NCBI GenBank assembly: GCA_965221165.1
Contig: CBDCRP010000003.1
Location: forward strand, 1,888,001 to 1,952,000
Source of the DNA: a bacterium
Lineage (GTDB): Bacteria > UBA8248
Length of the DNA stretch: 64,000 bases
Reading direction: 5' to 3'
Part shown: piece by piece, positions 1 through 64,000 of the stretch
Layout: each line of letters starts with the position of its first letter
How positions within the stretch are numbered: position 1 is the first letter of the stretch
Translations under genes and position numbers: made by a program
The notes under the pieces: generated by a model
What the model was told of the DNA's origin: nothing
The model's input: the letters and a program-made list of their open reading frames with translations, nothing else
The model's database searches: none

Positions 1-1306
1 CCCGTTCCAGGGCGTCGAGAACACGGCCGAGGCAAGCGTCCACGAAACCCACCGCCTGAACGGCGGCGCTCTCCACACCCGTGTGTCCCACCATGTCCGG
101 GTTGGCGTAGTTTAAGACGATGGCGTCCTCATCGCCCCGCTCGATGGCCTCGAGAACCACCCGGGTCACCTCTGCGGCACTCATCTCGGGTTTGAGGTCA
201 TACGTAGCCACCTTGGGCGAGGGAACCATCCGCCGCCTCTCGCCTTCGGGCGGCTCCTCCTCTCCGCCGTTAAAAAAATACGTGACGTGCGGATATTTCT
301 CCGTCTCGGCGACTCGCAGGCACGTTCGTCCCGCATCCGCCAAAGCGTGGCAAAACAGGCCTTCCATTCTCAAGGGCGGAAACGCGACGGGTAATCGGAA
401 ACGCTCGTCATATTCCGTCATGCAGGCGTAATGAACCGAGGGTCTGCCTGAAACGTCGAATCCCTCGAATTGCTCATCCGTGAGTACGCGGGTGAGTTGC
501 CGCACCCTGTCCGCGCGGAAGTTCATGCATATTACGGCGTCACCATTGCGAATCAATCCTACCGGACGCCCGTTTTCGCCGAGCACCACCGGTTCGATGA
601 ACTCATCCGTCACGCCACGCGCATAGGAGGCTTCCACGGCCTCGGCGGCGCTTCGGGCGAGCGCGCCTTCTCCCGCCACCATGGCCTGGTAGGCCCGCTC
701 GTTTCTCCGCCACCTCTCATCGCGGTCCATCGCGTAGTAGCGGCCCATAAGGGTGGCGAGCCTGGCTCCGGCCTCGCGCCTCAAACCCTCCGCATACCGA
801 CCCACGAAGCCCAGGCCCGAGCGGGGAGGCGTGTCCCTGCCATCCGTAAAGGCGTGCGCGAAGATTCTCTCGATCCCGATTTTTTTCCCTAACCGCGCCA
901 GCGCCACCCCGTGGTCCTGGAGACTATGCACGCCGCCGTCCGAGACCAGTCCGAGGATGTGCAAGGCGCCGCCTCCCGACCTGGCTTTTTGAATGCACTC
1001 GACGAGCGGGGAAAGTTCAAAAAAATCACCCCTCTCGATGGAGCGGTCGATGCGAACGATGTCCTGATCCACCACCCGGCCCGCGCCGAGGTTCAGATGC
1101 CCCACCTCGGAATTTCCCATTTGCCCGTCGGGAAGTCCCACGGCGCGCCCCGAGGTTACGAGGCGGGTGTGGGGGCGGTGAGCGAGCAGGGCGTCCATGG
1201 TCGGGGCATCGGCCAATGCCACGGCGTTGTGGATGCGCTCGCCGGATATTCCCCATCCATCGAGAACGATGAGCATGACGGGGCGAGGAAGACTCAAGGG
1301 GTTCAC
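1..1306 (-). CDS. gpmI: 2,3-bisphosphoglycerate-independent phosphoglycerate mutase, 3' end cut off by the window edge
   Basis: Not in the ORF track. Manual translation from GTG at 1306 gives MNPLSLPRPVMLIVLDGWG...VGLPDGQMGNSEVGHLNLGAGR, and later AETEKYPHVTYFFNGG, PSPKVATYDLKPEMSA and NYANPDMVGHTG, all iPGM signatures. Confidence 0.96.
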   Translation of the reverse strand, partial: MNPLSLPRPVMLIVLDGWGISGERIHNAVALADAPTMDALLAHRPHTRLVTSGRAVGLPDGQMGNSEVGHLNLGAGRVVDQDIVRIDRSIERGDFFELSPLVECIQKARSGGGALHILGLVSDGGVHSLQDHGVALARLGKKIGIERIFAHAFTDGRDTPPRSGLGFVGRYAEGLRREAGARLATLMGRYYAMDRDERWRRNERAYQAMVAGEGALARSAAEAVEASYARGVTDEFIEPVVLGENGRPVGLIRNGDAVICMNFRADRVRQLTRVLTDEQFEGFDVSGRPSVHYACMTEYDERFRLPVAFPPLRMEGLFCHALADAGRTCLRVAETEKYPHVTYFFNGGEEEPPEGERRRMVPSPKVATYDLKPEMSAAEVTRVVLEAIERGDEDAIVLNYANPDMVGHTGVESAAVQAVGFVDACLGRVLDALER

Positions 1307-1339
1307 ACGACCTTTCCGTAAAAGCGAAGATGCTTCGTC

Positions 1340-2230
1340 TTATCTCGAATCGAAAACGCGGACGAATTGCAGCTTGATTTTATCCCACCGCCAGAATTCT
1401 TCGAACGGAAAGCGATCGACCTGGAGCGCGTTCTTTTCTTCTCCGTCTTTCAGGTTGAAAACCCGCTCCTCGTATTTCCTCACCCCCTTGAGGATAAGGG
1501 TGGCCGGGTTGCCCGGCCCGTTAAAACGAAAACGAACCTTGGCCCGCAGGTCTTCGCTTCTTTGAACGGCTTGGCTTTCCGCATCGTCCAGGTACGCTTT
1601 CGGCCATTTCAACTCCTCTCGCAGGCGCGCGAACCACACGAGTTCGAAGCGGCGCTTCGGGGTGGGCTTGATTACCCGCACGGCGTCCGAGTAATGGCCG
1701 TTCGAACCTTCGCGGACGTTGACGATCAATTCGGATGCTCCATCCGCCGTCAGATCGGCTATCTGGTAGGTGATCTCCCGGCCACGGCTCAAGTCGCTGT
1801 AGGAGGCGAGCGGCCTCCGGGCGCTCTTGTCATCATCCAGCAGGCAAAAGGTGATGTAGTGGTCCTTATCGTGATCCGACTGGATGACCATGAGTGTTTC
1901 GAGGCGCTTGTCCGCGTCCATGTTGAGCGGAATGAAATCCATCGAGAAGGCGTAGTTCTTGAGGTGATCGGAGGAGAGATACCAGGGCCATTCATTTTCC
2001 GGCAACGGGCAATTCGACAGGGCGTTGAGTTGCACGTTCGAATCGGAGGAGAAAAACTTGCGGACCAGCAGCCAGTCCTCGGGCTTCTCCAGTCGCTTGA
2101 GATGGGAGACAAGACGGGAAACGCGTCTTTGCTCGATCGCCTCGGGGGTCTCCGTGGCCGCAAACCCTTCCCCGCTCCAAGCCGAAGCAAGGAACCACAA
2201 AATCAAGGCCATCCCTATGAGGCCTCTCAT
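1340..2230 (-). CDS. Exported hypothetical protein with DxxxDGxxE-like putative calcium-binding turns
   Basis: AAGGAG RBS before ATG 2230; signal-peptide-like N-terminus (MRGLIGMALILWFLASAWSGEGFA); motifs NMDADKRLE and DLTADGASELIV. Confidence 0.7.
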   Translation of the reverse strand: MRGLIGMALILWFLASAWSGEGFAATETPEAIEQRRVSRLVSHLKRLEKPEDWLLVRKFFSSDSNVQLNALSNCPLPENEWPWYLSSDHLKNYAFSMDFIPLNMDADKRLETLMVIQSDHDKDHYITFCLLDDDKSARRPLASYSDLSRGREITYQIADLTADGASELIVNVREGSNGHYSDAVRVIKPTPKRRFELVWFARLREELKWPKAYLDDAESQAVQRSEDLRAKVRFRFNGPGNPATLILKGVRKYEERVFNLKDGEEKNALQVDRFPFEEFWRWDKIKLQFVRVFDSR

Positions 2231-2305
2231 CGCATGCTCCTTCAAGGGCACCACCCTATGAAGCAATCGCATCGAACTATTTTACAACAAAAATACAAAT
2301 AATGC

Positions 2306-3267
2306 CTAGGGCCGGAGCAATACCTTGATTATGCCCTTTTCGCGGGCTTTTTCAAATGCCTCGGGCGCATCTCGCAAGGCGAAGCGGTCATGAATCATCG
2401 AGGGCAGGCGGAGATCGCCCGAATCGAGCGCCCGAATCGCAGGCGCGAAAGGACCGCAGCGCGAACCCATGAGGGTGATTTCATCCACCACTACCGCCGA
2501 GAGATCCACCGAACTTTTAGAAGCCACCGTGCTCTTGAGCACCAGCACGCCCCTTGGCTTGGTTTTCGAAACGGCGAGGGAGAGTCCATCCGCAGCCCCT
2601 GTGGCCTCGACCACCACGGGCCATCTCTCCCCCTCGGAGCAGAGGGCGTGGGCCGCCTCACTCCAGGTGGGAATCTTACACGGTGTGAGCAGCGCCATTT
2701 TTTCAGGGTGGCGGCCCAGCAAGCCCACCCTCGCTCCGGCGGCGCACAACGCCTGAGCCTGCAAAAGACCGAGCCGCCCGTCCCCGATCACCAAAACCTC
2801 GTGATCCACGATTTCGGGAAACTGCTCCATCACTTCGAAGCAGGCGGCAGGGGCTCGCAGAAAACAGCCGCCTCATCCTCCACGGCGTCGGGAATGAGGT
2901 GCAGGTTCCGATCCGGCAGACAGGTGTATTCCGCAAAGACTCCCGGCCGGTTGAGAATACCGAGAACGCTCCTATCGGGACAATGCCGCTCCATGCCGCA
3001 CGTGCACCAGGCGCAGCTTCCGCATCCGCAATTTATCTCGCCCACGACCCTTCGTCCCAAGAGCGGATGCTTCTCCGGCCCCGCCACCTCGCCCACGAAT
3101 TCGTGGCCCAGCACGCCCCGGAAATTCATATAGCCACGAATGAGTTCCAGGTCGGTGGCGCAAATCCCTGCCAACTGCACCCGGATGAGGGCTTCGCCCT
3201 CAGGAGGCTCGGGAAGCGCCACATCTATCAAAGAGGGACCGTTCTCCTCCAGCACGTACGCAAGCAA
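2306..3267 (-). pseudogene. Zn-dependent medium-chain alcohol dehydrogenase split by a 1-bp deletion near 2848 (true pseudogene or sequencing error)
   Basis: The N-half has GICATD, GHEFVG and CGCGSCAWC. The C-half has VIGDGRLG and GSRCGPF. Adding one base turns EPLPPASK* into EPLAACFEVMEQ and fuses the two ORFs. Confidence 0.88.
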
Positions 3268-3338
3268 TGGATGCTCTCTTTTTCAGGATTCAGGCCGGTT
3301 GGAGCGGTTCGGTTTTTCTCGCGGCGCAGCGCAGCGAC

Positions 3339-4073
3339 TCATTCGCGCGATTTCAAGGCCTCTTTCACGCGGCCGACTCCCAGATGTTCGGCGATCACGT
3401 CTTCTCGCGCAAGGAGTTCGGCGCTCGTTCCCTCGAAGGCGACGAAGCCGCGGCTCAGCACATAGAAGTAATCGCCCACATCCAGCGCCAGGGAGAGATT
3501 CTGCTCCACCAGCAAAATGGAGAGTCCGTGAGTGCGGGTCTTCATGATTCCGTCCCTGATGGAGCGGACGAGGCTGGGCGCAAGACCTTCTGTCGGCTCA
3601 TCGAGCAGGATAAGCCTCGGCCGCGCCACGAGGGCGCGCGCGATCACGAGCATCTGCTGCTCGCCCCCGCTCAAGCTTCCCGCCAGTTGAGCGGCCCGCT
3701 CCTCGAGGACGGGGAAAAACGCCAGCGCCTCGCGAACGCCGTCAGCGTCCGAGCGCGGGCTGGCCTGTGCGGCGACCCGAATGTTCTCCTCCACGCTTAA
3801 GGATCCAAAAGGCCGCCTGTCCTCGGGCACGTAGGCGACCCCCATGCGGGCCACCCGGTGGGCCGCCATGGCGTCTATGCGCTGCTCCTCGAAGACGACT
3901 TCGCCTGAAGTGGCGGGCGCGAGACCCATAATGGCCTTGAGCGTCGTGCTCTTGCCCGCGCCGTTGCGCCCGATGAGACAGACGATCCGGCCTGTGTTCA
4001 CCTCGAGATTCACGCCGTGGAGAACGTGGGCGCTCCCGTAATGGACGTGCAGCGCGGAGACCCGGAGCATCAA
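3339..4073 (-). CDS. livF: Branched-chain amino acid-type ABC transporter ATPase (LivF-like)
   Basis: Walker A GRNGAGKS, signature LSGGEQQ, LLDEPTEGLAP, VEQN. Confidence 0.93.
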   Translation of the reverse strand: MMLRVSALHVHYGSAHVLHGVNLEVNTGRIVCLIGRNGAGKSTTLKAIMGLAPATSGEVVFEEQRIDAMAAHRVARMGVAYVPEDRRPFGSLSVEENIRVAAQASPRSDADGVREALAFFPVLEERAAQLAGSLSGGEQQMLVIARALVARPRLILLDEPTEGLAPSLVRSIRDGIMKTRTHGLSILLVEQNLSLALDVGDYFYVLSRGFVAFEGTSAELLAREDVIAEHLGVGRVKEALKSRE

Positions 4074-4828
4074 TCCTCTCCCACTTCGACGGCCCCGAGG
4101 TAGGCGTCCTGCACCTGCGGGTCCTTGCTGATCTGCTCGGGCGGGCCCTGGGCGATCACCCGGCCCTGCGTCATCACGGTGATTGTATCCGAAATCGAGA
4201 GAACCACCTCCGTGTCGTGTTCGACCAGGAGTACGCTCGTCCGGTCCGCGATGCGCCGCACCAGGCGGGCGATGCGCTCGGTCTCCGTTCGGGACATGCC
4301 CGCCGTCGGCTCATCGAGCAGCAAGACCTCGGGGTTGAGTGCAAGCCCGATCGCCACCTCGAGCACGCGCTTGTCCCCGTGCCCCAACTCCTCGGGTCGC
4401 AAATGCGCTTTTTCGATCAGCCCGACCATCTGCAGCGATTCCTCCGCGTCCTCGCGGGCCTCCCGGCAGGCGCTCGCCTTGCGGAAGAAGTCGAAGTTCC
4501 GCCCCTCTCGGGAGCGCGCCGCGAGTTCGACGTTTTCTTGGGCGCTCAACTCGCCGAACACCTGGGTGATCTGGAACGTGCGGACGATTCCCGCCTTCAC
4601 CAGCTTGTGGGACGGCAGATGGGTGACGTCGTTCCCGTTCAAAAGCACCCTGCCGGCGTCGGGGCGGAGAAACCCGGTGATGCAGTTGAACAAGGTCGTC
4701 TTGCCGGCGCCGTTTGGGCCGATGAGCGAGTGCACCTGCCCCCCCTCGATGTCCAAGGACACGTCGTTCACGGCGTGCAGGGCGCCGAAGGACTTGTGGA
4801 GACCCTCTACTACGAACGCGCCGGCCAA
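4070..4828 (-). CDS. livG: Branched-chain amino acid-type ABC transporter ATPase (LivG-like)
   Basis: GPNGAGKT, RTFQ, LLDEPTAG, VEHD, C-terminal VQDAYLG. Probable TTG start at 4828 behind GGAG. Confidence 0.92.
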   Translation of the reverse strand: MAGAFVVEGLHKSFGALHAVNDVSLDIEGGQVHSLIGPNGAGKTTLFNCITGFLRPDAGRVLLNGNDVTHLPSHKLVKAGIVRTFQITQVFGELSAQENVELAARSREGRNFDFFRKASACREAREDAEESLQMVGLIEKAHLRPEELGHGDKRVLEVAIGLALNPEVLLLDEPTAGMSRTETERIARLVRRIADRTSVLLVEHDTEVVLSISDTITVMTQGRVIAQGPPEQISKDPQVQDAYLGAVEVGED

Positions 4829-5814
4829 AGTCGTCTCCAGAACCTCTCGGCGATGCCCGCGATTCCCGACGGCATGAACAAAACGGCGAGCACGAAGGCA
4901 AGACCGAAGGAAAACTGCCACGCCCGGTACATCGTCGTGACCTGATCGCGAATGAATATAAAGCCTATCGCCCCGATGATCGGGCCGAACAGCGTTCCGA
5001 TGCCGCCGAAAATCGTGATGGCCAGTATGTTGCCCGACTCGAACCAGTAGAGCGACATCGGGTTCGCGCCCGCCTTCAAGAAGACGAAGAGCGTTCCCGC
5101 CACGCCGCCCGTCATCCAGGAGAGGATGAGAATCATCAGTTTGTGCCGCCTCACGTCGATGCCGATGGCGGCCGCCCTGTCCTCGTTCGCGCGAATCGCC
5201 AGCAGGGTTTTGCCGAAGGGGGACTCCACCAGCCTTCTGAGGAGAAGATAGGTGACGACGAGCGTGGCGACCGTCAGGAAGTAGAGTTCATCTCCGGGTT
5301 CCACTTCCCGGCCAAAGAGCGTGGGCAGCGGAACGCCGATGAGACCGTCCAGCCCGCCGGTAAACGAACGCCACACGACGGATATCTGGAACAGGACCTG
5401 GCAGATGCAGAGGGTGAGTATGGCGAATGCGATTCCCGAGAGGCGCGTTACGACGAGGCCGGTGAGAAACGCCACCCCCGCCGCGGCGAGTATGGCCACG
5501 ACGGTCGAGAGGAGAAAATCCGCAGATACGTTCTGAGCGAAAAGCCCCGCGGCGTAGGTCGCTAAGCCGAAACTAGCAGCGTGGCCGAACGAGACGAGGC
5601 CCGTGTAGCCCACCAGCAAATCCAGGCTCATCGCCCAGATGCCGAAGATTAAAGCCTCGGTTAACAGGGTGATGAAAAACGGGTTGAAGTCCATGAACGG
5701 AACCGCCAGGGCCAAGAGCGTGAACCCGGTGAGCAGCACCCGCATCGCGACTTCGCGCGAATCCCTCCTCGGAACATCGTCCGCCCGGCTTTGCCCATCA
5801 GGCGATGCGGCCAC
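4810..5814 (-). CDS. livM: Branched-chain amino acid-type ABC permease (LivM-like)
   Basis: GYTGLVSFGHA, SPFGKTLLAIRANE, GGIGTLFGP and many TM segments. Start is GTG 5814 (GAGGAG RBS) or ATG 5745. Confidence 0.9.
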   Translation of the reverse strand: MAASPDGQSRADDVPRRDSREVAMRVLLTGFTLLALAVPFMDFNPFFITLLTEALIFGIWAMSLDLLVGYTGLVSFGHAASFGLATYAAGLFAQNVSADFLLSTVVAILAAAGVAFLTGLVVTRLSGIAFAILTLCICQVLFQISVVWRSFTGGLDGLIGVPLPTLFGREVEPGDELYFLTVATLVVTYLLLRRLVESPFGKTLLAIRANEDRAAAIGIDVRRHKLMILILSWMTGGVAGTLFVFLKAGANPMSLYWFESGNILAITIFGGIGTLFGPIIGAIGFIFIRDQVTTMYRAWQFSFGLAFVLAVLFMPSGIAGIAERFWRRLWPARS

Positions 5815-6670
5815 GACCGAACACTCCTCTGGGCCGCAGAACCATGATGGCGGCCACAACCAGGAACAGGACGGCGATGGCCCACTCCGCGATGTAGCCC
5901 CCGCCGATGGATTTCGCCAACGCCACGATGAACGCCCCCACGGCAGTCCCGGGCAGATGGCCGAGACCGCCCAGTATCACCGCCAGGAACGAGTCGATGA
6001 TGACACCCGTGCCCATCTCCGGATCGACGGAGAAAATGGGAGCGCCGAGCGCGCCGGCGAACGCCGCGAACCCCGCCGCTCCTCCAAAGATGACCGTGAG
6101 CAGCCAGCGCGTGTTGATGCCGAGCGCCTCGGCCATCTCGTTGTCATCCGTGATGGCGCGAATTTGCAGCCCGATCGGCGTGAACTGGATGAAGGCGAAG
6201 ACCAGCCCCGTCACCAGGAGCGAGAGCCCCGCCGCGAAGAGCCTGTACACGGGAAACTGATTGCCGAGGATGTCCACCGTCCCCTGAAAGATGACGGGTG
6301 GTTTGATCAGGGTGGTCTCGGTGCCCCAGAGATACTCAATCGCGCCCGTGATCATGAAGGAGAGACCGAACGTCACGAGCAGGGTGTAGATTTCGTTGCG
6401 GTGGCGGATGGGGGCAATGGTCAGCCATTCCATCGCGATGGCGAGGGGTACTACGATCAACGGGGCGAACAGCATCGCCCACCACCCCAGCGAGGGCAGG
6501 AAGATGATGAAGAAATACCCCCCCAGGGCGTACAATACCCCGTGCGCGAAGTTGACGACTCGGCCCAAGCCGAACACCAGGCTCAGGCCGAGACTCGTCA
6601 GCGCGAGGAATGAGCCGTAGATGACTCCGTTCAGCGTATTGACGAACAAGAAATTCCAATCCATCGCCAA
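5798..6670 (-). CDS. livH: Branched-chain amino acid-type ABC permease (LivH-like)
   Basis: GLSLVFGLGRVVNFAHG and VILGGLG motifs; hydrophobic. Confidence 0.93.
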   Translation of the reverse strand: MAMDWNFLFVNTLNGVIYGSFLALTSLGLSLVFGLGRVVNFAHGVLYALGGYFFIIFLPSLGWWAMLFAPLIVVPLAIAMEWLTIAPIRHRNEIYTLLVTFGLSFMITGAIEYLWGTETTLIKPPVIFQGTVDILGNQFPVYRLFAAGLSLLVTGLVFAFIQFTPIGLQIRAITDDNEMAEALGINTRWLLTVIFGGAAGFAAFAGALGAPIFSVDPEMGTGVIIDSFLAVILGGLGHLPGTAVGAFIVALAKSIGGGYIAEWAIAVLFLVVAAIMVLRPRGVFGRGRIA

Positions 6671-6673
6671 TGA

Positions 6674-7930
6674 CTATTTCTTCAAATTACAGCCGAGCTT
6701 CTTCGCCGGCTCAAGCGTCTTGGACGCCGGAAGCGCCGTGACCGACTGCGCATACATGGCGCCGTACTTCGGTTTCTTGAGCTTCTCGATTTTCCCGAGA
6801 ATAAGCGGCACCTCCGCCATGCGTCCATCCTTCTGGAAGCGCATTCTTCCCGCAGGAGCCTCTACGTCGAGCTTCTCGAGCGCCGCGACGATGGCCTTCC
6901 CGTCCGTCGAGCCCGCCTTCTCGATGGCGTTGAACAGAAGCTGAGCCGCCGTGCCCGCCTGGATGGCCTGCATTCCGGCTACGCGGCCGTGCATCTTGTA
7001 GTAGAGTTCGTTGAACTTTTTGGTCGTGGGCAGCGTGTCCTCGAGACGCCACGCGCTCCACGCGCCCGCCGAGACGATGTGGGTGGACAATTCTCCCAGC
7101 TTGGCGATGAGCCAGTCCGGCAGGCCGATGGGCGCCACCAGAGTCGCCTGTTTGGTGAGGCCGAACTCGTTGGCCTGCTGGAGGAACTGCACGAGCGGCG
7201 TGCCCAGGGTGACGGGGATGACCACCGCCGTCGCGCCCGCCGAGCGGACCTTGGCGATGAACGGCGCCCAGTCCGTGGTGTCGAGCGGAGCGAATGTCTC
7301 GCCGACGTACTTCACGCCCTTGACGATTTTCACCGAGCGCGCGACCCGGCGGCTCCAGGGGTAGTCGTGGCCCAGGGTGAACCACTTCGCGGTCTTGAAC
7401 TTCGGGTTATCCTTGATGAGCGAGTCCATCGCCACGACGGCCATCTGGGGAGTCGGGTTCGTCTGGAACACCCAGTAGTTGCACTTGCTTCCCGTGATGA
7501 CGGCCGAGCCGCTGTTCGAGGTGATAATCGGCACGCGCAGGCGATTCGCCACGGGAAGCAGGGCCAGCGCCTCGAGCGTGCTGGTTCCCAGAATCGCCGT
7601 GACGCGGTTCTTCTGGACGAGTTTGGTCGCCTTGGTGACCGCCACCTGCGCGTTGACCAGGCTGTCCTCGAGAATCAACTCGATAGGCCGGCCCATGACG
7701 GGTCCTTGCATCTTCACGGCCGTCTGAATGCCCGTGGTGATCTCGTCACCAATGGGTTTGAGCTTTCCGCTCAGAAACGACAGCACCCCGATTTTAATGG
7801 GGTCTTTCTTCGCGGCGAAAACGGGGGAACCAAAGACGGCGATGAGCGCGAAAACCGCCACCGTCAACATCGCCGCCGAACGTGAAACGCTGATCCATCT
7901 CTTTCGGGTATACGTCGATCTCGTTGCCAT
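6674..7930 (-). CDS. ABC transporter periplasmic substrate-binding protein (LivJ/K-like, ligand unknown)
   Basis: GGAGGA RBS before ATG 7930; signal peptide ending VFA; PIKIGVL, GRPIELILED, DYPW; first gene of the LIV operon. Confidence 0.9.
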   Translation of the reverse strand: MATRSTYTRKRWISVSRSAAMLTVAVFALIAVFGSPVFAAKKDPIKIGVLSFLSGKLKPIGDEITTGIQTAVKMQGPVMGRPIELILEDSLVNAQVAVTKATKLVQKNRVTAILGTSTLEALALLPVANRLRVPIITSNSGSAVITGSKCNYWVFQTNPTPQMAVVAMDSLIKDNPKFKTAKWFTLGHDYPWSRRVARSVKIVKGVKYVGETFAPLDTTDWAPFIAKVRSAGATAVVIPVTLGTPLVQFLQQANEFGLTKQATLVAPIGLPDWLIAKLGELSTHIVSAGAWSAWRLEDTLPTTKKFNELYYKMHGRVAGMQAIQAGTAAQLLFNAIEKAGSTDGKAIVAALEKLDVEAPAGRMRFQKDGRMAEVPLILGKIEKLKKPKYGAMYAQSVTALPASKTLEPAKKLGCNLKK

Positions 7931-8084
7931 TACATTATCCTCCCTAACTTCCGATTCCGTGGATTCAGAGTGCGGACGCTGGGACCTGCCCGTTTCCGCA
8001 CAAACAGAGAAGAAAGATTGAACCCTTCCCCCGGATTGATTCCGGTGCGGTTCACGCAAGCAACATGGCGAGATATATATCCGC

Positions 8085-8112
8085 AATATACAGCAAGGCC
8101 CCTGCCTGTCAA
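8085..8112 (-). promoter_or_regulatory. Putative sigma70 promoter of the ABC operon
   Basis: Minus strand reads TTGACA-N16-TATATT about 155 bp upstream of the binding-protein start. Confidence 0.55.
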
Positions 8113-8328
8113 GAAACAAAATCCTGCCCGGGGTCGCTCGATCGCGCCGCGTCCCCGGTCGGCCGGCGCAGGCAAAGGATGCGCGCCAAGCGAAACGAGC
8201 AGGAGGGAGGTATGAATCAAAGGTGTATTCTGGCATACCCTTTATGCCGACGAAACGCGTCCGCCGAAAACGGGTATGATGCCTGAAACGGGGTCGGGCT
8301 GCGGCGCTTTTCTCAGGAGAGATTCGGT

Positions 8329-9177
8329 TTGCTTCCAAGGTTCATCATACTCGCTCTTTTCGCATCGTTTCTGATCGGCGTGGCGGACTACGTATATGGA
8401 CGCGCGGTCAGGAACCGCATATTGCCGGGCACGATAACGGCCTCGCAGTCGAGCATCGTCGTTCCCGTCACGTGGATCTGGGCGCAATACGAGGGCAGCT
8501 ATGCCTGGACGCCCCCCGCCTTCCTGGGAATCGGCGCCGCATTTTTCACATTCATCGGCTTTTGGAGCTTCATGAGAAGCGTGGAACTCGGAGAGGCGAG
8601 CGCCAGCACGCCCATCTACCGGATGAGTTTCGTCGTCACCGCCATGCTCGCCGTCTGGTTTCTGGGCGAATCAATCACGCTCCCAAAAATCGTGGGCCTC
8701 ATTCTCACCGGCTGCGCCATTTTCCTGTTCTCGGATTTTCACCGGGGGAGTTTCTCCGCCGACAAGATCGCCACCGTCCTGTGGGCCGTCGTGGCGATGG
8801 TGGCCGTCGGCCTCGTAAACTTCATCTACAAGCTCGGCGTCTCCGGCGGGGTGGCGCCGATCATGTTTTTGCACAGCCAGGCGGTTTTCTTCATTACGAT
8901 CGCTTACATCTACTCGTTCGTGGTGCAGGGGGGGCCGAAATTCTCAAAAAAAGGCTGGGCGCACGGACTCGTGACCGCCACCTGCTTCATATTCGGGAAC
9001 ACCTCGCTGCTGGCCGCGTTCAGGGACGGTGAGGCCACCATCGTCTCGCCGATCATACAGTTGAGCTTCATCGTGACCACAATACTGGCCACCTGGCGGC
9101 TGTCCGAGAAGATGACGATGCGAAAGCTTGTTGGGCTGGTCGCCGCGGTGGGAACCATCATCGCCTTCACGTCGTGA
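8329..9177 (+). CDS. EamA/DMT family transporter
   Basis: About 10 TM helices in two repeats; LAVWFLGESITLPKIVG. Confidence 0.88.
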   Translation: MLPRFIILALFASFLIGVADYVYGRAVRNRILPGTITASQSSIVVPVTWIWAQYEGSYAWTPPAFLGIGAAFFTFIGFWSFMRSVELGEASASTPIYRMSFVVTAMLAVWFLGESITLPKIVGLILTGCAIFLFSDFHRGSFSADKIATVLWAVVAMVAVGLVNFIYKLGVSGGVAPIMFLHSQAVFFITIAYIYSFVVQGGPKFSKKGWAHGLVTATCFIFGNTSLLAAFRDGEATIVSPIIQLSFIVTTILATWRLSEKMTMRKLVGLVAAVGTIIAFTS

Positions 9178-9244
9178 TCAGGGAATCACAGGTCCCCTCA
9201 TCCGGGCAACCCCCGAAACAAGAGGCTTAAGGGCGCACTCCGTA

Positions 9245-10849
9245 CTAGGGGGAGAATGTGGACAATGCCGCTTCGGTGGCTTGCTTGGCGCCCTGCCTGA
9301 GAACCGCCGCCTGGCGAAGCGCTTCCACGTCCGCGCTCTCGGCGTCCTTCAAGACGGCCACGGCCAGTTCGAGGGCTGTGTCTTTTTTCTTGCCTTCCTT
9401 GCCTTCGGCCTTTTTCTCCTTCTTGTAGAGCGAAGTCTTCATCTCCTTCCTTCGCTCTCTGATCTCTTTCTGGGTGAGCGGCTGAGGCCCCGCCTCGATG
9501 TCGGGCTGAATGCCTTTCTCGTGGATCAGGCGCCCCAGCGGGGTGTAGTACTTCGCCGTCGTCAGCCTGAGCGCCGCCGCGCCCCTGGTGGGGATGATGG
9601 CCTGCACCGAGCCTTTGCCGAAACTGGTCCTGCCGATAATCAGGGCCCGATCCAAATCCTGCAAGGCTCCGGCCACGATCTCCGACGCGCTCGCGCTGCC
9701 CTTGTTGATCAGCACCACCAAGGGCCTGTCCAGCCATACGCCGTTCCCCCGAGCACGGAAATACACCGTCTCGCTGCGTCTGCGCCCCCGGGTGAAGACG
9801 ACCATACTCCCATTCGGCAGAAACCGCTCCGAAACCTCGACGGATTTGCTCAGAAAACCACCCGGATTATCGCGCAAGTCCAGCACGATTCCCCGCACTT
9901 TCTTGCGGATCAACTCGTTCAGGCCCTTATCGAACTCCCGCGTCGTCCGGCCATGAAAAGCCGTGATCCGCAAATAGCCGATCCCGCCTTCTTTCACCTC
10001 CGTCTTCACGCTGCGGATGCGAATGATGGCGCGGCGCAGCGACATATTGCGGGGCTTGGGCCAACTGGCGCGCGAAATCAGCAAATCCACCGTCTTGCCC
10101 GCGGGTCCTCTCATGCGGCGCACGACGTCGGCCAGCGGCATATCCGTCGTGGAGACGCCGTCGATTCCCAGGATCACGTCCTCCGGCTTGAGACCCGCGC
10201 GATGCGCGGGCGTGTCCTCGATGGGCGATATGACGGTGAGTTTCTTCTCCCGCACCGTGATGATGACCCCCACTCCGCCGTAGCGGCCCGTATGTTGCAC
10301 CCGCATCTGCTTATAGGCTTCGGGCGAGACGAACGCGCTGAAAGGATCCAGAGAACGCAACATGGACGAGAGAGCGGCGTACATGACGCGCAGACCGCCT
10401 TTTTTCTTCTTCTCCGACTTTTTCTCCGAATCCCCGGCATTCTCCATCACGAATCGATAGGCCCGCTCGAAAGAGCCCAGCCCGCCCTCGGTGTCGCCCC
10501 CGAGACGAATGCGCAACTCCTTCTCCTGCGCCTTGAGGAGAACCTCGCCTCCCGCCTTCTCCTCGAAGTCGAAGCGCCCATCGCCTGTCCTTTTCTTCAT
10601 GCCCTCGAGACCCGCGACGTACATTTTCCTGAAATCCGGGATGCGGGCATAATTATTGTCCACGAGCTGCACGGTCTCGTACAAAAGGGCAATGGCCTCT
10701 TCCTGATCGGAGGATAGTGAAAACACGAGGCTCGTGGAGAGCATCGCCCCTGAAAAGATGAGGCATACCGTGAGATGCTTCACGCGCCGGGCGGGAAAGC
10801 GGAGAAAATGGAAAAAGCGAATGCGCCTTATCGACATGGGCGTTTCCAA
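9245..10849 (-). CDS. ctpA: S41 family carboxy-terminal processing protease with PDZ domain
   Basis: LDPFS, PDZ region, LDLRDNPGG, SASASEIVAGALQD, SFGKGSVQ, TTAKYYTP. Confidence 0.94.
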   Translation of the reverse strand: METPMSIRRIRFFHFLRFPARRVKHLTVCLIFSGAMLSTSLVFSLSSDQEEAIALLYETVQLVDNNYARIPDFRKMYVAGLEGMKKRTGDGRFDFEEKAGGEVLLKAQEKELRIRLGGDTEGGLGSFERAYRFVMENAGDSEKKSEKKKKGGLRVMYAALSSMLRSLDPFSAFVSPEAYKQMRVQHTGRYGGVGVIITVREKKLTVISPIEDTPAHRAGLKPEDVILGIDGVSTTDMPLADVVRRMRGPAGKTVDLLISRASWPKPRNMSLRRAIIRIRSVKTEVKEGGIGYLRITAFHGRTTREFDKGLNELIRKKVRGIVLDLRDNPGGFLSKSVEVSERFLPNGSMVVFTRGRRRSETVYFRARGNGVWLDRPLVVLINKGSASASEIVAGALQDLDRALIIGRTSFGKGSVQAIIPTRGAAALRLTTAKYYTPLGRLIHEKGIQPDIEAGPQPLTQKEIRERRKEMKTSLYKKEKKAEGKEGKKKDTALELAVAVLKDAESADVEALRQAAVLRQGAKQATEAALSTFSP

Positions 10850-10963
10850 TCGTTAGGGTCAATCGGGTGGCCTTGCGGCGGGATTATCATATCATAGCCT
10901 TAGAAAATGTATCGCCCCCGCGCCCTGGCAGAGAAAAATGAATACCGCAAAAGGACCTACGCG

Positions 10964-11644
10964 ATGATCTCCATCGTCGTACCTATACTGAACGAAGCGC
11001 CGCGCCTGCCCGCCCTGTTCGATATGCTCGACGCCCAGCCGGGTGATAAGCAGACCATCCTCGCCGACGGGGGCAGCACGGATGAGGCGCGCGCCGTGGC
11101 GGGCGAGCGCGCCCTCATCGTCAAGTCGGAACCGGGCCGCGCGCGCCAGATGAATGCGGGCGCAGCCCTGGCGGAAGGCGAGACGATCCTGTTTCTTCAC
11201 TGCGACACGAGGCTGCCCGCCGGGGCGCTGCGGGAGATCGAGGACGTCATGCGCGCGGGCGATGTTTCGGGCGGGGGCTTTCTCCACAGCTTCGATCGCG
11301 AGGATCGCTTCACCCGCTTCATCAGCTTCAGCGCCAACACGCGCACGAGAATGGCGAAACTCTTTTTGGGCGATCAGTGTATCTTCATCCGGCGGGAGGT
11401 GTTCGAACGCATGGGCGGCTACGCCGAGATGCCGGTGTTCGAGGATTGGGACTTGAGCAGGAGGATGCGCGACTTCGGGCGCATGACCATCATCGAGACA
11501 CCCGTCGTCACGAGCGGGAGGCGCATCGACACATGGGGGAAGCCCAAATGCTTCATCATCTGGTGGGGCTTGAGCATCCTCTTCGCGCTGGGGGTCTCGT
11601 CCGAGCGTCTCGGCCGATACTACGCCCACGTGCGCGATTCGTGA
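10964..11644 (+). CDS. GT2 glycosyltransferase (TIGR04283-like, rSAM/selenodomain-associated transferase 2)
   Basis: ISIVVPILNE, DGGSTD, GRARQMNAGA, LFLHCDT, GDQCIF, FEDWD, TSGRR. Confidence 0.85.
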   Translation: MISIVVPILNEAPRLPALFDMLDAQPGDKQTILADGGSTDEARAVAGERALIVKSEPGRARQMNAGAALAEGETILFLHCDTRLPAGALREIEDVMRAGDVSGGGFLHSFDREDRFTRFISFSANTRTRMAKLFLGDQCIFIRREVFERMGGYAEMPVFEDWDLSRRMRDFGRMTIIETPVVTSGRRIDTWGKPKCFIIWWGLSILFALGVSSERLGRYYAHVRDS

Positions 11645-11798
11645 TGCGCTCATTTTCACGGATGACTCCTTGCATCCTACCGCCCAAGAAATGATATATT
11701 GCTCCCCGATTTCATCATCCATTCGCATATAGCGATTCAAAAACCTCATCCGCGCGGGCACATGCTAGCCGGGCGCGGGTGAGCGGGGGAGGCCAGGG

Positions 11799-13865
11799 AT
11801 GCGATTCGCGGTCGATACGGGCGGAACCTTCACCGACCTCGTGCTGGAGGACAATCGGGGCCGCCTCCACATGTTCAAGGCCCCCACGACGCCACACGAT
11901 CCGGTGGAGGGTATCCTCGCGGCGATCGAGGCCGCCGCAGAAGCGCTCTCGACGAGCACCCGCGAACTCCTCGCCCAGGGCGAGCTCTTCATCCACGGCA
12001 CCACCCACGCCACCAACGCCATCGTGACGGGCAACACCGCCAGGACCGCCTTTCTCACCACGGAGGGACATCCCGACATTCTCGTGCTGCGCGAGGGCGG
12101 GCGCATGGAGCCGTTCAACTTCCTGGTGCCGTTTCCGAAACCCTACGTCCCGCGCGCGCTCACCTACGAGGTGCACGAGCGCATCGGCGCGGACGGAAGC
12201 GTGTACGAACCGCTGGATGAGGCGGGCGTTCTCACCATCATCGAGGAGTTGAAAGAAAAAGAGGTGGAGGCCGTGGCCGTTTCTCTATTGTGGTCCACCG
12301 TGAACCCGGCGCACGAAATCGGCGTGGGCGAATTGCTGAATAAACATTTGAAGGACGTTCCCTTCACCCTCTCCCACGTCTTAAACCCCATTCTCCGCGA
12401 ATACCGCCGCGCGTCTTCGACCTGCATCGACGCCTCCTTGAAACCCTTGATGTCCCGCTACATCGGCGGCTTGCAGGAGAGGCTAAAGACAGCGGGCTTC
12501 GGCGGGAGGCTTTTGATGCTCACCTCGAAGGGCGGGGTGATGGACGCGGGCGAACTCGCGGAAGCGCCCATCCACTCGGTGGGTTCGGGACCGTCGATGG
12601 CGCCCATCGCGGGCAGGCATTTTTCGCGCGCCGACGCCAGGGCCGCCACGGCGATAGTGGCCGACACCGGCGGCACCACGTATGACGTGAGCCTCGTGCG
12701 CCGGGGCGAGATACCCATGTCGCCAGAAACCTGGCTCGGCCAGCGCTACAGGGGACACATTCTGGGCTTTCCCTCCGTGGACGTGAAGAGCATCGGCGCA
12801 GGAGGAGGGAGCATCGCCTGGGTCGATGAGGGCGGACTCTTACACGTGGGGCCGCAGAGCGCAGGCGCGGAACCGGGGCCCGCCTGCTACGGACGGGGCG
12901 GCACGCGCCCCACCCTCACGGACGCCTCTTTGGTGCTGGGCCACATCGACCCGGACTACTTCCTGGGCGGCGCGATGACGCTCGACCCCTCCCAAGCCGA
13001 GAAAGCCATATCGAAAGACGTGGCCGAACCTCTGGGGCTATCCCTTCAAGAGGCGGCCTCGGCCATCCTGCGTCTCGCGACGGAGAACATGGTGGGCGCC
13101 ATCGAGGAGATCACCATCCACCAGGGCATCGACCCCAGGGGCGCGGTCTTGATCGGCGGCGGAGGGGCTGCGGGACTCAACTCCGTGGCCATCGCCAAGC
13201 GCCTGGGCTGCCAGGGACTCGTCATCCCCGAGGTGGGCGCTGCCCTCTCCGCAGCGGGCGCGATGATGAGCGATTTGCACGCCGATTACCGCTCGATGTT
13301 CTTCACCATCACGGACAGGTTCGACTTCAAGGGTGCGAACGCAGTTTTAAGAAAACTGGACGAGCGATGCCGCGCCTTCATCCGGGGTCCGGGCAAGGGG
13401 GCGGTGGAGAGCGCAACCGAGTTCTACGTCGAGGCGCGCTACAAGCACCAGATATGGGAGATCGATTTGGGGCTGCCCATCAACCGGTTCCGCTCGAAAA
13501 AAGACGTGGAGAGCGCGCGCGCGGCGTTCGACGAAGTGCACGAGGAGGTGTTCGCCTTCCGCGATCCGTCCTCGGAGGTGGAATTCGTCGGCTGGCGCGC
13601 CGTGGCGCGGTGTAAACTGAGAAAAGGCCGTCTCGGCAGGCTCGTGCGCGAGGCGATCCATGAGACGACGCTGCCCAAGAGGCGCAAGGCCTATTTCGCG
13701 GGCAAAGGACTCGTGAACGCCCGCGTGGCGGCGTTTGATTCCATGAAGCCGGGTGAGGCGATGCGCGGCCCGGCCATCATCGAATCGCCGTTCACGACGG
13801 TGGTCATCGACCCCGGCGCCAAGGCCGAACGCACGAGAAGCGGCAGCCTCTTCATCACGCTCTAG
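11799..13865 (+). CDS. Hydantoinase/5-oxoprolinase subunit A (ATP-binding)
   Basis: DTGGTFTD, HGTTHATNA, SGPS, DTGGTTYD, IGAGGGSIA, GPQSAGAEPGPACY. Confidence 0.95.
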   Translation: MRFAVDTGGTFTDLVLEDNRGRLHMFKAPTTPHDPVEGILAAIEAAAEALSTSTRELLAQGELFIHGTTHATNAIVTGNTARTAFLTTEGHPDILVLREGGRMEPFNFLVPFPKPYVPRALTYEVHERIGADGSVYEPLDEAGVLTIIEELKEKEVEAVAVSLLWSTVNPAHEIGVGELLNKHLKDVPFTLSHVLNPILREYRRASSTCIDASLKPLMSRYIGGLQERLKTAGFGGRLLMLTSKGGVMDAGELAEAPIHSVGSGPSMAPIAGRHFSRADARAATAIVADTGGTTYDVSLVRRGEIPMSPETWLGQRYRGHILGFPSVDVKSIGAGGGSIAWVDEGGLLHVGPQSAGAEPGPACYGRGGTRPTLTDASLVLGHIDPDYFLGGAMTLDPSQAEKAISKDVAEPLGLSLQEAASAILRLATENMVGAIEEITIHQGIDPRGAVLIGGGGAAGLNSVAIAKRLGCQGLVIPEVGAALSAAGAMMSDLHADYRSMFFTITDRFDFKGANAVLRKLDERCRAFIRGPGKGAVESATEFYVEARYKHQIWEIDLGLPINRFRSKKDVESARAAFDEVHEEVFAFRDPSSEVEFVGWRAVARCKLRKGRLGRLVREAIHETTLPKRRKAYFAGKGLVNARVAAFDSMKPGEAMRGPAIIESPFTTVVIDPGAKAERTRSGSLFITL

Positions 13866-13874
13866 GAGCAGGAT

Positions 13875-15677
13875 ATGGCGAGAGCAAAAACCGGACGCGC
13901 GAAGCAAAAGACCAAACTAGACCCCATCACCCTGGCCGTGCTGCACAAGCGTTTCGACGCCGTGACGACCAAAATGGCGAACACTCTCTTGCGCACGGGC
14001 CGCTCGGGCGTGTTGAATCTGGCGCGCGATTTTTCCACCTCCGTCGTGACGCGCGACTGCGAACTCCTGACGGGCGCGGAATCACTCCCCATCCACCATT
14101 TGAGCGGGGCGGACCTGATGGCCCGCTCGATGATGGATTTACACCCGGACCTCAAGCGAGGCGACGCCTATCTGCACAACTCGCCCTACCACGGCTGCTC
14201 GCATCCTGCGGATCACACCATCCTCGTGCCCGTCATCGACAAGAAGGGCGTCCATCAGTTCACCGTGTGGGTGAAGGCCCACCAGGCGGATTGCGGGTGC
14301 AGCCAGCCCACCACCTACATGGGCCACGCGCGCGACGTATATGAGGAGGGCGCGCTCATCTTCCCGCCCACCAAGGTGCAGACGAACTACGAGGACAACG
14401 AGGATTTCATCAACTTCTGCCGGATGCGCATCCGCGTGCCGGAGCAGTGGTACGGCGATTACCTCGCCATGATAGGCGCAGCGCGAATCGGCGAGCGCGA
14501 GGTGCTCGCCATGAGCGATGAATACGGCTGGGAGACGCTCCACGATTTCTCCAAAGAGTGGTTCGACTACAGCGAGAAACTCATGATCTCCGCCATCCGC
14601 AAGCTGCCCACAGGGGAGGCCACCGCCCACAGCACGCACGACCCCGTGCCCGGAACGCCGGATGAGGGAATCCCCATCACCGCGCACGTCCGGATCGACA
14701 ACAAGAAGGCCACCATCGAGGTGGATTTGCGCGACAACCCCGACGCCATGCCCTGCGGCCTCAACCTGAGCGAGGCCTGCGCGCGCACGGGCGCGATGAT
14801 AGGCGTGTTCAACAGCATCGACGACATCGTGCCCACGAACGCGGGCAGCTTCCGCCGCGTGAACGTGCTGATTCGCGATGGCTCCGTCGCGGGCGGGGGC
14901 AAGCACCCCACTTCCATGTCCGTTGCCACCACCAACCTGGCCGACCGCGTGACGAACCCCGTGCAGCGCGCGTTCTCGAAGATTCAGGACGGCATCGGCC
15001 TGGCGGAGTGCGGGCCGATTTTCCCGGCCTCGATGGGCGTCATCTCGGGCTTCGACCCCAGGAATGACAACGAGCCGTTCGTGAACCATCTTTTCCTAAT
15101 GGTCACCGGGGGAGCCGGGGCGGGCAAGACGGACGCCTGGCTCACGATTCTGCACGCGGGCAACGCAGGCATGTGCTTCGTGGACAGCATCGAACTGGAC
15201 GAACTCCACTTTCCCATCTACATCAAAACCAGAAGGCTCATGCCCGATACCGAGGGCGCGGGCAGGACGATAGGCGCGCCTTCTGGCTATTGCGAATACG
15301 GCCCCGTGGGCGGGGGGGACCTGGAAGTCGTCTACGTGTCGGACGGCGCGGTAAATGCTTCCAAGGGTACGCTCGGCGGGCTGAACGGGGCGGTTTGCCA
15401 GAACTTCCTCATGCGCGAGGACGGGTCTCTGGAGGATCTGCCCGGCTGTGCGGACATCATCCTGAAACCCGGCGAGAACGTGGCTTCTTACTGCACGGGC
15501 GGGGGCGGCTACGGCCCGCCGCACGAGCGGCCCGTCGAAAAGGTGCAAAACGACGTGGAGGAGAAGTGGATCACCAAAGAGCGCGCCTGGAAGGTCTACG
15601 GCGTCGCCATCGACGAGGCGGGCGAGGTGGATGAGGCCAGGACCAAGCGGAGAAGGAAGAGGCTGAGCTCAGCATAA
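13875..15677 (+). CDS. Hydantoinase B/oxoprolinase subunit
   Basis: LDPITLAV, NSPYHGCSHPAD, KAHQADCG, C-terminal GGGGYGPP; AGGAG RBS. Confidence 0.95.
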   Translation: MARAKTGRAKQKTKLDPITLAVLHKRFDAVTTKMANTLLRTGRSGVLNLARDFSTSVVTRDCELLTGAESLPIHHLSGADLMARSMMDLHPDLKRGDAYLHNSPYHGCSHPADHTILVPVIDKKGVHQFTVWVKAHQADCGCSQPTTYMGHARDVYEEGALIFPPTKVQTNYEDNEDFINFCRMRIRVPEQWYGDYLAMIGAARIGEREVLAMSDEYGWETLHDFSKEWFDYSEKLMISAIRKLPTGEATAHSTHDPVPGTPDEGIPITAHVRIDNKKATIEVDLRDNPDAMPCGLNLSEACARTGAMIGVFNSIDDIVPTNAGSFRRVNVLIRDGSVAGGGKHPTSMSVATTNLADRVTNPVQRAFSKIQDGIGLAECGPIFPASMGVISGFDPRNDNEPFVNHLFLMVTGGAGAGKTDAWLTILHAGNAGMCFVDSIELDELHFPIYIKTRRLMPDTEGAGRTIGAPSGYCEYGPVGGGDLEVVYVSDGAVNASKGTLGGLNGAVCQNFLMREDGSLEDLPGCADIILKPGENVASYCTGGGGYGPPHERPVEKVQNDVEEKWITKERAWKVYGVAIDEAGEVDEARTKRRRKRLSSA

Positions 15678-15732
15678 AACTTTTCCGGGATTACATAGAA
15701 AACACGGGAAACCGCAGGGGGAGGAGATACCC

Positions 15733-16476
15733 ATGAAGCTAAAGGACAAGGTCGCCATCGTCACCGGCGGCTCGCAGGGAATCGGCGAGGCCGTCTGCCG
15801 ACGCTTCGCGGAAGAGGGCGCCAAGGTCGCCATCGTGAACCGAACGGCGGAAAAAGGAGAGGCGCTTGCGGCGGAGATCGGCGAGGCGGCCAAGGCGTTT
15901 CCGTGCGACGTATCGAACAAGGCGGCCGTGGACGCCATGGTGGCGGCCGTGGTGGATGCGTTCGGCACGGTGGACATCCTCGTCGGCAACGCCGGCATCA
16001 TGATCAACAAGGAACTCGAAGACTACAGCGAGCAGGAGTGGGACGACACCATCGACATCAATCTCAAGGGCAACTTCCTGCTCTCACAGGCCATCGTCCC
16101 CATCATGAAGGAGAAGAAGTACGGGAAGATCATCTTCGTCGCCTCCATCGCCGCCACGCACGCCTTTCCCAACGCGGTGCCCTATTGCGCGAGCAAGGGC
16201 GGGGTCTACATGGTCACGCGCGCGCTTGCGGCGGAGATTTCGAAATGCGGCATCAACGTGAACTGCATCTCGCCGGGCAACACGGCCACGCCGCTGAACC
16301 AGCACCTACAGGACGACCCCGAGTTCGTGAAGCTCATGGCGAGCTACACGCCCACGGGCCGGGCGTACATATCGACGGCGGAGATGGCGGGCGCGGCGGT
16401 GTTCCTGGCGTCAGACGACGCGAGCGCGGTGCACGGCCTCGACCTGATCGTGGACGACGGCTGGTGCGCGATTTAA
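15733..16476 (+). CDS. Short-chain dehydrogenase/reductase (FabG-like)
   Basis: TGGSQGIG, GNAG, YCASKGG, VNCISPG. Confidence 0.93.
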   Translation: MKLKDKVAIVTGGSQGIGEAVCRRFAEEGAKVAIVNRTAEKGEALAAEIGEAAKAFPCDVSNKAAVDAMVAAVVDAFGTVDILVGNAGIMINKELEDYSEQEWDDTIDINLKGNFLLSQAIVPIMKEKKYGKIIFVASIAATHAFPNAVPYCASKGGVYMVTRALAAEISKCGINVNCISPGNTATPLNQHLQDDPEFVKLMASYTPTGRAYISTAEMAGAAVFLASDDASAVHGLDLIVDDGWCAI

Positions 16477-16496
16477 GCCGGGGTTGAAAAACCGCG

Positions 16497-17402
16497 ATGC
16501 CAGGCGCGCTCAAATCGCTCAGAACCCCCGCGCTCGAAATCGGCTATCAAGAGGCGGGCGATGAAACAGCGCCGTCCGTCATCCTCGTGCACGGCTTTCC
16601 CGACGATGCGAAAACGTGGGACCGCGTCGTCCCCATCCTGAACGATGCGGGCCTGAGGACGCTTTGCCCCTACGTGCGCGGCTACGGACCGACGCGGTTC
16701 TTAGACCCAGCGACGCCCAGAAGCGCCCAGTACACCGCCATCGCCTCCGACATCACGGCTTTTGCCGACGCACTGGGGCTCGAACGCTTCACGCTCGTGG
16801 GGCACGACTGGGGCGCGCGCGCTTCTTATTGCGTAGCGGCCATGCATCCCAAGCGGCTGAACGCCCTCATCGTGAGTCCTGCGGGCTACGGCACGGGACG
16901 CCCCCAGCAGCGGATGTCGGTCGATCAGGTGCGCGCGTACTGGTATCAATGGTTTTTCTGCACCGAACGCGGACGCGATGCGCTCGGAGCGGACGCCGCC
17001 GGTTTTTGCCGCGAACTCTGGCGCACATGGTCGCCGGGCTGGAACTTTTCGGACGCTGAATTCGAGGCGACGGCGCAATCCTTCGATAATCCCGATTTCT
17101 TGGGAATAGTCATGCATTCGTATCGCTACCGGTGGGGATACGAAAAACCAGACCCCAGGTATGAGGACGCGGAAAGTTTCATGCGCGGTCTGCCCGCCAT
17201 ATCGACGCCGACCGTTCTCATACAAGGCGCCGAAGACGGGGCGTCGCGGCCCGAGAGCTCGGAGGGTAAGGAAGGACATTTCACAGGCGGGTACCGGAGG
17301 ATTCTGGTGGAGGGCGCGGGGCACTTCGCCCAGCGCGAGAAGCCGGAGGTCTTCGCCGCCGCCATTCTGGAAATTGCGAAAAGAGCCCTGAATAATGGAT
17401 GA
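16497..17402 (+). CDS. Alpha/beta hydrolase, epoxide-hydrolase-like
   Basis: HGFPD oxyanion motif, GHDWGA (Asp nucleophile), GAGHF. Confidence 0.9.
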   Translation: MPGALKSLRTPALEIGYQEAGDETAPSVILVHGFPDDAKTWDRVVPILNDAGLRTLCPYVRGYGPTRFLDPATPRSAQYTAIASDITAFADALGLERFTLVGHDWGARASYCVAAMHPKRLNALIVSPAGYGTGRPQQRMSVDQVRAYWYQWFFCTERGRDALGADAAGFCRELWRTWSPGWNFSDAEFEATAQSFDNPDFLGIVMHSYRYRWGYEKPDPRYEDAESFMRGLPAISTPTVLIQGAEDGASRPESSEGKEGHFTGGYRRILVEGAGHFAQREKPEVFAAAILEIAKRALNNG

Positions 17403-18291
17403 AAAGAGCGCGTTTTATATCTGCTACGTGAACGGCGAATACGTTACAGCCTCTGAGGCCAAGGTCTCCGCCTTCGACCACGGGTTTCTCTACGGGGACG
17501 GTCTTTTCGAGTCCATGACGGTGACGAACCGGCGCATTTTCAAATTCGACGAGCATCTTGACCGCATGGAACGCTCCGCGCGCGTGCTCAAGCTCGAACC
17601 CCCCGAGACGCGCAAGCGAATCGCCGAGATCGTGAAGGAATGCGTCCGAAGGTCCGGGGTGGACGACGTCTACCTGCGCGTCGTCATCTCGCGTGGGGCG
17701 GGCTACCCCCTGCTCGACCCGAGGGTAGTGGATAAGGCGACGCTCGCCGTGCTCCTGCACGACCCCGCCCCGCCGCCCGAGACGGGTTCGAGCTACAAGG
17801 CGAAGGGTGCGGGCCTGAGACTCAAGACGGCGGGTGTTCGCAAAGCGCCTTCCGAGTCCTTCGAGGCGCGCGTGAAATCGCTGAATTACCTCAACAACGT
17901 GATGGCGAGAATAGAAGCCGTCGAATCGGGATTCGATGAGGCGATTCTCCTCGACGTGCGCGGCTTCGTTGCGGAGGCCCCGGGGGAGAACGTCTTCGTC
18001 GTGAAGGACGGCGTCTTAAGAACGCCCAAGGCGCACAACGTGCTGGACGGCATCACCAGAAAAACCGTGCTCGAAATCGCCGCCGAGGCGGGGATTCCGG
18101 CGGAGGAGGCGGACCTCACGCTCTATGATCTCTACACGGCGGATGAGTGTTTTCTCACCTCATCCTTCAGCCGGGTGCACGCGGTGGCCGAGGTGGACGG
18201 GCGGCCCATTCCGGCGCCCGGCCCCATCACGCAAAAGCTGCGCGCCGATATTCTCGAGATGGAAAGAACACAAGGCGAGCCGATAGACTAA
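17395..18291 (+). CDS. PLP fold-type IV aminotransferase (BCAT-like)
   Basis: DHGFLYGDGLFE, HLDR, YLR, VKSLNY, EAPGENVF, LDGITR, LYTADECF. Confidence 0.92.
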   Translation: MDEKSAFYICYVNGEYVTASEAKVSAFDHGFLYGDGLFESMTVTNRRIFKFDEHLDRMERSARVLKLEPPETRKRIAEIVKECVRRSGVDDVYLRVVISRGAGYPLLDPRVVDKATLAVLLHDPAPPPETGSSYKAKGAGLRLKTAGVRKAPSESFEARVKSLNYLNNVMARIEAVESGFDEAILLDVRGFVAEAPGENVFVVKDGVLRTPKAHNVLDGITRKTVLEIAAEAGIPAEEADLTLYDLYTADECFLTSSFSRVHAVAEVDGRPIPAPGPITQKLRADILEMERTQGEPID

Positions 18292-18344
18292 AGGCCTGTA
18301 TGCCGGTGCGAGCCGGGTCATGACAATCAAGGAGAAAGAGGAAA

Positions 18345-18680
18345 GTGGCGACGATGGTTGATTTCGACAAGCTGGACATCCGCCTGGGGCGCATCGTCGA
18401 GGCGGCGGATTTCCCCGAGGCGCGAAAACCGGCTTATAAACTCAGGATTGATTTCGGGGATGAGATAGGCGTCAAGAAATCATCCGCCCAACTCGTCGCG
18501 CTTTATTCCAAAGAAGAACTCGAGGGAAAACTCGTGCTCGGCGTGGTGAATTTTCCGCTGAGGCAGATTGGCCCTTTCATCTCGGAAGTCCTCACGCTCG
18601 GCGTGCCGGACGAGAGGGGCGAGGTAGTGCTCATCGCGCCGGATGATAAAGGCGCGCGTATCGGCGGGCGGTTGTTTTAG
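18345..18680 (+). CDS. csaA: CsaA / tRNA-binding OB-fold protein
   Basis: FPEARKPAYKLRIDFG, KKSSAQ, VVNFP, SEVLTLG. Confidence 0.93.
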   Translation: MATMVDFDKLDIRLGRIVEAADFPEARKPAYKLRIDFGDEIGVKKSSAQLVALYSKEELEGKLVLGVVNFPLRQIGPFISEVLTLGVPDERGEVVLIAPDDKGARIGGRLF

Positions 18681-18682
18681 GT

Positions 18683-18972
18683 CGAATCCGACCGAGGAGG
18701 AAGGATTCGCCGACCGGGGAGAGTCACTTCTCGTAGGGGCGGACCTATGCGTCCGTCCGCATGTCGTTTTAGTTGTCAAACCGGTTGTAGGGGACGCATA
18801 TATGCGTCCCGTGGTTTGACGGCCAAAGACAAAGGGACGCATGTATGCGTCCCCTACACTCCAAATGACCTGTTCGGGATGTTCGACCGATAGAGCAACA
18901 GATATGTGTACCCTCCCGTCTCAGACGGCGAACCCTCCTTCCTCAGTCGGGTTCGACCCTCAAGGGGGGAGT
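18683..18972. repeat. Intergenic repeat cluster: GTAG-type REPs flanked by two oppositely oriented 27-nt hairpin modules
   Basis: GTAGGGGCGGACCTATGCGTCCGTCC, GTAGGGGACGCATATATGCGTCCC and the inverse GGGACGCATGTATGCGTCCCTAC; hairpin modules at 18683-18709 (+) and 18929-18955 (-). Confidence 0.85.
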
Positions 18973-18998
18973 GAATCGAGAAGCCGCGGGCGGTTGTT

Positions 18999-19892
18999 CT
19001 AGTCCAGATCGGGCCGTTCCTCATCCTGATAGTGCCCCAAACCCTTGGGCGCGGCGCCGTTGTTGCGAAGCACGTGCATGGGCGCAGGAACGAGCGGCTT
19101 CCACTGGGTTTCCTCAGGGGGCTCGGGCCACTCGTGAGAGAGATGCTGGTAGGCGTTCGGGCCATCTGCGGCTTCTAAATGCGCGCACATATCGTCGCAC
19201 ACCGAGCGCTGGCCTTCTCTGTCGCCCACGTCTCCCAACATGCGTCCGAAGGGATACTGGATGAACACCGCCCTCGGCACGCAGACCTTCTCCGAGACTT
19301 CAGGCTGATTGCATATCGAGACGGTGGCGATTCCCAAATCTTCCAATCTTCTTTGCAGCAGGCTCACGGACCGCATGCAAAGCGGTCAGACGGGGATGAG
19401 CAAGGCCGCGTCCACGCCCTCTGCGTGCATCTTCTCGGCCATCAGGGGGGCCGTTTTCTTCATTAGGGGATGGAAGTTGGGCGTATAGCCCATGGTGGAG
19501 TAGAGGGTGTCGGCCAGTGCGCCGATTTTTCCCTCGCGCTCGTAATCCAGGAAGATATCCACCGGAAACGAGACGTTCCTGTCGCGTTTCAGATATTCGG
19601 TGTTGATGTGTAAGTGCGAGTATTCGCAATCATCCTGAGCGGCCGTTTTGGGAATCTCCCGGTGCGTGGGGTCTCCCCAGTGCGGCTCGCGCCACTCGCG
19701 CTCATAATCGAAGGAAACGTCTCCCTTCATGAATATGCCCGCCGTGGAGACGAGGGTTACCTTGCACTCCGAGAGCGGTTTTCCCAGCGGCGTCCAAGGC
19801 GTCTTGGCCGGATCGGCAGGCCGCATCGCGCCGATGCGCGTTTTGCTGCCGGGATAATAGACGTATCCATCGACTGTCGTGATTGGTGACAT
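18999..19892 (-). CDS. Selenoprotein, glycine/sarcosine/betaine/D-proline reductase B-like (297 aa, Sec169 in UxxC)
   Basis: Track ORFs 19386..19892 and 18999..19376 are in the same frame, joined by GTC-TGA-CCG-CTT-TGC-ATG (V-U-P-L-C-M). Family motifs PWTPLGKPLSECKVTLVSTAG, DRNVSFP, EGVDAALL and GIATV...VPRAVFIQYPFG lie on both sides of the UGA. Confidence 0.88.
19351..19382 (-). promoter_or_regulatory. Bacterial SECIS-like hairpin
   Basis: Starts 3 nt after the UGA: CUUUGCA-UGCGGUCC-GUGA-GCCUGC-UGCAAAG, with a perfect 7-bp lower stem and an apical-loop G at +19 from the UGA. Confidence 0.72.
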
Positions 19893-19978
19893 GGGAGTTT
19901 TACTCCTCCTCTCGCACTATTCTTATCGTCTCGCCCGCAGAAAACCGGGCCTTGCGTTCTTTGTCCTCATACCATGAA

Positions 19979-20809
19979 TCAATACATCGTATACAAAACG
20001 CACAGGAGTTGATTCGCCAACTCCGCGTTTCCTTCGATTTCAAAGCGGCCGGAAATCTCCATGGCCCCGCGCTTCGCGCGGCCGTATATCATCAGCAGGT
20101 GCGCCTCGCCGTCCGCGGTGATTGTGGCGTCGTGCGCGCCCGACGTGTCGGCGGATTCTTCCGCCTTCTCGCCGGCGACGGTGAGCGTCCACGCGCGATC
20201 GGGCATCTTTGAGCGGAACAGGAAGCGACCATCGAAGGGCGGGTTCTCGCGGACGCCGAAAAGACGGCTCTGGGTCGAGGGCAGGAAGCTCATGATTCCC
20301 TCCACGCTCTGAGATGCAACGCAAGCCTCCGGATCCTCTCCGTAGCGGATGTCCCAGTCGTGCATCGCCAGTTCGACGAGCCTGAGCCCGATCCAGGCGT
20401 CGAGCCGCGTCAGCCCCCGGGGGTGAAAACCGTGCTTGCCCAAGTCGTTAGCAGTAATGTCCCCGAGCGCGCCGTTCACCTCGGCGGCGGAGACGTCGAA
20501 CGCATCCATCATCTCCTCCCTGGGCAGGGCCATGAGTTCCTCGCCCCTGGCGCCGCGGATGGCGAAAAACTCCTTCACGTTGCTACCGTAGGGCGGCTCG
20601 GGCGGCAGGCCCTCCAAGGCCCTGCGAATCGAGTTCGCATAAAAATCGCCCCCCGTCGCCAGGTGGGAGACGGCGTGACGCGCCCGCCAGCCGGGGCAGA
20701 ACGTGTCCACCTCCCAGCGCGCGTCCGAAAAACCGCGCCAGCACGCCGAGAGGCGCTCGGTTTCCGATTTCACCAAAGCGACTCGAGAAAGTTGTTCTTC
20801 AGGGCTCAC
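19979..20809 (-). CDS. DinB/mycothiol-dependent maleylpyruvate isomerase family (MDMPI-like) protein with SCP2-like C-terminus
   Basis: TFCPGWRARHAVSHL and ELAMHDWDI metal-binding His pattern; GGAGG RBS before GTG 20809. Confidence 0.82.
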   Translation of the reverse strand: MSPEEQLSRVALVKSETERLSACWRGFSDARWEVDTFCPGWRARHAVSHLATGGDFYANSIRRALEGLPPEPPYGSNVKEFFAIRGARGEELMALPREEMMDAFDVSAAEVNGALGDITANDLGKHGFHPRGLTRLDAWIGLRLVELAMHDWDIRYGEDPEACVASQSVEGIMSFLPSTQSRLFGVRENPPFDGRFLFRSKMPDRAWTLTVAGEKAEESADTSGAHDATITADGEAHLLMIYGRAKRGAMEISGRFEIEGNAELANQLLCVLYTMY

Positions 20810-21036
20810 GTGGGCGCACCTCCGTCTCGCGCAATCGCGATTCGTCTTTGAAAGAGAAATCCCCATCTCATGAATGGGGAGAGGATTCAAGTATTGCGAA
20901 ACCCGGGGCCGCCGGCAAGGGCCGCAAGCTGGCGGGGGGAGGGGGAGTTCTGCTAGGTTATGGCCTCGTATCGAGGAGAAGCGAGAGGAGGCGGAATCTC
21001 TCGGGAACGCTCCTCTTTTCAGGAGACGAAAAACCC

Positions 21037-22362
21037 ATGTCCCCATTGATGGTGGTCGCCGACGGCGAGGGCAACCTGTTCGAACACCCCGAACTCGAAA
21101 TGGTGGGCGCGCAGGGGGCCGAACCCGTGGCGCCGGAACCCGAGGAACTCTCTCCCCTGCCTGGTGGGAGCAAGTTCTTCACCATCCCGGACAGCATTCC
21201 CGTGGGCGGCGACGCGCAAGAGGACGCGCTCGTGAGCGTGGAGGAAGCGGACTGGGGCGATGGCCCCGCCGCCTTACAGGCCGCCTGCACGTTTCCCTCG
21301 CCCGGGTGGATGCGCACCCTGCTCCCCTTCGCCGAGAGAGACCCCGGCGCGCAGACGCTTCCGCTTTGGGCCTACACCGCGCTGGGTTTCGATGAGGAGA
21401 GCGGCGAATTCGTATGCGCCGCCGTTCGGGTGGATGACTGCCCGCGCTGGGAACCCGAGGAATACGACGACACCGGCCTCACCGGGCGAATCGAGCAGAT
21501 GCGCGTAGCCCACCCCAAAAACCGGATGATCCCCCACCTTGCGCGCTGCGCGCGTGAGTTCCACTGTTTCGCGGCGAAAAACTTCTTCGCCGGCCGCTGG
21601 GAGATGGGACTGCCCATCGCTCCGCTTTGCAACGCGGATTGCAGGGGGTGCATATCCCTCCAGACGGACGACCTCTTCCCGGCAAGCCACCAGCGCATCG
21701 AGATAGTCCCCACACCAGAAGAACTTTGCGAAATCGCCGCTCCCCATCTCGATGGCGCGGAGATGGCCGTCGCCAGCTTCGGCCAGGGATGCGAGGGGGA
21801 GCCGCTGCTTCAGGCAGGCGTCATCGAGCGCGCCTGCCGCCTCATCCGCGAGCGAACATCGCGCGGCACCCTGCACCTGAACACGAACGGCAGCCGGCCC
21901 GAGTGGATGGAGCGTCTTAGCCTGGCGGGCCTGGAGAGCATACGCATCAGCACGAACAGCGTGACGCCCGAGTGGCACCACGCCTATTACCGGCCCGAGA
22001 CGTATGATTTCACCCACGTGGAAGACTGCGTGAAGGCCGCCGTGGACGCAGGGCTCTACACGCAGATCAATTATCTGGTCTTCCCCGGCGTCACGGATCT
22101 GGAAGCCGAGGTCGAGGCGACCCTCGACTTCGCGCTGAGATGCGGCCTGCACGTGATCCAGATGAAAAACCTCTGCATCGACCCCGCGCTCTATCTCGAC
22201 ACCCTGCCCGATATCGGGGACATGGGGGAGGCGATGGGCATGGTGCGGGCCCTGGAGGTCTACCGAAAAGAACTGCCCGACGTGGCTATCCGCTACTTCA
22301 ACCGTCCCAGGGAGGAATGGCACATCGACCCCAAAGCCTCCCCGGTGAGGGCTGTGCGATGA
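21037..22362 (+). CDS. Uncharacterised radical SAM protein
   Basis: CNADCRGC (CxxxCxxC), SFGQGCEGEPLL, LNTNGS; its stop overlaps the rimO start (ATGA). Confidence 0.9.
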   Translation: MSPLMVVADGEGNLFEHPELEMVGAQGAEPVAPEPEELSPLPGGSKFFTIPDSIPVGGDAQEDALVSVEEADWGDGPAALQAACTFPSPGWMRTLLPFAERDPGAQTLPLWAYTALGFDEESGEFVCAAVRVDDCPRWEPEEYDDTGLTGRIEQMRVAHPKNRMIPHLARCAREFHCFAAKNFFAGRWEMGLPIAPLCNADCRGCISLQTDDLFPASHQRIEIVPTPEELCEIAAPHLDGAEMAVASFGQGCEGEPLLQAGVIERACRLIRERTSRGTLHLNTNGSRPEWMERLSLAGLESIRISTNSVTPEWHHAYYRPETYDFTHVEDCVKAAVDAGLYTQINYLVFPGVTDLEAEVEATLDFALRCGLHVIQMKNLCIDPALYLDTLPDIGDMGEAMGMVRALEVYRKELPDVAIRYFNRPREEWHIDPKASPVRAVR

Positions 22363-23762
22363 GTGGAGAACTTCTGCAAATCAAGCCCATATCCGAGATG
22401 CCCCTCGTGCGGCGCGACGCGCCCATACCCTTAGGATCAGAAGCGCCCAGCGCCGCGCTCATATCGCTCGGCTGCGCCAAGAACACGGTGGATTCAGAGA
22501 TCATGCTCGCCGCCCTCGCGGGCGCGGGCTACCGGCTCGTGAGCGAGGCGGAGGACGCGCAGGTCGCCATCGTCAACACATGCGGCTTCATCGAGGATGC
22601 GAAGCGCGAATCGATAGATGTGATTCTGGAGGTCGCCCAGCTTAAAGAAGAAGGCGATCTGGAAACCCTGGTGGTGGCGGGCTGTCTGGCCGAGCGCTAC
22701 CGGGGAGAACTCGCCCAGGGCTTGCCCGAGGTGGATCTGTTCATCGGCACGCGCGAATACGATCAGCTTCCTGCTCTTCTGGGCGGAGGGCGCGGCGGAG
22801 CGCGCGAGGCGTTCTCGGACACCTTGATGGATTACGGCAGGAGGCTGCCGCGCATCCTCGCGGAACCGGGCCCCAGCGCCTATTTGAAGGTTGCCGAAGG
22901 CTGCTCGCGGCCCTGCACGTTCTGCGTGATTCCCAGGTTTCGCGGCAGGTTCCGTTCGCGTCCGCTCGATCTGGTGGTCGAAGAAGCGAGCGCCTTGGCC
23001 TGCGCGGGCGTGCGGGAGGTGAACCTTCTCGCACAGGAGATCACGAGCTACGGGGTCGATCTGGGCCTTGGCTTCTCGCTCGCGCGTCTGCTGGAAGAAT
23101 TGAACCGCACGGAAGGCCTCGACTGGATCCGCGTGCTCTACAACTACCCGCGCGGGGTGACGGACGAGTTGCTCGACGCCTACCGTGACCTCCCAAAGGT
23201 GTGCGAGTACATCGACATGCCGCTCCAGCACGTCGCCACGCCCGTGCTCGCCGCCATGCGGCGCGGCATCGACGAGGCGGGCACGCGCGAACTCGTAGCG
23301 CGTATCAAGGAGAAAATACCCGGCTGCGCGCTCAGGACCACCATGCTCGTCGGCTTTCCGGGGGAGACGGACGAAGATTTCGAACTCCTGCTCGACTTCG
23401 TGAAAGAGACGCGCTTCGCCCGGCTGGGCGGTTTCGTCTTCTCGCCCGAGGATCGCTCCATCGCGGCGCGGCTGCCCGATCAGGTTCCCGTGGAACTCGC
23501 GCGCGAGCGCATGGCGCGGCTCCTGGCGCTTCAGGAGCGCATCATGGCCGAGGACAACGAAGCCCTCATTGGCCAACGGGCGCAGGTGCTCGTCGAGGGC
23601 CTGACGGGAGAGGGACTCCTGCGCGGGCGCACGCGGCTGCAGGCCCCGGAAGTGGACGGCGAGGTATTCCTTCATGAAACTGAAAGCCAGCCGGGAGAGA
23701 TCATCGATTGTGAGATCATCGGCTCAGACGGCGTGGACTTGGTGGCGCGGGGCGTCGACTGA
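22359..23762 (+). CDS. rimO: Ribosomal protein S12 methylthiotransferase
   Basis: SLGCAKNTVDSE, NTCGFIEDAKRES, GCLAERY, CSRPCTFC, YIDMPLQH, TRAM domain ending APEVDG. Confidence 0.93.
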   Translation: MSGELLQIKPISEMPLVRRDAPIPLGSEAPSAALISLGCAKNTVDSEIMLAALAGAGYRLVSEAEDAQVAIVNTCGFIEDAKRESIDVILEVAQLKEEGDLETLVVAGCLAERYRGELAQGLPEVDLFIGTREYDQLPALLGGGRGGAREAFSDTLMDYGRRLPRILAEPGPSAYLKVAEGCSRPCTFCVIPRFRGRFRSRPLDLVVEEASALACAGVREVNLLAQEITSYGVDLGLGFSLARLLEELNRTEGLDWIRVLYNYPRGVTDELLDAYRDLPKVCEYIDMPLQHVATPVLAAMRRGIDEAGTRELVARIKEKIPGCALRTTMLVGFPGETDEDFELLLDFVKETRFARLGGFVFSPEDRSIAARLPDQVPVELARERMARLLALQERIMAEDNEALIGQRAQVLVEGLTGEGLLRGRTRLQAPEVDGEVFLHETESQPGEIIDCEIIGSDGVDLVARGVD

Positions 23763-23785
23763 AGCGAGACTTTAGGAGACATCGA

Positions 23786-24610
23786 ATGAACGAAACATCC
23801 ACATACGACCCGGAAGCCTTTCGGGAATTCGAGCGTACGGGCTGGAACGGCGCTGCGGGAGAATACAACGATCTGTTCGGCGTCATCACCGCGCAGGCGG
23901 TTCCTTCCCTGCTCGACGCCGTGGACGCGCGCTTCGGAACGCGCCTGCTCGACTTGGCCTGCGGGACGGGGGTCGTCTCTGCGGGAGCGCTCATGCGCGG
24001 ATGTACGGTAATGGGGGCGGATTTCGCCCCCGACATGGTAGGCGAGGCCGCCCGCCGCTGGCCGGGGGCCGAGTTCAGGCACTGCGACGCGGAGGAGATG
24101 CCCTTCGAGGATGCGCGCTTCGACGCCGTGGCGAGCAACTTCGGCTTCCTGCACTTCCCGTATCCGGAAGTCGCGCTGGCCGAGACCGCCCGCGTGCTCG
24201 AGTCCGGCGGAAAACTCGCCTTCACCGCCTGGACGCACGACGCGGGCCACCGGGCATTGATGGCGAGGGCCATTCAGGAGCACGGCGATACGAGCGTCCC
24301 CCTCGTGGCCGGCCCGCCCGCCCCGTTCCCCGACGATGATGAAAAATGCGCGCGCGCCTTTGAAGAGGCAGGCTTCACCGCGCCCGAGATCACAGGATTT
24401 ACCCTCTACATGCAGGCGGAAGAGCCCGGCCGGATCATCGAGGTGTTCGAGAAGTCCACCGTGCGCACGGCGTCGCGCTTAAACTCCCAGACGCCCGAGG
24501 CGAGAGAGAGGATACGGGAAGCGTTGGTCGGGATGCTGCGCGAATACGAGCACGACGGAACCATCCAGGTGCCCATGCAGGCCCGGCTCATCTCGGCGCA
24601 GAAGAAATAG
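23786..24610 (+). CDS. Class I SAM-dependent methyltransferase (UbiE-like)
   Basis: LDLACGTG, DAEEMPFEDARFDAV; AGGAG RBS. Confidence 0.9.
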   Translation: MNETSTYDPEAFREFERTGWNGAAGEYNDLFGVITAQAVPSLLDAVDARFGTRLLDLACGTGVVSAGALMRGCTVMGADFAPDMVGEAARRWPGAEFRHCDAEEMPFEDARFDAVASNFGFLHFPYPEVALAETARVLESGGKLAFTAWTHDAGHRALMARAIQEHGDTSVPLVAGPPAPFPDDDEKCARAFEEAGFTAPEITGFTLYMQAEEPGRIIEVFEKSTVRTASRLNSQTPEARERIREALVGMLREYEHDGTIQVPMQARLISAQKK

Positions 24611-24691
24611 GGGGCGAGGAGCGCGCCATGCGGCGGCTTGCGAGCCTGCACCCCCCCTACCCGGTCCAAAACCCTCTTTATTCATGAAACG

Positions 24692-24768
24692 CCTTTATTT
24701 TCAAATAGTTAAATTTTCAGATATTTTTCCTATTTTTCGCCTTTTTTCGGATATTTTCACCAATTCCC
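24692..24768. repeat. AT-rich element with five 10-bp phased T-tract units (copy 1; copy 2 at 37985-38061)
   Basis: aaattttcag/atatttttcc/tatttttcgc/cttttttcgg/atattttcac followed by attccc. Confidence 0.75.
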
Positions 24769-24860
24769 GAGGGAGCTTCGGCGCGAAAGATTTATCCTCA
24801 ATCCCCGAATGAACCAACGAGCGCGCTGCCGTCCCAAGACCGCGCATGAAATTTTCAGGT

Positions 24861-25101
24861 CGTCATTCCGGCGCATGCTGGTGGCAACCGGGAGGTTGAC
24901 CAGAACCACGGGAATGCCAACACCGCAAACCGACCATCAAAACAGATAAAATCAAAAGCAAGGGCAAAGTGAAGTGTCCCGCGTGGGACATTTCTGGATT
25001 CCGGCATGCGCCGGAATGACGGCGTAGAAGAAATAGGGCAGTCGCTCTCAACTACCCAAGACCGCGTTTTTCGTAGGGGCCGCATACATGCGGCCCCTAC
25101 G
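24861..25101. repeat. Palindromic repeat element with 18-bp perfect terminal IRs plus a GTAG REP palindrome
   Basis: CGTCATTCCGGCGCATGC (24861-24878) / GCATGCGCCGGAATGACG (25004-25021); CGTAGGGGCCGCAT-AC-ATGCGGCCCCTACG (25072-25101). Confidence 0.85.
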
Positions 25102-25157
25102 GCAAAGCCATGCGCGGCGATTGCGGGCGGCTCCCGTGATGCAACAAAAGCATCCAC

Positions 25158-26012
25158 CTACGGACTTACGCGGGCGGGCGGCGTCTCGCCGTTCATCCAC
25201 GCGGCGATGGCCGCCACCGTTTCGCGCTCGGCCCCTATGAACCCGTGCGCGCTCATCGCCTGGCAAGGATGGCTCAGCGGCGTGTCTCCCCCGCTCACGG
25301 TAACGAAACCCTTGCGCGGGCTTTTCGTAATCGTGCGGTATGAGGCCACCGCGTCGGGGTAGGTCGTGACCCGGCATTCATCATCCTCATGATGGGCCAT
25401 CAGGACGGGGCTTTCGATGTCCTCCGTATAGAAAACGACGTCCTCCATGCTCGCCGTGAGAACGTAGCCCTTGACGTTCGGGTGCGTCATCACGGACGCC
25501 AGATATGCGACGGACATCGTGCCCCTGCTCGTGCCGATCAGGAACACCTCGCGCGCTCCCTCGCTCACCAGAAAATCCACCGAGGCGCGTATGTCCACAC
25601 GATGCGCCGGGGAAGTCCTGAAAGCATCGTCCAAACCGGAGCTTCTGTCCGAGGGCGCATCGGCGATAGCCGTGACGAACCCCGCCTCGGCGAAGAGCGC
25701 AGAGCTCCTCACCAGAAAATTGGTGTTGAGCCTGAGCCTCTTCCCTTCTTTCCTCGTAATCGGCGTTCCCGAACCGCCCTTGAAGAGAATCACGGCCTTA
25801 TCGCCCGCGTTCGCCGCCCTGGCGATCACAAGTCGCTGCCGTACGCCAAGGCGCGTGGGGAGACGCACGTCCTCCCAGGCGAGCGATGCACCCACCCCGA
25901 AATCGCCGTAGGGCAGGACGTCCACTTTTTCCCGTTCGACTTGCGCAGCTTGCGGCGCACCGACGCCCATAAGAACAAAAGAGAATATCGCCGCCGGAAT
26001 CCATCGCGTCAT
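25158..26012 (-). CDS. Exported alpha/beta hydrolase
   Basis: Signal peptide, GTSRG nucleophile elbow, HHEDDEC, CQAMSAHGF. Confidence 0.85.
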   Translation of the reverse strand: MTRWIPAAIFSFVLMGVGAPQAAQVEREKVDVLPYGDFGVGASLAWEDVRLPTRLGVRQRLVIARAANAGDKAVILFKGGSGTPITRKEGKRLRLNTNFLVRSSALFAEAGFVTAIADAPSDRSSGLDDAFRTSPAHRVDIRASVDFLVSEGAREVFLIGTSRGTMSVAYLASVMTHPNVKGYVLTASMEDVVFYTEDIESPVLMAHHEDDECRVTTYPDAVASYRTITKSPRKGFVTVSGGDTPLSHPCQAMSAHGFIGAERETVAAIAAWMNGETPPARVSP

Positions 26013-26095
26013 CTGTGTGCTCTTTCGTAATCCCTCGGCCCGGGGCGCATCAAAGTCGGGGCGATGCCGTGCCCCATGAACCCGGCGCCGACCAT
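26009..26095 (-). pseudogene. N-terminal remnant of a 3-hydroxyacyl-CoA dehydrogenase (28-codon micro-ORF)
   Basis: Translates MVGAGFMGHGIAP..., matching the GAGxMGxGIA Rossmann start of that family, then degenerates. Its stop overlaps the hydrolase ATG. Confidence 0.65.
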
Positions 26096-26105
26096 GCTTG
26101 TCGTC

Positions 26106-26891
26106 CTATCCCGCGGTATAGCCGCCGTCGGCGTAGAGAATGTGGCCGGTGTAGAAATCAGACGCCCGCGATGCGAGGAACAGGAGCGGCCCTGCCAGAT
26201 CCTCAGGCTCGCTCAGCCGCCCCTTCGGGACCCGGGTCACGATTCCCTCGCGCATCCTGACCGCTTCGGGCGCCTCAGTGAACATCCAGTCCGTCAGGGG
26301 CGAGCGAAAGACGGTCGGCCCAATCGCGTTGACGGTGATTCCCGTCGGGCCCAGTTCGCAGCCCAGCGCTTTCGTGATTCCGTCGACCGCCGCCTTCGAT
26401 GCGCAATAGGCGGTATAGCCTGCGGGGTGGCCGAGCAGCCCGCGCGTCGAGGAGACGAGGACGATCTTGCCGCCTTCGCCCTGCGCCTTCATTTGCCGCG
26501 TTGCGGCGCGCGCCAGCAACCAGGACTGCGTTACGTTGGCGTCCATGACTTCGGCGAATGTGCCGGGCGCCATCTCCTCGATCATCCCTACCTTGTTGAT
26601 GCCCGAGGCGACGACCAGAATGTCGAGTCGGCCGTGGGCCTGGACGGCTTTTCCCACCATGGCGTCCACCGCCGCCTCCGAGTCCGGACGCGCGTTCACC
26701 GCGGCGACCGCTGCCCCGAGCGCCCGGCATTCGCCCGTGACGGCCTCCAGTGCGCCCGCATTACCGGCGACCAGCGTAAGACGGCATCCCGCCTCGGCCA
26801 GGGTGCGCGCGGCGACCGCCCCGAAAGCGCCGGACGCGCCGGTGATCAGCGCAGAGCGTCCGCTGACGTCGAAAAGTTCCGAGGGTTTCAT
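26106..26891 (-). CDS. Short-chain dehydrogenase/reductase (gluconate 5-dehydrogenase-like)
   Basis: TGASGAFG, YCASK, GITVNAIGP, ASDFYTGHILYADGGYTAG. Confidence 0.92.
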   Translation of the reverse strand: MKPSELFDVSGRSALITGASGAFGAVAARTLAEAGCRLTLVAGNAGALEAVTGECRALGAAVAAVNARPDSEAAVDAMVGKAVQAHGRLDILVVASGINKVGMIEEMAPGTFAEVMDANVTQSWLLARAATRQMKAQGEGGKIVLVSSTRGLLGHPAGYTAYCASKAAVDGITKALGCELGPTGITVNAIGPTVFRSPLTDWMFTEAPEAVRMREGIVTRVPKGRLSEPEDLAGPLLFLASRASDFYTGHILYADGGYTAG

Positions 26892-26988
26892 GTCGCGCCG
26901 TCCGGTCCGCCGCCAGGCAGGGCGCGAGAAAACATCGCCCCGGGAATCCATCGCGTCATTCGCGTTTTCTTTCTGCTCATTGTGATTC

Positions 26989-27588
26989 TCACTTGAAGGG
27001 CATGATGGAGCCTGTGCGCTCCATGGGTTTTTCCATGCGCCAGAGCTGTCTTTCGAGTGCCTCTTCCGAACAGGTGGCGAGCATGAGGGAGCGCGCCATG
27101 TGGCGGCTCGGGAGCCTGCGCCCGCCCCGCGTGAGCCGGGAGGGTTCCGCGCCGATGGTGAGGCACTTATCGGGATGCGCCTTGAGGCTCAGGCGGTAGT
27201 TCTCAAAGCGCCAGTTCTGAAGGGCCGTGCCGTCGCACTTTCCGAGCACGAGCTTCGCCCCGTCTGCTGCGGAAGCGGCGGCGACGCACAACCCGTATTC
27301 GGGCATCCTGAGCCGGCCCCTCATGACGGCGGCGGGGTCGAAATGCTCATCGAGGTTCCAGATGCCCTCCTTGCAGGTGTGCGCGACGAGGGCGGCCTCG
27401 GTATTGACGCGGGAGCGGTGCCCCGGAATGTCGACGCAGTGAAACCTCGGCTCATCCAGCGGATAAAACGCTTTAATAAAAACGACGTCCTTCCCGGCGG
27501 CCTGAGCCTGATTCAGGGCGAACGCGCAGAGCACAAAAACCGCCGCCATATACGTCATCACCGCGCACCGAGCGATACGCCGAATCAT
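26989..27588 (-). CDS. Secreted protein with ricin-type beta-trefoil-like domain
   Basis: AAGGAG RBS; signal peptide ending AQA; CVDI, GLCV...LGKCD...QNW, DKCLT...C...QLW repeats. Confidence 0.72.
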   Translation of the reverse strand: MIRRIARCAVMTYMAAVFVLCAFALNQAQAAGKDVVFIKAFYPLDEPRFHCVDIPGHRSRVNTEAALVAHTCKEGIWNLDEHFDPAAVMRGRLRMPEYGLCVAAASAADGAKLVLGKCDGTALQNWRFENYRLSLKAHPDKCLTIGAEPSRLTRGGRRLPSRHMARSLMLATCSEEALERQLWRMEKPMERTGSIMPFK

Positions 27589-27726
27589 CTCCGTCTCCTT
27601 ATCGAGAATGAAGCGGGAGGCAAAGAAATCGTACGCGAAAAGGCTTCCCGGAAAGGATTCTTGAATCTCCACACGGATCATCCCCAGCCATATCGCGGAA
27701 ACTCCTTCCGTTCAAAACGCACCATA

Positions 27727-27852
27727 CTCGAAGGTATAACCCATGCGCCGAGCGGTTCACAATCGCCGCATACCTCGGTCGGCAAACCCTTCTTCCCCGG
27801 TCGAGTTTGACCCTTGCCGGAATAAGCGGGCGCTTCACGAAGCGCCCCTACG
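27727..27852. repeat. 39-bp dispersed repeat, hairpin module and GTAG REP
   Basis: 27727-27765 matches 39151-39189 inverted (37/39); hairpin module 27783-27809 (-); GGGCGCTTCACGAAGCGCCCCTACG. Confidence 0.8.
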
Positions 27853-27911
27853 GGCGAGAATCGTAGGAATTGACCCCGCGCGCATTTCCCCGCATTTGCT
27901 CTTCCCGCGCC

Positions 27912-28781
27912 TCAGCGGCCCAGAGCCACGGCCGCCATTCCGGCCACCGTAACGCACACGCCCAGGACGAGCCGGGGCCGCACGCGGGTCATGTCGCGTA
28001 GCATGAGGACCGTGAAAATAACCGAAAAGATCGGCATCGAGGCGATGATCGGCCCGACGACGCTGACCTCGGAGTTGATGATGGCGAGGTTATAAAGCAC
28101 CTGGTTGCCCGAGTTCAGGATGCCGACCAGGATGATGGTCGCCACCGCCCAGCGCGGCCCCCAGTCGAACAACCGGGGCGGGGAGAAGTATCTCAAGCTG
28201 TAGATGATGGGGATGCTCACCATGTTCGACCACGCGACCGTGAGGGCGATGTTCGGCATGGCGTCCAGACCCTTTTTCCGGATGAAAACGCTCACGCCGA
28301 GGGAGAGCGCGCTGGCGAAACCCCAGAGAATCCCCGGCTGAAACCAGCGCCCCCGGCCGGGTTCGTAGCTCACCAGGATGACGCCGGCCATCACGAGGCC
28401 CGTGCCTCCCAGTACGGCCGGGCCGGGCTCCTCGCCGAGGAAAAGCACGGCCAAGGATAAGCTGAGCAAAGGAGAGGTGCTCATGAGCGTCATGAGCCTG
28501 GGCGGTCCGATGGAGTCGATCGCCTTGTAATACACCAGACGCCCGTAGCTGTAGGCGCTGACGCCCAAAAGGGCGAACCAGAGCATTCCCTCGAGCGTCA
28601 CGTCTTCCGGGTCGTATTCCCACCAGCCGAAAAGCGCCAGAACGAGCATGTTGAAGACGTTGGTGAGCAGGGTGGCGGACATCAAACCCATGTGCCGCAA
28701 GGGCCGCGCGGCGAGAACGCCCGTGAACGCCGCCATGATCGCAGCGGCCAGCGCCCAGATGATTCCCAGCGTGTTGTCCAT
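27912..28781 (-). CDS. EamA/DMT family transporter
   Basis: About 10 TM segments; LAVLFLGEEPG; paralog of the neighbouring gene. Confidence 0.88.
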   Translation of the reverse strand: MDNTLGIIWALAAAIMAAFTGVLAARPLRHMGLMSATLLTNVFNMLVLALFGWWEYDPEDVTLEGMLWFALLGVSAYSYGRLVYYKAIDSIGPPRLMTLMSTSPLLSLSLAVLFLGEEPGPAVLGGTGLVMAGVILVSYEPGRGRWFQPGILWGFASALSLGVSVFIRKKGLDAMPNIALTVAWSNMVSIPIIYSLRYFSPPRLFDWGPRWAVATIILVGILNSGNQVLYNLAIINSEVSVVGPIIASMPIFSVIFTVLMLRDMTRVRPRLVLGVCVTVAGMAAVALGR

Positions 28782-28788
28782 CGCCGGA

Positions 28789-29664
28789 TCAGCCGTGGCG
28801 GCCGATGCTCACCGCCACGATGCCCACCACCGCGATGAGTATGCCTATCACCACGCGCGCGTTCAGGCGTTCGATGTTCCGCAAGAACAAGGCGGAAAGG
28901 CACAGGGCGAAAATCGGCGTGCTGCTCAGGATGGGAACCGCCAGCGAGAGCTTGCCCTTGAGAGCGAGGTTGATGAGGATTTGCATCAACCCGTTGATGG
29001 TCGTTCCGAAAACCAGCAAGGGAATATAGCGTTTCGACCCCCACTCGAAATAACGCCTGGGGAGGAAATGGCGCAAACCCTCCGAAGTTGGAATGGCGAC
29101 AAATGCCGACCACGCGGTAAGCAAGGCGGGCGCCGCCATGTACGACATGCCCTGTTTTCGCATGAATGCGCTGGCGACCAGCATGAGCATGCTCATGAGC
29201 GACCAGCTTATCCCCGTGCGGAACCACCTTCCTCCCGAGGGCTCATAACTCACGGCGGCTACGCCCAGAACGACGAGAACCGTTCCGGCCAATACCCATC
29301 GTCCGGGTTCTTCTCCCAGAAAAATGACCGCCAGAAACAGGCTGGGAAGCGGAACCATGCTCGTGATGGTGATGTGGCGAGACGGGCCGACGGCGTTCAT
29401 GCCGGTGTAGAACACCCAGCGGTTGATGCTGTAGTTCACCACGCCCAGAACGCTGAACCAGGCGAACGCCTCCCAGCGATAACTCCCCGGCTCATACATC
29501 CAGAATCCGATCCCCCCCAACATCAAGGTGTTGCCGATATTATTGAACTGGGCGAGGGCGAATGAGCCCATCTGCCGCAAGGCGGGCGCGAAGGCGATGT
29601 TCGTCGCCGCGCTGACGAAGGCAGCCGAAATGGCGAGTAGAATGGTTTGGGATTCGAGGGTCAT
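28789..29664 (-). CDS. EamA/DMT family transporter
   Basis: About 10 TM segments; LAVIFLGEEPG and SYEP..GRWF are shared with 27912..28781. Confidence 0.88.
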   Translation of the reverse strand: MTLESQTILLAISAAFVSAATNIAFAPALRQMGSFALAQFNNIGNTLMLGGIGFWMYEPGSYRWEAFAWFSVLGVVNYSINRWVFYTGMNAVGPSRHITITSMVPLPSLFLAVIFLGEEPGRWVLAGTVLVVLGVAAVSYEPSGGRWFRTGISWSLMSMLMLVASAFMRKQGMSYMAAPALLTAWSAFVAIPTSEGLRHFLPRRYFEWGSKRYIPLLVFGTTINGLMQILINLALKGKLSLAVPILSSTPIFALCLSALFLRNIERLNARVVIGILIAVVGIVAVSIGRHG

Positions 29665-29931
29665 GCGCTCATCATTTCAAAAAACTCTCGCTGGTGAGGC
29701 CACGATAGGCTTTTTCATCCGGTGGAGAGCATATCCCTCCGTTTCGCCTGCGTCGACGCGAATAGCCCGAGAATTGTGTGTTTTCAACCGCACGAACCCG
29801 CATCGAGGCGATAATCAAGCTTTTTTCAGCGATTTCGCGATTTTCACGCAGATGGAACTTTGGTATATCTAAAACCAGTGATGTGGTGTTTTTCGCCGCC
29901 AGGATATTTGATGCATAGAGAAGGGAAAAAA

Positions 29932-31413
29932 ATGCGGAATTCTCTCTATCTTCCAAAATTCAAATTGGTGCGCTCCACTTCCTCCCTCATCACGATACTG
30001 TTCGGCCTGGCCTTGCTTTTCGCCCCGCTGGACGCGCAATCCGCCCTCAGCGCAGGAGGGCTGCCGTCCCTGGCCGGATTGGCCGAAAAGCTAAGCCCCT
30101 CCGTGGTGAACATCAGTACGGAAGTAAAGGCTGAAAAGAATCCAAGGAGTAGGTTCCAGGGAAGACCCGGTGATTTATGGAATGAATTTTTCAGGCGCTT
30201 TCATGAAGGGCCCCTGAACCCCGGGCCCAGAGGGGAATGGTTCCCAAACCCCAGGCGCCGCCGGCCAACCCCGAGTCTCGGCTCGGGATTCATCGTTACC
30301 GACACCGGGCTCATCCTGACGAATAATCACGTAGTCGAAAATGCATCGAAAATAACCGTTCGCTTCAGGGACAAAAGAAAGCGAAAAGCGAAGGTCGTGG
30401 GCCGCGACCCCCAAACCGACATCGCGCTGCTTCAAGTGGAAACGAAGCCTGGAGATAGATTCACCACGGTGAAACTCGGGGACAGCCAGAAACTTCGCGT
30501 GGGTGACTGGGTGATGGCCATAGGGAATCCCTTCGGGTTGTCCCACACCGTGACGGCCGGAATCGTCAGCGCCAAAGGACGCGTCATCGGTTCGGGTCGA
30601 TTCGACAACTATATTCAAACCGACGCCTCCATCAATCCGGGGAACAGCGGCGGCCCCCTGTTTGATTTGAACGGCAACGTAGTGGGCATCAACACCGCCA
30701 TCTACAGCAGGGGCGGTGGAAATATCGGCATCGGTTTCGCCATACCGATCGACATGGCGAAAAAACTGATTCCCCAGCTCCGCAAAGGGGTGGTGACCCG
30801 TGGATTCCTGGGCGTGACCATTCAACCCGTCAATGAAACCCTGGCAAAGGAATTGGGTTTGAAGGAAACGCGGGGCGCCCTGGTCTCCAACCTGGTCAAG
30901 GACGGGCCCGCGAAAAAAGCCGGCATCAAAAGAGGCGACGTGATCGTAAGCGTTGATGAGAAGAAGATAGAAACCCCCCGTCAACTCTCCCTGAAGGCAG
31001 CCGATTTAGAGCCGGGCTCCGTGGCCAAAGTCGGCGTCATCCGGGACGGCGAAAAACGCGACATCGAGATTAAAGTCGGCAAGTTGCCCGGGCCGAAGCA
31101 ATTGGCGAAAGCATCCAAACCGGCGTTCCAGAAAAAACTGGGAATCGAAGGGCAAAACCTGACGCCTGAGATCAGAAAACAAATTGGAGCGAAAACGAAA
31201 AAAGGCGTTGTTATCTCCAACGTATTGCCGGATACTCCTGCTTCGGCAGCCGGATTACGTCGGGGCGACGTCATCATCGAAGCCAATCGTAAAATGGTTG
31301 CGGATAAGGATCAGTTGCAAGCAGCGCTCAAAAAGGGAGAAAACAAGGTAAATCTGCTTGTAATCGAGAGGAAAGGCAATACATTCTACGTGGCATTGGA
31401 AGGAAAGGGGTAG
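29932..31413 (+). CDS. degP: DegP/DegQ (HtrA) serine protease with two PDZ domains
   Basis: SLGSGFI, TNNHVV, TDIAL, IQTDASINPGNSGGPL, two PDZ-like regions. Confidence 0.95.
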   Translation: MRNSLYLPKFKLVRSTSSLITILFGLALLFAPLDAQSALSAGGLPSLAGLAEKLSPSVVNISTEVKAEKNPRSRFQGRPGDLWNEFFRRFHEGPLNPGPRGEWFPNPRRRRPTPSLGSGFIVTDTGLILTNNHVVENASKITVRFRDKRKRKAKVVGRDPQTDIALLQVETKPGDRFTTVKLGDSQKLRVGDWVMAIGNPFGLSHTVTAGIVSAKGRVIGSGRFDNYIQTDASINPGNSGGPLFDLNGNVVGINTAIYSRGGGNIGIGFAIPIDMAKKLIPQLRKGVVTRGFLGVTIQPVNETLAKELGLKETRGALVSNLVKDGPAKKAGIKRGDVIVSVDEKKIETPRQLSLKAADLEPGSVAKVGVIRDGEKRDIEIKVGKLPGPKQLAKASKPAFQKKLGIEGQNLTPEIRKQIGAKTKKGVVISNVLPDTPASAAGLRRGDVIIEANRKMVADKDQLQAALKKGENKVNLLVIERKGNTFYVALEGKG

Positions 31414-31415
31414 AG

Positions 31416-32339
31416 GTGGCGGAAACGGCCGAGAAACAAGCCGGACTGAGTGAATGCATTATTGCTGCGGCTTCACACATTTGCAGTGAACTGGACGCCA
31501 AGGCAATTTTCATTCACGCCGATGCGATGAAGGAGCTCGACGCCTTATCGGAACTCCCCGTGGGCGTGGAGCATTTCGCCACCACCTGTTCTCCCGACAT
31601 CTATAAAGAACTGGAAAAGCGCGGTTGCCGAGTGATGCAACTACCCGCTTTATCCTTGAACCGAATCGACATCATCAAGATGGGCGTCGTCATTGCTTTG
31701 AGCGAAGGCTCCATCACACAGGACGATACGGTGATTTGTCTTTCGGGTCTTCCTGAAAACGAAGAGATTGACACCCTGATGGTCTTTCATTTAGACCGCG
31801 AAAAGGAAATGATCCAGACATCGGAAACGCAAAGCGCCATTGAAGACGTAGACCCGAAAGTGTTTGAAACGGTCTTGTCGCTCGCTCTGGAACTCGGCGC
31901 CGAGGGGCGGGAAGGAAAACCTCGCGGGGCGCTTTTTGTTTTGGGTGACCATGATCTGGTGCTTCAGTATTCACGCCAACTCGTCATCAATCCCTTTCAT
32001 GGATACCCGGAAGAGCAAAGAAACGTCATGGACCCCACCCTTCGCGAGACCATCAAGGAATTCAGCGCCATCGACGGCGCATTCGTCATTCGTGGGGACG
32101 GGATAATCGAAGCCGCCGGCAGACACTTGAACGCGGCGCCCGAGAACGATTTGCCCCCCGGGCTGGGTTCGCGGCATATGGCCGCCGCGGGTATAACGGA
32201 AGTAAGTACGGCCATATCATTTGCCATCAGCGAATCAACGGGCGGTGTTACCGTGCTGAAAGACGGCAAGGTATTCATGCAACTCAGCAAGTCGCAACCT
32301 GCCAAAACACCAACAAAGGGAAAAAGTAAAAAGAAATAA
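31416..32339 (+). CDS. Diadenylate cyclase, DacZ/CdaZ-like (DisA_N/DAC domain behind an N-terminal domain)
   Basis: EGREGKPRGALF, FSAIDGAFVI (DGA motif), GLGSRHMAAAGIT (RHR-like motif), ISES. Confidence 0.85.
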   Translation: MAETAEKQAGLSECIIAAASHICSELDAKAIFIHADAMKELDALSELPVGVEHFATTCSPDIYKELEKRGCRVMQLPALSLNRIDIIKMGVVIALSEGSITQDDTVICLSGLPENEEIDTLMVFHLDREKEMIQTSETQSAIEDVDPKVFETVLSLALELGAEGREGKPRGALFVLGDHDLVLQYSRQLVINPFHGYPEEQRNVMDPTLRETIKEFSAIDGAFVIRGDGIIEAAGRHLNAAPENDLPPGLGSRHMAAAGITEVSTAISFAISESTGGVTVLKDGKVFMQLSKSQPAKTPTKGKSKKK

Positions 32340-32371
32340 AAGCCGTTCTTACGGTCAGGAGAAATCACATT

Positions 32372-32479
32372 ATGGTGTACGGAAAACTTTTCGGATTATT
32401 GGCCCTCATCATTGGCGGCATCCTTGGATTGAGCACGATTATTCTGATGCTCGATTTAATCGGTCTTTCGATTTTTTAA
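32372..32479 (+). CDS. 35-aa single-TM small protein (not in ORF track)
   Basis: AGGAG upstream; MVYGKLFGLLALIIGGILGLSTIILMLDLIGLSIF*; fills the gap between the cyclase and methyltransferase genes. Confidence 0.55.
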   Translation: MVYGKLFGLLALIIGGILGLSTIILMLDLIGLSIF

Positions 32480-32499
32480 ATCGACTTCAGAATCACTTT

Positions 32500-33252
32500 A
32501 TGCAACTCGACCTGTTCGAGCGATTCAAACACAATCATTTCCTCGTTCCCATCTCCATAAATACACTGAAAAAGATTGGCGACCATATCGGCTTGTCTGC
32601 GGATTTCTTGATTTTCGACGCATCCTGCGGCAAGGCGGGGAGCGTCATATCGCTCGCGCAGATGTTCGGTTGTTCGGCAATCGGATTGGATGATCGCCCC
32701 GAGTTCGTGGAAGATGGAAGGCGGCGCATTTTCTTCGAGGACTTGTCCCATCTCATAGACTTATTGACTTACGCGGGCGAGAAATTCCCTTTTGATGATG
32801 ATTACTTCGATTTGGCGCTCTTGTGTGGACCTGCGTATCCCTCGAATACCGCAAGCAAATTGAAGAGCTTGGCCCGGCTCGTGAAACCCGGGGGATGGAT
32901 CGCGTATTCCGGCCTGGTCTGGAAATCAGAGGATGAAGACATCCCTTCCGAACGATTGACGAGATGGCTGGATACCTATCTTCCCTGTGAACCGGTCGAC
33001 GTAGAAGATTTCTGGGCCCATACCATCGAAGGGGGGTATGACGTCGAATTTGTAGAACATGAAACCGAGAGCGCCTGGGAAACCTTTCTCGCCCCCCAGG
33101 CACGCTCCATTCTGGAGAATCGGCATGAATTTGCGGACTCTCCTGAAGCCCAGAATATGCTGGACGGATGGCAACAAGACCTTGAAATTTACCACGACGG
33201 TGGCGGAAAGCAGCTTCTCGGTTACGCCACCTTTTTACTTAGGTGCCCATAA
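32500..33252 (+). CDS. Class I SAM-dependent methyltransferase-like protein
   Basis: FDASCGKAG motif I variant, FPFDDDYFD, LVKPGGWI, C-terminal GYATF. Confidence 0.8.
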   Translation: MQLDLFERFKHNHFLVPISINTLKKIGDHIGLSADFLIFDASCGKAGSVISLAQMFGCSAIGLDDRPEFVEDGRRRIFFEDLSHLIDLLTYAGEKFPFDDDYFDLALLCGPAYPSNTASKLKSLARLVKPGGWIAYSGLVWKSEDEDIPSERLTRWLDTYLPCEPVDVEDFWAHTIEGGYDVEFVEHETESAWETFLAPQARSILENRHEFADSPEAQNMLDGWQQDLEIYHDGGGKQLLGYATFLLRCP

Positions 33253-33515
33253 CGGAAATCGAAAGACCGCAAAGGGCCAGGCCGTATTTATTCCGGGGAA
33301 AAACAATTCCCGGAATGAAACAAGTGGTGAGGAATCGTATTCAGCCATATCGGACAAAAAAATCACCTCCCGCACCCGGATATTCTCACCGGAGAGTATT
33401 GATTTTTGATAGGCTCATGGAAAATTTCGACGGCGCCGGGTTTGACCATCCGTTCCCTGTTGATGTTTCCTCTGGAACCAACACCAGTTGATGGGCATAT
33501 AAACAAGGAGTACGA

Positions 33516-34988
33516 ATGAACGAGTTGCTCTATCTCACCGTTAAGGAAATCGGAGAAAACCTGAGGGCGAAAGAATTCAGTTCAGAGGAGTTGACCAGGG
33601 CGTATCTGGAGCGCATCGATGAAACGGAACAGAGGGTCAATGCCTACCTGAGCGTTCTTGGAGATGAAGCCATCCGCTCCGCCCGCGCCGCTGATGATAA
33701 AATCAGGGCCGGAGATCATGATTCTCCTCTTCTGGGCGTACCCCTGGCCGTGAAAGATCTCCTTTGCATGAAAGGCACAAAGACCACCTGCGCCTCGAGG
33801 TTTCTGGAAAATTTCGAAGCCCCTTACGACGCCACCGCAGTGGCCCGGCTAAAAAAAGCGGGCGCGGTCATACTCGGCAAATTAAATATGGATGAATTCG
33901 CCATGGGTTCATCTTGCGAGCAAAGCGCGTTTGGCCCGACCCATAATCCATGGAACCTGAAAACCATCCCCGGAGGCAGCAGCGGCGGGTCTGCCGCCGC
34001 AGTTGCGGCGCGATCTTGCGTCGTTTCTTTGGGATCGGATACCGGAGGCTCCATACGCCAGCCGGCGGCATGTTGTGGTGTAGTGGGAATGAAACCCACA
34101 TACGGACGTATTTCTCGCTATGGACTCATCGCTTTCGCCAGTTCTCTGGACCAAATTGGCCCTTTTGCAACGAATGTGGGAGACGCGGCCATTTTGTTGG
34201 GTGCAGTCAGTGGTCACGACCCTCGCGATTCCACCTCGGCCAACGAGCCGGTTCCCGACTACACGGAAAACCTGGAAAATGGCGTGGAAGGTTTGAAAAT
34301 CGGCATTCCCAAAGAGTATTTCATCGAGGGAATGGACCCCGACGTCGACACGGCGATTAGAGAGGCGATTGCCGTGTTCGAGGCTCAAGGAGCCGAAATT
34401 ATCGAAATCTCTCTCCCCCATACCGAATATGCGTTGCCGGTGTATTATATTCTCGCACCCGCGGAGGCGAGCAGTAACCTGGCGCGTTACGACGGTGTCC
34501 GCTATGGCGTGCGCAAAGAAGTCGATTCCACATACGGCTCTTTGTTCGGCATGTATGCGGCGAGCCGGGAAAACGGCTTCGGGGACGAGGTAAAGCGCCG
34601 AATCATGCTGGGCACCTATGCGCTGTCTTCTGGATATTACGATGCGTTTTACACAAAAGCGCAAAGGGTCCGCACGCTGATTTGCCAGGATTTCAAGGCC
34701 GCATTCGATAACGTCGACGTCGTGCTGTCGGCCACGGCGCCGACTCCCGCCTTCGAGATTGGTGAACGCCTCGATGATCCCATCAGCATGTATCTATCCG
34801 ACATCCTGACCATACCCTGTAATCTGGCCGGTCTTCCCGGCATCAGCCAGCCTTGCGGATTCACTTCGAGTGGCTTGCCGGTTGGACTTCAACTGGTGGG
34901 AAAACCATTTGGCGAGAAAACGATTCTTCAGGCGGCAGCGGCATTCGAAAGAGCAACGACGCACCACGAAGCGCTCCCGCCGCTGTGA
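33516..34988 (+). CDS. gatA: Glu/Asp-tRNA amidotransferase subunit A
   Basis: [68 protein letters not shown]. Confidence 0.97.
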
Positions 34989-35011
34989 TGCGCACTTTCT
35001 GATTGAGGGAG

Positions 35012-36463
35012 ATGATGGCGTACGAAACGGTTATCGGTCTCGAAGTACATGCCCAGTTGAATACGAAAAGCAAAATCTTTTGCGGCTCGAGCTCCGCATT
35101 CGGGGGAGGGCCCAATGAACACACCTGTACGGTAGACTTGGGCCTCCCCGGCGTATTGCCGGTCTTGAACCGGGAAGTCATCGAATTCACCCTGAGGCTC
35201 GGGATGGCCGTCGGGGCGCATATCGCGCCGGTTTGCCGGTTTGCCCGAAAACATTATTTCTATCCCGACCTCCCCAAGGGATACCAGATCAGCCAGTACG
35301 AAGAGCCCATCTGCACGGGCGGACACGTTCATTTCGTAACCAGGGACGGGCGAGACGTGACCATCAACCTCACCAGAATTCATATGGAAGAAGATGCCGG
35401 CAAGCTGATTCATGGAGACGAGCTGGGAGACCCGAATCATTCGTATTCGGACCTGAACCGGGCCGGGGTGCCGCTGCTCGAAATCGTCTCCGAACCGGAA
35501 CTCAGAAACCCCGAAGACGCCGAATCCTATATGCGGAAATTCAGGACCCTGGTGCGCTATCTGGGGATATCCGACGGCAACATGCAGGAAGGCAGCTTGC
35601 GGTGCGACGCGAACATTTCCCTCAGGCCCCAAGGGTCGGAGGAATTCGGCGAGAAGGTGGAAATCAAGAACATGAACTCTTTCCGGAATCTCAGGCGGGC
35701 GCTCGAATTCGAAGAAAAGCGCCAGCGCGAAACCCTGGATTCCGGCGGCGCCATTCATCAGGAGACCAGGCTTTGGGATGAATCCGCCGGCGTGACGCGG
35801 GGGATGCGATCGAAAGAATACGCGCATGACTATCGTTATTTCCCGGACCCGGATCTGGTGCCGCTCACCGTGGACGCGAAGTGGCTCGATAAGGTGCGCG
35901 CGCAATTGCCGGAATTGCCCGACGCGAAGAGCAAGCGCTTTCAGGATGCGTTCGGCCTCCCCCGGTACGATGCGGAAGTTCTCACGGCGGAAAAAGAACT
36001 GGCGGCGTATTTCGATGAAGTCGTCGAGGCTGCCGGAAGGGAACAAGCCAAGGCGGCGAGCAACTGGGTGATGGGCGATATCTTGCGCCTGTTGAACGAG
36101 CAGAAAATAACCATCGACAAATGCCCCATCTCCCCCCAGGGGCTGGCCGGAATGATTTCGCTCATCACCGATGGCACCATCAGCGGGAAAATCGCGAAAA
36201 CGGTATTCGACTCCATGGCGGAGAGCGGAAAAGACCCCGAGGCCATCGTAGAAGAAAAAGGACTGAAACAAATCACGGACACGAGCGCGATTGAGAACGT
36301 CGTGGAAGAAGTGCTTGCGTCCAATCCAAAAGAGGTCGAAGCCTACCAAGGCGGAAAAACGAAGCTCATGGGCTTTTTCGTCGGCCAGGTGATGAAGGCG
36401 ACGGGGGGCAAGGCCAATCCCAAGGCCTTACAAGAAATACTAAGAGAAAAACTAACGCCGTAG
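35012..36463 (+). CDS. gatB: Glu/Asp-tRNA amidotransferase subunit B
   Basis: VIGLEVHAQL, RKHYFYPDLPKGYQISQY, HMEEDAGK, DYRYFPDPDL, FFVGQVMK. Confidence 0.98.
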   Translation: MMAYETVIGLEVHAQLNTKSKIFCGSSSAFGGGPNEHTCTVDLGLPGVLPVLNREVIEFTLRLGMAVGAHIAPVCRFARKHYFYPDLPKGYQISQYEEPICTGGHVHFVTRDGRDVTINLTRIHMEEDAGKLIHGDELGDPNHSYSDLNRAGVPLLEIVSEPELRNPEDAESYMRKFRTLVRYLGISDGNMQEGSLRCDANISLRPQGSEEFGEKVEIKNMNSFRNLRRALEFEEKRQRETLDSGGAIHQETRLWDESAGVTRGMRSKEYAHDYRYFPDPDLVPLTVDAKWLDKVRAQLPELPDAKSKRFQDAFGLPRYDAEVLTAEKELAAYFDEVVEAAGREQAKAASNWVMGDILRLLNEQKITIDKCPISPQGLAGMISLITDGTISGKIAKTVFDSMAESGKDPEAIVEEKGLKQITDTSAIENVVEEVLASNPKEVEAYQGGKTKLMGFFVGQVMKATGGKANPKALQEILREKLTP

Positions 36464-36493
36464 CCGGGGAGGCCACCCGGCCCGGGCAGCGTT

Positions 36494-37366
36494 TTACTGG
36501 CCGAACCCATAGAGGACTGCGGGATTTTCCACCAGTATCTTCCGGCGCACGCTCTCCTCGGGCGCAAACTCCGCGAGAAGATCCATCAAATCACCATCGT
36601 TGGGAATCGTGGGCTTCACGTTCGTATGCGGCCAGTCCGTCCCCCAGACCACCCGCTCGGGCGCGGCATCGATGAGGGCGCGCGCCACCGGGGTGGCGTC
36701 GTGGTAGGGAAACCCGCGCTTGGAAATGCGCTCCGCACCGCTGAGCTTCACCCAGGCGTTCCCTCTTTCGAGCAGGTTCAACAACAATTTGAAGTCAGGG
36801 TGCGAGAGGCTCAGGTCCGCGGGGAAAAGACCCATGTGATCGAAAACCACGTCGACGGGCAATTTCCTTATCTCCCCCTCATATTCGGGCAACTGCCCGG
36901 CGTGCATATGAAACTGGATGTGCCAGCCGAAACCTTTTATCTTGGCGGCCACTTCCCCCATCTGCTCGATTCCGCTTATCCCTCCCGAAGCCGCGTTGAT
37001 GCGCGCTCCCCGGATGCCGAGCCGGTTCAAGGCATCGAGCCGCGCCTCGGACACATTTGCGTCCACCACGCCTACGCCCACGTAGCCCGATCCCAGGACG
37101 CGAACCGCCTCGAGCACTCTCGCGTTATCCGCGCCATAAGGACTCGCCTGCACCACGACGCCCCGCTCGAGGCCCAGAACGTCGGCCATCCGCCGGTAGT
37201 CGCTCTCCAGCACCTGAACGGGGGTGTAGCGCCTGGTCTCGGCGTATGGGTAATCCGCTTCGGGCCCGAAGACGTGAAAATGGCAATCCGCCGCACCCTC
37301 GGGGGGCTTTAATTTCGGCGGTTTCGTATCCGGGTCGGGCCCTGGAACCGTGGGCCGGGTCGTCAA
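36494..37366 (-). CDS. Amidohydrolase family protein (LigI/2-pyrone-4,6-dicarboxylate lactonase-like)
   Basis: DCHFHVFG, VQASPYGADN, FDHMG, WVKLSG, WGTDWPH, ILVENPAVLYGF. Confidence 0.9.
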   Translation of the reverse strand: MTTRPTVPGPDPDTKPPKLKPPEGAADCHFHVFGPEADYPYAETRRYTPVQVLESDYRRMADVLGLERGVVVQASPYGADNARVLEAVRVLGSGYVGVGVVDANVSEARLDALNRLGIRGARINAASGGISGIEQMGEVAAKIKGFGWHIQFHMHAGQLPEYEGEIRKLPVDVVFDHMGLFPADLSLSHPDFKLLLNLLERGNAWVKLSGAERISKRGFPYHDATPVARALIDAAPERVVWGTDWPHTNVKPTIPNDGDLMDLLAEFAPEESVRRKILVENPAVLYGFGQ

Positions 37367-37403
37367 TGCGCGCCCTCGAATCTATGTGTGAAACAGCCGG
37401 GAT

Positions 37404-37880
37404 TTATCTCCTTCTTCTCTTTTTCTTGCGGTACGGCTTGTGGCACTGCGTGCAACTCTCCGACAAGGCGCTGAACGTCTTCAGTACGGCGGCTTTATCC
37501 GCAGCCACGGCGGCTTTCACGACATTGCCCGCGATGCGGGCCGAACCCCTGGCTAATTTCGTGTAATCACCAAACCGGCTCCACACCTCGTCCTTTATCC
37601 GCGTCTTGGGCAAATTACTGCCCTTGGGGCTCAGGTAGGGAATCGCCGCGGAGAGCAGCGCGATTTCTTTCGCCGCGCTGATTACGCGCTTGTAGTTTCC
37701 CTTTTTCGTATACACCTTGATCCGGCGCATCGCGCGGCTGATGCTCTTCATCGTGCGCACGCGCACCCTTTGGACGCCGCGCAGGGTCTGCTCATCCTTG
37801 CCGGCGGAAAATGAGGGAAGAAAAAAAACCGTGACGATTACCGCGCAAAAAAACGCACACACCCATATCCTGGTCCGCAT
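37404..37880 (-). CDS. Class II cytochrome c (cytochrome c'/c556-like)
   Basis: Signal peptide, helical body, C-terminal CTQCHKPYR haem motif; GGAG RBS. Confidence 0.85.
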   Translation of the reverse strand: MRTRIWVCAFFCAVIVTVFFLPSFSAGKDEQTLRGVQRVRVRTMKSISRAMRRIKVYTKKGNYKRVISAAKEIALLSAAIPYLSPKGSNLPKTRIKDEVWSRFGDYTKLARGSARIAGNVVKAAVAADKAAVLKTFSALSESCTQCHKPYRKKKRRRR

Positions 37881-37984
37881 ATCCACTCCTCGCCGATGGC
37901 TCACAAGCCTCTTCCCAAGAGTTTCCCCCATACTAGGAAGCGAGAGGCCGCGGTGTCAACGGAAGGCCTTATTTACGCGTATCT

Positions 37985-38061
37985 CTTTATAATTCAACGA
38001 GATAAATTTTCACTTATTTTCAGATATTTTCACCTTTTTTCGCTTATTTTCACTTATTCCC
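37985..38061. repeat. AT-rich element with five 10-bp phased T-tract units (copy 2)
   Basis: aaattttcac/ttattttcag/atattttcac/cttttttcgc/ttattttcac followed by attccc. Confidence 0.75.
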
Positions 38062-38149
38062 TCAAGCCCCCGAAGAGCCTGGGCCGCCTCGCCACGATAC
38101 GCGAGTTTCCTCCATGCGCAGCAGCGGCAATTGCGGGCAGGTGCGGTGC

Positions 38150-38540
38150 CCAATCTCGACCGATGAGGGAGGGTCAAACCCGACTGAAGAGGGAGGGTCA
38201 AACCCGACTGAAGAGGGAGGGTTTGCCGACCGAGAAGGGAGTCGAACTTCCACGAGGAGGGGGGGTCAAACCCGACTGAGAAAAGAGGGTTTGACCGACC
38301 GATGAGGGAAGTGCTCGTAGTAGGGACAACCCCCTGTGGTTGTCCCTACCCCCTGTGGTTGTCCCTTGTCACGGCAGGCTTGGATGTCGGACAGGCGCGG
38401 GGGCCTGTCCCTACAAACAAAGGCTGATGCGGTGGGGGGACAATCGCGCGCCTTTCGTAGGGTCGGACATATATGTCCGACCCATGTGTCCGCCCGCGCA
38501 TACGTCGTCAGGGAGAACACACGGGTTCTCCCCTACGGAT
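38150..38540. repeat. Tandem 24-bp hairpin-module repeats followed by a GTAG REP (BIME-like) cluster
   Basis: GAGGGAGGGTCAAACCCGACTGAA at 38165 and 38189; then GTAGGGACAACCCCCTGTGGTTGTCCCTAC, GGACAGGC..GCCTGTCCCTAC, GTAGGGTCGGACATATATGTCCGACCC and GGGAGAAC..GTTCTCCCCTAC. Confidence 0.88.
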
Positions 38541-38564
38541 CCTGGCGACCGAAGAGGGATTGAT

Positions 38565-38594
38565 TTGACGAAACCTGGAATATCTTTTTATAGT
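38565..38594 (+). promoter_or_regulatory. Putative sigma70 promoter
   Basis: TTGACG-N18-TATAGT about 45 bp upstream of the small CDS at 38638. Confidence 0.5.
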
Positions 38595-38637
38595 TGTTTC
38601 AGAAGTGCCGGAGGACTCGATTCGAGAGAGAGAAAGA

Positions 38638-38865
38638 ATGATGACGAACTACGAATCCCTGAGTCTCCTCGCCGCCTATCTGAACCTCCTCGCCTCCTTC
38701 GGCGGTCTGGGGCTGATCTACTACGGCATTCGCGCGATGACGAAAGGCGCCGAAATGCGGGCGGCGGACTCCGAGCGCAAGCACAGTGAGACGATGACCG
38801 ACTCCGGGCGCAGGCACGACCAGTCGATGGCGGCGTTGCGCGAACTCATCGAACGAACCAGATAA
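38638..38865 (+). CDS. Small membrane-anchored coiled-coil-like protein
   Basis: N-terminal hydrophobic helix (LSLLAAYLNLLASFGGLGLIYYGI), then RKHSETM...RRHDQSMAALRELIERT; host-like codon usage and an upstream promoter. Confidence 0.65.
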   Translation: MMTNYESLSLLAAYLNLLASFGGLGLIYYGIRAMTKGAEMRAADSERKHSETMTDSGRRHDQSMAALRELIERTR

Positions 38866-39000
38866 TCAATTCCGACTGATCAAGGAGGAATTGCCGACTG
38901 AAGAAAGAGGAATTGCAAACGAGTACCCCGTCTCCCGTCGGGTAGCGTCTCCTGGTGGTGAATCGCGGGCAGGGATCGATCAGGCGCCACCCATTCACCT

Positions 39001-39123
39001 TCACGCCGCGCCTGTCTTATCGATCAACTGCGCGCGCATGTCCTTATCGCCAACCTTCTTTTCCACGACGATGAACAGCCCGCCGGATTCTCTTTCCCAT
39101 AGCGCGCCGATGGTTCGCTTCTC
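39001..39123 (-). pseudogene. Probable C-terminal remnant of a type III restriction endonuclease Res subunit
   Basis: EKRTIGALWERESGGLFIVVEKKVGDKDMRAQLIDKTGAA* resembles, from recall, the tail that follows the endonuclease motif in Res/DEAD-box proteins. No start codon or RBS. Confidence 0.55.
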
Positions 39124-39220
39124 GGGTAGGGCGACTTGAGGGCGATGGGCCGATTGTGAACCGCGCGGCGCATGGGTTATATCTTCGAGCATGACGTAAC
39201 TTAATAGCGGAGGATGGCGC

Positions 39221-42200
39221 GTGCTGGAAATCGACGAAAGGGAGCGAATCGTATCCGAACTGGCAGAGCAGCCCGGACACGAAAAAGTGCGCGCGCTGGT
39301 GCATCGCCTCCTCGTCGATGACCTTGGCGCTGATAGCCGGGACATTGATTTTGAAAAGCCGGTTCCTGAAGTGCGTGGCCGGATTGACGCCTTACTCGGC
39401 AGAACGGTGTTCGAGTTTAAGTCCAACCTAAAGCGTGAACGCGGGGACGCTGAAGAGGGGCTAACCCGATACCTCACCGAACGTGAGAGCCAGACTGGAG
39501 AGAAGTATGTCGGCATCGCCACCGACGGGGCCGATTTCATCGCCTATTTCCTCAAGGGAGACAATGTCGTCGAAGTCGGCGTTCATAAAGTAGATGCGGC
39601 GAAGTCATGGGAATTATCGGCATGGTTGCGAAGCGTCGTCGTACTTGGGGATGGTCTGTCTCCCGACCCGCAAACCATCAAACGCGAATTCGGGCGCGAG
39701 AGCCTCGCTGCGCGGCGCGCTATCGATGATCTCGACGAACTCTGGTCTCTCATCGGTCAAACGCCCGAGGCCTTGTTAAAGCGCGAATTGTGGGACAGAT
39801 TTCTCGGTCTTGCCTATGGCGCACGAGTCGGTGATGACGCCCTGTTCTTGCAACATACCTATCTCGCTGTCATCGCCAAGGCTATAGCATGGGCGGCGAT
39901 TATAGAAACCCCACCGGAGGATGCGAATGCTCTGCTGCATGGCGATGCGTTCTCGAATTTCGGAATCACCGGACAAAGCGAGCCTGATTTCTTTGACTGG
40001 GTGTTGGCAGCCGATGCGGGCGCAGAGCTAGTGATGCGGATTTACAGGCACGTGAACCGATTTTGTTTACAGGATATCAGCGTCGATATTCTGAAGGCCT
40101 TGTATGAGAGCCTCATCGATCCCGAGACCCGACACAAGCTCGGCGAATACTACACGCCGGACTGGCTCGCCGCTCGCATGGTCGAGGAAGTAGTGGACAA
40201 TCCGCTGGAGCAAAGGGTGATGGACCCCTCCTGCGGCTCGGGCACTTTCTTGTTTCACGCGGTGCGCACCTTGCTCAAGGCGGCGAGTGATTCAGGCCTA
40301 TCGGCGGCGAAAGCGGTTCGCCTCGCGGTCGAGAAAGTCGCCGGTGTAGACATTCATCCCGTGGCTGTCATACTCGCTCGCGTAACCTATCTACTTGCGC
40401 TCATGCCCGCCTTGCGTGAAGAGCATCCGGGAACGATTCCGTTGCCTGTATATCTGGGCGATTCATTGCAGTGGAATCTGGCCACTGGAAGACAAGGCGA
40501 CACGATCGATATGTTCAACGTCAAGGACACCTTGGAAATTAGCGTGCCTGCATTCGAAATTCCCGAACAGAAGAAAAGATACCAGCCGGAGACATTGCAC
40601 TTCCCTTCGGCAGTGGCCGCGAATGCGGCGCTTTTTGATCAGATGTTGGAGAGGATGATCGATCTCGGTGAACGTAACCGACCGCCGGAGGAGTTTGTGG
40701 TATGGCTCAGGAAAAATGCCGATCTACCGAATGTGGAACGCGATGCCCTAAAGAAAACTTATGAAGTAATGAGCCGTCTCCAAAACGAAGGGCGAAATCA
40801 TATTTGGGGTTATGTCGCAAGTAATCTCGCCCGGCCCGTCTGGCTCGCATCCGAAACACAGAAAGCCGATGTCGTAATCGGCAATCCTCCTTGGCTAGCT
40901 TACCGACACATGAGAGGTGATTTGCAGGAAAGGTACAAAAAGGAAGCCAGAACCGCCAAGGTCTGGTGGACCGGGAGAGGCACTTCTGCGAATGACCTAT
41001 CCGCTTATTTTTATTTCCGCGCAGCCTTGTTGTATATGCGGCGGACAGGGCGGATCGCACTGGTCATGCCCCATGCCGCCATGTCGGGTCAGCCCTACAA
41101 GCCGTTTCGAAAGGGTGAAGTCGCCCGTTTCAGTTCTGTGAGGTTCCGCCTGCGGTTTACGCAAGCCTGGGCGTTTGGTTACGAAGTGCAACCACTTTTT
41201 CCGGTTCCAAGCTGCGTTTTATTCGCCGAGGCGCATTCGGGCACAAGGAACGCCCCCTTGCCGGAAAAGATACTGGCGTTTTCCGGGGCTCTTCCTCGCC
41301 GAGACGCTGACGAAAACGAGGCCCGTGAAAATCTTGCCGTCCAAAAGGATGCGCCTTGGCCGACGGAAGCGAGCACCGAAATTCGCTCACACTACCGGAA
41401 GCTTTTTCGTCAAGGCGCTATTTTGGTACCGCGCCGCTTGATACTCGTGAAAAAAGAAGTCCCTATTGGTCGGCTTCCCGCGAATCCGCACGCTCCCTTG
41501 GTCGTGGGACGAACAGGCTCTCAAGATAAACCGCCTTGGAGAGACTTAACACCGCCCAGAGACACTGTGGAGGCGAAGTTTCTACGGACTATTCTTCTTG
41601 GGGAATCGATCGCTCCTTTTCGCGTTCTCATCCCGCTTCTGGGTGTCATCCCGTGGGATAAGGAAAGAGGCGACCTGATGAATGCAGATCGAGCGGAAAA
41701 GCGAGCTTACTCACACCTTGCTGCTTGGCTACGACAAGCGGAAACATTGTGGAACGAGAATGGAAAGGGGCAAAGAGCATTTTCGGAGCAGTATGATTAT
41801 TTTGGTCAACTTTCGGCGCAGTTCCCGATAGCTCCAATCCGCGTCGTGTATACGAAGGCTGGCACTAATCTCGCGGCTTGTGTAATTCGAGACGAAGCTG
41901 CGATCATCGATCATAAACTTTATTGGGCGCAAGTGGAGAGCTTGAACGAAGGGAAATACTTGTGCGGGATTCTAAATAGCGAGACCCTGAGAGCCGGTGT
42001 TGAGCAGTATCAATCTCAAGGCCAATGGGGTGCGCGGGATTTTGACAAATACGTGTTCAATTTGCCGATACCTAAGTTTGTCAAGAGCGATTCGCTTCAT
42101 CAAAAAATTGCCGAGGCGGCGAAGACGGCGGAGGATATCGCGCACATCGTCCCCGAAAAAGAAGGCGAATACTTCACCCGCACTCGCAGGCGCGTCCGTG

Positions 42201-42295
42201 ATGCACTCGCTGAAAACGGCGTCACCGAGGAACTCGAATCGCTGGTTGGTGAGTTACTCAATACCGCCGAACCCAACCCTCAACCCCCCCGTTGA
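39221..42295 (+). CDS. Fused restriction endonuclease / N6-adenine methyltransferase / specificity protein (type IIG/IIL-like, 1024 aa)
   Basis: N-terminal PD-(D/E)xK (RIDALLGRTVFEFKS, ATDG), GEYYTPDWLA, motif I DPSCGSGTF, motif IV GNPPW, C-terminal TRD-like region (YLCGILNS, LPIP); GGAGGA RBS; lower GC than its flanks. Confidence 0.9.
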   Translation: MLEIDERERIVSELAEQPGHEKVRALVHRLLVDDLGADSRDIDFEKPVPEVRGRIDALLGRTVFEFKSNLKRERGDAEEGLTRYLTERESQTGEKYVGIATDGADFIAYFLKGDNVVEVGVHKVDAAKSWELSAWLRSVVVLGDGLSPDPQTIKREFGRESLAARRAIDDLDELWSLIGQTPEALLKRELWDRFLGLAYGARVGDDALFLQHTYLAVIAKAIAWAAIIETPPEDANALLHGDAFSNFGITGQSEPDFFDWVLAADAGAELVMRIYRHVNRFCLQDISVDILKALYESLIDPETRHKLGEYYTPDWLAARMVEEVVDNPLEQRVMDPSCGSGTFLFHAVRTLLKAASDSGLSAAKAVRLAVEKVAGVDIHPVAVILARVTYLLALMPALREEHPGTIPLPVYLGDSLQWNLATGRQGDTIDMFNVKDTLEISVPAFEIPEQKKRYQPETLHFPSAVAANAALFDQMLERMIDLGERNRPPEEFVVWLRKNADLPNVERDALKKTYEVMSRLQNEGRNHIWGYVASNLARPVWLASETQKADVVIGNPPWLAYRHMRGDLQERYKKEARTAKVWWTGRGTSANDLSAYFYFRAALLYMRRTGRIALVMPHAAMSGQPYKPFRKGEVARFSSVRFRLRFTQAWAFGYEVQPLFPVPSCVLFAEAHSGTRNAPLPEKILAFSGALPRRDADENEARENLAVQKDAPWPTEASTEIRSHYRKLFRQGAILVPRRLILVKKEVPIGRLPANPHAPLVVGRTGSQDKPPWRDLTPPRDTVEAKFLRTILLGESIAPFRVLIPLLGVIPWDKERGDLMNADRAEKRAYSHLAAWLRQAETLWNENGKGQRAFSEQYDYFGQLSAQFPIAPIRVVYTKAGTNLAACVIRDEAAIIDHKLYWAQVESLNEGKYLCGILNSETLRAGVEQYQSQGQWGARDFDKYVFNLPIPKFVKSDSLHQKIAEAAKTAEDIAHIVPEKEGEYFTRTRRRVRDALAENGVTEELESLVGELLNTAEPNPQPPR

Positions 42296-42439
42296 CGCCG
42301 CGCATCGCTCGTGAAAACATCGGAAAACTTGGCGGAACGCCACGGCGGGAGAGAGGCCGTCTTGGACCAGGGCGGCTATTTCGGCTCACCCACGCCGACC
42401 GAGTAATGGATGACGCAACCACCCAAAAGGAGGAACGAC

Positions 42440-43552
42440 ATGAGAAAGAAACTTCGCATCTACGGCATTGCGGTCGCCGCGCTCGCGGCGTGCGTCGCGG
42501 GTTCTTCGCTCGCGGAGGCGGCCATGATCACCGCGCAGGAGAAAAACCTCATCCGGGCGGCGAAAAAAGAAGGCGGCGTCGTCATCATCAACCCGCTGTT
42601 CAGCGACCGCACCTCGAAGGTGATGAGACCCGCCTTCGTCAAGCGCTACGGCCTGGGGAGCGGCTTCAAGTTCCGCAACGTCCGCAAGGGAACCGGCTCG
42701 ACCGTCGCGCAGGTGCGCCAGGAGATCAAGGCGGGGAAATTCACGGTGGACGTCCACCTCGTGAGCGCGCCGGGGTTTTTCCACGCCGCGGTGAAGCGGG
42801 GCGCGTTCCTGAAGCTCGACAGCGGACAGTGGAAGAACCTCGTCAAAGTCGTGGAGGGCGCCGGTCAGTACCACAACTACCCCTACATCGTGACGCCGCT
42901 GGCATACAGCTTTCAGCCCGTCTGGAACAGTTCGTGTCCGGGCATGAAGAAGGACTTCAAGGTCACCTCGCTCTTCGACGTGGTCGACCCCTCACTCACG
43001 GGCAAGACCATCGTGACCGACATCACCAAGAGCTTCACGACCACCAACACCATCATCGGCCTCACCGAGGCGGGCGTGAACATGAGTGATTTCTGGAAAA
43101 GGATGAAGGCCACCAAGCCCATCGTCATGTTCCGCACCGAGCCGCGCATCCAGACGGTGATCAACTGCGAGCGCCCCGTCGACATGTTCAACCTCACGGG
43201 ACGCGTCTATCAGAACATCCTGAAAAAACCCGACCTCGCCAAGATCATCAAGATGAGCCACTACAAGGAAGGCCAGGTCATGCTCGGCAACCAGGCCGGC
43301 GTGCTCAAGGGCTCTCCGCACCCCAACGCGGGCAAGCTCCTCCTCGAGTTCCTCATGAGCAAGGAAGGCACCGACATCTACGTCGGGAACGAGGCCATCT
43401 ACTCCTTCCGGGCGAACTACACCCCACCGGCGAACGTGCGCCCCTTCCTGATGGACCTGAGCAAGGTCAAGCTGCTCGGCCTCAAGGACTGGGTGGCCGC
43501 CCAGCGCAGCTTCAAGAAAGTGCGCGGGGAGTGGATAAAGGTGTTCAAGTAA
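42440..43552 (+). CDS. Orphan ABC substrate-binding protein (iron/thiamine/polyamine-type fold)
   Basis: AGGAGG RBS, signal peptide, AAKKEGGVVI, SPHPNAGKLLLEFLMSKEG; no adjacent permease. Confidence 0.85.
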   Translation: MRKKLRIYGIAVAALAACVAGSSLAEAAMITAQEKNLIRAAKKEGGVVIINPLFSDRTSKVMRPAFVKRYGLGSGFKFRNVRKGTGSTVAQVRQEIKAGKFTVDVHLVSAPGFFHAAVKRGAFLKLDSGQWKNLVKVVEGAGQYHNYPYIVTPLAYSFQPVWNSSCPGMKKDFKVTSLFDVVDPSLTGKTIVTDITKSFTTTNTIIGLTEAGVNMSDFWKRMKATKPIVMFRTEPRIQTVINCERPVDMFNLTGRVYQNILKKPDLAKIIKMSHYKEGQVMLGNQAGVLKGSPHPNAGKLLLEFLMSKEGTDIYVGNEAIYSFRANYTPPANVRPFLMDLSKVKLLGLKDWVAAQRSFKKVRGEWIKVFK

Positions 43553-43621
43553 CATAGGAACCGTCTCGCGCCCGTCTGCGAGGCAATTTTTTCGCAGGCG
43601 GGCCGGGCGCGTCTCGATTTT

Positions 43622-43720
43622 CGTAGGGTCAGACATATATGTCTGCCACCTGTGTGTCCGCCCGAAAGTCGTCCGTGTCGGCGGCGTGAGCGTAGGGGAA
43701 GTATATATGCGACCCCTGCA
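43622..43720. repeat. GTAG-type REP pair
   Basis: CGTAGGGTCAGACATATATGTCTG... and CGTAGGGGAAGTATATATGCGACCCCT, related to copies at 18733-18857 and 38457. Confidence 0.75.
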
Positions 43721-43847
43721 AGGGCATCCATTCTCCTCGGGGTCGGGCTTCTCCTCCTCGGTCACGATTGACCCGTGGCGGCCTCCGCCCCGTCTATGAT
43801 AAGAAACACCTCGTTTCCCTATCTCACAGACCGCGCAAGGAGAGCGC

Positions 43848-44867
43848 ATGAGCGATACAATCCGCCTGCTCGTCACGGACGGGGCGTCGGGCAAATTTCT
43901 AAAAAGAGTACAAGCGAACCCCGCCTCCGCTCCTTTTACGATCATCGCACCGGATAGAGCGGACGAGGACGCCCTGCTGGCGCTGGCACCCGAGGCCGAC
44001 GCCATCCTCTGCTACAAGGCGGGGCTTTCGGCCGCCGTCATCCGCGCGGCGAGGAACGTGAAATACATCCAGAAACACGGGCTGAACTGTAAGAACATAG
44101 ACGTAGAAGCGGCGGCGAAGCGCGGGATTCGGGTCGGTACGCAATCGCTCATGCGAAACGCCACGGTGGCCGAGCAGGCCCTGACCCTCATGCTTTGCTG
44201 CGCGCGCAAGACGATTCCGGGTCAAAAGGCGGTCGAGGCCGCCGTTTACAAGGAGATGGGGCTGGAACCGGTCGCCACCAGCCAGTGGAACATCCGGCCC
44301 AACTGGCCCGAACTCGCGGGCGTCGGCGAGCTTTTCGGCGAGAGCGTCGGCATCATCGGCCTGGGCGACATCGGCATGGACATCGCCAAGCGCTGTACGG
44401 CCTTCGACATGAAAATCTACTACCACCAGCGCACGCGGCACACGCCCGATGTCGAGGCGGAGTACCAGGCCGCGTATCTCCCCTTCGATGAGTTGCTCAA
44501 GCGGGTCTCCTACCTCGTGCTCGTCCTGCCGCACACCGAGGAGAGTGCGGGGATGATAGGGGCTGCGCAACTCGCGCGCATGAAAAAAACGGCCACGCTC
44601 ATCAACGTGGGCCGGGGCGCGCTCGTCGATGAAGAAGCGCTCGTCCAGGCGCTCCGAGCAGGGGAGATCGCCATGGCGGGACTCGACGTCTACCGCTATG
44701 AACCCCTGCCTGCGGAGAGTCCGCTCCTCCACATGCCCAACGCCGTGCTTACCCCCCACAACGGCGGCGGCTCGAACCGCCAATGGGACGTGGACATCCC
44801 TGCGTCGCTGGGCAAGATCGCCGCTTTTTTCGGTGGGGAAAAAGAAGGGACGCCGGCGGGTGGATGA
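43848..44867 (+). CDS. D-isomer-specific 2-hydroxyacid dehydrogenase
   Basis: GIIGLGDIG, LINVGRGALVDE, AGLDVY.YEP, LTPHNGG. Confidence 0.92.
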   Translation: MSDTIRLLVTDGASGKFLKRVQANPASAPFTIIAPDRADEDALLALAPEADAILCYKAGLSAAVIRAARNVKYIQKHGLNCKNIDVEAAAKRGIRVGTQSLMRNATVAEQALTLMLCCARKTIPGQKAVEAAVYKEMGLEPVATSQWNIRPNWPELAGVGELFGESVGIIGLGDIGMDIAKRCTAFDMKIYYHQRTRHTPDVEAEYQAAYLPFDELLKRVSYLVLVLPHTEESAGMIGAAQLARMKKTATLINVGRGALVDEEALVQALRAGEIAMAGLDVYRYEPLPAESPLLHMPNAVLTPHNGGGSNRQWDVDIPASLGKIAAFFGGEKEGTPAGG

Positions 44868-45112
44868 GTGGTTTGGCGAGGGGGGAGTGCGGGGCGTAAT
44901 CCCTATACTCTCTCAGGCAGTTCAAAGTATTTTTCCAGCGCCGTTCCCGCCGTCCTCATGTTGCCGGGCATTTCAAAAGCAGTTATAAAGATGGGGCGCA
45001 ATTTCCAATCAGGGAGAATAAGAGGCCGGAGCAGTGGGATGGTTTCCCATGCGGAAAGAGAACCGCAGGAAGCGCTCCCCCGCTCCACGTCCCTCCCAGG
45101 CCCGTATAGCCG

Positions 45113-45460
45113 AAAAAGAGGGGGTTACTCATTATTCCCATTCCTCGCCAGAGGACCCAACTCGAACAGGGAATGGTACTTGCTACTCCACGAGGTTGAG
45201 CAGCCAATGAGTAACCCCCGATTTATTCACCTTCGCCTATATACCCTGAATGCGCCCTCGAAATTCGCCCCGCCATCCGGGAGCGATGCTCCGAAATAAA
45301 AAGAGGGGGTTACCCATTGCTTCCCATTCCGTGCCGGGGGACTCAGCCCCTACAAGGAATAGTGGTTGCGACTCCACGAGGTTGAACAGCCAATGAGTAA
45401 CCCCCAATTTCTTCACCTTCGCCTATGCGCTCCGAATGCACCCTCGAAACTCGCCCCGCC
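45113..45460. repeat. Diverged tandem duplication (45113-45274 / 45298-45460) of a gene 3' end plus a ~100-nt multi-stem element, probably terminator or ncRNA
   Basis: Both copies have a GGGGGTTACYCATT...AATGAGTAACCCCC closing stem, inner hairpins, and a minus-strand U-tract. Confidence 0.8.
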
Positions 45461-46167
45461 GGCGGCCGTCGAGACGCCGAAAGCACCCGCGACGGAGCCC
45501 GGGGCTTCTTTTGCTTCCGCATCCATCACTGAAGCCTCGCCGTAGAATTCACCGCTCCATTCTCCCGAGTATTCACTCCCGGATACGTCGCCCGCGGCCA
45601 CCCCGTGAAAGGGCTTTCCACGTCGCCGAATGCGGCCTCCATGAGAATGATTCTTCCGTCCGGCGTCTCATCGCCCTGAAGAGTGATTCCCGAGAGAACG
45701 CCTCCGATGGTTTTGCCGTCAAAATCAGCTTCAAGCCCTATCCTGGCATCGAAATGCCGGACTTCGCCCGCCCGGGTATGTGCGCCGAGGGCGCCTCCTT
45801 CGTAGGTTGCCGAACCTTCGATCCTGTCGGGCTCACCGCCCAAGTCGAAGGGAGTTCCACCAGGGAGGAGGGCGCCGGGATCGAATTCGGGATTCTCGGC
45901 GAGGAAGAAAGGCGCGCCGCCGAAGGCGACGGCGCCGAGATCGAAAGCGTCGCCATCGGGAGCGGACAGCCAGGCTCCGGCCGAGAGATAGTCCACGTCC
46001 GCGTCCGCAGACGTTTCTCTATCCGAGGCGACCGCGACGCCGCTCGCAAGCGCCTCGCCCGCGCCATAATTTCCGGCTTTCGGCACTGCGGCATGACCGC
46101 CGCTTCCGCCGCCGCAACCGGAAATCATGACTGCCTGCAAGACGAGTATGAGAAAGATGTAAGGCAT
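45413..46167 (-). pseudogene. TbpB-like beta-barrel surface lipoprotein, frameshifted at a G4 run (45601-45604)
   Basis: Lipobox ISGC followed by GGGSGG; GSATYEGGALG and LEADFDG; the barrel end (WSGEFYG...PGSVAGAFG...FEGAFGA) is in another frame, and one extra G rejoins them. Confidence 0.78.
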
Positions 46168-46318
46168 ATGGATTAAACCCTTACGAAATCGGCACGTATT
46201 CCCCTTTTCTGGTTCTCGCAAAAAAATGCTACCTCCCGGAACCATAGCGATGCGTACGAGGCCGACTTTGGCGGCATCTCCACTTCTTTGCCTCTGGCGA
46301 AACATTTTATTTACATAT

Positions 46319-46348
46319 TTGACTAAACGTTCATTTTAGTTTTATAAT
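46319..46348 (+). promoter_or_regulatory. Near-consensus sigma70 promoter with overlapping palindromic operator
   Basis: TTGACT-N18-TATAAT; ACTAAA-N7-TTTAGT inverted repeat at 46322-46340. Confidence 0.6.
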
Positions 46349-46924
46349 ACCCCTCTAAATTAGTTTCATACAAAAGCCGCTTTCGTATTTGAATTGTTGA
46401 ATTCGCTATGAGGCCAGATCACCCATACAATCCTCCCAAATCCACACGAGGATTGCTTTACCTCAAGCCCCTGGTCGAAATCCGGGCTGGTTGGCATACA
46501 ATCCACGATTTGGAAGAAAAGTGGGTTCCCGCCTATTCCAACTCTTGGGAAGAGTCGTCTTGTATTCAGCGGGCAGCCCGTGAGATCGACCACACATGGA
46601 TTGTATGCCGAGTAAAATAGTGGAGGATTGAATTTGACTTGTCAAGTGTGAAATGGGGCTTTTATACGAACCTTACAATATCTTTAAGAAAAAATTCGCT
46701 ATCCCCCGAGGAGGCGAAAAACAGGAAACACCACCTCTTCGATTCAGGGAATCCCCTCCAAATCATCTCTCTTTTCGCTCATCCGGCATCCGGTTTCCCG
46801 TCGTGTGTTAGGCCTGTCTTACTTGAAATTTTCTCCGCGGCAGGGTTCGGGGCACGCTCCGCCTGACTCTTTGAATCCACCTGCCTGCAAGCCCGGCGCG
46901 CGCCCATGACGCCCGGGCGGGACG

Positions 46925-47362
46925 CTACTTCTGCGCCCAGTCGGGAATTTCCTCGCCCTCGGGGACGTACTGCAACAGCTCTATCGCGAGGCCTCCCGTG
47001 GTGGCGGCGTTCGCGAAGGTGATGACGCCGCCGCGCGACCCGTAAGTGGGCGGAAGCGTGAACTCCACCCCCCTGGCCTCCCATTCGGCCATCGTGGCCC
47101 TCAGGTCATCGACGACGAAGCAGATATGGTGCAGCCCCTCGCCGCGCGCGGCGATAAACCGGTTGAGCGGGGCATCGGGATTGCTCATCTCCACGAGTTC
47201 CATCACGGCGCCTTCGGCCTCGTAGAAATCGAGACGGGCGGTGTTGCCGGGGCGCTCATAGACCTTTCTCTCCAGGAACCGAAAACCCAGCAAATCCTCC
47301 ATCACGTCCTTTTTCCCGTCCAGATTGCTGACGGCGTAGCCCAGGTGATCCACTTTCGGCAT
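46925..47362 (-). CDS. VOC family protein (methylmalonyl-CoA epimerase-like)
   Basis: VDHLGYAV, MELVE, RGEGLHHICF, TGGLAIELLQ. Confidence 0.85.
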   Translation of the reverse strand: MPKVDHLGYAVSNLDGKKDVMEDLLGFRFLERKVYERPGNTARLDFYEAEGAVMELVEMSNPDAPLNRFIAARGEGLHHICFVVDDLRATMAEWEARGVEFTLPPTYGSRGGVITFANAATTGGLAIELLQYVPEGEEIPDWAQK

Positions 47363-47632
47363 TTTTCAAAACTCCTCCGGAATAAAGAAACGATCCTGCG
47401 AGAATCATCCACAGGCTAACCCGCGCCTCCGGGCGGGCGCAAATTCACCGCGGCCCGGGCGGTCTCCCCCGCGAACGTGATAGATCCCCGCCCGAAGAGG
47501 GGATTGTCCCAAAGAACGCCTCCCGGGAGAACACCCACCCGGCGTAGCAGCCACCCCTGCGGGGTAGCTACCCGAAGAAGCGATATGTATACTCAGCCTC
47601 TTTTGCGGAACAAAGGGGATTATCGAGAACGC

Positions 47633-48517
47633 ATGTCTGCCATTCTGCCGCTTTTGAACATCGTTTTTCCGGTCATGGCCCTGGTCGGCATCGGCTTCCT
47701 CTACGGCCGGTGGAAAAAGCTCGACCCCAAGGTGCTGGCCGAGATGGTGCTGTTCCTCCTCGCGCCAGCCGTGATGTTCGACGCCCTGGCGCGCCAGCAA
47801 ATCCAGTGGGAGGAACTGGTCAAGGCGGGCGTCTTCTCCATTCTGATTCATATCATCCCCGGGGCGGTCGCCTACGCCGTCAAGCGCGCGGCGGGCATGA
47901 CGCAGCGCTCCTTCGTGCCCAGCGTGATGCTCATGAACTCCGTCTCGCTGCCCTATCCCCTGGCGCTTCTGGCATTCGGCGAAGAGGGTCTGGCGCACTT
48001 GGTGCTGCTCTCCATCCCGAACGTCTTCATCACCTTTTCCTTGGGAATCATGGCCCACGGAGGCGGCACGAGCATCAAGGAGCCCCTCAAGATGCCCGCC
48101 CTCTATGCGGCGATAGCGGGCATCATCGTGGCGCTGGCGGCGATTCCCGTGCCCAGATTCATCATGCGCTTCGCGCACCTGACCGGACGCGGCATGTTTC
48201 CGGTGGAACTCTTCACGCTGGGCTACCGGCTTCGCTCCATCCGGGTGTCGGATTTCCGCCTAAGCCTCCTGGTGGCGGGTCTCAGGTTCGGGATCGGTTT
48301 CTCGCTGGCATGGGCGCTGTCCGAGGCCTTTGCGCTCACGGGCGTGTTCCGCGCGTCGCTCTTCCTCTTGTCGTGCAGCCCGCCCGCCGTGCTGAACTAC
48401 ATTTTCGCCGAGCGCTACGGGGACGAAGGCTCCCTCGCCGCCTCCATCGTATTCACGGGCACGGCGCTGAGCTTCATCACCACGCCCCTGCTTCTGCTGT
48501 ATCTGGGAGTGTCCTAG
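47633..48517 (+). CDS. AEC (auxin efflux carrier) family transporter
   Basis: About 10 TM segments; NSVSLPYPLALLAFG, PPAVLNYIFAERY. Confidence 0.88.
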   Translation: MSAILPLLNIVFPVMALVGIGFLYGRWKKLDPKVLAEMVLFLLAPAVMFDALARQQIQWEELVKAGVFSILIHIIPGAVAYAVKRAAGMTQRSFVPSVMLMNSVSLPYPLALLAFGEEGLAHLVLLSIPNVFITFSLGIMAHGGGTSIKEPLKMPALYAAIAGIIVALAAIPVPRFIMRFAHLTGRGMFPVELFTLGYRLRSIRVSDFRLSLLVAGLRFGIGFSLAWALSEAFALTGVFRASLFLLSCSPPAVLNYIFAERYGDEGSLAASIVFTGTALSFITTPLLLLYLGVS

Positions 48518-48806
48518 AATTTCCGGCAGGCAGGCTATATCTCCAAACGAGAGCCACCCGGCCGTTATAAGATCAGATCGGGCGCTTGGGCCGATGTTTC
48601 CGACCGGCAGGCTTTGTTCGCGCACCGGATCGGCGCAGCCGACTCGAAACGCGCGCCCGGACCGGTGTTTCTGACTGGCAGGCATCGTTTCCAAGCTGAA
48701 ACAATGCAGCCGTCATGAGATCGGCCGCTTCGGCCAGCGTTTCCTGCGGGCAGGCATCACCCGCGAACCGAAACCGCGCAGCCCGCATCGCCGACTCGAA
48801 GCGCGC

Positions 48807-49520
48807 CTAGCCCCGTGTTTCCCCCTGGCCGACCTTGCCCTTGAGCCACAGCCTCAAAGGCTCCTGAAAATAGACCGCCGCCGCCGCGATGAGGACGGTG
48901 ACTACCAGCAGAGTGACCACCAGGCCGTAATGCCCCTTATACATCCCGGCTCCCTGGACCCCCAGCATGATGGTGCCGGGGATTCTGCCCAGAAAGGCGA
49001 TCAGCACGAAGGTCAATGTCTTGAGCGGACTCAGGCCCAGCAGGTAGCACATGTAGTCCTTGGGAAAGCCTGGAATCGAAAAGAATATAAAGGCGAGAAA
49101 CGCGCCCCTGCTCGTGATGAGGAAATCGAATTTCTCCAGAATCCCTGGCGGTATGAGCTTCTCCACGAAGGGACGGCCCAGCTTTCGCCCGAAGTAGAAC
49201 GCGAGGAAACTCCCCAGCGTCAAACCGATGGTGCTGAATACCGTCGCCACGAACGCGCCGTAGACGTAGCCGCCCAGAAACCCCGTGAGTTCGCCGGGTA
49301 TGGGAGAGAAAACCACCTGGAACACCTGCACCCCGATGAACACCACCGGACCCCAGTGGCCGAATGAGTGAATCCAGTCCCGGAACTTCTCTTTCTTGTC
49401 CTGGAGCTTCACCAGGTTCGCCCAGGCGGCGTCCAACTCGCCCCAGAAAAGGTAGACGAGCAGCGCGGTCGCCAGCAGGCAAAACCCCGCCGCCCATAGG
49501 ATTTTCGTCTTGCCGTTCAA
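48807..49520 (-). CDS. TVP38/TMEM64 (VTT/DedA-related) membrane protein
   Basis: QVVFSPIPGE, FYFGRKLGR, IPGFPKD, GRIPG. Confidence 0.88.
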   Translation of the reverse strand: MNGKTKILWAAGFCLLATALLVYLFWGELDAAWANLVKLQDKKEKFRDWIHSFGHWGPVVFIGVQVFQVVFSPIPGELTGFLGGYVYGAFVATVFSTIGLTLGSFLAFYFGRKLGRPFVEKLIPPGILEKFDFLITSRGAFLAFIFFSIPGFPKDYMCYLLGLSPLKTLTFVLIAFLGRIPGTIMLGVQGAGMYKGHYGLVVTLLVVTVLIAAAAVYFQEPLRLWLKGKVGQGETRG

Positions 49521-49769
49521 CTCGGGTATTCCTCTTGCGGGCGAATAAATACTTGGAACCAAAACGAACCATTACATACCATCAAATCACCCGCATGGGT
49601 AACAATAAAACCCTTTTCGGCGCAATTGTTGACATCGAAGCGCTCACCGCCCAAGATCGACCCTCCACGAGACATGTCCGGAGTCATTGGAGAAGACATG
49701 GCAAACGCCCGCCCGAACGCGCATCCCGAAAACTTGAACGCAGACTCCGCGCGCCCGGGGGAGAGCCGC

Positions 49770-50957
49770 ATGAGCGCGGGCGGCATCACAATTTCCGAAC
49801 TCACGAGCGCGGTCAAGGAATGCGCCCTCTCGCACGGTTTCGACGTTGCCGCGGTCGCCCCTCCCGGCCTGGGCCAAGCGCACGGGCGATACCTCGAATG
49901 GATCGAGCGAGGCTACGCGGGCGAGATGAGCTATCTGGGCAGAAACCCCTATGTGCGCGGCGATTTGCGCCGCCTCTGGCCGGAGACGCGCACAGCCCTC
50001 GTGGTCGCCATGTGCTACAAGCCCGAGGAGGAAACGCCCCACGGGCGCGGGCAGGGGAAAATCGCGCGCTACGCCCACGGCGGGGATTACCACAAGTTCA
50101 TGAAGAAAAGGCTGATTCGCGTTCTGCGCGACCTTAAAAGTATCGACCCCGGAATCGAGGGCAGAAGCTACGTGGACACCGGTCCCCTGCTCGAGCGCGA
50201 CCTGGCCGTCATCGCGGGCCTGGGCTGGAAAGGAAAAAACTCGCTCCTGCTCTCGCGTCGGCTGGGGAGTTATTTCTTCCTGGGATGCCTGCTCCTGAAC
50301 CGTGCGCTCGAGGCGGACCCGCCCTTCGTCGAGGAGCATTGCGGCACGTGTACGCGGTGTATCGACGATTGCCCGACGGACGCCATCATAGCGCCCGGCG
50401 TGGTGGATGCGCGGCGCTGCATCTCCTACCTCACCATTGAGCTCAGAGGCCCGATTCCCAGGGAGCTCCGCGCTCCGGTGGGCGCGCACGTCTTCGGCTG
50501 CGACATCTGCCAGGAGGTCTGCCCCTGGAACGATGACGCCCCCACCGCGCGCGAGCCGAGGTTCGCCCCCCGCCCGGCGGCGCGGAATCCGCAATTGCTC
50601 GATTTCCTTGCCATGAGCGAGACCGGGTTCCAAAAGACGTTTCGCGGCACGCCCGTCAGGCGCGCGCGCTACGGGGGTTTCCTGAGAAACGTCATCGTCG
50701 CGGTCGGCAACACGGGCGGCGCGGAGAGCATCGCACCTCTAAGCCGCGCCCTCGAGCACAGAGAACCCCTGGCGCGGGGCCACGCCGCGTGGGCGCTCGC
50801 CCAGGTCGGCAAACGTATCCGCGATGAGCGCGCGCGCTTCGCTCTCGAAGCCAGGCTCGAAGTCGAAAGAGACGCCTGGGTGCGCGAGGAGATCGAACTG
50901 GCCCTCGGCGAATTCGCCCTGCTGTCGCTTCCCGTCTACGGGAGCGAGGGGTCATAA
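49770..50957 (+). CDS. queG: Epoxyqueuosine reductase
   Basis: IARYAHGGDYH, YVDTGPLLER, CGTCTRCIDDCPT, RCISYLTIE, FGCDICQEVCPWN, C-terminal HEAT-like repeat. Confidence 0.96.
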   Translation: MSAGGITISELTSAVKECALSHGFDVAAVAPPGLGQAHGRYLEWIERGYAGEMSYLGRNPYVRGDLRRLWPETRTALVVAMCYKPEEETPHGRGQGKIARYAHGGDYHKFMKKRLIRVLRDLKSIDPGIEGRSYVDTGPLLERDLAVIAGLGWKGKNSLLLSRRLGSYFFLGCLLLNRALEADPPFVEEHCGTCTRCIDDCPTDAIIAPGVVDARRCISYLTIELRGPIPRELRAPVGAHVFGCDICQEVCPWNDDAPTAREPRFAPRPAARNPQLLDFLAMSETGFQKTFRGTPVRRARYGGFLRNVIVAVGNTGGAESIAPLSRALEHREPLARGHAAWALAQVGKRIRDERARFALEARLEVERDAWVREEIELALGEFALLSLPVYGSEGS

Positions 50958-51191
50958 ACCAGCAGGTCAATGAAAGAAATCCCTCAAAAGCAAACTAATC
51001 CCTTACCTCAACCTGCCCGTCAGGCGCGATGCGCCGTTCTCTTCGGCCCTAAACAAGCAAGCACAATACCGCTCGATTCCTCATCTCAAACCCCGCCGGG
51101 CGTTCCGGCGCTTTCTCTCGTGTGCTAGAATCGGTGCTTCTAAAAACAACTCGGCGTCTTAAAGCCGGTTCAAACACGATGGGAGCGCGCC

Positions 51192-51995
51192 ATGAAGACC
51201 GTATCCGTAAACGGAATCGATATCGCCTACCAGGAATCTGGGAGCGGGGCGCCGCTCCTGCTCCTGCACGGGTTTTCCCTGGATCACACCATCTGGGGGC
51301 CCCAGGTCGAAGCGCTTGAGAGAAGCTACCGGGTACTGGCTCCCGATATGCGCGGCATGGGCAGAACGGCGCACTCAGGCGGCCCCATCACGGTCGAGAT
51401 GATGGCCGACGACATGGCGGCCTTCTTAGGCGCGCTCGATATCAGCGCCGCCGCCGTGGCGGGGTTTTCCCTGGGCGGCTACATCCTGCTCCAGATGGTG
51501 GTCCGCCATCCGCTGAAAGTCCGCGCGTGCGGTTTCATCAGCACCCGGGCGACGGCGGACTCAGAAGAGGGCAAAAAGGTGCGCCTACAGCACATGCAGA
51601 CCGTCATCAACGAGGGGATGGCGGGTTTCGCGGGGCATTTTCTGGAGAGCCTGTTTGCGCCCGCCTACATAGATGCCCATCCGCTAGAAATAGAGGCCAC
51701 GCAAAAGGTCGTGCTCTCACAAATCCCCGACTACATCGCCTCGCTCATCGACGCTCTGCGCACGCGCGAGGAGATGACGCCGCGCCTGGGCGAAATCGCC
51801 GTTCCATGCGCCGTGTTCGGCGGCACGGGCGATGCGCTGGTGCCGCACGCGCAGATGACCGCACTGCACGAGGGGCTGAGCGATTCCGTCATCGAGTTGG
51901 TCGAAGGTGCTGGCCACACGACGCCGTTCGAGTGCGCCGATCGCGTGAGCTTTCAGCTCGACCAGATGATGCAGCGCGCGGGCATGTGGATGTAG
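51192..51995 (+). CDS. Alpha/beta hydrolase (3-oxoadipate enol-lactonase-like)
   Basis: LLHGF, PDMRGMG, GFSLGG, GAGH. Confidence 0.88.
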   Translation: MKTVSVNGIDIAYQESGSGAPLLLLHGFSLDHTIWGPQVEALERSYRVLAPDMRGMGRTAHSGGPITVEMMADDMAAFLGALDISAAAVAGFSLGGYILLQMVVRHPLKVRACGFISTRATADSEEGKKVRLQHMQTVINEGMAGFAGHFLESLFAPAYIDAHPLEIEATQKVVLSQIPDYIASLIDALRTREEMTPRLGEIAVPCAVFGGTGDALVPHAQMTALHEGLSDSVIELVEGAGHTTPFECADRVSFQLDQMMQRAGMWM

Positions 51996-52006
51996 GCTTG
52001 GCGTAA

Positions 52007-52550
52007 GGGGATGTTGAAAAAACCCCAAAAAACAGGGAATGGATTTCTCAATCGACATACGCTAATGAAATGACTCCCCCCTTGAGGGGGTTGTTGAAAA
52101 ATCCGGTCCTGGGAGCGAGCGCAAATGCAGTTCCTCCTTTCTCAGTCGGAACTGACCTCATCGGTCGCGTCAAACCCTCGTTTGCATGGCCACCGTATCG
52201 ACCTCACCCTGAGTAGCCGCCGAAGGTCAAACGCGACTGAGAAAGGAGCGTTTGTATCGAAGGGCGCTACCTTTCGATGCGCCCCGTTTGACCCTCCCTC
52301 CTCGTAGGGTCAAACCCTCGATACGGCGCGCGAGCGCGCCTACTCGGGATGAGGGAGGTATTCGCCGCCAGGGCGGCGAATACGTCGTGGATCAAACGCG
52401 AGTGAGGAATGTCAAATCCGAGTGAGGAGCGAGGATTTGTTTGACGCGAGTGATGAACAAGCGTTTGCCGACCGACGAGAGAGGTATTACGCGCAAGGGC
52501 GACGAATGCGCCGCAGGCATTTTCCCTTGAGGGGGTTTTTCAACAACCCC
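52007..52550. mobile_element. Non-autonomous MITE-like element with IS-type terminal inverted repeats and nested palindromic repeats
   Basis: GGGGTTGTTGAAAAA (52087-52101) is the exact inverse of TTTTTCAACAACCCC (52536-52550); a second left end GGGGATGTTGAAAAA starts at 52007; no transposase. Confidence 0.7.
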
Positions 52551-52555
52551 GTAAG

Positions 52556-53329
52556 CTACCCCCAGGAAACTTTTTCTCTCAGCCAGTCGATCTGCTTGAC
52601 GGGTGCTGCGAGTACGGGTTCAGGCGTCCGGCGTCCATCGGCCAGCGCCGCGTAGTCTATTTCCGCTCCTGAAAGATACGCCACGCTTCCCCCCGCGCGC
52701 TCGTAGATGAGTGCGGCGGCAGCGAAATCATACGCGCGTATCGGCTCCATCAGCGTACCAAAGCCCGAACCCGCCGCCGTGAGGCATACGTGGCAGGCGG
52801 CTGAGGCCAGCGCGAGAAAGCGTCCCGGATAGCGATGCGAGAGGCCTTTCACCTCGCCGCACGGGACGAAGAGATAATCGTGCGCGGTGGGAGCCTCCTG
52901 CCCGACTTTGGGGAGCGACGCACCATTTCTCATTGCGGGGCCTGAGATCGTAGCGGTGAAGGTATCGCCCATCGCGGGCATATGGACGACGCCCGCCTCC
53001 ACGAGAGCGCCTTTAAGACACGCGATGGAGACCGCCCAGAAGGGGAGTCCCTTCAAGTAGGGGCCGGTGCCGTCGATGGGGTCAATCGCCCACCAGCGGG
53101 TGTCGGGGCCGATCTCGCGTGCGCGGCTCACCCCGCTTTCCTCCGCCAGTACGGGGTCATCGGGCCAGGCCGCGCGAATTCGGGAGAGAATGATATCCTC
53201 CGCCTCCCTGTCGGCGCGCGAGACGATGCTCCGCCCCTTGGGTTCACTCTCCACGTGGCCAGCCAACTCCACCGCGCGCGCGCCAGCCTCCCGGGCGGTC
53301 TCCTCCATGAACGAAACGATATCGGACAC
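52556..53329 (-). CDS. Inositol monophosphatase family protein
   Basis: ADREAE, LAEE, WAIDPIDGT, YDFAAA; AAGGAG RBS before GTG 53329. Confidence 0.9.
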   Translation of the reverse strand: MSDIVSFMEETAREAGARAVELAGHVESEPKGRSIVSRADREAEDIILSRIRAAWPDDPVLAEESGVSRAREIGPDTRWWAIDPIDGTGPYLKGLPFWAVSIACLKGALVEAGVVHMPAMGDTFTATISGPAMRNGASLPKVGQEAPTAHDYLFVPCGEVKGLSHRYPGRFLALASAACHVCLTAAGSGFGTLMEPIRAYDFAAAALIYERAGGSVAYLSGAEIDYAALADGRRTPEPVLAAPVKQIDWLREKVSWG

Positions 53330-53542
53330 CCGGACTCCTTTTTCTCTTAAAGCTCCGGCTTGAGGGTTTGAGCCACGCGCCATGATGGGGGAGCCTCGGG
53401 CCGATGACAAGGGCGCAGCGGGCGCGAGGAGATTCGCTCCCTTTGAAAGGGAGACCCGAATCGTCGACAAAAGGCGGTTGAATTGTTACAAGGGGAAAAT
53501 TTTCTGCTTCACGGGAAGCCCACAGACACAGGAGACTTATCC

Positions 53543-53980
53543 ATGCCATTCGCCCGAACCCATCGACTCACCACCAAGGGGGCCAGATTGATGATGACGG
53601 CCGCCATCGCCAAGGCGGAGGAGTTCGGCATCCCCGTCACCGTGGCCATCGCCGATGCGGGCGGACACTTGGTCCTGCTCGAGCGGATGGACGGCGGGCG
53701 TTTTCATACCGTGCATTCCTCCACCACCAAGGCGGTGTGTTCGGCCTCGAACAAGCGGCCCACCACCACGCAGGGCGCGCAGGCCCAGCATCTCGATACC
53801 GCCCACGCCTTGGGGTTGGCCCTGGCCGCGGGTCCCGAGCGATGGACGGCGATGGAAGGCGGCTTTCCGATCCTCTATGAGGGCGAATGCCTGGGCGGCA
53901 TCGGCGTGAGCGGAGGCGACTGGGCGCAGGATGAGGCCATCGCGCGCGTCGCCGTCGAGGCGGTGGGCGCTTCTTTTTGA
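53543..53980 (+). CDS. GlcG/HbpS-like haem-binding protein (DUF336)
   Basis: VTVAIADAGGHL...RMDG, GGFPI, GGIGVSG. Confidence 0.9.
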   Translation: MPFARTHRLTTKGARLMMTAAIAKAEEFGIPVTVAIADAGGHLVLLERMDGGRFHTVHSSTTKAVCSASNKRPTTTQGAQAQHLDTAHALGLALAAGPERWTAMEGGFPILYEGECLGGIGVSGGDWAQDEAIARVAVEAVGASF

Positions 53981-54064
53981 TCCAAGGTGCGGTGCGCCTT
54001 TGCGAAAACCCGCAAAAAACAATTTTTATCCCCTATATCGGCATCATAAGGAGTCACTGGAAAA

Positions 54065-55078
54065 ATGAGTTCAAAACCCCTGAGGGTGGCCTCGCTCGGC
54101 ATGGGATGGTGGTCGGACGTTCTGGCCGATGCGATTCAAAAGAGCGATAAAATCGAGATTGCCGCCTGCTTCACGCGCTCAGAAGAGAAGCGCGCGGCCT
54201 TCGCGAAAAAATACAATTGTGAGGCGGCGGGGAGTTATGAGGAAATTCTGGTGGATGATTCGGTCGAGGCCATCATCAACACCACGCCCAACCACGTTCA
54301 CCTCGAATCCACGGAGGCGGCGGCGCGGGCGGGCAAGCACGTTTTTCTGGATAAACCCATCGCCCATACGGTCGCCGACGGCAAGGCGCTCACCCGCGCG
54401 TGCGCGGAGGCGGGCGTGGTTCTCGCCATCGGCTACCAGAGGAGGCGGGAGAACCATTTCCGCTGGATCAGGAACCGGATCGACGCGGGCGAATTCGGCA
54501 GGCTCGTGCAGGCGGAGTGCAACATCAGCAGAGACAGGGAGGGGCAGTTCGAACCCGGCCACTGGCGCTATCAGTCCGACGCCATGCCGGGCGGCGTCAT
54601 GCTCCAGATAGGCATCCACTACGCCGACGTGCTGACCTACCTGATGGGTCCCGTGGTGGCCGTTTCGGGAAGGACGGCCCAACTCGTCCTGCCCGGTGAG
54701 AACCCCGACGTGGCGAACCTGATCCTGGAGCACGAATCAGGCGCCATCTCGAACCTCACGGCGAGCTACGCCTCGGCTTCGGAGTATTACCTCATGAACA
54801 TTTACGGGAAAACGGCCACGGCCTACTACACGCTTTTTGACGGCCTGCGCGTCCTCTACCAGGGAGAGAGAGCGCCCAAGTCGGTGGCATGTGAGAAGAA
54901 CGACACCATCGTGGAGGAGATCGAAGAATTCGCGGACGCCGTTCGCGGAGGCGCGCGGCCGGAGATGGAAGGAGAGGCCGCCGTATCCTCTCTCGCCGTC
55001 ATCCGCGCGGGCGTACGCTCCGCGCGCGAGGGACGCCGCGTGGAGGTGGCCGAAATCCTCAATGACCCGAACGAATAA
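54065..55078 (+). CDS. Gfo/Idh/MocA family oxidoreductase
   Basis: GMGWWS, TPNHVH, AGKHVFLDKP, GYQRR, GGVMLQIGIH. Confidence 0.92.
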   Translation: MSSKPLRVASLGMGWWSDVLADAIQKSDKIEIAACFTRSEEKRAAFAKKYNCEAAGSYEEILVDDSVEAIINTTPNHVHLESTEAAARAGKHVFLDKPIAHTVADGKALTRACAEAGVVLAIGYQRRRENHFRWIRNRIDAGEFGRLVQAECNISRDREGQFEPGHWRYQSDAMPGGVMLQIGIHYADVLTYLMGPVVAVSGRTAQLVLPGENPDVANLILEHESGAISNLTASYASASEYYLMNIYGKTATAYYTLFDGLRVLYQGERAPKSVACEKNDTIVEEIEEFADAVRGGARPEMEGEAAVSSLAVIRAGVRSAREGRRVEVAEILNDPNE

Positions 55079-55104
55079 ATCATAAAATCTTAAAAGGAGA
55101 AGCC

Positions 55105-55902
55105 ATGCCACGCATTCAAGCCGGTGAGGTGCAACTGAACTACGCGGAAAGTGGAGAGGGGGAGGCGTTTTTGTTCATCCCCGGCCTCATGGGTCTTCTG
55201 GACGCCTGGGATTTCCAGATTCCCCATTTCTCGGACCGCTACCGCTGCATCACCTTCGACCACAGGGGCACGGGCGAGAGCGACAAGCCCAAAGACGCCT
55301 ATTCCACAGGCATCATCGCGCAGGACGCGGTCGCCCTGCTCGACGCGCTGGGAATCGAAAAGGCCCACGTGGCGGGCACTTCCACGGGCGGGTGCATACT
55401 GCAAAATCTGGCGCTCGACTACCCCGAGCGGATAAATTGTTGTGTTTTCACCAACACCTGGACGAAGGCGGACCCCTACATGACGCGCTTACAAACCTCG
55501 CGCAAGCAGATCGCCGAGGCCTACGGGCTGGAGGAATACATCAAGTTCAGCTCGCTGTGGACGTGCGGGTGGACGCAGTTCCGGAATATGTACGAGAACC
55601 TGCTCGACCTCGAATCGCGCCAGAAGGACACCATCGCGCCCGTGGAGGTCATCACCGCGCGCCTCGACATGACGCTCACCCACGACAGAACCGCAGAGAT
55701 TCAGGGCATCGACAAGCCTTCGCTCATCATCGCCGCGAAAGACGACGCCCTCACCCCGCCGTACTTCGCCCAGGACTTACAAAAGGCGATAGCGGGTTCC
55801 AGGCTCGTGATACTGGAAGAGGGGGGCCACTACAGCTACCGCCGCTCCCACGTGGAGTGGAACGCGGCCGTGGATGCGTTTTTAGTGGAAGCGGCCGGTT
55901 AG
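55105..55902 (+). CDS. Alpha/beta hydrolase (RutD-like)
   Basis: PGLMG, FDHRGTGES, GTSTGG, GGHY. Confidence 0.85.
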   Translation: MPRIQAGEVQLNYAESGEGEAFLFIPGLMGLLDAWDFQIPHFSDRYRCITFDHRGTGESDKPKDAYSTGIIAQDAVALLDALGIEKAHVAGTSTGGCILQNLALDYPERINCCVFTNTWTKADPYMTRLQTSRKQIAEAYGLEEYIKFSSLWTCGWTQFRNMYENLLDLESRQKDTIAPVEVITARLDMTLTHDRTAEIQGIDKPSLIIAAKDDALTPPYFAQDLQKAIAGSRLVILEEGGHYSYRRSHVEWNAAVDAFLVEAAG

Positions 55903-58900
55903 TTCCCGGCTCTTGAGGGTTTTACGCGAGAAGCAGGCGCGCCGCTCGCACCGCTTGGCGCGGAAGCGGCCACTCCGGCCCGATTCGCCGAGGCGAAGCT
56001 GCGGGGCCGTAAGAAGGCCAGGAAATCCACCCACAAGGAGAAGACGACCGGTATCAGCAGCAGGGTGAACAGCGTGGACATGGCCAGTCCGCCCAGGACG
56101 GCCGAGCCCAGCCCCCGGTAGAGCTCGCTGCCCGAACCCGAGGAGAGGACCAGGGGCAGCATGCCGAGCACGGTCGTCGCCGTCGTCATGAAGATGGGGC
56201 GCATTCTGTCGCGCGCGCTCTCCAGGATGGCCTCGCGCATGGGGAGACCGGCGCGGAAATGGTTCAGCGCCTGGTGGACGAGCAGAATCGCGTTGTTCAC
56301 CACGATGCCCGTCAGGATGATGAAGCCCAGCATGGTGAGCGTATCCATCTTCACCGATGGTTCAATCGAGTTCATCACGCTCACCATCAGCACGCCGCCC
56401 GTGGCGGCGAAGGGTACGCTGAACATGATGATGAGCGGATAGCTCCACGCCTCGAACAGGGCCGCCATCAACAGATAGGTGATCAGAATCGCGAGCAAAA
56501 GCGACCACTTGAGCGACCCCCAGGTTCTCTCCAAATCTTTCGCCCGTCCGCTCACGTCCAGCGAATAGCCGAGCGGAAGCGTCTTGCGCATCGGACTGAT
56601 GACCTCTCGCTTCATTTTGTCGATCGCCACCTGAAGCGGAAGTTCGTTACCGATGTTGACCGTAAGCGACACGGAGCGGTCGCGGTCGATATGCTCGACC
56701 TTGGTCGGCCCCAGGGCCGCCCGCACCTCGGCGATGTCCCCGAGCGCGACGACCCGGCCCTCGGGCGTGTGCACCTTGATCTCCGATATCCGCTGCGTCC
56801 TCGTGAAATCGGAAAGCGGCCCGCGCAGTATGATGTCCAGTTCCTCGCCGCGATCCCGCAAAATCCCGGCCTTGGTCCCGTTTACGAGCGTTTCCACGAC
56901 CCCCCCGATCTCTGAGACCGAGAGGCCGAACTCCGCCGCCTTCTGGCGGTCCACGTGCACCTGAAGCTCGGGATTTCCCAGGTCGAAGCTCGAGTTCACG
57001 AAGCGCACGCCCTCGAGCCCGCGCGCGCGGGCGCCCACGTCGGCGGCGATACGCTGAATCTCGTTCAGGCTGTTTCCGGTGATGTCGACCTGTAAGTTGA
57101 TTCCTCCGATGAAGCCCGAACCGCGCCGCCTGAACAACGACGCCTGTGTGACGAACGCGCGCACTCCGGGTATGCCCTGGAGGGTTCCGAACAATTTGCC
57201 CACGAGGCGGCGCATGGAAGCGAGGTCGGAATGTTCTTTTTTGACGATCATGCCGATGATGGGGTTTTGCGCGCGCGCCACGGCGAAAAACCGATCGAGT
57301 TCCTCGACGCGCGCGAGTCTCGCCTCGAGACTCCGCACGATTCTGTCCATTTCATCGAGGTTCAATCCCGGAGAGGTGCGCATGAACGCGAAAATGAGGT
57401 TGCGGTTGCCTTTGGGCAGATAGTCGATGGGAGGAAAAAACTGAACCGCCAGGACGACGGCGCCCGCCGTGATGAGCGTGGCCACGAAGAGGCGCCTGAT
57501 CACCCCGCGCAGCAGCCAGCTCAGAACGCCCACGTAGATTCGCCGGCAAAGCCTCCCCAGCGCGTAAACGCCCATGAGCCGGAACAGGCGGGTCAGCGGG
57601 GATATTCTGCCCGCATCGCTCAGGATGCGTGAACTCAGCATCGGCACCACGGAGATCGACACTACGAGGGAGAGCGCCACCGCCACGCTGATGGCAATAG
57701 CGATGTCGCGGAACAACTGGCCCGATTCGTCCTGAACGAACACCACGGGGACGAAGACGGCCAGCGTGGTCAGCGTCGAGGCCAGCACCGCCCCCCAGAC
57801 CTCTTGAGCGCCGTCTACGGCGGCATCCCACTTGCTTTTTCCCATCTCGCGGTGGCGGAAGATGTTCTCCAGCACCACGACGGAGTTGTCCACCACCATG
57901 CCGACGGCGAACGCCATGCCCGCCAGGGAGATGATGTTGATGGAGCGGCCCAGCACGAAAATAAAAATGAACGTGGAGACGACGGTGACCGGTATGGCGA
58001 CGCCGATGACCATCACGCTCGAGAGGCTCCCCAGAAACAGGAGCAGCACGCCTATCGCCAGCGCCCCGCCCACGAAGATGTTGTTGATCACGAGAGAGCG
58101 GGACTGGTTGATGTAGTCGGTCTCGTCATAGACCTGCCTGAGCCTGATGCCGCGCCCCGCGTAGATTTCGTTGACCTCGGCGATCGCCTTTTTGACCCCC
58201 GCCATGACCTTGATGGTGTTGGCGCCGGTTTTCCTCAAAACCCCGAAACCCATGGTCGGCACTTGCCGGATTCGAATCCGCCGCTCGGGATCTCCGTAGT
58301 CGAAGGAAACCTTCGCGACGTCGCGCAGATAGACCGCGCCGCTCCCGTTTTGCGCGATGATGGTATTGCGCACCTGATCGAGCCGCGTGAAATTGCCCAC
58401 CGTGCGCACCGCGTAGCGGCGCTTGCCCTCGTCGATCCTCCCCGCCTTGGTGTTCTTGTTCTCGCGCCGCAGGGCTTCTCGCAGTGCGGTAACCGTGATG
58501 CCCCGCGCGCTCATGGCGGCGTAATCGAGCGTGACGCGAACCTCCCTGTCCTGGCCGCCGAACATCCATACCTGCCCCACACCCTCCACGCGCTCGAGCT
58601 TGGGCCGGATGACGGCGTCTCCCTCCACGCGAACGTCGTTGATGGGGAGTTTGGTTTCGACGATCACCCAGGCGATGGGGTTTTCCGAGTCGGAATTGAG
58701 CGCACTGATGGTGGAGCGGTCCGAATCATCGGGCAGGTTGCGGACGAGTCCCAGTTTTTCCGAGACGTCGAGGCGGGCCACGTCCTTGTCCACGTCCCAG
58801 TCGAACTCCAGCACCACGCGCGATTTGCCCTCCTCGCTGCGCGACGTCATCCGGTTGAGGCCCTCCACCGAGGTGAGCTTCTCCTCGACGGGTTTGGACA

Positions 58901-59087
58901 CCTCTTCTTCCACCTCGAGAGGCGCCGCTCCCTTGTATTCGGTTTCCACCGTGATGACGGGCCTGTCGACCGTGGGCGTCATCTGCACCGGAATCCGGTA
59001 GAGGCTGATGGCGCCGAAGAGCACAGCCAGTATGACGCCGACGGTGGTCGTGACGGGGTATTTGACGCTCGCGCGGGGCAGATTCAT
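55899..59087 (-). CDS. RND efflux permease (AcrB/AcrD/AcrF family)
   Basis: 1062 aa; GMVVDNSVVVLENI, LASTLTT, GIVVNNAILLV, RMRPIFMT. Confidence 0.96.
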   Translation of the reverse strand: MNLPRASVKYPVTTTVGVILAVLFGAISLYRIPVQMTPTVDRPVITVETEYKGAAPLEVEEEVSKPVEEKLTSVEGLNRMTSRSEEGKSRVVLEFDWDVDKDVARLDVSEKLGLVRNLPDDSDRSTISALNSDSENPIAWVIVETKLPINDVRVEGDAVIRPKLERVEGVGQVWMFGGQDREVRVTLDYAAMSARGITVTALREALRRENKNTKAGRIDEGKRRYAVRTVGNFTRLDQVRNTIIAQNGSGAVYLRDVAKVSFDYGDPERRIRIRQVPTMGFGVLRKTGANTIKVMAGVKKAIAEVNEIYAGRGIRLRQVYDETDYINQSRSLVINNIFVGGALAIGVLLLFLGSLSSVMVIGVAIPVTVVSTFIFIFVLGRSINIISLAGMAFAVGMVVDNSVVVLENIFRHREMGKSKWDAAVDGAQEVWGAVLASTLTTLAVFVPVVFVQDESGQLFRDIAIAISVAVALSLVVSISVVPMLSSRILSDAGRISPLTRLFRLMGVYALGRLCRRIYVGVLSWLLRGVIRRLFVATLITAGAVVLAVQFFPPIDYLPKGNRNLIFAFMRTSPGLNLDEMDRIVRSLEARLARVEELDRFFAVARAQNPIIGMIVKKEHSDLASMRRLVGKLFGTLQGIPGVRAFVTQASLFRRRGSGFIGGINLQVDITGNSLNEIQRIAADVGARARGLEGVRFVNSSFDLGNPELQVHVDRQKAAEFGLSVSEIGGVVETLVNGTKAGILRDRGEELDIILRGPLSDFTRTQRISEIKVHTPEGRVVALGDIAEVRAALGPTKVEHIDRDRSVSLTVNIGNELPLQVAIDKMKREVISPMRKTLPLGYSLDVSGRAKDLERTWGSLKWSLLLAILITYLLMAALFEAWSYPLIIMFSVPFAATGGVLMVSVMNSIEPSVKMDTLTMLGFIILTGIVVNNAILLVHQALNHFRAGLPMREAILESARDRMRPIFMTTATTVLGMLPLVLSSGSGSELYRGLGSAVLGGLAMSTLFTLLLIPVVFSLWVDFLAFLRPRSFASANRAGVAASAPSGASGAPASRVKPSRAGN

Positions 59088-59291
59088 GCCCTCTCCTTCC
59101 TCGGCGGCCTTTCTTTGCGTCGCTCATGCGTGGAGCGGAGCCGGCAAAAATGGGCGGCCTCACGCAACCCGGCCAGATGAACTCGAACACATGCGTATGG
59201 CGGCATGAAACTCGGGTCCCCCCTGAACCCATCACGAGGCCGGGGATTCACACAGCCGCCGGATGACGAACCGCCCTCAGCCTGACGCGCC

Positions 59292-60653
59292 TCATCCACC
59301 GGCTCCTCGCCCGGGCGCAGCTTTCGCGGCGGGCTTCCCGCCTCTCGGGGGGCCTTGCCTCCCACCGGGGCCGCGCCAGCCGCCGCGTCCTCCGCCTGGC
59401 CGGCCGCCCCGGCCCCCAAGGCGAACGGGCATACCGGCCCTCAGGTTTTCGTTGCCCTTCACCACCACCTGCATGCCGGCTCTGAGCGCGCCGCCCGCCG
59501 CCTCCACGAAAGAATCCACGCTTCTGCCCTGTTCGAATGAAACCTCGCGAACGCGCCCTTTCCCGAAGACGAAAACAGAAGCCCCCCGCGCTCTTAAGAT
59601 CAGGGCGTCCTTGGGCACCAGAACCACCTTGGCCGCCTTTCCGTATTCGAGGCTCAGGCGGGCGAACATCCCCGCTTTCAGATCGTAGGATTTGGTGTTC
59701 TGTATCTCCACTTCCACCGGGAAGGTGCGGCTCTTGGGATCCGCCTTGGGGATGACGCCGCGCACCCGGCCCGTGAACGTCCGGCCCCCCAAGGCGTCGA
59801 TGACGACGCGCGCCTCATCTCCTACGCGCACCAGGGATATGCGCCGCTCCGGAATCGGGGCCTGCACCAGCACCCAGTCGAGTTCGATGACCTCGGCCAC
59901 GCGGCCCCCCTTGGTCAGCCACTGGCCGACCTCCACCCACTCCCGGGTGATGAAGCCGGTGAGCGGGGAGCGGATCTTCGTCTTGGTCAAGTCATCGCGC
60001 ACCCGGGCTATCCGCGCCCGCGCCCGGTTTACCTCCGCCCTGGCGCGGGCCTTTTCCTCATCCCTGGGTCCGAGCCTGGCGATTTCCAGATTGCGCGAGG
60101 CCTCTTCATACAACTGCCAACTGGCCTCGTAGCCGGCCGCGGCGCGATCGTGGCTGGCCTTGTCCAGCACTTTTTTTTCATACAAGTCCTGCGCGCGATT
60201 CAGTTCGAGCTCGTTGTTCCGCATCTGCGCTTCGCGCTCGCGCACCTTCGCCTGAAGGGCCGCTATCTCCTCGGGACGCTTGCCCCGTTTCAGGCGCAGG
60301 AGGTCCTGGCGCGCCTTCTCGAGTTCCGCCCGCAGGATGCGCAGTTCAATCTCAAGCCCCGAGCGCCCCACCGTGGCGAGCACGGTTTTGTTCGCGCGCG
60401 CGAAATCGCCCACCTTGAGCGGAGCCGACTGCACCCGGCCTTCCAATTCGCTGCTCACGACCGAGCGGCGGTAGGGCGCCACGCTGCCCACGACGGTAAG
60501 GCGGTTTCTCACCTCGCGCTCGATCACTTTCGCCACGGACACCAGAGGCGGCGGACGCTTTCGCGGACGACCGGCCTCGGATGTGGCGATATCCAAACCG
60601 AAACATGCAAGGGTGGTGACCAGGAGGATGGTTCGGGCGATGAGATGTCTCAC
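59292..60653 (-). CDS. RND periplasmic adaptor (membrane fusion protein)
   Basis: Long alpha-hairpin, KIRSPLTG, VEVGQW, ADPKSRTF, LKAGMF, VLVPKDA; Gly/Arg-rich tail. Confidence 0.93.
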   Translation of the reverse strand: MRHLIARTILLVTTLACFGLDIATSEAGRPRKRPPPLVSVAKVIEREVRNRLTVVGSVAPYRRSVVSSELEGRVQSAPLKVGDFARANKTVLATVGRSGLEIELRILRAELEKARQDLLRLKRGKRPEEIAALQAKVREREAQMRNNELELNRAQDLYEKKVLDKASHDRAAAGYEASWQLYEEASRNLEIARLGPRDEEKARARAEVNRARARIARVRDDLTKTKIRSPLTGFITREWVEVGQWLTKGGRVAEVIELDWVLVQAPIPERRISLVRVGDEARVVIDALGGRTFTGRVRGVIPKADPKSRTFPVEVEIQNTKSYDLKAGMFARLSLEYGKAAKVVLVPKDALILRARGASVFVFGKGRVREVSFEQGRSVDSFVEAAGGALRAGMQVVVKGNENLRAGMPVRLGGRGGRPGGGRGGWRGPGGRQGPPRGGKPAAKAAPGRGAGG

Positions 60654-60889
60654 GATTTCCTCTTTGCACGAGGCGCGCGCTACCCGCGCGACGATTCCTA
60701 AGCGGCAACGCTTTGGGACATGATCCCAAAACCCTTGAAAAACCGCAACTAAGAAGCCGAGACATCGGGTGGGGACGCCGCGCGGGCGCACTCTCTCATT
60801 TTCCTCTTGATTCTTTGGCGGCCCAAGGTTCATAATGACGCCACCATACATTTTATAGAGTTCCCCCGCTCGGGAAACGGTTTTCTCCC

Positions 60890-62497
60890 ATGCGCATCGT
60901 TCTCGCCGGTCACAACGTAGACGTCGACGTCCTCCGCCAAATGAAAAAAGAGATACTCGAACCGGCCGCCCACGGCTGGGAGGAGAACCGCCTCGACGCC
61001 ATGAGCGAGGCCGAACTCAGAACGCAGGCGTCGGAACTCCAGCGAAGGGCCGCCGATTTTCTCGATCGCGACAACCTGACGCCCGAGCCCATCAGCGCGT
61101 CCTACGCGCGCATCAGCCGGGACCCCCGGCCCATCGACGAGTTGCGCGCCATCGCGCGCGTCGAGGTGGAAAAGGCGCGCAAGAGCAACCAGAACATCAT
61201 CTTCGGCTACGGGCACAGTTCCGTGGCCGAGCACGCGAGCTTCAACATCGACGTCATCGGCGTGAGCCGCTACGCGGTGGAGGAGATCCAGAAGTTCAGG
61301 CTTCTTGCCTACACGGAGAAAAGCCAGCGCTACATCCTACTCGAAGACGACTTCGTCGTGCCTGAGGAAATCGAAAAAACAGGCCTGAAAAGCCTTTTCA
61401 CCCGGACGATAAAAGCCCAGAACGCCTGCTACCACGCGCTTTACGGGAAACTCAGGCCCTGGGTGTTCGAGCAAAACCCCGAACTCGCCGCCAAGAAGAG
61501 GAACCACAAGACCCTCGAGGGCTGGGCCAAGGAGGACGCGCGCTACATCGTTTCTTTCGCCACGGAATCGCAAATCGGCATAACGCTCAGCGCCAGGAGC
61601 CTCGAGCACGTCGTCAGCCGCTGCGCCTCTCACCCTCTCGCGGAGGTTCGCGAATACGGGCGTCGCCTGTACGAGTCCATCGAGGGCGTCGCGCCCTCTT
61701 TGGTGAAATACACCGACCCCACCGAATACAACACCCACACCCGGGCGGCGCTGAGGGAAGAGGCGTCCGGCATCATCGGGCGAATGGGTGAGGAGACGAA
61801 ACCCGTCCCGCCCATCGCCCGGGAGAAAGACGTTTCCCTCGTCGACGCCACTCCCGATGCGGATGCGCTCATCGCCGCGGCGCTTCTGCATTCATCCTCG
61901 GGCGAGACGATGTCGCGCTGTAAGGCCGCGGCCCAGAAGATGAGCGAGGATGAGCGCGCGCGCTTCATCGCCTCCACGTTCAGGTTCATGCGCGGGCACG
62001 ACGCCGTCCTGCGCGAATTCGAGAACGTGCGCTGCGTGTTCGAGGTGACGCTCTCCGCCGCGTGTTTCGGGCAATTAAAACGCCACCGCATGTCCACCCT
62101 GAACACCCAGCCCTATGACATCACCCTGGGCGTAACCGTGCCCTCGGCGGTCGCCGAGTCGGGCGCAGCACCCGAATTCCAGGCCGCCGTCGATGAAACC
62201 AACGCCGCGTATGAGAAAATCGCCGCGCAAGCGCCGATGGCCGCGCCCTACGTGCTCACGAACGCGCACAAGCGGCGCGTGTTGTTCTCATCGAACGCGC
62301 GCGAGCTCTACCACGTATCGAGGCTCAGGGAAGACCCCCACGCGCAATGGGACATCCGGGATAAATCCACGCAGATGATAAAACTCGCGAAAAAGGTCAT
62401 GCCGGCCACGATGCAACTGGCCGTGGGGAAGCATCTGTTCGAGGAAACCCACGCGGCGCTCTTTCCCGAAGAGGCCGAAAAAGCGGGGGTCGAGTAG
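60890..62497 (+). CDS. thyX: Flavin-dependent thymidylate synthase with two tandem ThyX domains
   Basis: GYGHSSVAEH, YTEKSQRY and EDARY in domain 1; LREFE, QLKRHR, NARELYH and HAQWDIR in domain 2. Confidence 0.9.
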   Translation: MRIVLAGHNVDVDVLRQMKKEILEPAAHGWEENRLDAMSEAELRTQASELQRRAADFLDRDNLTPEPISASYARISRDPRPIDELRAIARVEVEKARKSNQNIIFGYGHSSVAEHASFNIDVIGVSRYAVEEIQKFRLLAYTEKSQRYILLEDDFVVPEEIEKTGLKSLFTRTIKAQNACYHALYGKLRPWVFEQNPELAAKKRNHKTLEGWAKEDARYIVSFATESQIGITLSARSLEHVVSRCASHPLAEVREYGRRLYESIEGVAPSLVKYTDPTEYNTHTRAALREEASGIIGRMGEETKPVPPIAREKDVSLVDATPDADALIAAALLHSSSGETMSRCKAAAQKMSEDERARFIASTFRFMRGHDAVLREFENVRCVFEVTLSAACFGQLKRHRMSTLNTQPYDITLGVTVPSAVAESGAAPEFQAAVDETNAAYEKIAAQAPMAAPYVLTNAHKRRVLFSSNARELYHVSRLREDPHAQWDIRDKSTQMIKLAKKVMPATMQLAVGKHLFEETHAALFPEEAEKAGVE

Positions 62498-62541
62498 CGC
62501 GCTCTCCGGAACTCCGCTTTATTCCGAGGGCGAGAAGGATG

Positions 62542-63237
62542 TTATTTTCGTCGCTCGATGATCAAAAACCGACGCGTGTCCCCATGCGGTGCGTCGATTA
62601 GCTCCTTCAGGAAAAACCTGTCTTTCCCCCAGGCGGCAATCAGATAGGGCATCGCCACGATATCCACCCCGAAGGGATCGAGCTCATTCTGAGTACGCGC
62701 ACTATGATGGAAGTTGTCATGTTCCAGAATGCAGAGGCCGCCCACCCGCAAGCTGTCGATCCACGTATTGAGGCACGTTTGCGGATCGTAGCTATGATCC
62801 AATGAATTGCTGTAGACGAAATCGGCCCTGTTCAACCATTCGGGGTTCTCCTCATGGAAATCCCATTGTACGGTATGCGGAAAATCCTTCGCTGAATCGG
62901 ATATCTCCGTTCCTATGACCTCACAGCCTAAGTATTTACGAAACCACGCTTGCTCCTCTCCTCGTCTCGTACCATGACAAATACCGAACGTCGGCGCGCC
63001 GATTTCGCCTTGAATGTAGCCGGCGAGGAATTCGACGTTCTCTTCCATCGCCCAGGTCTGCTGAATCTTTCTCAGGTTACCTTCCTGCTGGATTTTTCGG
63101 TATTCCGCGTAGTCGAACGCCCCGTTCTCGTCCGTGTAGGCGTAAAGGGCGTAAGGGGAATCAAAACCCGGACCCGCCTTGGCTATCTTGTAACCGCTGC
63201 CGGCGAGAAGTTTGTTGATCATGTTTCGGATTTTCAT
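62542..63237 (-). CDS. Hypothetical methyltransferase-like protein (glycan-associated?)
   Basis: GICHGTRRG, GTEIS, DFVYSNSLDH, LRVGG; AAGGA RBS. Confidence 0.6.
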   Translation of the reverse strand: MKIRNMINKLLAGSGYKIAKAGPGFDSPYALYAYTDENGAFDYAEYRKIQQEGNLRKIQQTWAMEENVEFLAGYIQGEIGAPTFGICHGTRRGEEQAWFRKYLGCEVIGTEISDSAKDFPHTVQWDFHEENPEWLNRADFVYSNSLDHSYDPQTCLNTWIDSLRVGGLCILEHDNFHHSARTQNELDPFGVDIVAMPYLIAAWGKDRFFLKELIDAPHGDTRRFLIIERRK

Positions 63238-63314
63238 CGTTCGTCCTTTAATCTAACCGATGATGCCCGAGAAGAGAGCACCGATGAACAGGGATTCGCC
63301 GGCCGGAGCCACGC

Positions 63315-64000
63315 TCATGACTTGCGCCCGAAGAGGCCGACGCCGCTTCCGGTGCCCGCCTGCAATCGCTCGAATCCCGCCTTCCCGAGACCCGACACGA
63401 GAGCATCCACCCGCTCCCCTCCGAGGATGCGCGGATGAAATTCCACGAGTAGATACTCGACCCCGCCAAGATTCAGGGCGGGAATCAACTCCGCCTCGGT
63501 CCCTTCGGCATCCATGACGACCACGTTCGGGCGATGCTCCTCGACGACATCTCCAATCGCGTCGCTCCCGACCACCAGAGGGGCCGTTTCGAGGCCTTTG
63601 TCGAACATCGAGGAGCCGACGATATCGGCGTTCTGAAAAAACTCGACGTTTCGGCTGTCCGCGGTCACTGCTTTCATTCGCAGATTCGGCGTCAGGCCAT
63701 TCAACCGGAAGTTCGCTTCTATGACACGCCGCATTGCGGGGTTGGCCTCATAAGAAAGCACCCGGCCTTCACCGACAATCCTGGTCGCCAGCAGACTCGT
63801 CAGCCCGATGCCCGCCCCGATGTCCAGAACGCGATGACCCGGCCGCAGTATGGCCCTCAAAAGATGGAGTTCCCGCTCCTCGTAACTTCCCTTGAACAGC
63901 GCGGCCTGCACGGCTCGGGGGACGAAGTTCTCGCTCGCATGCACACGGACGCCGCCGATTCTGACGACCGCCGAGCGCAAGACGCGGTGCCACCCCAGTC
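63315..64000 (-). CDS. FkbM family methyltransferase (frame open to the window edge)
   Basis: GSYEERE, VLDIGAGIG, YEANP, VMDAEGTE, VEFHP. Confidence 0.88.
   Translation of the reverse strand, partial: LGWHRVLRSAVVRIGGVRVHASENFVPRAVQAALFKGSYEERELHLLRAILRPGHRVLDIGAGIGLTSLLATRIVGEGRVLSYEANPAMRRVIEANFRLNGLTPNLRMKAVTADSRNVEFFQNADIVGSSMFDKGLETAPLVVGSDAIGDVVEEHRPNVVVMDAEGTEAELIPALNLGGVEYLLVEFHPRILGGERVDALVSGLGKAGFERLQAGTGSGVGLFGRKS

Follow-up and report, generated by a model that had tools for sequence, protein, structure and literature searches.

A dispersed hairpin with an internally folded G·A loop in one Nitrospinota sub-group: a candidate REP-like mobile DNA module

In a 64-kb stretch of bacterial DNA (the window), short hairpins with differing stems recur around what appeared to be a single conserved 13-nt loop, raising the question of whether a folded structure is maintained at these sites or whether variable arms are written around a fixed loop upon insertion. 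The nine hairpins of the original prediction, with their eight distinct left arms, were found at the coordinates and with the arms claimed for them, including the single G·T pair of the copy at 27783-27809 (Table 1). The loop pattern GASYGRNNARNRA occurred 19 times in the window versus 4.92 ± 2.08 times in shuffled sequences, and 0 of 100 shuffles reached 19. When the window was run with filters off against a covariance model (A1/R1) built from 49 copies, nine matches of 39.9-52.5 bits corresponded exactly to these nine hairpins, and the tenth-best match was the weak 12-nt-loop variant.

The tandem arrays were also real (38158-38309, 38867-38915 and 52393-52482) and consisted of one full hairpin plus repeated units of 22-24 nt, either 'loop + right arm' or 'loop + GGGT + left arm'. 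The hairpin at 18680..18712 was in sense orientation and started 2 nt past the TAG stop of ORF 18345..18680, and the one at 38867-38893 lay 1 nt past the TAA stop of a small ORF (38605..38865). The copy at 52228 had been described as interrupting a palindrome. It does lie within longer inverted repeats, with 52193-52220 pairing with 52318-52354 and GTATCGAAGG at 52254 pairing with 52315-52324; these do not form a simple palindrome, however, but are part of a 465-bp element with terminal inverted repeats (TIRs).

Table 1. Hairpins, arrays and the composite element located in the window.
Feature	Position	Strand	Details
Hairpin unit	18680..18712	+	GGT foot, CGAATCC/13 nt/GGATTCG, then CCG; 47.7 bits
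Hairpin unit	18926..18958	-	CGAACCC/GGGTTCG; repeat module CACTCCCCCCTTGAGGGT upstream on its own strand; 52.5 bits
Hairpin unit	27780..27812	-	CAAACTC/GGGTTTG, one G·T pair; 39.9 bits
Six-loop array	38155..38309	+	Loops at 38158, 38182, 38206, 38228, 38274 and 38297; two full hairpins, 38199-38225 and 38267-38293 (51.4 and 45.5 bits)
Orphan loop motif, without arms	38547..38559	+	12.2 bits, E 0.23
Hairpin plus 'loop + right arm' half unit	38864..38915	+	CAATTCC/GGAATTG at 38867-38893; 42.0 bits
Composite non-coding element, ~465 bp	52087..52551		Terminal inverted repeats GGGGTTGTTGAAAAA ... TTTTTCAACAACCCC
Hairpin unit in composite element	52125..52157	-	CAGTTCC/GGAACTG; 48.2 bits
Hairpin unit in composite element	52225..52257	+	CAAACGC/GCGTTTG, nested in longer inverted repeats; 47.0 bits
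Weak variant hairpin	52285..52316	-	12-nt loop, longer arms; 21.9 bits
Hairpin plus two more loop units (52448, 52470)	52410..52484	+	CAAATCC/GGATTTG at 52413-52439, loop with G3-C11; 42.5 bits

Contrary to its description as a loop, the 13-nt segment was not unstructured. It is folded internally, a new finding, with G1·A13 and A2·G12 followed by covarying pairs at positions 3-11 and 4-10 and a GRNNA pentaloop. Read 5′ to 3′, the unit comprises a purine-rich foot ending in G-T, the 7-bp stem, tandem G·A/A·G mismatches, an inner stem of 2 bp (C-G followed by Y-R), the pentaloop G-R-N-N-A and the return strand, after which C usually follows. In a scan for perfect 7-bp hairpins with GA..GA loops, in which the loop sequence was not fixed, 99 had a loop of 13 nt and each other length from 9 to 18 was found at most 7 times. 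Among these 99, positions 3/11 were C-G in 76 and G-C in 12, and positions 4/10 were C-G in 48, T-A in 37, T·G in 11 and C·A in 1; neither inner pair had played any part in picking the copies. Across A1 (46 distinct sequences), whose outer stems were picked as perfect, 98.6% of cells paired as opposed to 32-51% in slid controls, and 8 of 9 pairs showed two-sided changes. Pairing is thus maintained, as had been proposed, in the outer stem and also in the two covarying pairs inside the loop.

The G1-A13 and A2-G12 pairs suggested earlier fit these data. All four positions were invariant in A1, in which G1, A2 and A13 are set by the picking pattern itself and G12 is limited by it to a purine. The minimum-energy RNA fold placed the two pairs in a 2×2 internal loop. 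The structure was reproduced by both RNA and DNA minimum-energy folds, and the G-rich strand as RNA folded 3-6 kcal/mol better than its complement. Departures from pairing in the outer stem were of G·U type in 22 cases and of A·C type in 10, read on the G-rich strand. In the foot, 122 of 134 copies had T at -1 and 121 of 134 had G at -2, giving the consensus R-G-G-T; a T-R-R-G+-T foot was present in 57/145.

The phage lambda boxB is a GNRA-like pentaloop hairpin, and tandem sheared G·A internal loops occur in rRNA and in the hammerhead stem II region. The present hairpin shares with these the G-N-N-N-A loop, the short closing stem and the adjoining 5′-GA/5′-GA mismatches, and half of the copies spell CUGANGA. 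The likeness is one of resemblance only: the hairpin has neither the three-way junction nor the GAAA of the hammerhead, and it has no K-turn bulge and no Rfam match. A kink-turn or box C/D identity was rejected because Watson-Crick pairs directly flank the G·A pairs on both strands; a match to sR55 was weak (E 4.2). Since about 135 copies are dispersed in both orientations, the hairpin is also unlike a dedicated RNA gene.

In the scanned genome (G000, 3.69 Mb), the loop pattern matched 490 times, with a 7/7 Watson-Crick stem in 90 cases and a 6/7 stem in 48. The covariance model returned 133 copies, and pattern plus stem 145. By the gene calls of an in-house crude ORF scorer, 139 of the 145 were intergenic, 55 of them in convergent, 69 in co-directional (33 sense, 36 antisense) and 15 in divergent spacers. 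As a small high-copy palindrome of 27-33 nt, the unit fits the generic definition of a REP, and its extragenic placement, mostly at gene 3′ ends, matches as well. Other repeated DNA adjoined 122 of the 145 copies, and larger elements carrying or interrupting the hairpin had TIRs and ~9-bp duplications. The remaining 23 were solo units with unique flanks, around which no target-site duplication was seen on inspection by eye. Most copies were single; the 22 neighbour pairs lying within 120 nt comprised 12 inverted and 10 direct, so the hairpin is not a REPIN, the inverted-doublet mobile unit. An intrinsic terminator was likewise rejected because the U tract is nearly always missing (T4+ within 12 nt downstream in just 8/145), and no ribosome-binding-site placement was evident, with 0 copies at up to 10 nt and 2 at up to 30 nt from a start.

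The hairpin has proliferated within a single sub-group of a Nitrospinota genus (uncultured marine bacteria). In addition to the 133 copies of G000, 58-139 copies were present in 16 other genomes of the genus and 0-12 in six low-copy genomes, and outside the genus 1 of 18 genomes gave any match. Comparison of orthologous sites indicated that the hairpin is present at them in some genomes and absent in others. At locus 1, a hairpin or its remnant was found in 9/10 high-copy genomes and was missing from the 2 low-copy genomes read, where the spacers measured 39-58 bp. The stop-adjacent copy there had stems CGAATCC/GGATTCG, CGAACTC/GAGTTCG and CGAAACC/GGTTTCG while the rest of the spacer turned over, and orthologues of the hairpin at 18680..18712 carried other stems. 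Locus 2 was filled in 2/23 genomes; G000 and G009 carry the element at an identical site behind the same stop codon, and 21 other genomes are without it. At locus 3, the left arm followed the stop in 11/21 genomes. A C-G to G-C swap (CAATCCC versus CAATCGC) separated orthologous sites, and at empty sites the sequence past the stop was unrelated to the arm of the filled sites. The copies at loci 1 and 3 have stayed put through the divergence of many species, which counts against reading the hairpin as a mobile module and could mean that it is useful there; nor was any recent movement of a copy caught.

In keeping with the original prediction, no Rfam family was matched. The window gave 0 Rfam matches at gathering score, and a permissive Rfam scan of 38100-38960 returned only E ≥ 1.3 at 11-15 bits. 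The tags of the GTAG and CGTC REP super-families were rare, GTAG being present up to 8 nt 5′ of the foot in 8/145 copies (3/145 for the other strand's foot) and CGTC at either end in at most 4/145, and the foot is R-G-G-T; the hairpin was thus assigned to neither. REPs occur mainly 3′ of genes, in spacers between convergent or unidirectional ORFs (Di Nocera et al. 2013, PMC3733652), and they retain stem mismatches as well as an unpaired 5′ foot, both conserved (Messing et al. 2012, PMC3479197). The hairpin is like these REP/BIME elements of Proteobacteria as a 20-40 nt palindrome with >100 copies per genome, extragenic and mainly downstream of genes in convergent and co-directional spacers, with conserved stem mismatches and unpaired foot, mosaics with other motifs and a lineage-specific expansion. 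It is unlike them in its untagged R-G-G-T foot, in combining a free stem (19 variants) with a fixed and folded apical part (tandem G·A, 2 bp, GRNNA), in occurring mostly as single units and direct arrays instead of inverted doublets, and in that the RAYT-like genes of this genome are flanked by another REP class. The sub-terminal hairpins and guide tetranucleotides of IS200/IS605, as summarized in PMC3479197, offer a further parallel: an imperfect hairpin read in ssDNA, a short conserved 5′ foot sequence, and oriented insertion 3′ of a short target with no visible duplication. Unlike IS200/IS605, the hairpin by itself makes up the unit and has no TnpA or TnpB associated with it; PF07282 gave no match in a search of G000.

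On balance, the hairpin is probably a lineage-specific, non-autonomous, REP-like mobile DNA module of ~30 nt that forms a new family. A trans-acting enzyme would recognize the fold in single-stranded form, in the simplest case the G-rich strand as ssDNA, and only copies keeping the fold and the G·A/loop signature would propagate, which would yield covarying stems around a constant core. Copies would insert in a set orientation on the 3′ side of purine sites resembling T-R-R-G(G), in keeping with the biased foot and with the site shared by G000 and G009, and this would leave many sense copies directly behind TAG/TGA stops. No mobilizing enzyme for the hairpin was identified in G000; only 1 gene there had hairpins on either side at a distance of up to 250 bp, and it was not a transposase.

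It is possible, though not probable, that the hairpin instead acts in mRNA, as a 3′-UTR element of tandem sheared G·A pairs and a GNRA-like pentaloop that blocks 3′ exonucleases, docks a protein or slows the terminating ribosome 1-7 nt behind the stop, with transposition responsible only for its spread and selection keeping the sense copies. Such a role is supported by 18 copies located 1-7 nt past real stop codons (ORFs of 87-691 aa), of which 18 were sense and 0 antisense; 1.9 were expected per orientation, and random placement, repeated 2000 times, gave at most 8. The 39 sense and 21 antisense copies within 150 nt of a 3′ end, the excess of G·U-type departures and the better RNA fold of the G-rich strand, and the persistence at locus 1 of a copy whose changed stems still pair also point to it. 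REPs near stop codons in E. coli reportedly lower translation of the upstream gene, which would agree. However, the 150-nt bias is gone (21:21) once the 18 stop-adjacent copies are removed, co-directional spacers are not biased to sense, and the same genes in sister species have no copies. The many copies that are parts of other repeats, the many half units unable to fold, and the lack of both a U tract and ribosome-binding-site placement argue against it as well.

The target sequence alone does not fully explain stop adjacency, because true gene stops followed by G were occupied about 3 times as often (12/1114) as other intergenic T-R-R-G sites (45/12208). We consider it rather unlikely that the hairpin prefers the translation stop signal itself as landing site, independently of RAYT, through repeated insertion in one orientation 1-7 nt behind stops and at the same site independently across species, and that the RNA hairpin, within the footprint of the terminating ribosome, tunes termination or mRNA decay of the upstream gene. 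If this were true, a selfish element would have been partly domesticated as a 3′-end control device. The T·G over C·A excess of the inner pair (11 versus 1), the 22 versus 10 departures of the outer stem and the 18:0 sense orientation would suit selection in mRNA and an ssDNA mechanism equally well.

That the hairpin is an ordinary REP of a REP/RAYT system, moved by the genome's three RAYT-like tyrosine transposases, is improbable. A search for an HUH/RAYT gene flanked by the motif had been proposed, and G000 does contain three RAYT-like genes (C2:920034-920648, 923530-924174 and 927801-928415), of which the one scanned matched NCBIfam REP_Tyr_transpos (NF047646, E 1e-19; its 70.9 bits fall short of the 80-bit cut-off) and Pfam Y1_Tnp (23.9 bits). 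Homologues were present in 16/17 high-copy and 2/6 low-copy genomes, one of the three genes has a five-loop hairpin G·A array directly upstream, the homologue in G012 is followed by three variant hairpins, and the conserved mismatches and unpaired 5′ foot are as in the REPs described in PMC3479197. But all three genes are flanked instead by GTAG-footed palindromes of a different family, GTAGGGGCGGAC...GTCCGCCC and GTAGGGACAGG..., and each carries an in-frame REP insertion between its HUH and Tyr regions. Moreover, G010 combines 125 hairpins with no RAYT-like match at E ≤ 1e-10, RAYT-like genes occur in G001 and G006 alongside just 4 and 6 hairpins, and the scarcity of GTAG near the foot and of inverted doublets among close neighbours tells against this origin too.

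It is very improbable that the fold is under no selection and that the hairpins ride passively in larger MITEs, with template switching or gene conversion inside palindromes preserving the complementarity of their arms. The repeats adjoining most copies would suit such passive transport, as would the tie between stem types and particular larger elements (CAATTCC, for instance, goes with GAGCGARGAGCGA and a common 3′ flank in five copies) and the CAATCCC/CAATCGC swaps, for which replacement of a copy is a simpler route than two point mutations. Correction of palindromes, however, would also erase the G·A/A·G mismatches, whose four positions are invariant; the solo copies with unique flanks, the constant loop length and the strand-specific excess of T·G over C·A likewise oppose it.

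The 90 perfect copies carried 19 related arm variants of CAAWCSC, with C1 in 84/90, A2 in 82/90 and C7 in 90/90. The commonest arms were CAAACCC (17), CAATCGC (15) and CAATCCC (10), and the few dominant stem types each tended to go with particular loops and flanks. The original suggestion that insertion copies an arbitrary local 7-mer in inverted form around a fixed loop is scarcely credible. The variety of arms in the window and the empty sites without a pre-existing arm would agree with it, but it is contradicted by arms that all vary around one consensus and are nearly fixed at three positions, and the post-stop sequence at empty sites bears no relation to the arm at filled ones.

The hairpin itself serves as a target. 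A family of TIR-MITEs lands in its loop, duplicating ~9 bp centred on the dyad. The element at 52087..52551, which carries four hairpins, has ~8 full or partial genomic copies of 81-91% identity. About 24 TIR ends, by our interpretation, abut half loops in either orientation. Among 16 paired elements, 5 rebuilt the hairpin automatically, three of these 5 with perfect 9-bp duplications, and no transposase gene lay between any of the 16 paired TIR ends. REPs are IS targets in five IS families according to Tobes and Pareja (2006, PMC1525189), and the REP-targeting IS described there (IS1397/ISKpn1, IS621, ISPpu9/10) likewise land specifically inside a palindromic repeat. The 350-465 bp elements with GGGGTTGTTGAAAAA ends in the hairpin loop are their counterpart here, with the differences that the inserting elements are non-coding MITEs and that the duplication of ~9 bp spans loop positions 3-11.

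All nine hairpins that the original prediction had placed in the window were recovered at their coordinates and with their arms. A covariance model (R1), built from these nine copies and 40 further copies of genome G000 (3.69 Mb in three contigs; the window corresponds to C3:1888001-1952000), returned all nine with filters off at 39.9-52.5 bits. The next R1 match in the window was a variant with a 12-nt loop (52285-52316; 21.9 bits). With 19 occurrences in the window, the loop pattern exceeded the expectation of 4.9, and 19 or more were reached in 0 of 100 shuffles. Genome-wide there were 490 loop matches, 90 of which were enclosed by a stem with 7/7 Watson-Crick pairs and 48 by one with 6/7. 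The left arms of the 90 perfect copies comprised 19 different sequences, every one a variant of CAAWCSC, with C1 conserved in 84/90, A2 in 82/90 and C7 in 90/90. The abundance of a small number of stem types suggests copied sub-lineages.

The structure of the loop was examined by a scan for perfect 7-bp stems with a C...G closing pair and 13 nt of any sequence between the arms. Copies with GA...GA at the loop ends numbered 99 at 13 nt and at most 7 at each other length from 9 to 18 nt, in agreement with the fixed loop length of the original prediction, but the loop is not a plain one, as two inner pairs fold within it. Among the 99 copies, loop positions 3/11 were C-G in 76 and G-C in 12, and positions 4/10 were C-G in 48, T-A in 37, T.G in 11 and C.A in 1; positions 5 and 9 were G and A in 92. 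From these loop-length and pair counts, the unit, termed the G.A hairpin, is a 7-bp stem followed by the tandem mismatches G1.A13/A2.G12, two more pairs and a G-R-N-N-A pentaloop. In A1, the alignment behind R1 (46 distinct rows), 98.6% of cells paired and both sides changed in 8 of 9 pairs, compared with 32-51% of cells paired in slid controls. Because the outer stems of A1 had been selected as perfect, only the two inner pairs constituted an unbiased test; these were paired in 42/46 and 44/46 rows. Loci of other genomes (alignment A2) were kept out of the statistics since they had been chosen by the model or by the pattern CAAACCC.

The ViennaRNA minimum-energy fold of the G-rich strand was the same structure in three window copies, for which the energies of both strands are listed in the table. 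DNA folding parameters gave the same strand trend, more weakly. Conservation extended outside the 27 nt, with T at -1 in 122/134 copies, G at -2 in 121/134 and C at +1 in 88/134, and a conserved purine run preceded G-2/T-1. The G.A core and the loop are fixed and the stems are free yet pairing, which suggests that a trans-acting factor may read the folded single strand.

Fold energies, R1 counts and locations of the repeat families. R1 hits are among at most 150 candidates scored per genome, and high counts are to be read as at least the value given.
Feature	Location or scope	Value
RNA fold energy, G-rich strand	three window copies	-16.3, -17.2, -12.2 kcal/mol
RNA fold energy, complement	same three window copies	-10.5, -14.3, -8.3 kcal/mol
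R1 hits	G000	133
R1 hits	16 further members of the genus	58-139 each
R1 hits	six low-copy genomes of the genus	G001 4, G006 6, G008 1, G009 12, G015 0, G019 3
R1 hits	18 genomes outside the genus	one genome, 2 hits
GTAGGG-footed palindromes	window 18720-18860, 38310-38500; also genome-wide	
GGGGTTGTTGAAAAA-ended elements	window 52010-52551; ~45 other places in G000	
~107-bp MITE-like element	G000 C3:1178160-1178290, C2:310270-310370, C3:1361740-1361870	

Exact pattern matches fell in Nitrospinota / Nitrospinaceae MAGs, and the host organisms are uncultured Nitrospinota. Among the papers searched, none joined Nitrospina with extragenic palindromic repeats, and none was relevant to Nitrospinota, sponges and repeats. 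Placement was determined for the 145 copies of the genome-wide pattern-plus-stem set, with counts that rest on genes called by a crude home-made ORF scorer. Of these copies, 139 were intergenic, in spacers that were convergent (55), co-directional (33 sense, 36 antisense) or divergent (15). DNA repeated elsewhere adjoined 122/145 copies, and 23 were solo hairpins with unique flanks. Another loop start lay within 4 nt downstream in 32/145; arrays were composed of 22-24-nt tandem units, either 'loop + right arm' or 'loop + GGGT + left arm'. The hairpins were divided 67 plus and 78 minus between the strands, and with GC skew uninformative this split speaks neither for nor against a replication-strand bias. 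The skew was negative along almost all of G000 contigs C2 and C3, and positive at C3 0-150 kb and in a few bins, a pattern unusual for a two-replichore chromosome that may reflect gene-strand bias or contig layout.

Comparison of orthologous loci, which the original prediction had proposed as a search for empty sites, revealed both filled and empty sites. At locus 1, where window hairpin 18683 lies 2 nt past a TAG stop, a hairpin or remnant was present at the same position in 9/10 high-copy genomes examined, in a comparison whose anchors were missed at 4/16 loci. Its stems differed and still paired: CGAATCC/GGATTCG in G000, CGAACTC/GAGTTCG in G012 and CGAAACC/GGTTTCG in G017, with one T.G in G007. 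The copies in G005, G010, G011 and G016 were decayed, the loop in G020 was split by a TIR element, and G022 carried other sequence. The low-copy genomes G001 and G006 had nothing there but a spacer of 39-58 bp that includes a G+C-rich hairpin, and in G019, G008 and G015 the matches to the flanking genes abutted or overlapped, as judged from BLAST coordinates alone. At locus 3 (C3:1309522), a left arm (CAATCCC, CAATCGC, TAATCGC or CAGCCCC) followed the stop in 11/21 genomes examined and unrelated sequence in ten; in G004, G011, G002 and G014 a TIR-like end cut the loop after GAGG(G). Of 23 genomes, just two (G000 and G009) had a hairpin and part of a ~107-bp element past the stop at locus 2 (C3:1361820). 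Identity at the locus 2 gene was 87% for G009 and 92-94% for 15/20 other relatives, so that G009 is not the nearest of them here, and repeated insertion into the same position seems likely.

The lineage-specific expansion, the filled and empty sites and the solo 30-nt units, together with the tandem arrays, the mosaic membership and the balance of sense and antisense copies between co-directional genes, fit a REP-like non-autonomous module that would have expanded within a single sub-group of the genus. By test, the G.A hairpin belonged neither to the GTAG nor to the CGTC REP super-family, as defined in PMC3733652, and did not qualify as a RAYT cognate; it was therefore filed as a variant of the REP kind. 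In classical REPs the stem sequence is common to the copies, whereas here a small folded motif is conserved and the stem is free. R1 flags copies of this repeat, which disrupts assemblies from short reads and can pass for regulatory RNA.

A role at the mRNA level may also be considered from the position of copies relative to genes. Eighteen copies started 1-7 nt past the stop codons of ORFs of 87-691 aa, all in sense and none in antisense orientation; random placement within the same spacers gave 1.9 per orientation and never more than 8 in 2000 trials. This strict orientation, the excess of T.G over C.A at the loop pairs and the long persistence of copies next to the stop codon at loci 1 and 3 would all be consistent with such a role. 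The excess at stop codons can be partly explained by target sequence: a T-R-R-G+-T foot was present in 57/145 copies, most commonly as TGAGG(G)T. Even so, occupancy was higher at real stops followed by G (12/1114) than at other intergenic T-R-R-G sites (45/12208). A downstream T run was found at just 8/145 hairpins. CsrA-type GGA sites were rejected, as GGA is missing from the G3-C11 variants (12/99), as was a Shine-Dalgarno role, since 0 copies had the spacing to a start codon of a ribosome-binding site; hammerhead and box C/D identities were without Rfam support. Hairpin modules in the nrdJ 3'-UTR of this genome proved to have a different, unrelated sequence.

Candidate mobilizing enzymes were sought in G000. 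A Pfam Y1_Tnp family search gave 0 matches and was a false negative, since a query with a RAYT-like ORF of G012 (tblastn and protein search) identified three RAYT-like tyrosine-transposase genes, clustered within 8 kb on another contig than the window (C2:920034-928415; L042, L113 and L114). The one scanned against family libraries (923530-924174) matched the NCBIfam REP-associated tyrosine transposase family at E 1e-19 and 70.9 bits, below the 80-bit cut-off, and Pfam Y1_Tnp at 23.9 bits. The idea that the motif itself would flank a RAYT gene was not borne out: all three genes were flanked by GTAG-footed palindromes, and each had a GTAGGG-type REP pair inserted in frame, separating its HUH motif from the C-terminal Tyr region. 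A five-loop G.A array lay upstream of one of them. A second, classical REP population of GTAGGG-footed palindromes, such as GTAGGGACAACCCCCTGTGGTTGTCCCTAC and GTAGGGTCGGACATATATGTCCGACC, was observed; over both strands, the G000 total of GTAGG-footed palindromes is ~293.

RAYT-like genes occurred in 16/17 high-copy and 2/6 low-copy genomes, and G010, with 125 G.A hairpins, had no RAYT-like match; the genus-wide Y1_Tnp family search was too insensitive for correlation. The G.A hairpin coexists with GTAG REPs and RAYT-like genes and is not their obvious partner, so that another hairpin-propagation system may be involved. Di Nocera et al. (PMC3733652) left the same question open for CGTC REPs. 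Enrichment of a GTAG-like guide 5' of the foot (GT[AG][AG]G*T in 29/145 versus 9.8% of control GGT sites) was too weak for the idea to be retained. A reverse transcriptase was rejected as the mobilizer, the single gene being at least 23 kb from any G.A hairpin; this RVT_1 match lies at C3:1276839-1277540 (-) within a 693-aa open frame. No TnpB was found in G000. One gene alone has G.A hairpins to either side at a distance of up to 250 bp, and low-copy genomes conserve it. In the G012 RAYT-like protein (L065, C1:983506-984099), a GQPRGAGQPRGVGQPRGV stretch is encoded by tandem repeat DNA, and three variant hairpins with a 64-nt period lie 3' of the gene.

The G.A hairpin also served as a landing pad for TIR elements. 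The 465-bp repeat at 52087-52551 has the ends GGGGTTGTTGAAAAA / TTTTTCAACAACCCC and ~eight full or partial copies, and GGGGTTGTTGAAAAA TIRs are common to several non-coding families of 160-540 bp with ~9-bp duplications; no transposase gene was seen between 16 paired GGGGTTGTTGAAAAA ends. By manual reading, ~24 such ends adjoined a left arm and partial loop, in either orientation. Automatic removal of the element and one duplication rebuilt a G.A hairpin in 5/16 paired elements, three of which had perfect 9-bp duplications (CCGATGAGG, CCGGGGAGG and CCAATGCGG), and three further elements sat, by eye, in variant hairpins. The duplication spans loop positions 3-11 and is therefore centred on the hairpin dyad. 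REPs are described in PMC1525189 as IS targets in five IS families. Together with the strict sense orientation past stops, use as a MITE landing pad implies testable effects on gene ends.

The ~107-bp MITE-like element has GCTGATGCGGTGGGGGG ends around an A/T-rich centre, and a G.A hairpin lies immediately internal to either end. Its relatives in G007 and G022 have the same ends and centre without hairpins, indicating that the hairpins entered both arms separately. Contigs of two DNA runs from one sample yielded no information on excision, just junctions that link repeat copies. In the same runs, summed contig depth at window 24603-25269 was ~1200-1600 versus 10-30 elsewhere, and this segment is therefore common to a very abundant sample sequence (a repeat or conserved element). 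The window copy of the 465-bp element carries a 17-nt insertion (52263-52279), absent from six other aligned copies, that creates the local palindrome ATCGAAGGG / CCTTTCGAT and looks like a template-switch event.

What the first reader, a model, noticed from the sequence alone, without database searches (positions are those of the whole stretch)
18999..19892. Hidden selenoprotein: stand-alone GrdB/PrdB-like protein with UxxC motif and SECIS
Seen: two ORFs in the same frame are separated only by TGA-CCG-CTT-TGC, giving ...ALLIPV-U-PL-C-MRSVS.... A hairpin with a perfect 7-bp base (CUUUGCA/UGCAAAG) starts 3 nt after the UGA and has an apical G at +19. Known: bacterial Sec insertion uses a hairpin just 3' of the UGA, and GrdB carries Sec in a UxxC motif. 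Inference: this is one 297-aa selenoenzyme. No grdA/C/D/E, prdA or thioredoxin genes are in the window, so its substrate and partners are probably not the clostridial Stickland ones.
Basis: partly seen in the sequence, partly recalled or inferred. Interest (0 to 1): 0.75.

Follow-up and report, generated by a model that had tools for sequence, protein, structure and literature searches.

The report
Stand-alone PrdB-like selenoprotein gene
Two reading frames that look split by a stop codon very likely form one selenium-containing enzyme; it is an ordinary member of a long-catalogued family related to proline reductase that likely works without the usual partner proteins, on a substrate nobody has identified.

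Summary
The genome has selA, selB, selD and tRNA-Sec. The TGA is kept in 22 of 22 genus loci; 80 of 80 metagenomic homologues have TGA (74) or Cys (6) there. The codons around and after the UGA are the synonymously most conserved part of the gene, and two wobble positions co-vary as a base pair. The protein is PrdB-like (Pfam GRDB) but scores far below the D-proline reductase cut-off, and neither PrdA nor proline racemase was found. The genome does hold two grdA-C-E-B clusters elsewhere, yet five relatives (94-100% complete) lack them and keep this gene, so it likely works independently. Best reading: a stand-alone Sec/Cys reductase that attacks a small, already activated substrate; the substrate is unknown and peroxidase-type chemistry is a close rival. 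Marine 'PrdB' selenoproteins have been catalogued since 2005, and this scan found the same family before in three other genomes. The one fresh lead is a tightly spaced upstream DinB/MDMPI-family gene. A real gene that a plain stop-codon reading splits in two, and ordinary.

The parts
18999..19892 (-). PrdB-like selenoprotein gene, 297 aa with Sec at residue 169
   Evidence: frame; family; one confident model across the UGA, mean pLDDT 94.2, pTM 0.91
19386..19388 (-). In-frame TGA, inferred selenocysteine codon (U169)
   Evidence: TGA in 22 of 22 genus loci and 21 of 21 other relatives' loci; TGA 74, Cys 6 of 80 metagenomic loci
19377..19379 (-). Cys172, predicted resolving cysteine of the UxxC motif
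   Evidence: TGC in 21 of 21 genus orthologues; Cys in 80 of 80 metagenomic loci
19351..19382 (-). SECIS-like hairpin (+4 to +35 after the UGA): 7-bp lower stem, imperfect upper stem, loop G at +19 (position 19367)
   Evidence: most other Sec genes examined in the genome have a similar stem with a loop G at +18 or +19
19903..19912 (-). Shine-Dalgarno-like AGGAGG ahead of the start codon; none ahead of the internal ATG (Met173) after the UGA
   Evidence: read directly from the sequence
19979..20809 (-). Upstream co-directional DinB/MDMPI-family gene with an SCP2-like C-terminal domain; possible operon partner
   Evidence: Pfam PF11716 and PF02036, TIGR03083 over cut-off; upstream on the same strand in 20 of 21 genus loci, within 33 nt in 16
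18832..18855 (-). Terminator-like 10-bp hairpin 144 nt after the stop codon
   Evidence: consensus match only

Best explanation
This is one intact gene whose UGA at codon 169 is very likely read as selenocysteine, giving a stand-alone PrdB-like reductase that is predicted to use its selenolate to attack a small substrate of unknown identity that likely carries its own leaving group. Shown: a single frame across the UGA, a full Sec machinery, conservation of UGA/Cys and of the downstream hairpin, and retention in genomes that lack GrdA and GrdE/PrdA. Inferred from PrdB, GrdB and FarB chemistry: Sec169 displaces the leaving group at a polarised carbon (onium nitrogen or sulfur, thioether or halide) and forms a selenoether; Cys172 cleaves it, releasing the reduced product and leaving a selenenyl-sulfide; a thioredoxin-type dithiol encoded elsewhere resets the enzyme. 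With no pyruvoyl subunit, no Schiff-base activation of a free amino acid would be possible. The conserved N-terminal half and the terminal extensions would supply the binding pocket. Confidence is about 0.97 for Sec read-through, 0.85 for partner independence and 0.4 for this chemistry; the figure given is for the whole account.
For: Sec: selA 564 bits, selB 384 bits and selD 330 bits, all over cut-off; tRNA-Sec. TGA or Cys at the site in 123 of 123 close loci. Of the best 150 cluster representatives, 45 end exactly before the site and 41 read C-x-x-C. Purifying selection is alike on both sides of the UGA: synonymous/non-synonymous differences per codon 0.242/0.072 before and 0.239/0.100 after. 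Independence: the gene is in 22 of 22 genus genomes, the GrdE/PrdA family in 16 of 22, GrdA in 15 of 22. G001, G006, G008, G019 (98-100% complete) and G015 (94%) have neither and keep the gene at 83-91% identity. No Grd gene was found in 122 loci, 859 kb. No PrdA beyond a GrdE cross-hit and no proline racemase in G000. Chemistry: the PrdB mechanism (Sec attack, selenoether, cleavage by Cys) is stated in PMC3091704; FarB/FarE is predicted to work on fluoroacetate without a pyruvoyl group in PMC10838667. Invariant polar residues D62, E66, D74, R78, H93, H95 and D104 in 22 of 22 sequences of the subfamily alignment suggest a specific small-molecule site.
Against: There are no protein-level data. 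No substrate can be read from neighbours: gene context varies outside the genus. No solved relative exists to anchor the pocket, and I did not inspect the model's coordinates, so the pocket is inferred from conservation only. In the papers I read, every B protein with an assigned substrate has a second subunit (PrdA, GrdE/G/I, FarE), so stand-alone carbon attack has no precedent there. A review notes that the two PrdB steps are not documented in organic chemistry (PMC10298544). 27 of the 150 distant representatives have another residue (Ser 10, Gly 7, Trp 3, Asp 3, four others) at the Sec column, so the wider family is not uniformly Sec/Cys; some Gly and Trp may be UGA read under other codes (untested). 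The upper SECIS stem is weakened in this genus. No canonical glutathione, bacillithiol, mycothiol or ergothioneine synthesis marker passed cut-off in G000, so the reductant is a guess.
Confidence: 0.4

Rival explanations
1. Same selenoprotein, but a heteroatom reductase: Sec attacks the O or S of a peroxide, sulfoxide or disulfide, and Cys172 resolves it as in peroxiredoxin- or thioredoxin-type enzymes.
For: UxxC sits between a strand and a helix in the model (strand 162-166, helix 172-185). PMC1088965 lists PrdB among thiol-dependent redox selenoproteins. Peroxidase activity of GrdB is the title of Grobe et al. 2007, seen only in reference lists. It needs no partner, which fits the scattered gene contexts.
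Against: The fold gave only generic Rossmann-like alpha/beta matches, with no thioredoxin-fold protein among the listed rows (inconclusive). The large invariant N-terminal half and three paralogues kept in most genus genomes suggest substrate specificity rather than generic antioxidant work.
Confidence: 0.3
2. It works with the upstream DinB/MDMPI-family protein: that enzyme conjugates a thiol to an electrophile (or isomerises such an adduct) and the selenoprotein reductively cleaves the C-S bond.
For: The DinB/MDMPI gene is upstream on the same strand in 20 of 21 genus loci (the 21st is cut by a contig end), within 33 nt in 16, and in 4 of 14 loci from other genera, one at 24 nt despite 41% identity.
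Against: The divergent radical SAM gene is conserved alongside (17 of 21 and 3 of 14), so this may be plain synteny. It is absent from 8 of 8 loci of the 67% paralogue, 10 of 14 other relatives' loci and 73 of 80 metagenomic loci, many of them short. Another ORF sits between the two in L038 and L039. No marker for a usual low-molecular-weight thiol passed cut-off.
Confidence: 0.12
3. It is an extra substrate-binding B subunit that feeds the genome's GrdA/GrdC/GrdE clusters in trans.
For: G000 has two grdA-grdC-grdE-grdB clusters. Synergistota use many B proteins with one shared A/C system (PMC10838667).
Against: The gene is kept, with TGA and high identity, in five genus genomes of 94-100% completeness where neither GrdA nor the GrdE family was found. 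It lacks the roughly 200-residue N-terminal part of GrdB (Pfam match only to profile positions 219-344). It has its own resolving Cys, unlike the genome's two GrdB proteins.
Confidence: 0.06
4. It is a true D-proline reductase PrdB.
For: The best NCBIfam match is TIGR04483 over profile positions 17-233 of 238; UxxC motif.
Against: 116.7 bits against a cut-off of 300; no PrdA and no proline racemase in G000.
Confidence: 0.02
5. The TGA is a real stop: a pseudogene or two separate small proteins.
For: The hairpin energy is unremarkable; an in-frame ATG follows 4 codons after the TGA; databases hold both halves as separate proteins (P0002 and P0003).
Against: The TGA is fixed at the catalytic Cys column across 117 loci, with Cys as the only alternative among close homologues. 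Full-length Cys homologues exist. Selection is alike on both halves and there is no Shine-Dalgarno before the internal ATG.
Confidence: 0.02

Closest known systems
Marine 'proline reductase PrdB' selenoproteins of the Sargasso Sea and GOS surveys (PMC1088965; PMC2398784; PF07355, UxxC)
   Same: Same Pfam family and UxxC motif; abundant where GrdA and GrdB are nearly absent (42 against 1 and 1 in the Sargasso table); Sec-dominated with Cys homologues.
   Different: I did not compare those survey sequences with this protein directly. This one lies in a strongly supported clade (SH-aLRT 100) of genomes from its own class, with an E-x-x-W-G-D insert and short N- and C-terminal extensions.
D-proline reductase subunit PrdB (Acetoanaerobium/Clostridium sticklandii, 242 aa, Sec152; TIGR04483)
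   Same: Similar size and layout, UxxC, best-scoring NCBIfam model; source of the proposed selenoether and selenenyl-sulfide cycle.
   Different: Score 116.7 against cut-off 300; no PrdA or proline racemase found in the genome and no prd operon context; about 55 residues longer.
Glycine/sarcosine/betaine reductase selenoprotein B (GrdB/GrdF/GrdH; TIGR01918) and fluoroacetate reductase FarB
   Same: Shared C-terminal Sec-bearing domain (PF07355 positions 219-344 matched). FarB with FarE and betaine reductase GrdI give precedent for chemistry without a pyruvoyl group (PMC10838667).
   Different: Lacks the GrdB N-terminal part; has UxxC only, not UxxCxxC (PMC6778437); 53.1 bits against a cut-off of 65.45; no adjacent GrdE/A/C.
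UGSC-family selenoproteins (NF041046)
   Same: Seven copies in this genome. Their Sec aligns with U169 over a strand-Sec-helix-strand stretch (HHalign probability 76%, E 2.3e-5, 76 columns), which suggests a shared Sec module.
   Different: About 145 aa, without the PrdB N-terminal half; the similarity is weak and rests on 7 sequences from one genome.

Membership tests
Bacterial selenoprotein | In-frame UGA at a position where homologues have Cys | tested here: met
   74 TGA and 6 Cys of 80 metagenomic loci; 41 C-x-x-C and 45 truncations at the site among 150 representatives, 27 with other residues
Bacterial selenoprotein | SECIS hairpin just 3' of the UGA with a loop G | tested here: met
   Hairpin +4..+35 with G at +19; synonymous constraint and +6/+33 covariation; upper stem only 4 of 6 pairs; G19 is also fixed by the encoded residue, so it is not independent
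Bacterial selenoprotein | selA, selB, selC and selD in the genome | tested here: met
   selA in 21 of 22 genus genomes
Bacterial selenoprotein | Selenium incorporated in the protein | not testable with these tools
   needs labelling or proteomics
GrdB/PrdB superfamily (PF07355) | Pfam GRDB score over the gathering threshold | tested here: met
   43.9 bits against 22, residues 36-165
D-proline reductase PrdB (TIGR04483) | Score over the equivalog cut-off | tested here: not met
   116.7 against 300 bits
D-proline reductase PrdB (TIGR04483) | Pyruvoyl proprotein PrdA and proline racemase in the genome | tested here: not met
   PrdA model gives only a 19.9-bit hit inside a GrdE gene; no racemase match in G000, 96% complete
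D-proline reductase PrdB (TIGR04483) | UxxC motif | tested here: met
   U169-P-L-C172
D-proline reductase PrdB (TIGR04483) | Electron-transfer partner PrdC | not tested
   no PrdC model was searched
Glycine/sarcosine/betaine reductase protein B (TIGR01918) | About 430-aa chain, score over cut-off, UxxCxxC | tested here: not met
   297 aa; 53.1 against 65.45 bits; UxxC followed by M-R-S
Glycine/sarcosine/betaine reductase protein B (TIGR01918) | Co-occurrence with GrdA and GrdE/G/I | tested here: not met
   not linked in 122 loci; five genus genomes of 94-100% completeness keep the gene without them
Stand-alone marine 'PrdB' group of the Sargasso/GOS surveys | PF07355 homologue with UxxC and no Stickland partners | tested here: met
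   family tables in PMC1088965 and PMC2398784
Stand-alone marine 'PrdB' group of the Sargasso/GOS surveys | Same clade as the surveyed sequences | not tested
   the survey sequences and supplements were not fetched
Known structural family | Specific fold match to a solved enzyme | tested here: inconclusive
   Foldseek no match at E<=0.001; VIA-align best Z 7.7, rmsd 4.5 over 142 residues, generic alpha/beta

The most novel reading that the evidence does not exclude
The abundant marine 'PrdB' selenoproteins are not proline reductases but a separate class of one-chain, pyruvoyl-free selenium reductases built on a Sec module shared with UGSC proteins and GrdB. In this lineage the enzyme forms an operon with a DinB/MDMPI thiol transferase, and the pair conjugates and then reductively cleaves organosulfur or onium compounds, an undescribed route for C-S or C-N bond reduction in marine symbionts.
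Probability: 0.1. Interest if true: 0.7.

Novelty: new member of a known kind. Interest (0 to 1): 0.22.

Why it matters
As a gene call it corrects a routine mis-annotation: two short ORFs are one selenoprotein. The family is among the commonest marine selenoproteins and still carries the label 'proline reductase', although here its partners are demonstrably missing. I found no paper assigning it a substrate (searches; open-access library only). This genus offers a tidy system for that old question: a core, strongly conserved copy, two paralogues, natural Cys homologues that are easy to express, and relatives with and without the Grd cluster. The finding does not itself answer the question.

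Tried and rejected
Hairpin folding energy as proof of a SECIS: not above shuffles, so I relied on comparative evidence. Rfam: only a sub-threshold RsmW hit outside the gene. PDB by sequence and by fold: nothing specific; this shows neither a new fold nor a function. Fusion analysis: longer Cys homologues (356-495 aa) carry extra regions with no Pfam match apart from one HTH and one sub-threshold DUF4313 hit, so no partner was named, and they lie in other branches of the tree. Neighbourhoods of 80 metagenomic loci: recurring neighbours (nucleoside phosphorylase family, SpoIIE, MFS, MarR, unnamed ORFs) look like lineage synteny and gave no substrate (15 cluster representatives scanned, several probably antisense ORFs). 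My ORF picker mis-called strands in places, so neighbour counts come from tblastn. Viral contigs: no relative. Thiol markers GshB, BshC, MshC and EgtB: none over cut-off in G000. Promoter scan: none found. Expression: contigs of relatives from three metatranscriptome libraries (two studies) span the UGA region, but they are contigs, DNA carry-over was not controlled and no silent stretch was laid, so this is not counted as evidence. The W-G-D motif as a clade marker needs 7 changes on the tree, so it is not a clean marker. No language-model look-alike search result is available for this protein. No complex prediction was run. The taxon guess used as a search term was recalled, and one search did not confirm it.

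Full report
Verdict. It is a new member of a family catalogued since 2005, and this scan reported the same family in three other genomes. The substrate is unknown.

1. Observation. On the minus strand, 19892 to 18999 translates with TGA=U as one 297-residue frame with U169 in V-U-P-L-C; table 11 splits it into 168- and 125-aa ORFs. An AGGAGG precedes the first ATG and none precedes the internal ATG. The hairpin at +4..+35 has the 7-bp base and loop G19 described, but its energy is within the range of shuffles (z -0.16, -1.07, +0.99, -1.86).

2. Is the UGA selenocysteine? The genome (3.69 Mb, 96% complete, 8.5% contamination) has tRNA-Sec and selA, selB and selD over their cut-offs. The TGA is present in 22 of 22 genus loci and 21 of 21 loci of paralogues and more distant homologues from related genomes. 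Of the best 80 of 556 metagenomic loci, 74 have TGA and 6 a Cys codon, and all 80 have Cys three residues later. Among the best 150 of 1200 cluster representatives, 45 end exactly before the site, 41 read C-x-x-C, 9 more have Cys at the first position (some are misaligned fragments), 27 have another residue, and 28 do not cover the column or were binned as gaps, four of which also end at the site on inspection. In 21 full-length genus orthologues both halves are under similar purifying selection, the four lowest synonymous-diversity windows start at codons 165-168, and the two variable wobble positions in the lower stem co-vary (U-A 11, C-G 7, U-G 1, unpaired 2). Against a textbook SECIS, the upper stem pairs at only 4 of 6 positions in all 22 genus loci, whereas 20 of 21 other relatives' loci and 53 of 74 metagenomic TGA loci pair at 6 of 6; the genus instead has a full 7-bp lower stem in 19 of 22. 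Most other Sec genes examined in the genome show a similar stem with a loop G at +18 or +19. AlphaFold folds the read-through chain as one confident model (pLDDT 94.2, pTM 0.91). I put read-through at about 0.97.

3. What it is. Pfam GRDB matches residues 36-165 over threshold. The best NCBIfam model is D-proline reductase PrdB at 116.7 bits (cut-off 300); GrdB-type models give 49-56 bits, all under cut-off. No solved relative was found by sequence or fold. Record titles of close relatives say Nitrospinota or Nitrospinaceae MAG, or just bacterium. The gene is in 22 of 22 genus genomes at 83-100% identity, and is more conserved than its neighbours (median 93% against 83-90%). Most genus genomes also carry paralogues at about 66% and 40% identity with the same TGA. 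The gene and the 60-77% homologues form a strongly supported clade in a quick tree of 136 rows that left out short fragments and had no true PrdB in it.

4. Partners. The window has no grd or thioredoxin gene, but the genome has two grdA-grdC-grdE-grdB clusters, no GrdD over cut-off, no PrdA and no proline racemase. Co-occurrence settles independence: the GrdE/PrdA family was found in 16 of 22 and GrdA in 15 of 22 genus genomes, and G001, G006, G008, G019 and G015 (94-100% complete) have neither yet keep the gene. No Grd gene lies in any of 122 loci around homologues. The one persistent neighbour is an upstream DinB/MDMPI-family gene: 20 of 21 genus loci, within 33 nt in 16, and 4 of 14 loci from other genera; it is absent from 8 of 8 paralogue loci and 73 of 80 metagenomic loci, and a divergent radical SAM gene is similarly conserved. 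In this window the spacer is 86 nt.

5. How it likely works. Shown: single gene, Sec machinery, UxxC, independence. Inferred: Sec169 is the nucleophile and Cys172 resolves, as proposed for PrdB (PMC3091704, passages). Without a pyruvoyl subunit, the substrate should carry its own leaving group, as argued for fluoroacetate and betaine reductases (PMC10838667, passages). Invariant acidic, His and Arg residues in the N-terminal half would form the site. A thioredoxin is encoded elsewhere. I give this 0.4, a peroxidase/sulfoxide/disulfide reductase 0.3, a DinB-coupled thioether route 0.12, a trans-acting Grd subunit 0.06, true PrdB 0.02 and a real stop 0.02. The pocket was not inspected in the model, and a review doubts the PrdB steps on chemical grounds (PMC10298544, passages).

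6. What is known. PrdB (UxxC) was the third most abundant selenoprotein family in the Sargasso Sea, 42 genes against 1 GrdA and 1 GrdB (PMC1088965, passages and tables), and had 235 Sec and 110 Cys sequences in GOS (PMC2398784, passages and tables). A 2026 review describes PrdB only as the clostridial enzyme in the passages I saw (PMC13188914). The UxxCxxC motif of GrdB/F/H is from PMC6778437 (passages). Grobe et al. 2007 on GrdB peroxidase activity was seen as a title in reference lists only. PMC10839748 (passages) added nothing. No supplements were read; those of the two surveys would show whether their sequences fall in this clade. Seven searches turned up no paper that assigns a substrate to partner-less PrdB-like proteins; the library lacks most subscription papers.

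7. Novelty and score. It works like PrdB in its proposed Sec/Cys cycle, but fails two membership tests for D-proline reductase. It is filed as a new member of the known stand-alone PrdB-like selenoproteins. Interest 0.22. The boldest reading not excluded is a pyruvoyl-free C-S or C-N reductase paired with a DinB thiol transferase and sharing its Sec module with UGSC proteins (HHalign 76%, E 2.3e-5): probability 0.1, interest 0.7 if true.

Noticed in passing
L018:9407-10311 (G000:C2:1211409-1212283): The 67%-identical paralogue is frameshifted about 20 codons after its UGA. Contigs of two runs of one sample match the shifted form with no gap, beside an unshifted form from another strain or species. 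G007 shares this indel and has a second; G022 has a different one. This suggests recent decay in the three closest genomes, while the other genus genomes searched list a full-length copy.
   Followed up: partly
L016:9553-14608 and L017:8165-12600 (G000:C3 near 1621500-1626600 and 1442150-1446700): Two grdA-grdC-grdE-grdB clusters with no GrdD over cut-off. Both GrdB proteins read U-G-T/S-G-T with no following cysteines; the GrdE proteins look to lack the pyruvoyl-forming cysteine (position recalled, sequences).
   Followed up: partly
G000, seven places including L143-L145: Seven UGSC-family genes, each with one TGA and a stem at about +13. With SelD, two GrdA, two GrdB, three PrdB-like and one thioredoxin-like gene, at least 16 Sec-type genes were seen here. 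UGSC Sec aligns weakly with U169 of the PrdB-like family.
   Followed up: partly
L019:9029-9829 (G000:C2:1459031-1459714): Third PrdB-like paralogue (40% identity, U-G-L-C), followed on the same strand by a cysteine-dioxygenase-like gene and an alpha/beta hydrolase.
   Followed up: partly
window 18700-18975: Palindromic, repeat-like DNA between the converging CsaA-like gene and this gene; many run contigs match only short pieces here and run on unlike, and relatives carry various inserted ORFs at this spot. Probably dispersed small repeats.
   Followed up: no
window 11799-18291: Co-directional catabolic-looking run on the plus strand: hydantoinase/oxoprolinase A and B (best but sub-cut-off match to caprolactamase), SDR, alpha/beta hydrolase and class IV aminotransferase; largely syntenic in the genus.
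   Followed up: no
window 26989-27681 (-): 230-aa protein with a ricin-type beta-trefoil lectin domain.
   Followed up: no
L045:4893-5441 and L048:5473-6459: In two genomes of another genus a fumarylacetoacetate-hydrolase-family gene converges on the PrdB-like gene, with the MDMPI-family gene on its other side; both families occur in gentisate-type pathways (recalled).
   Followed up: no
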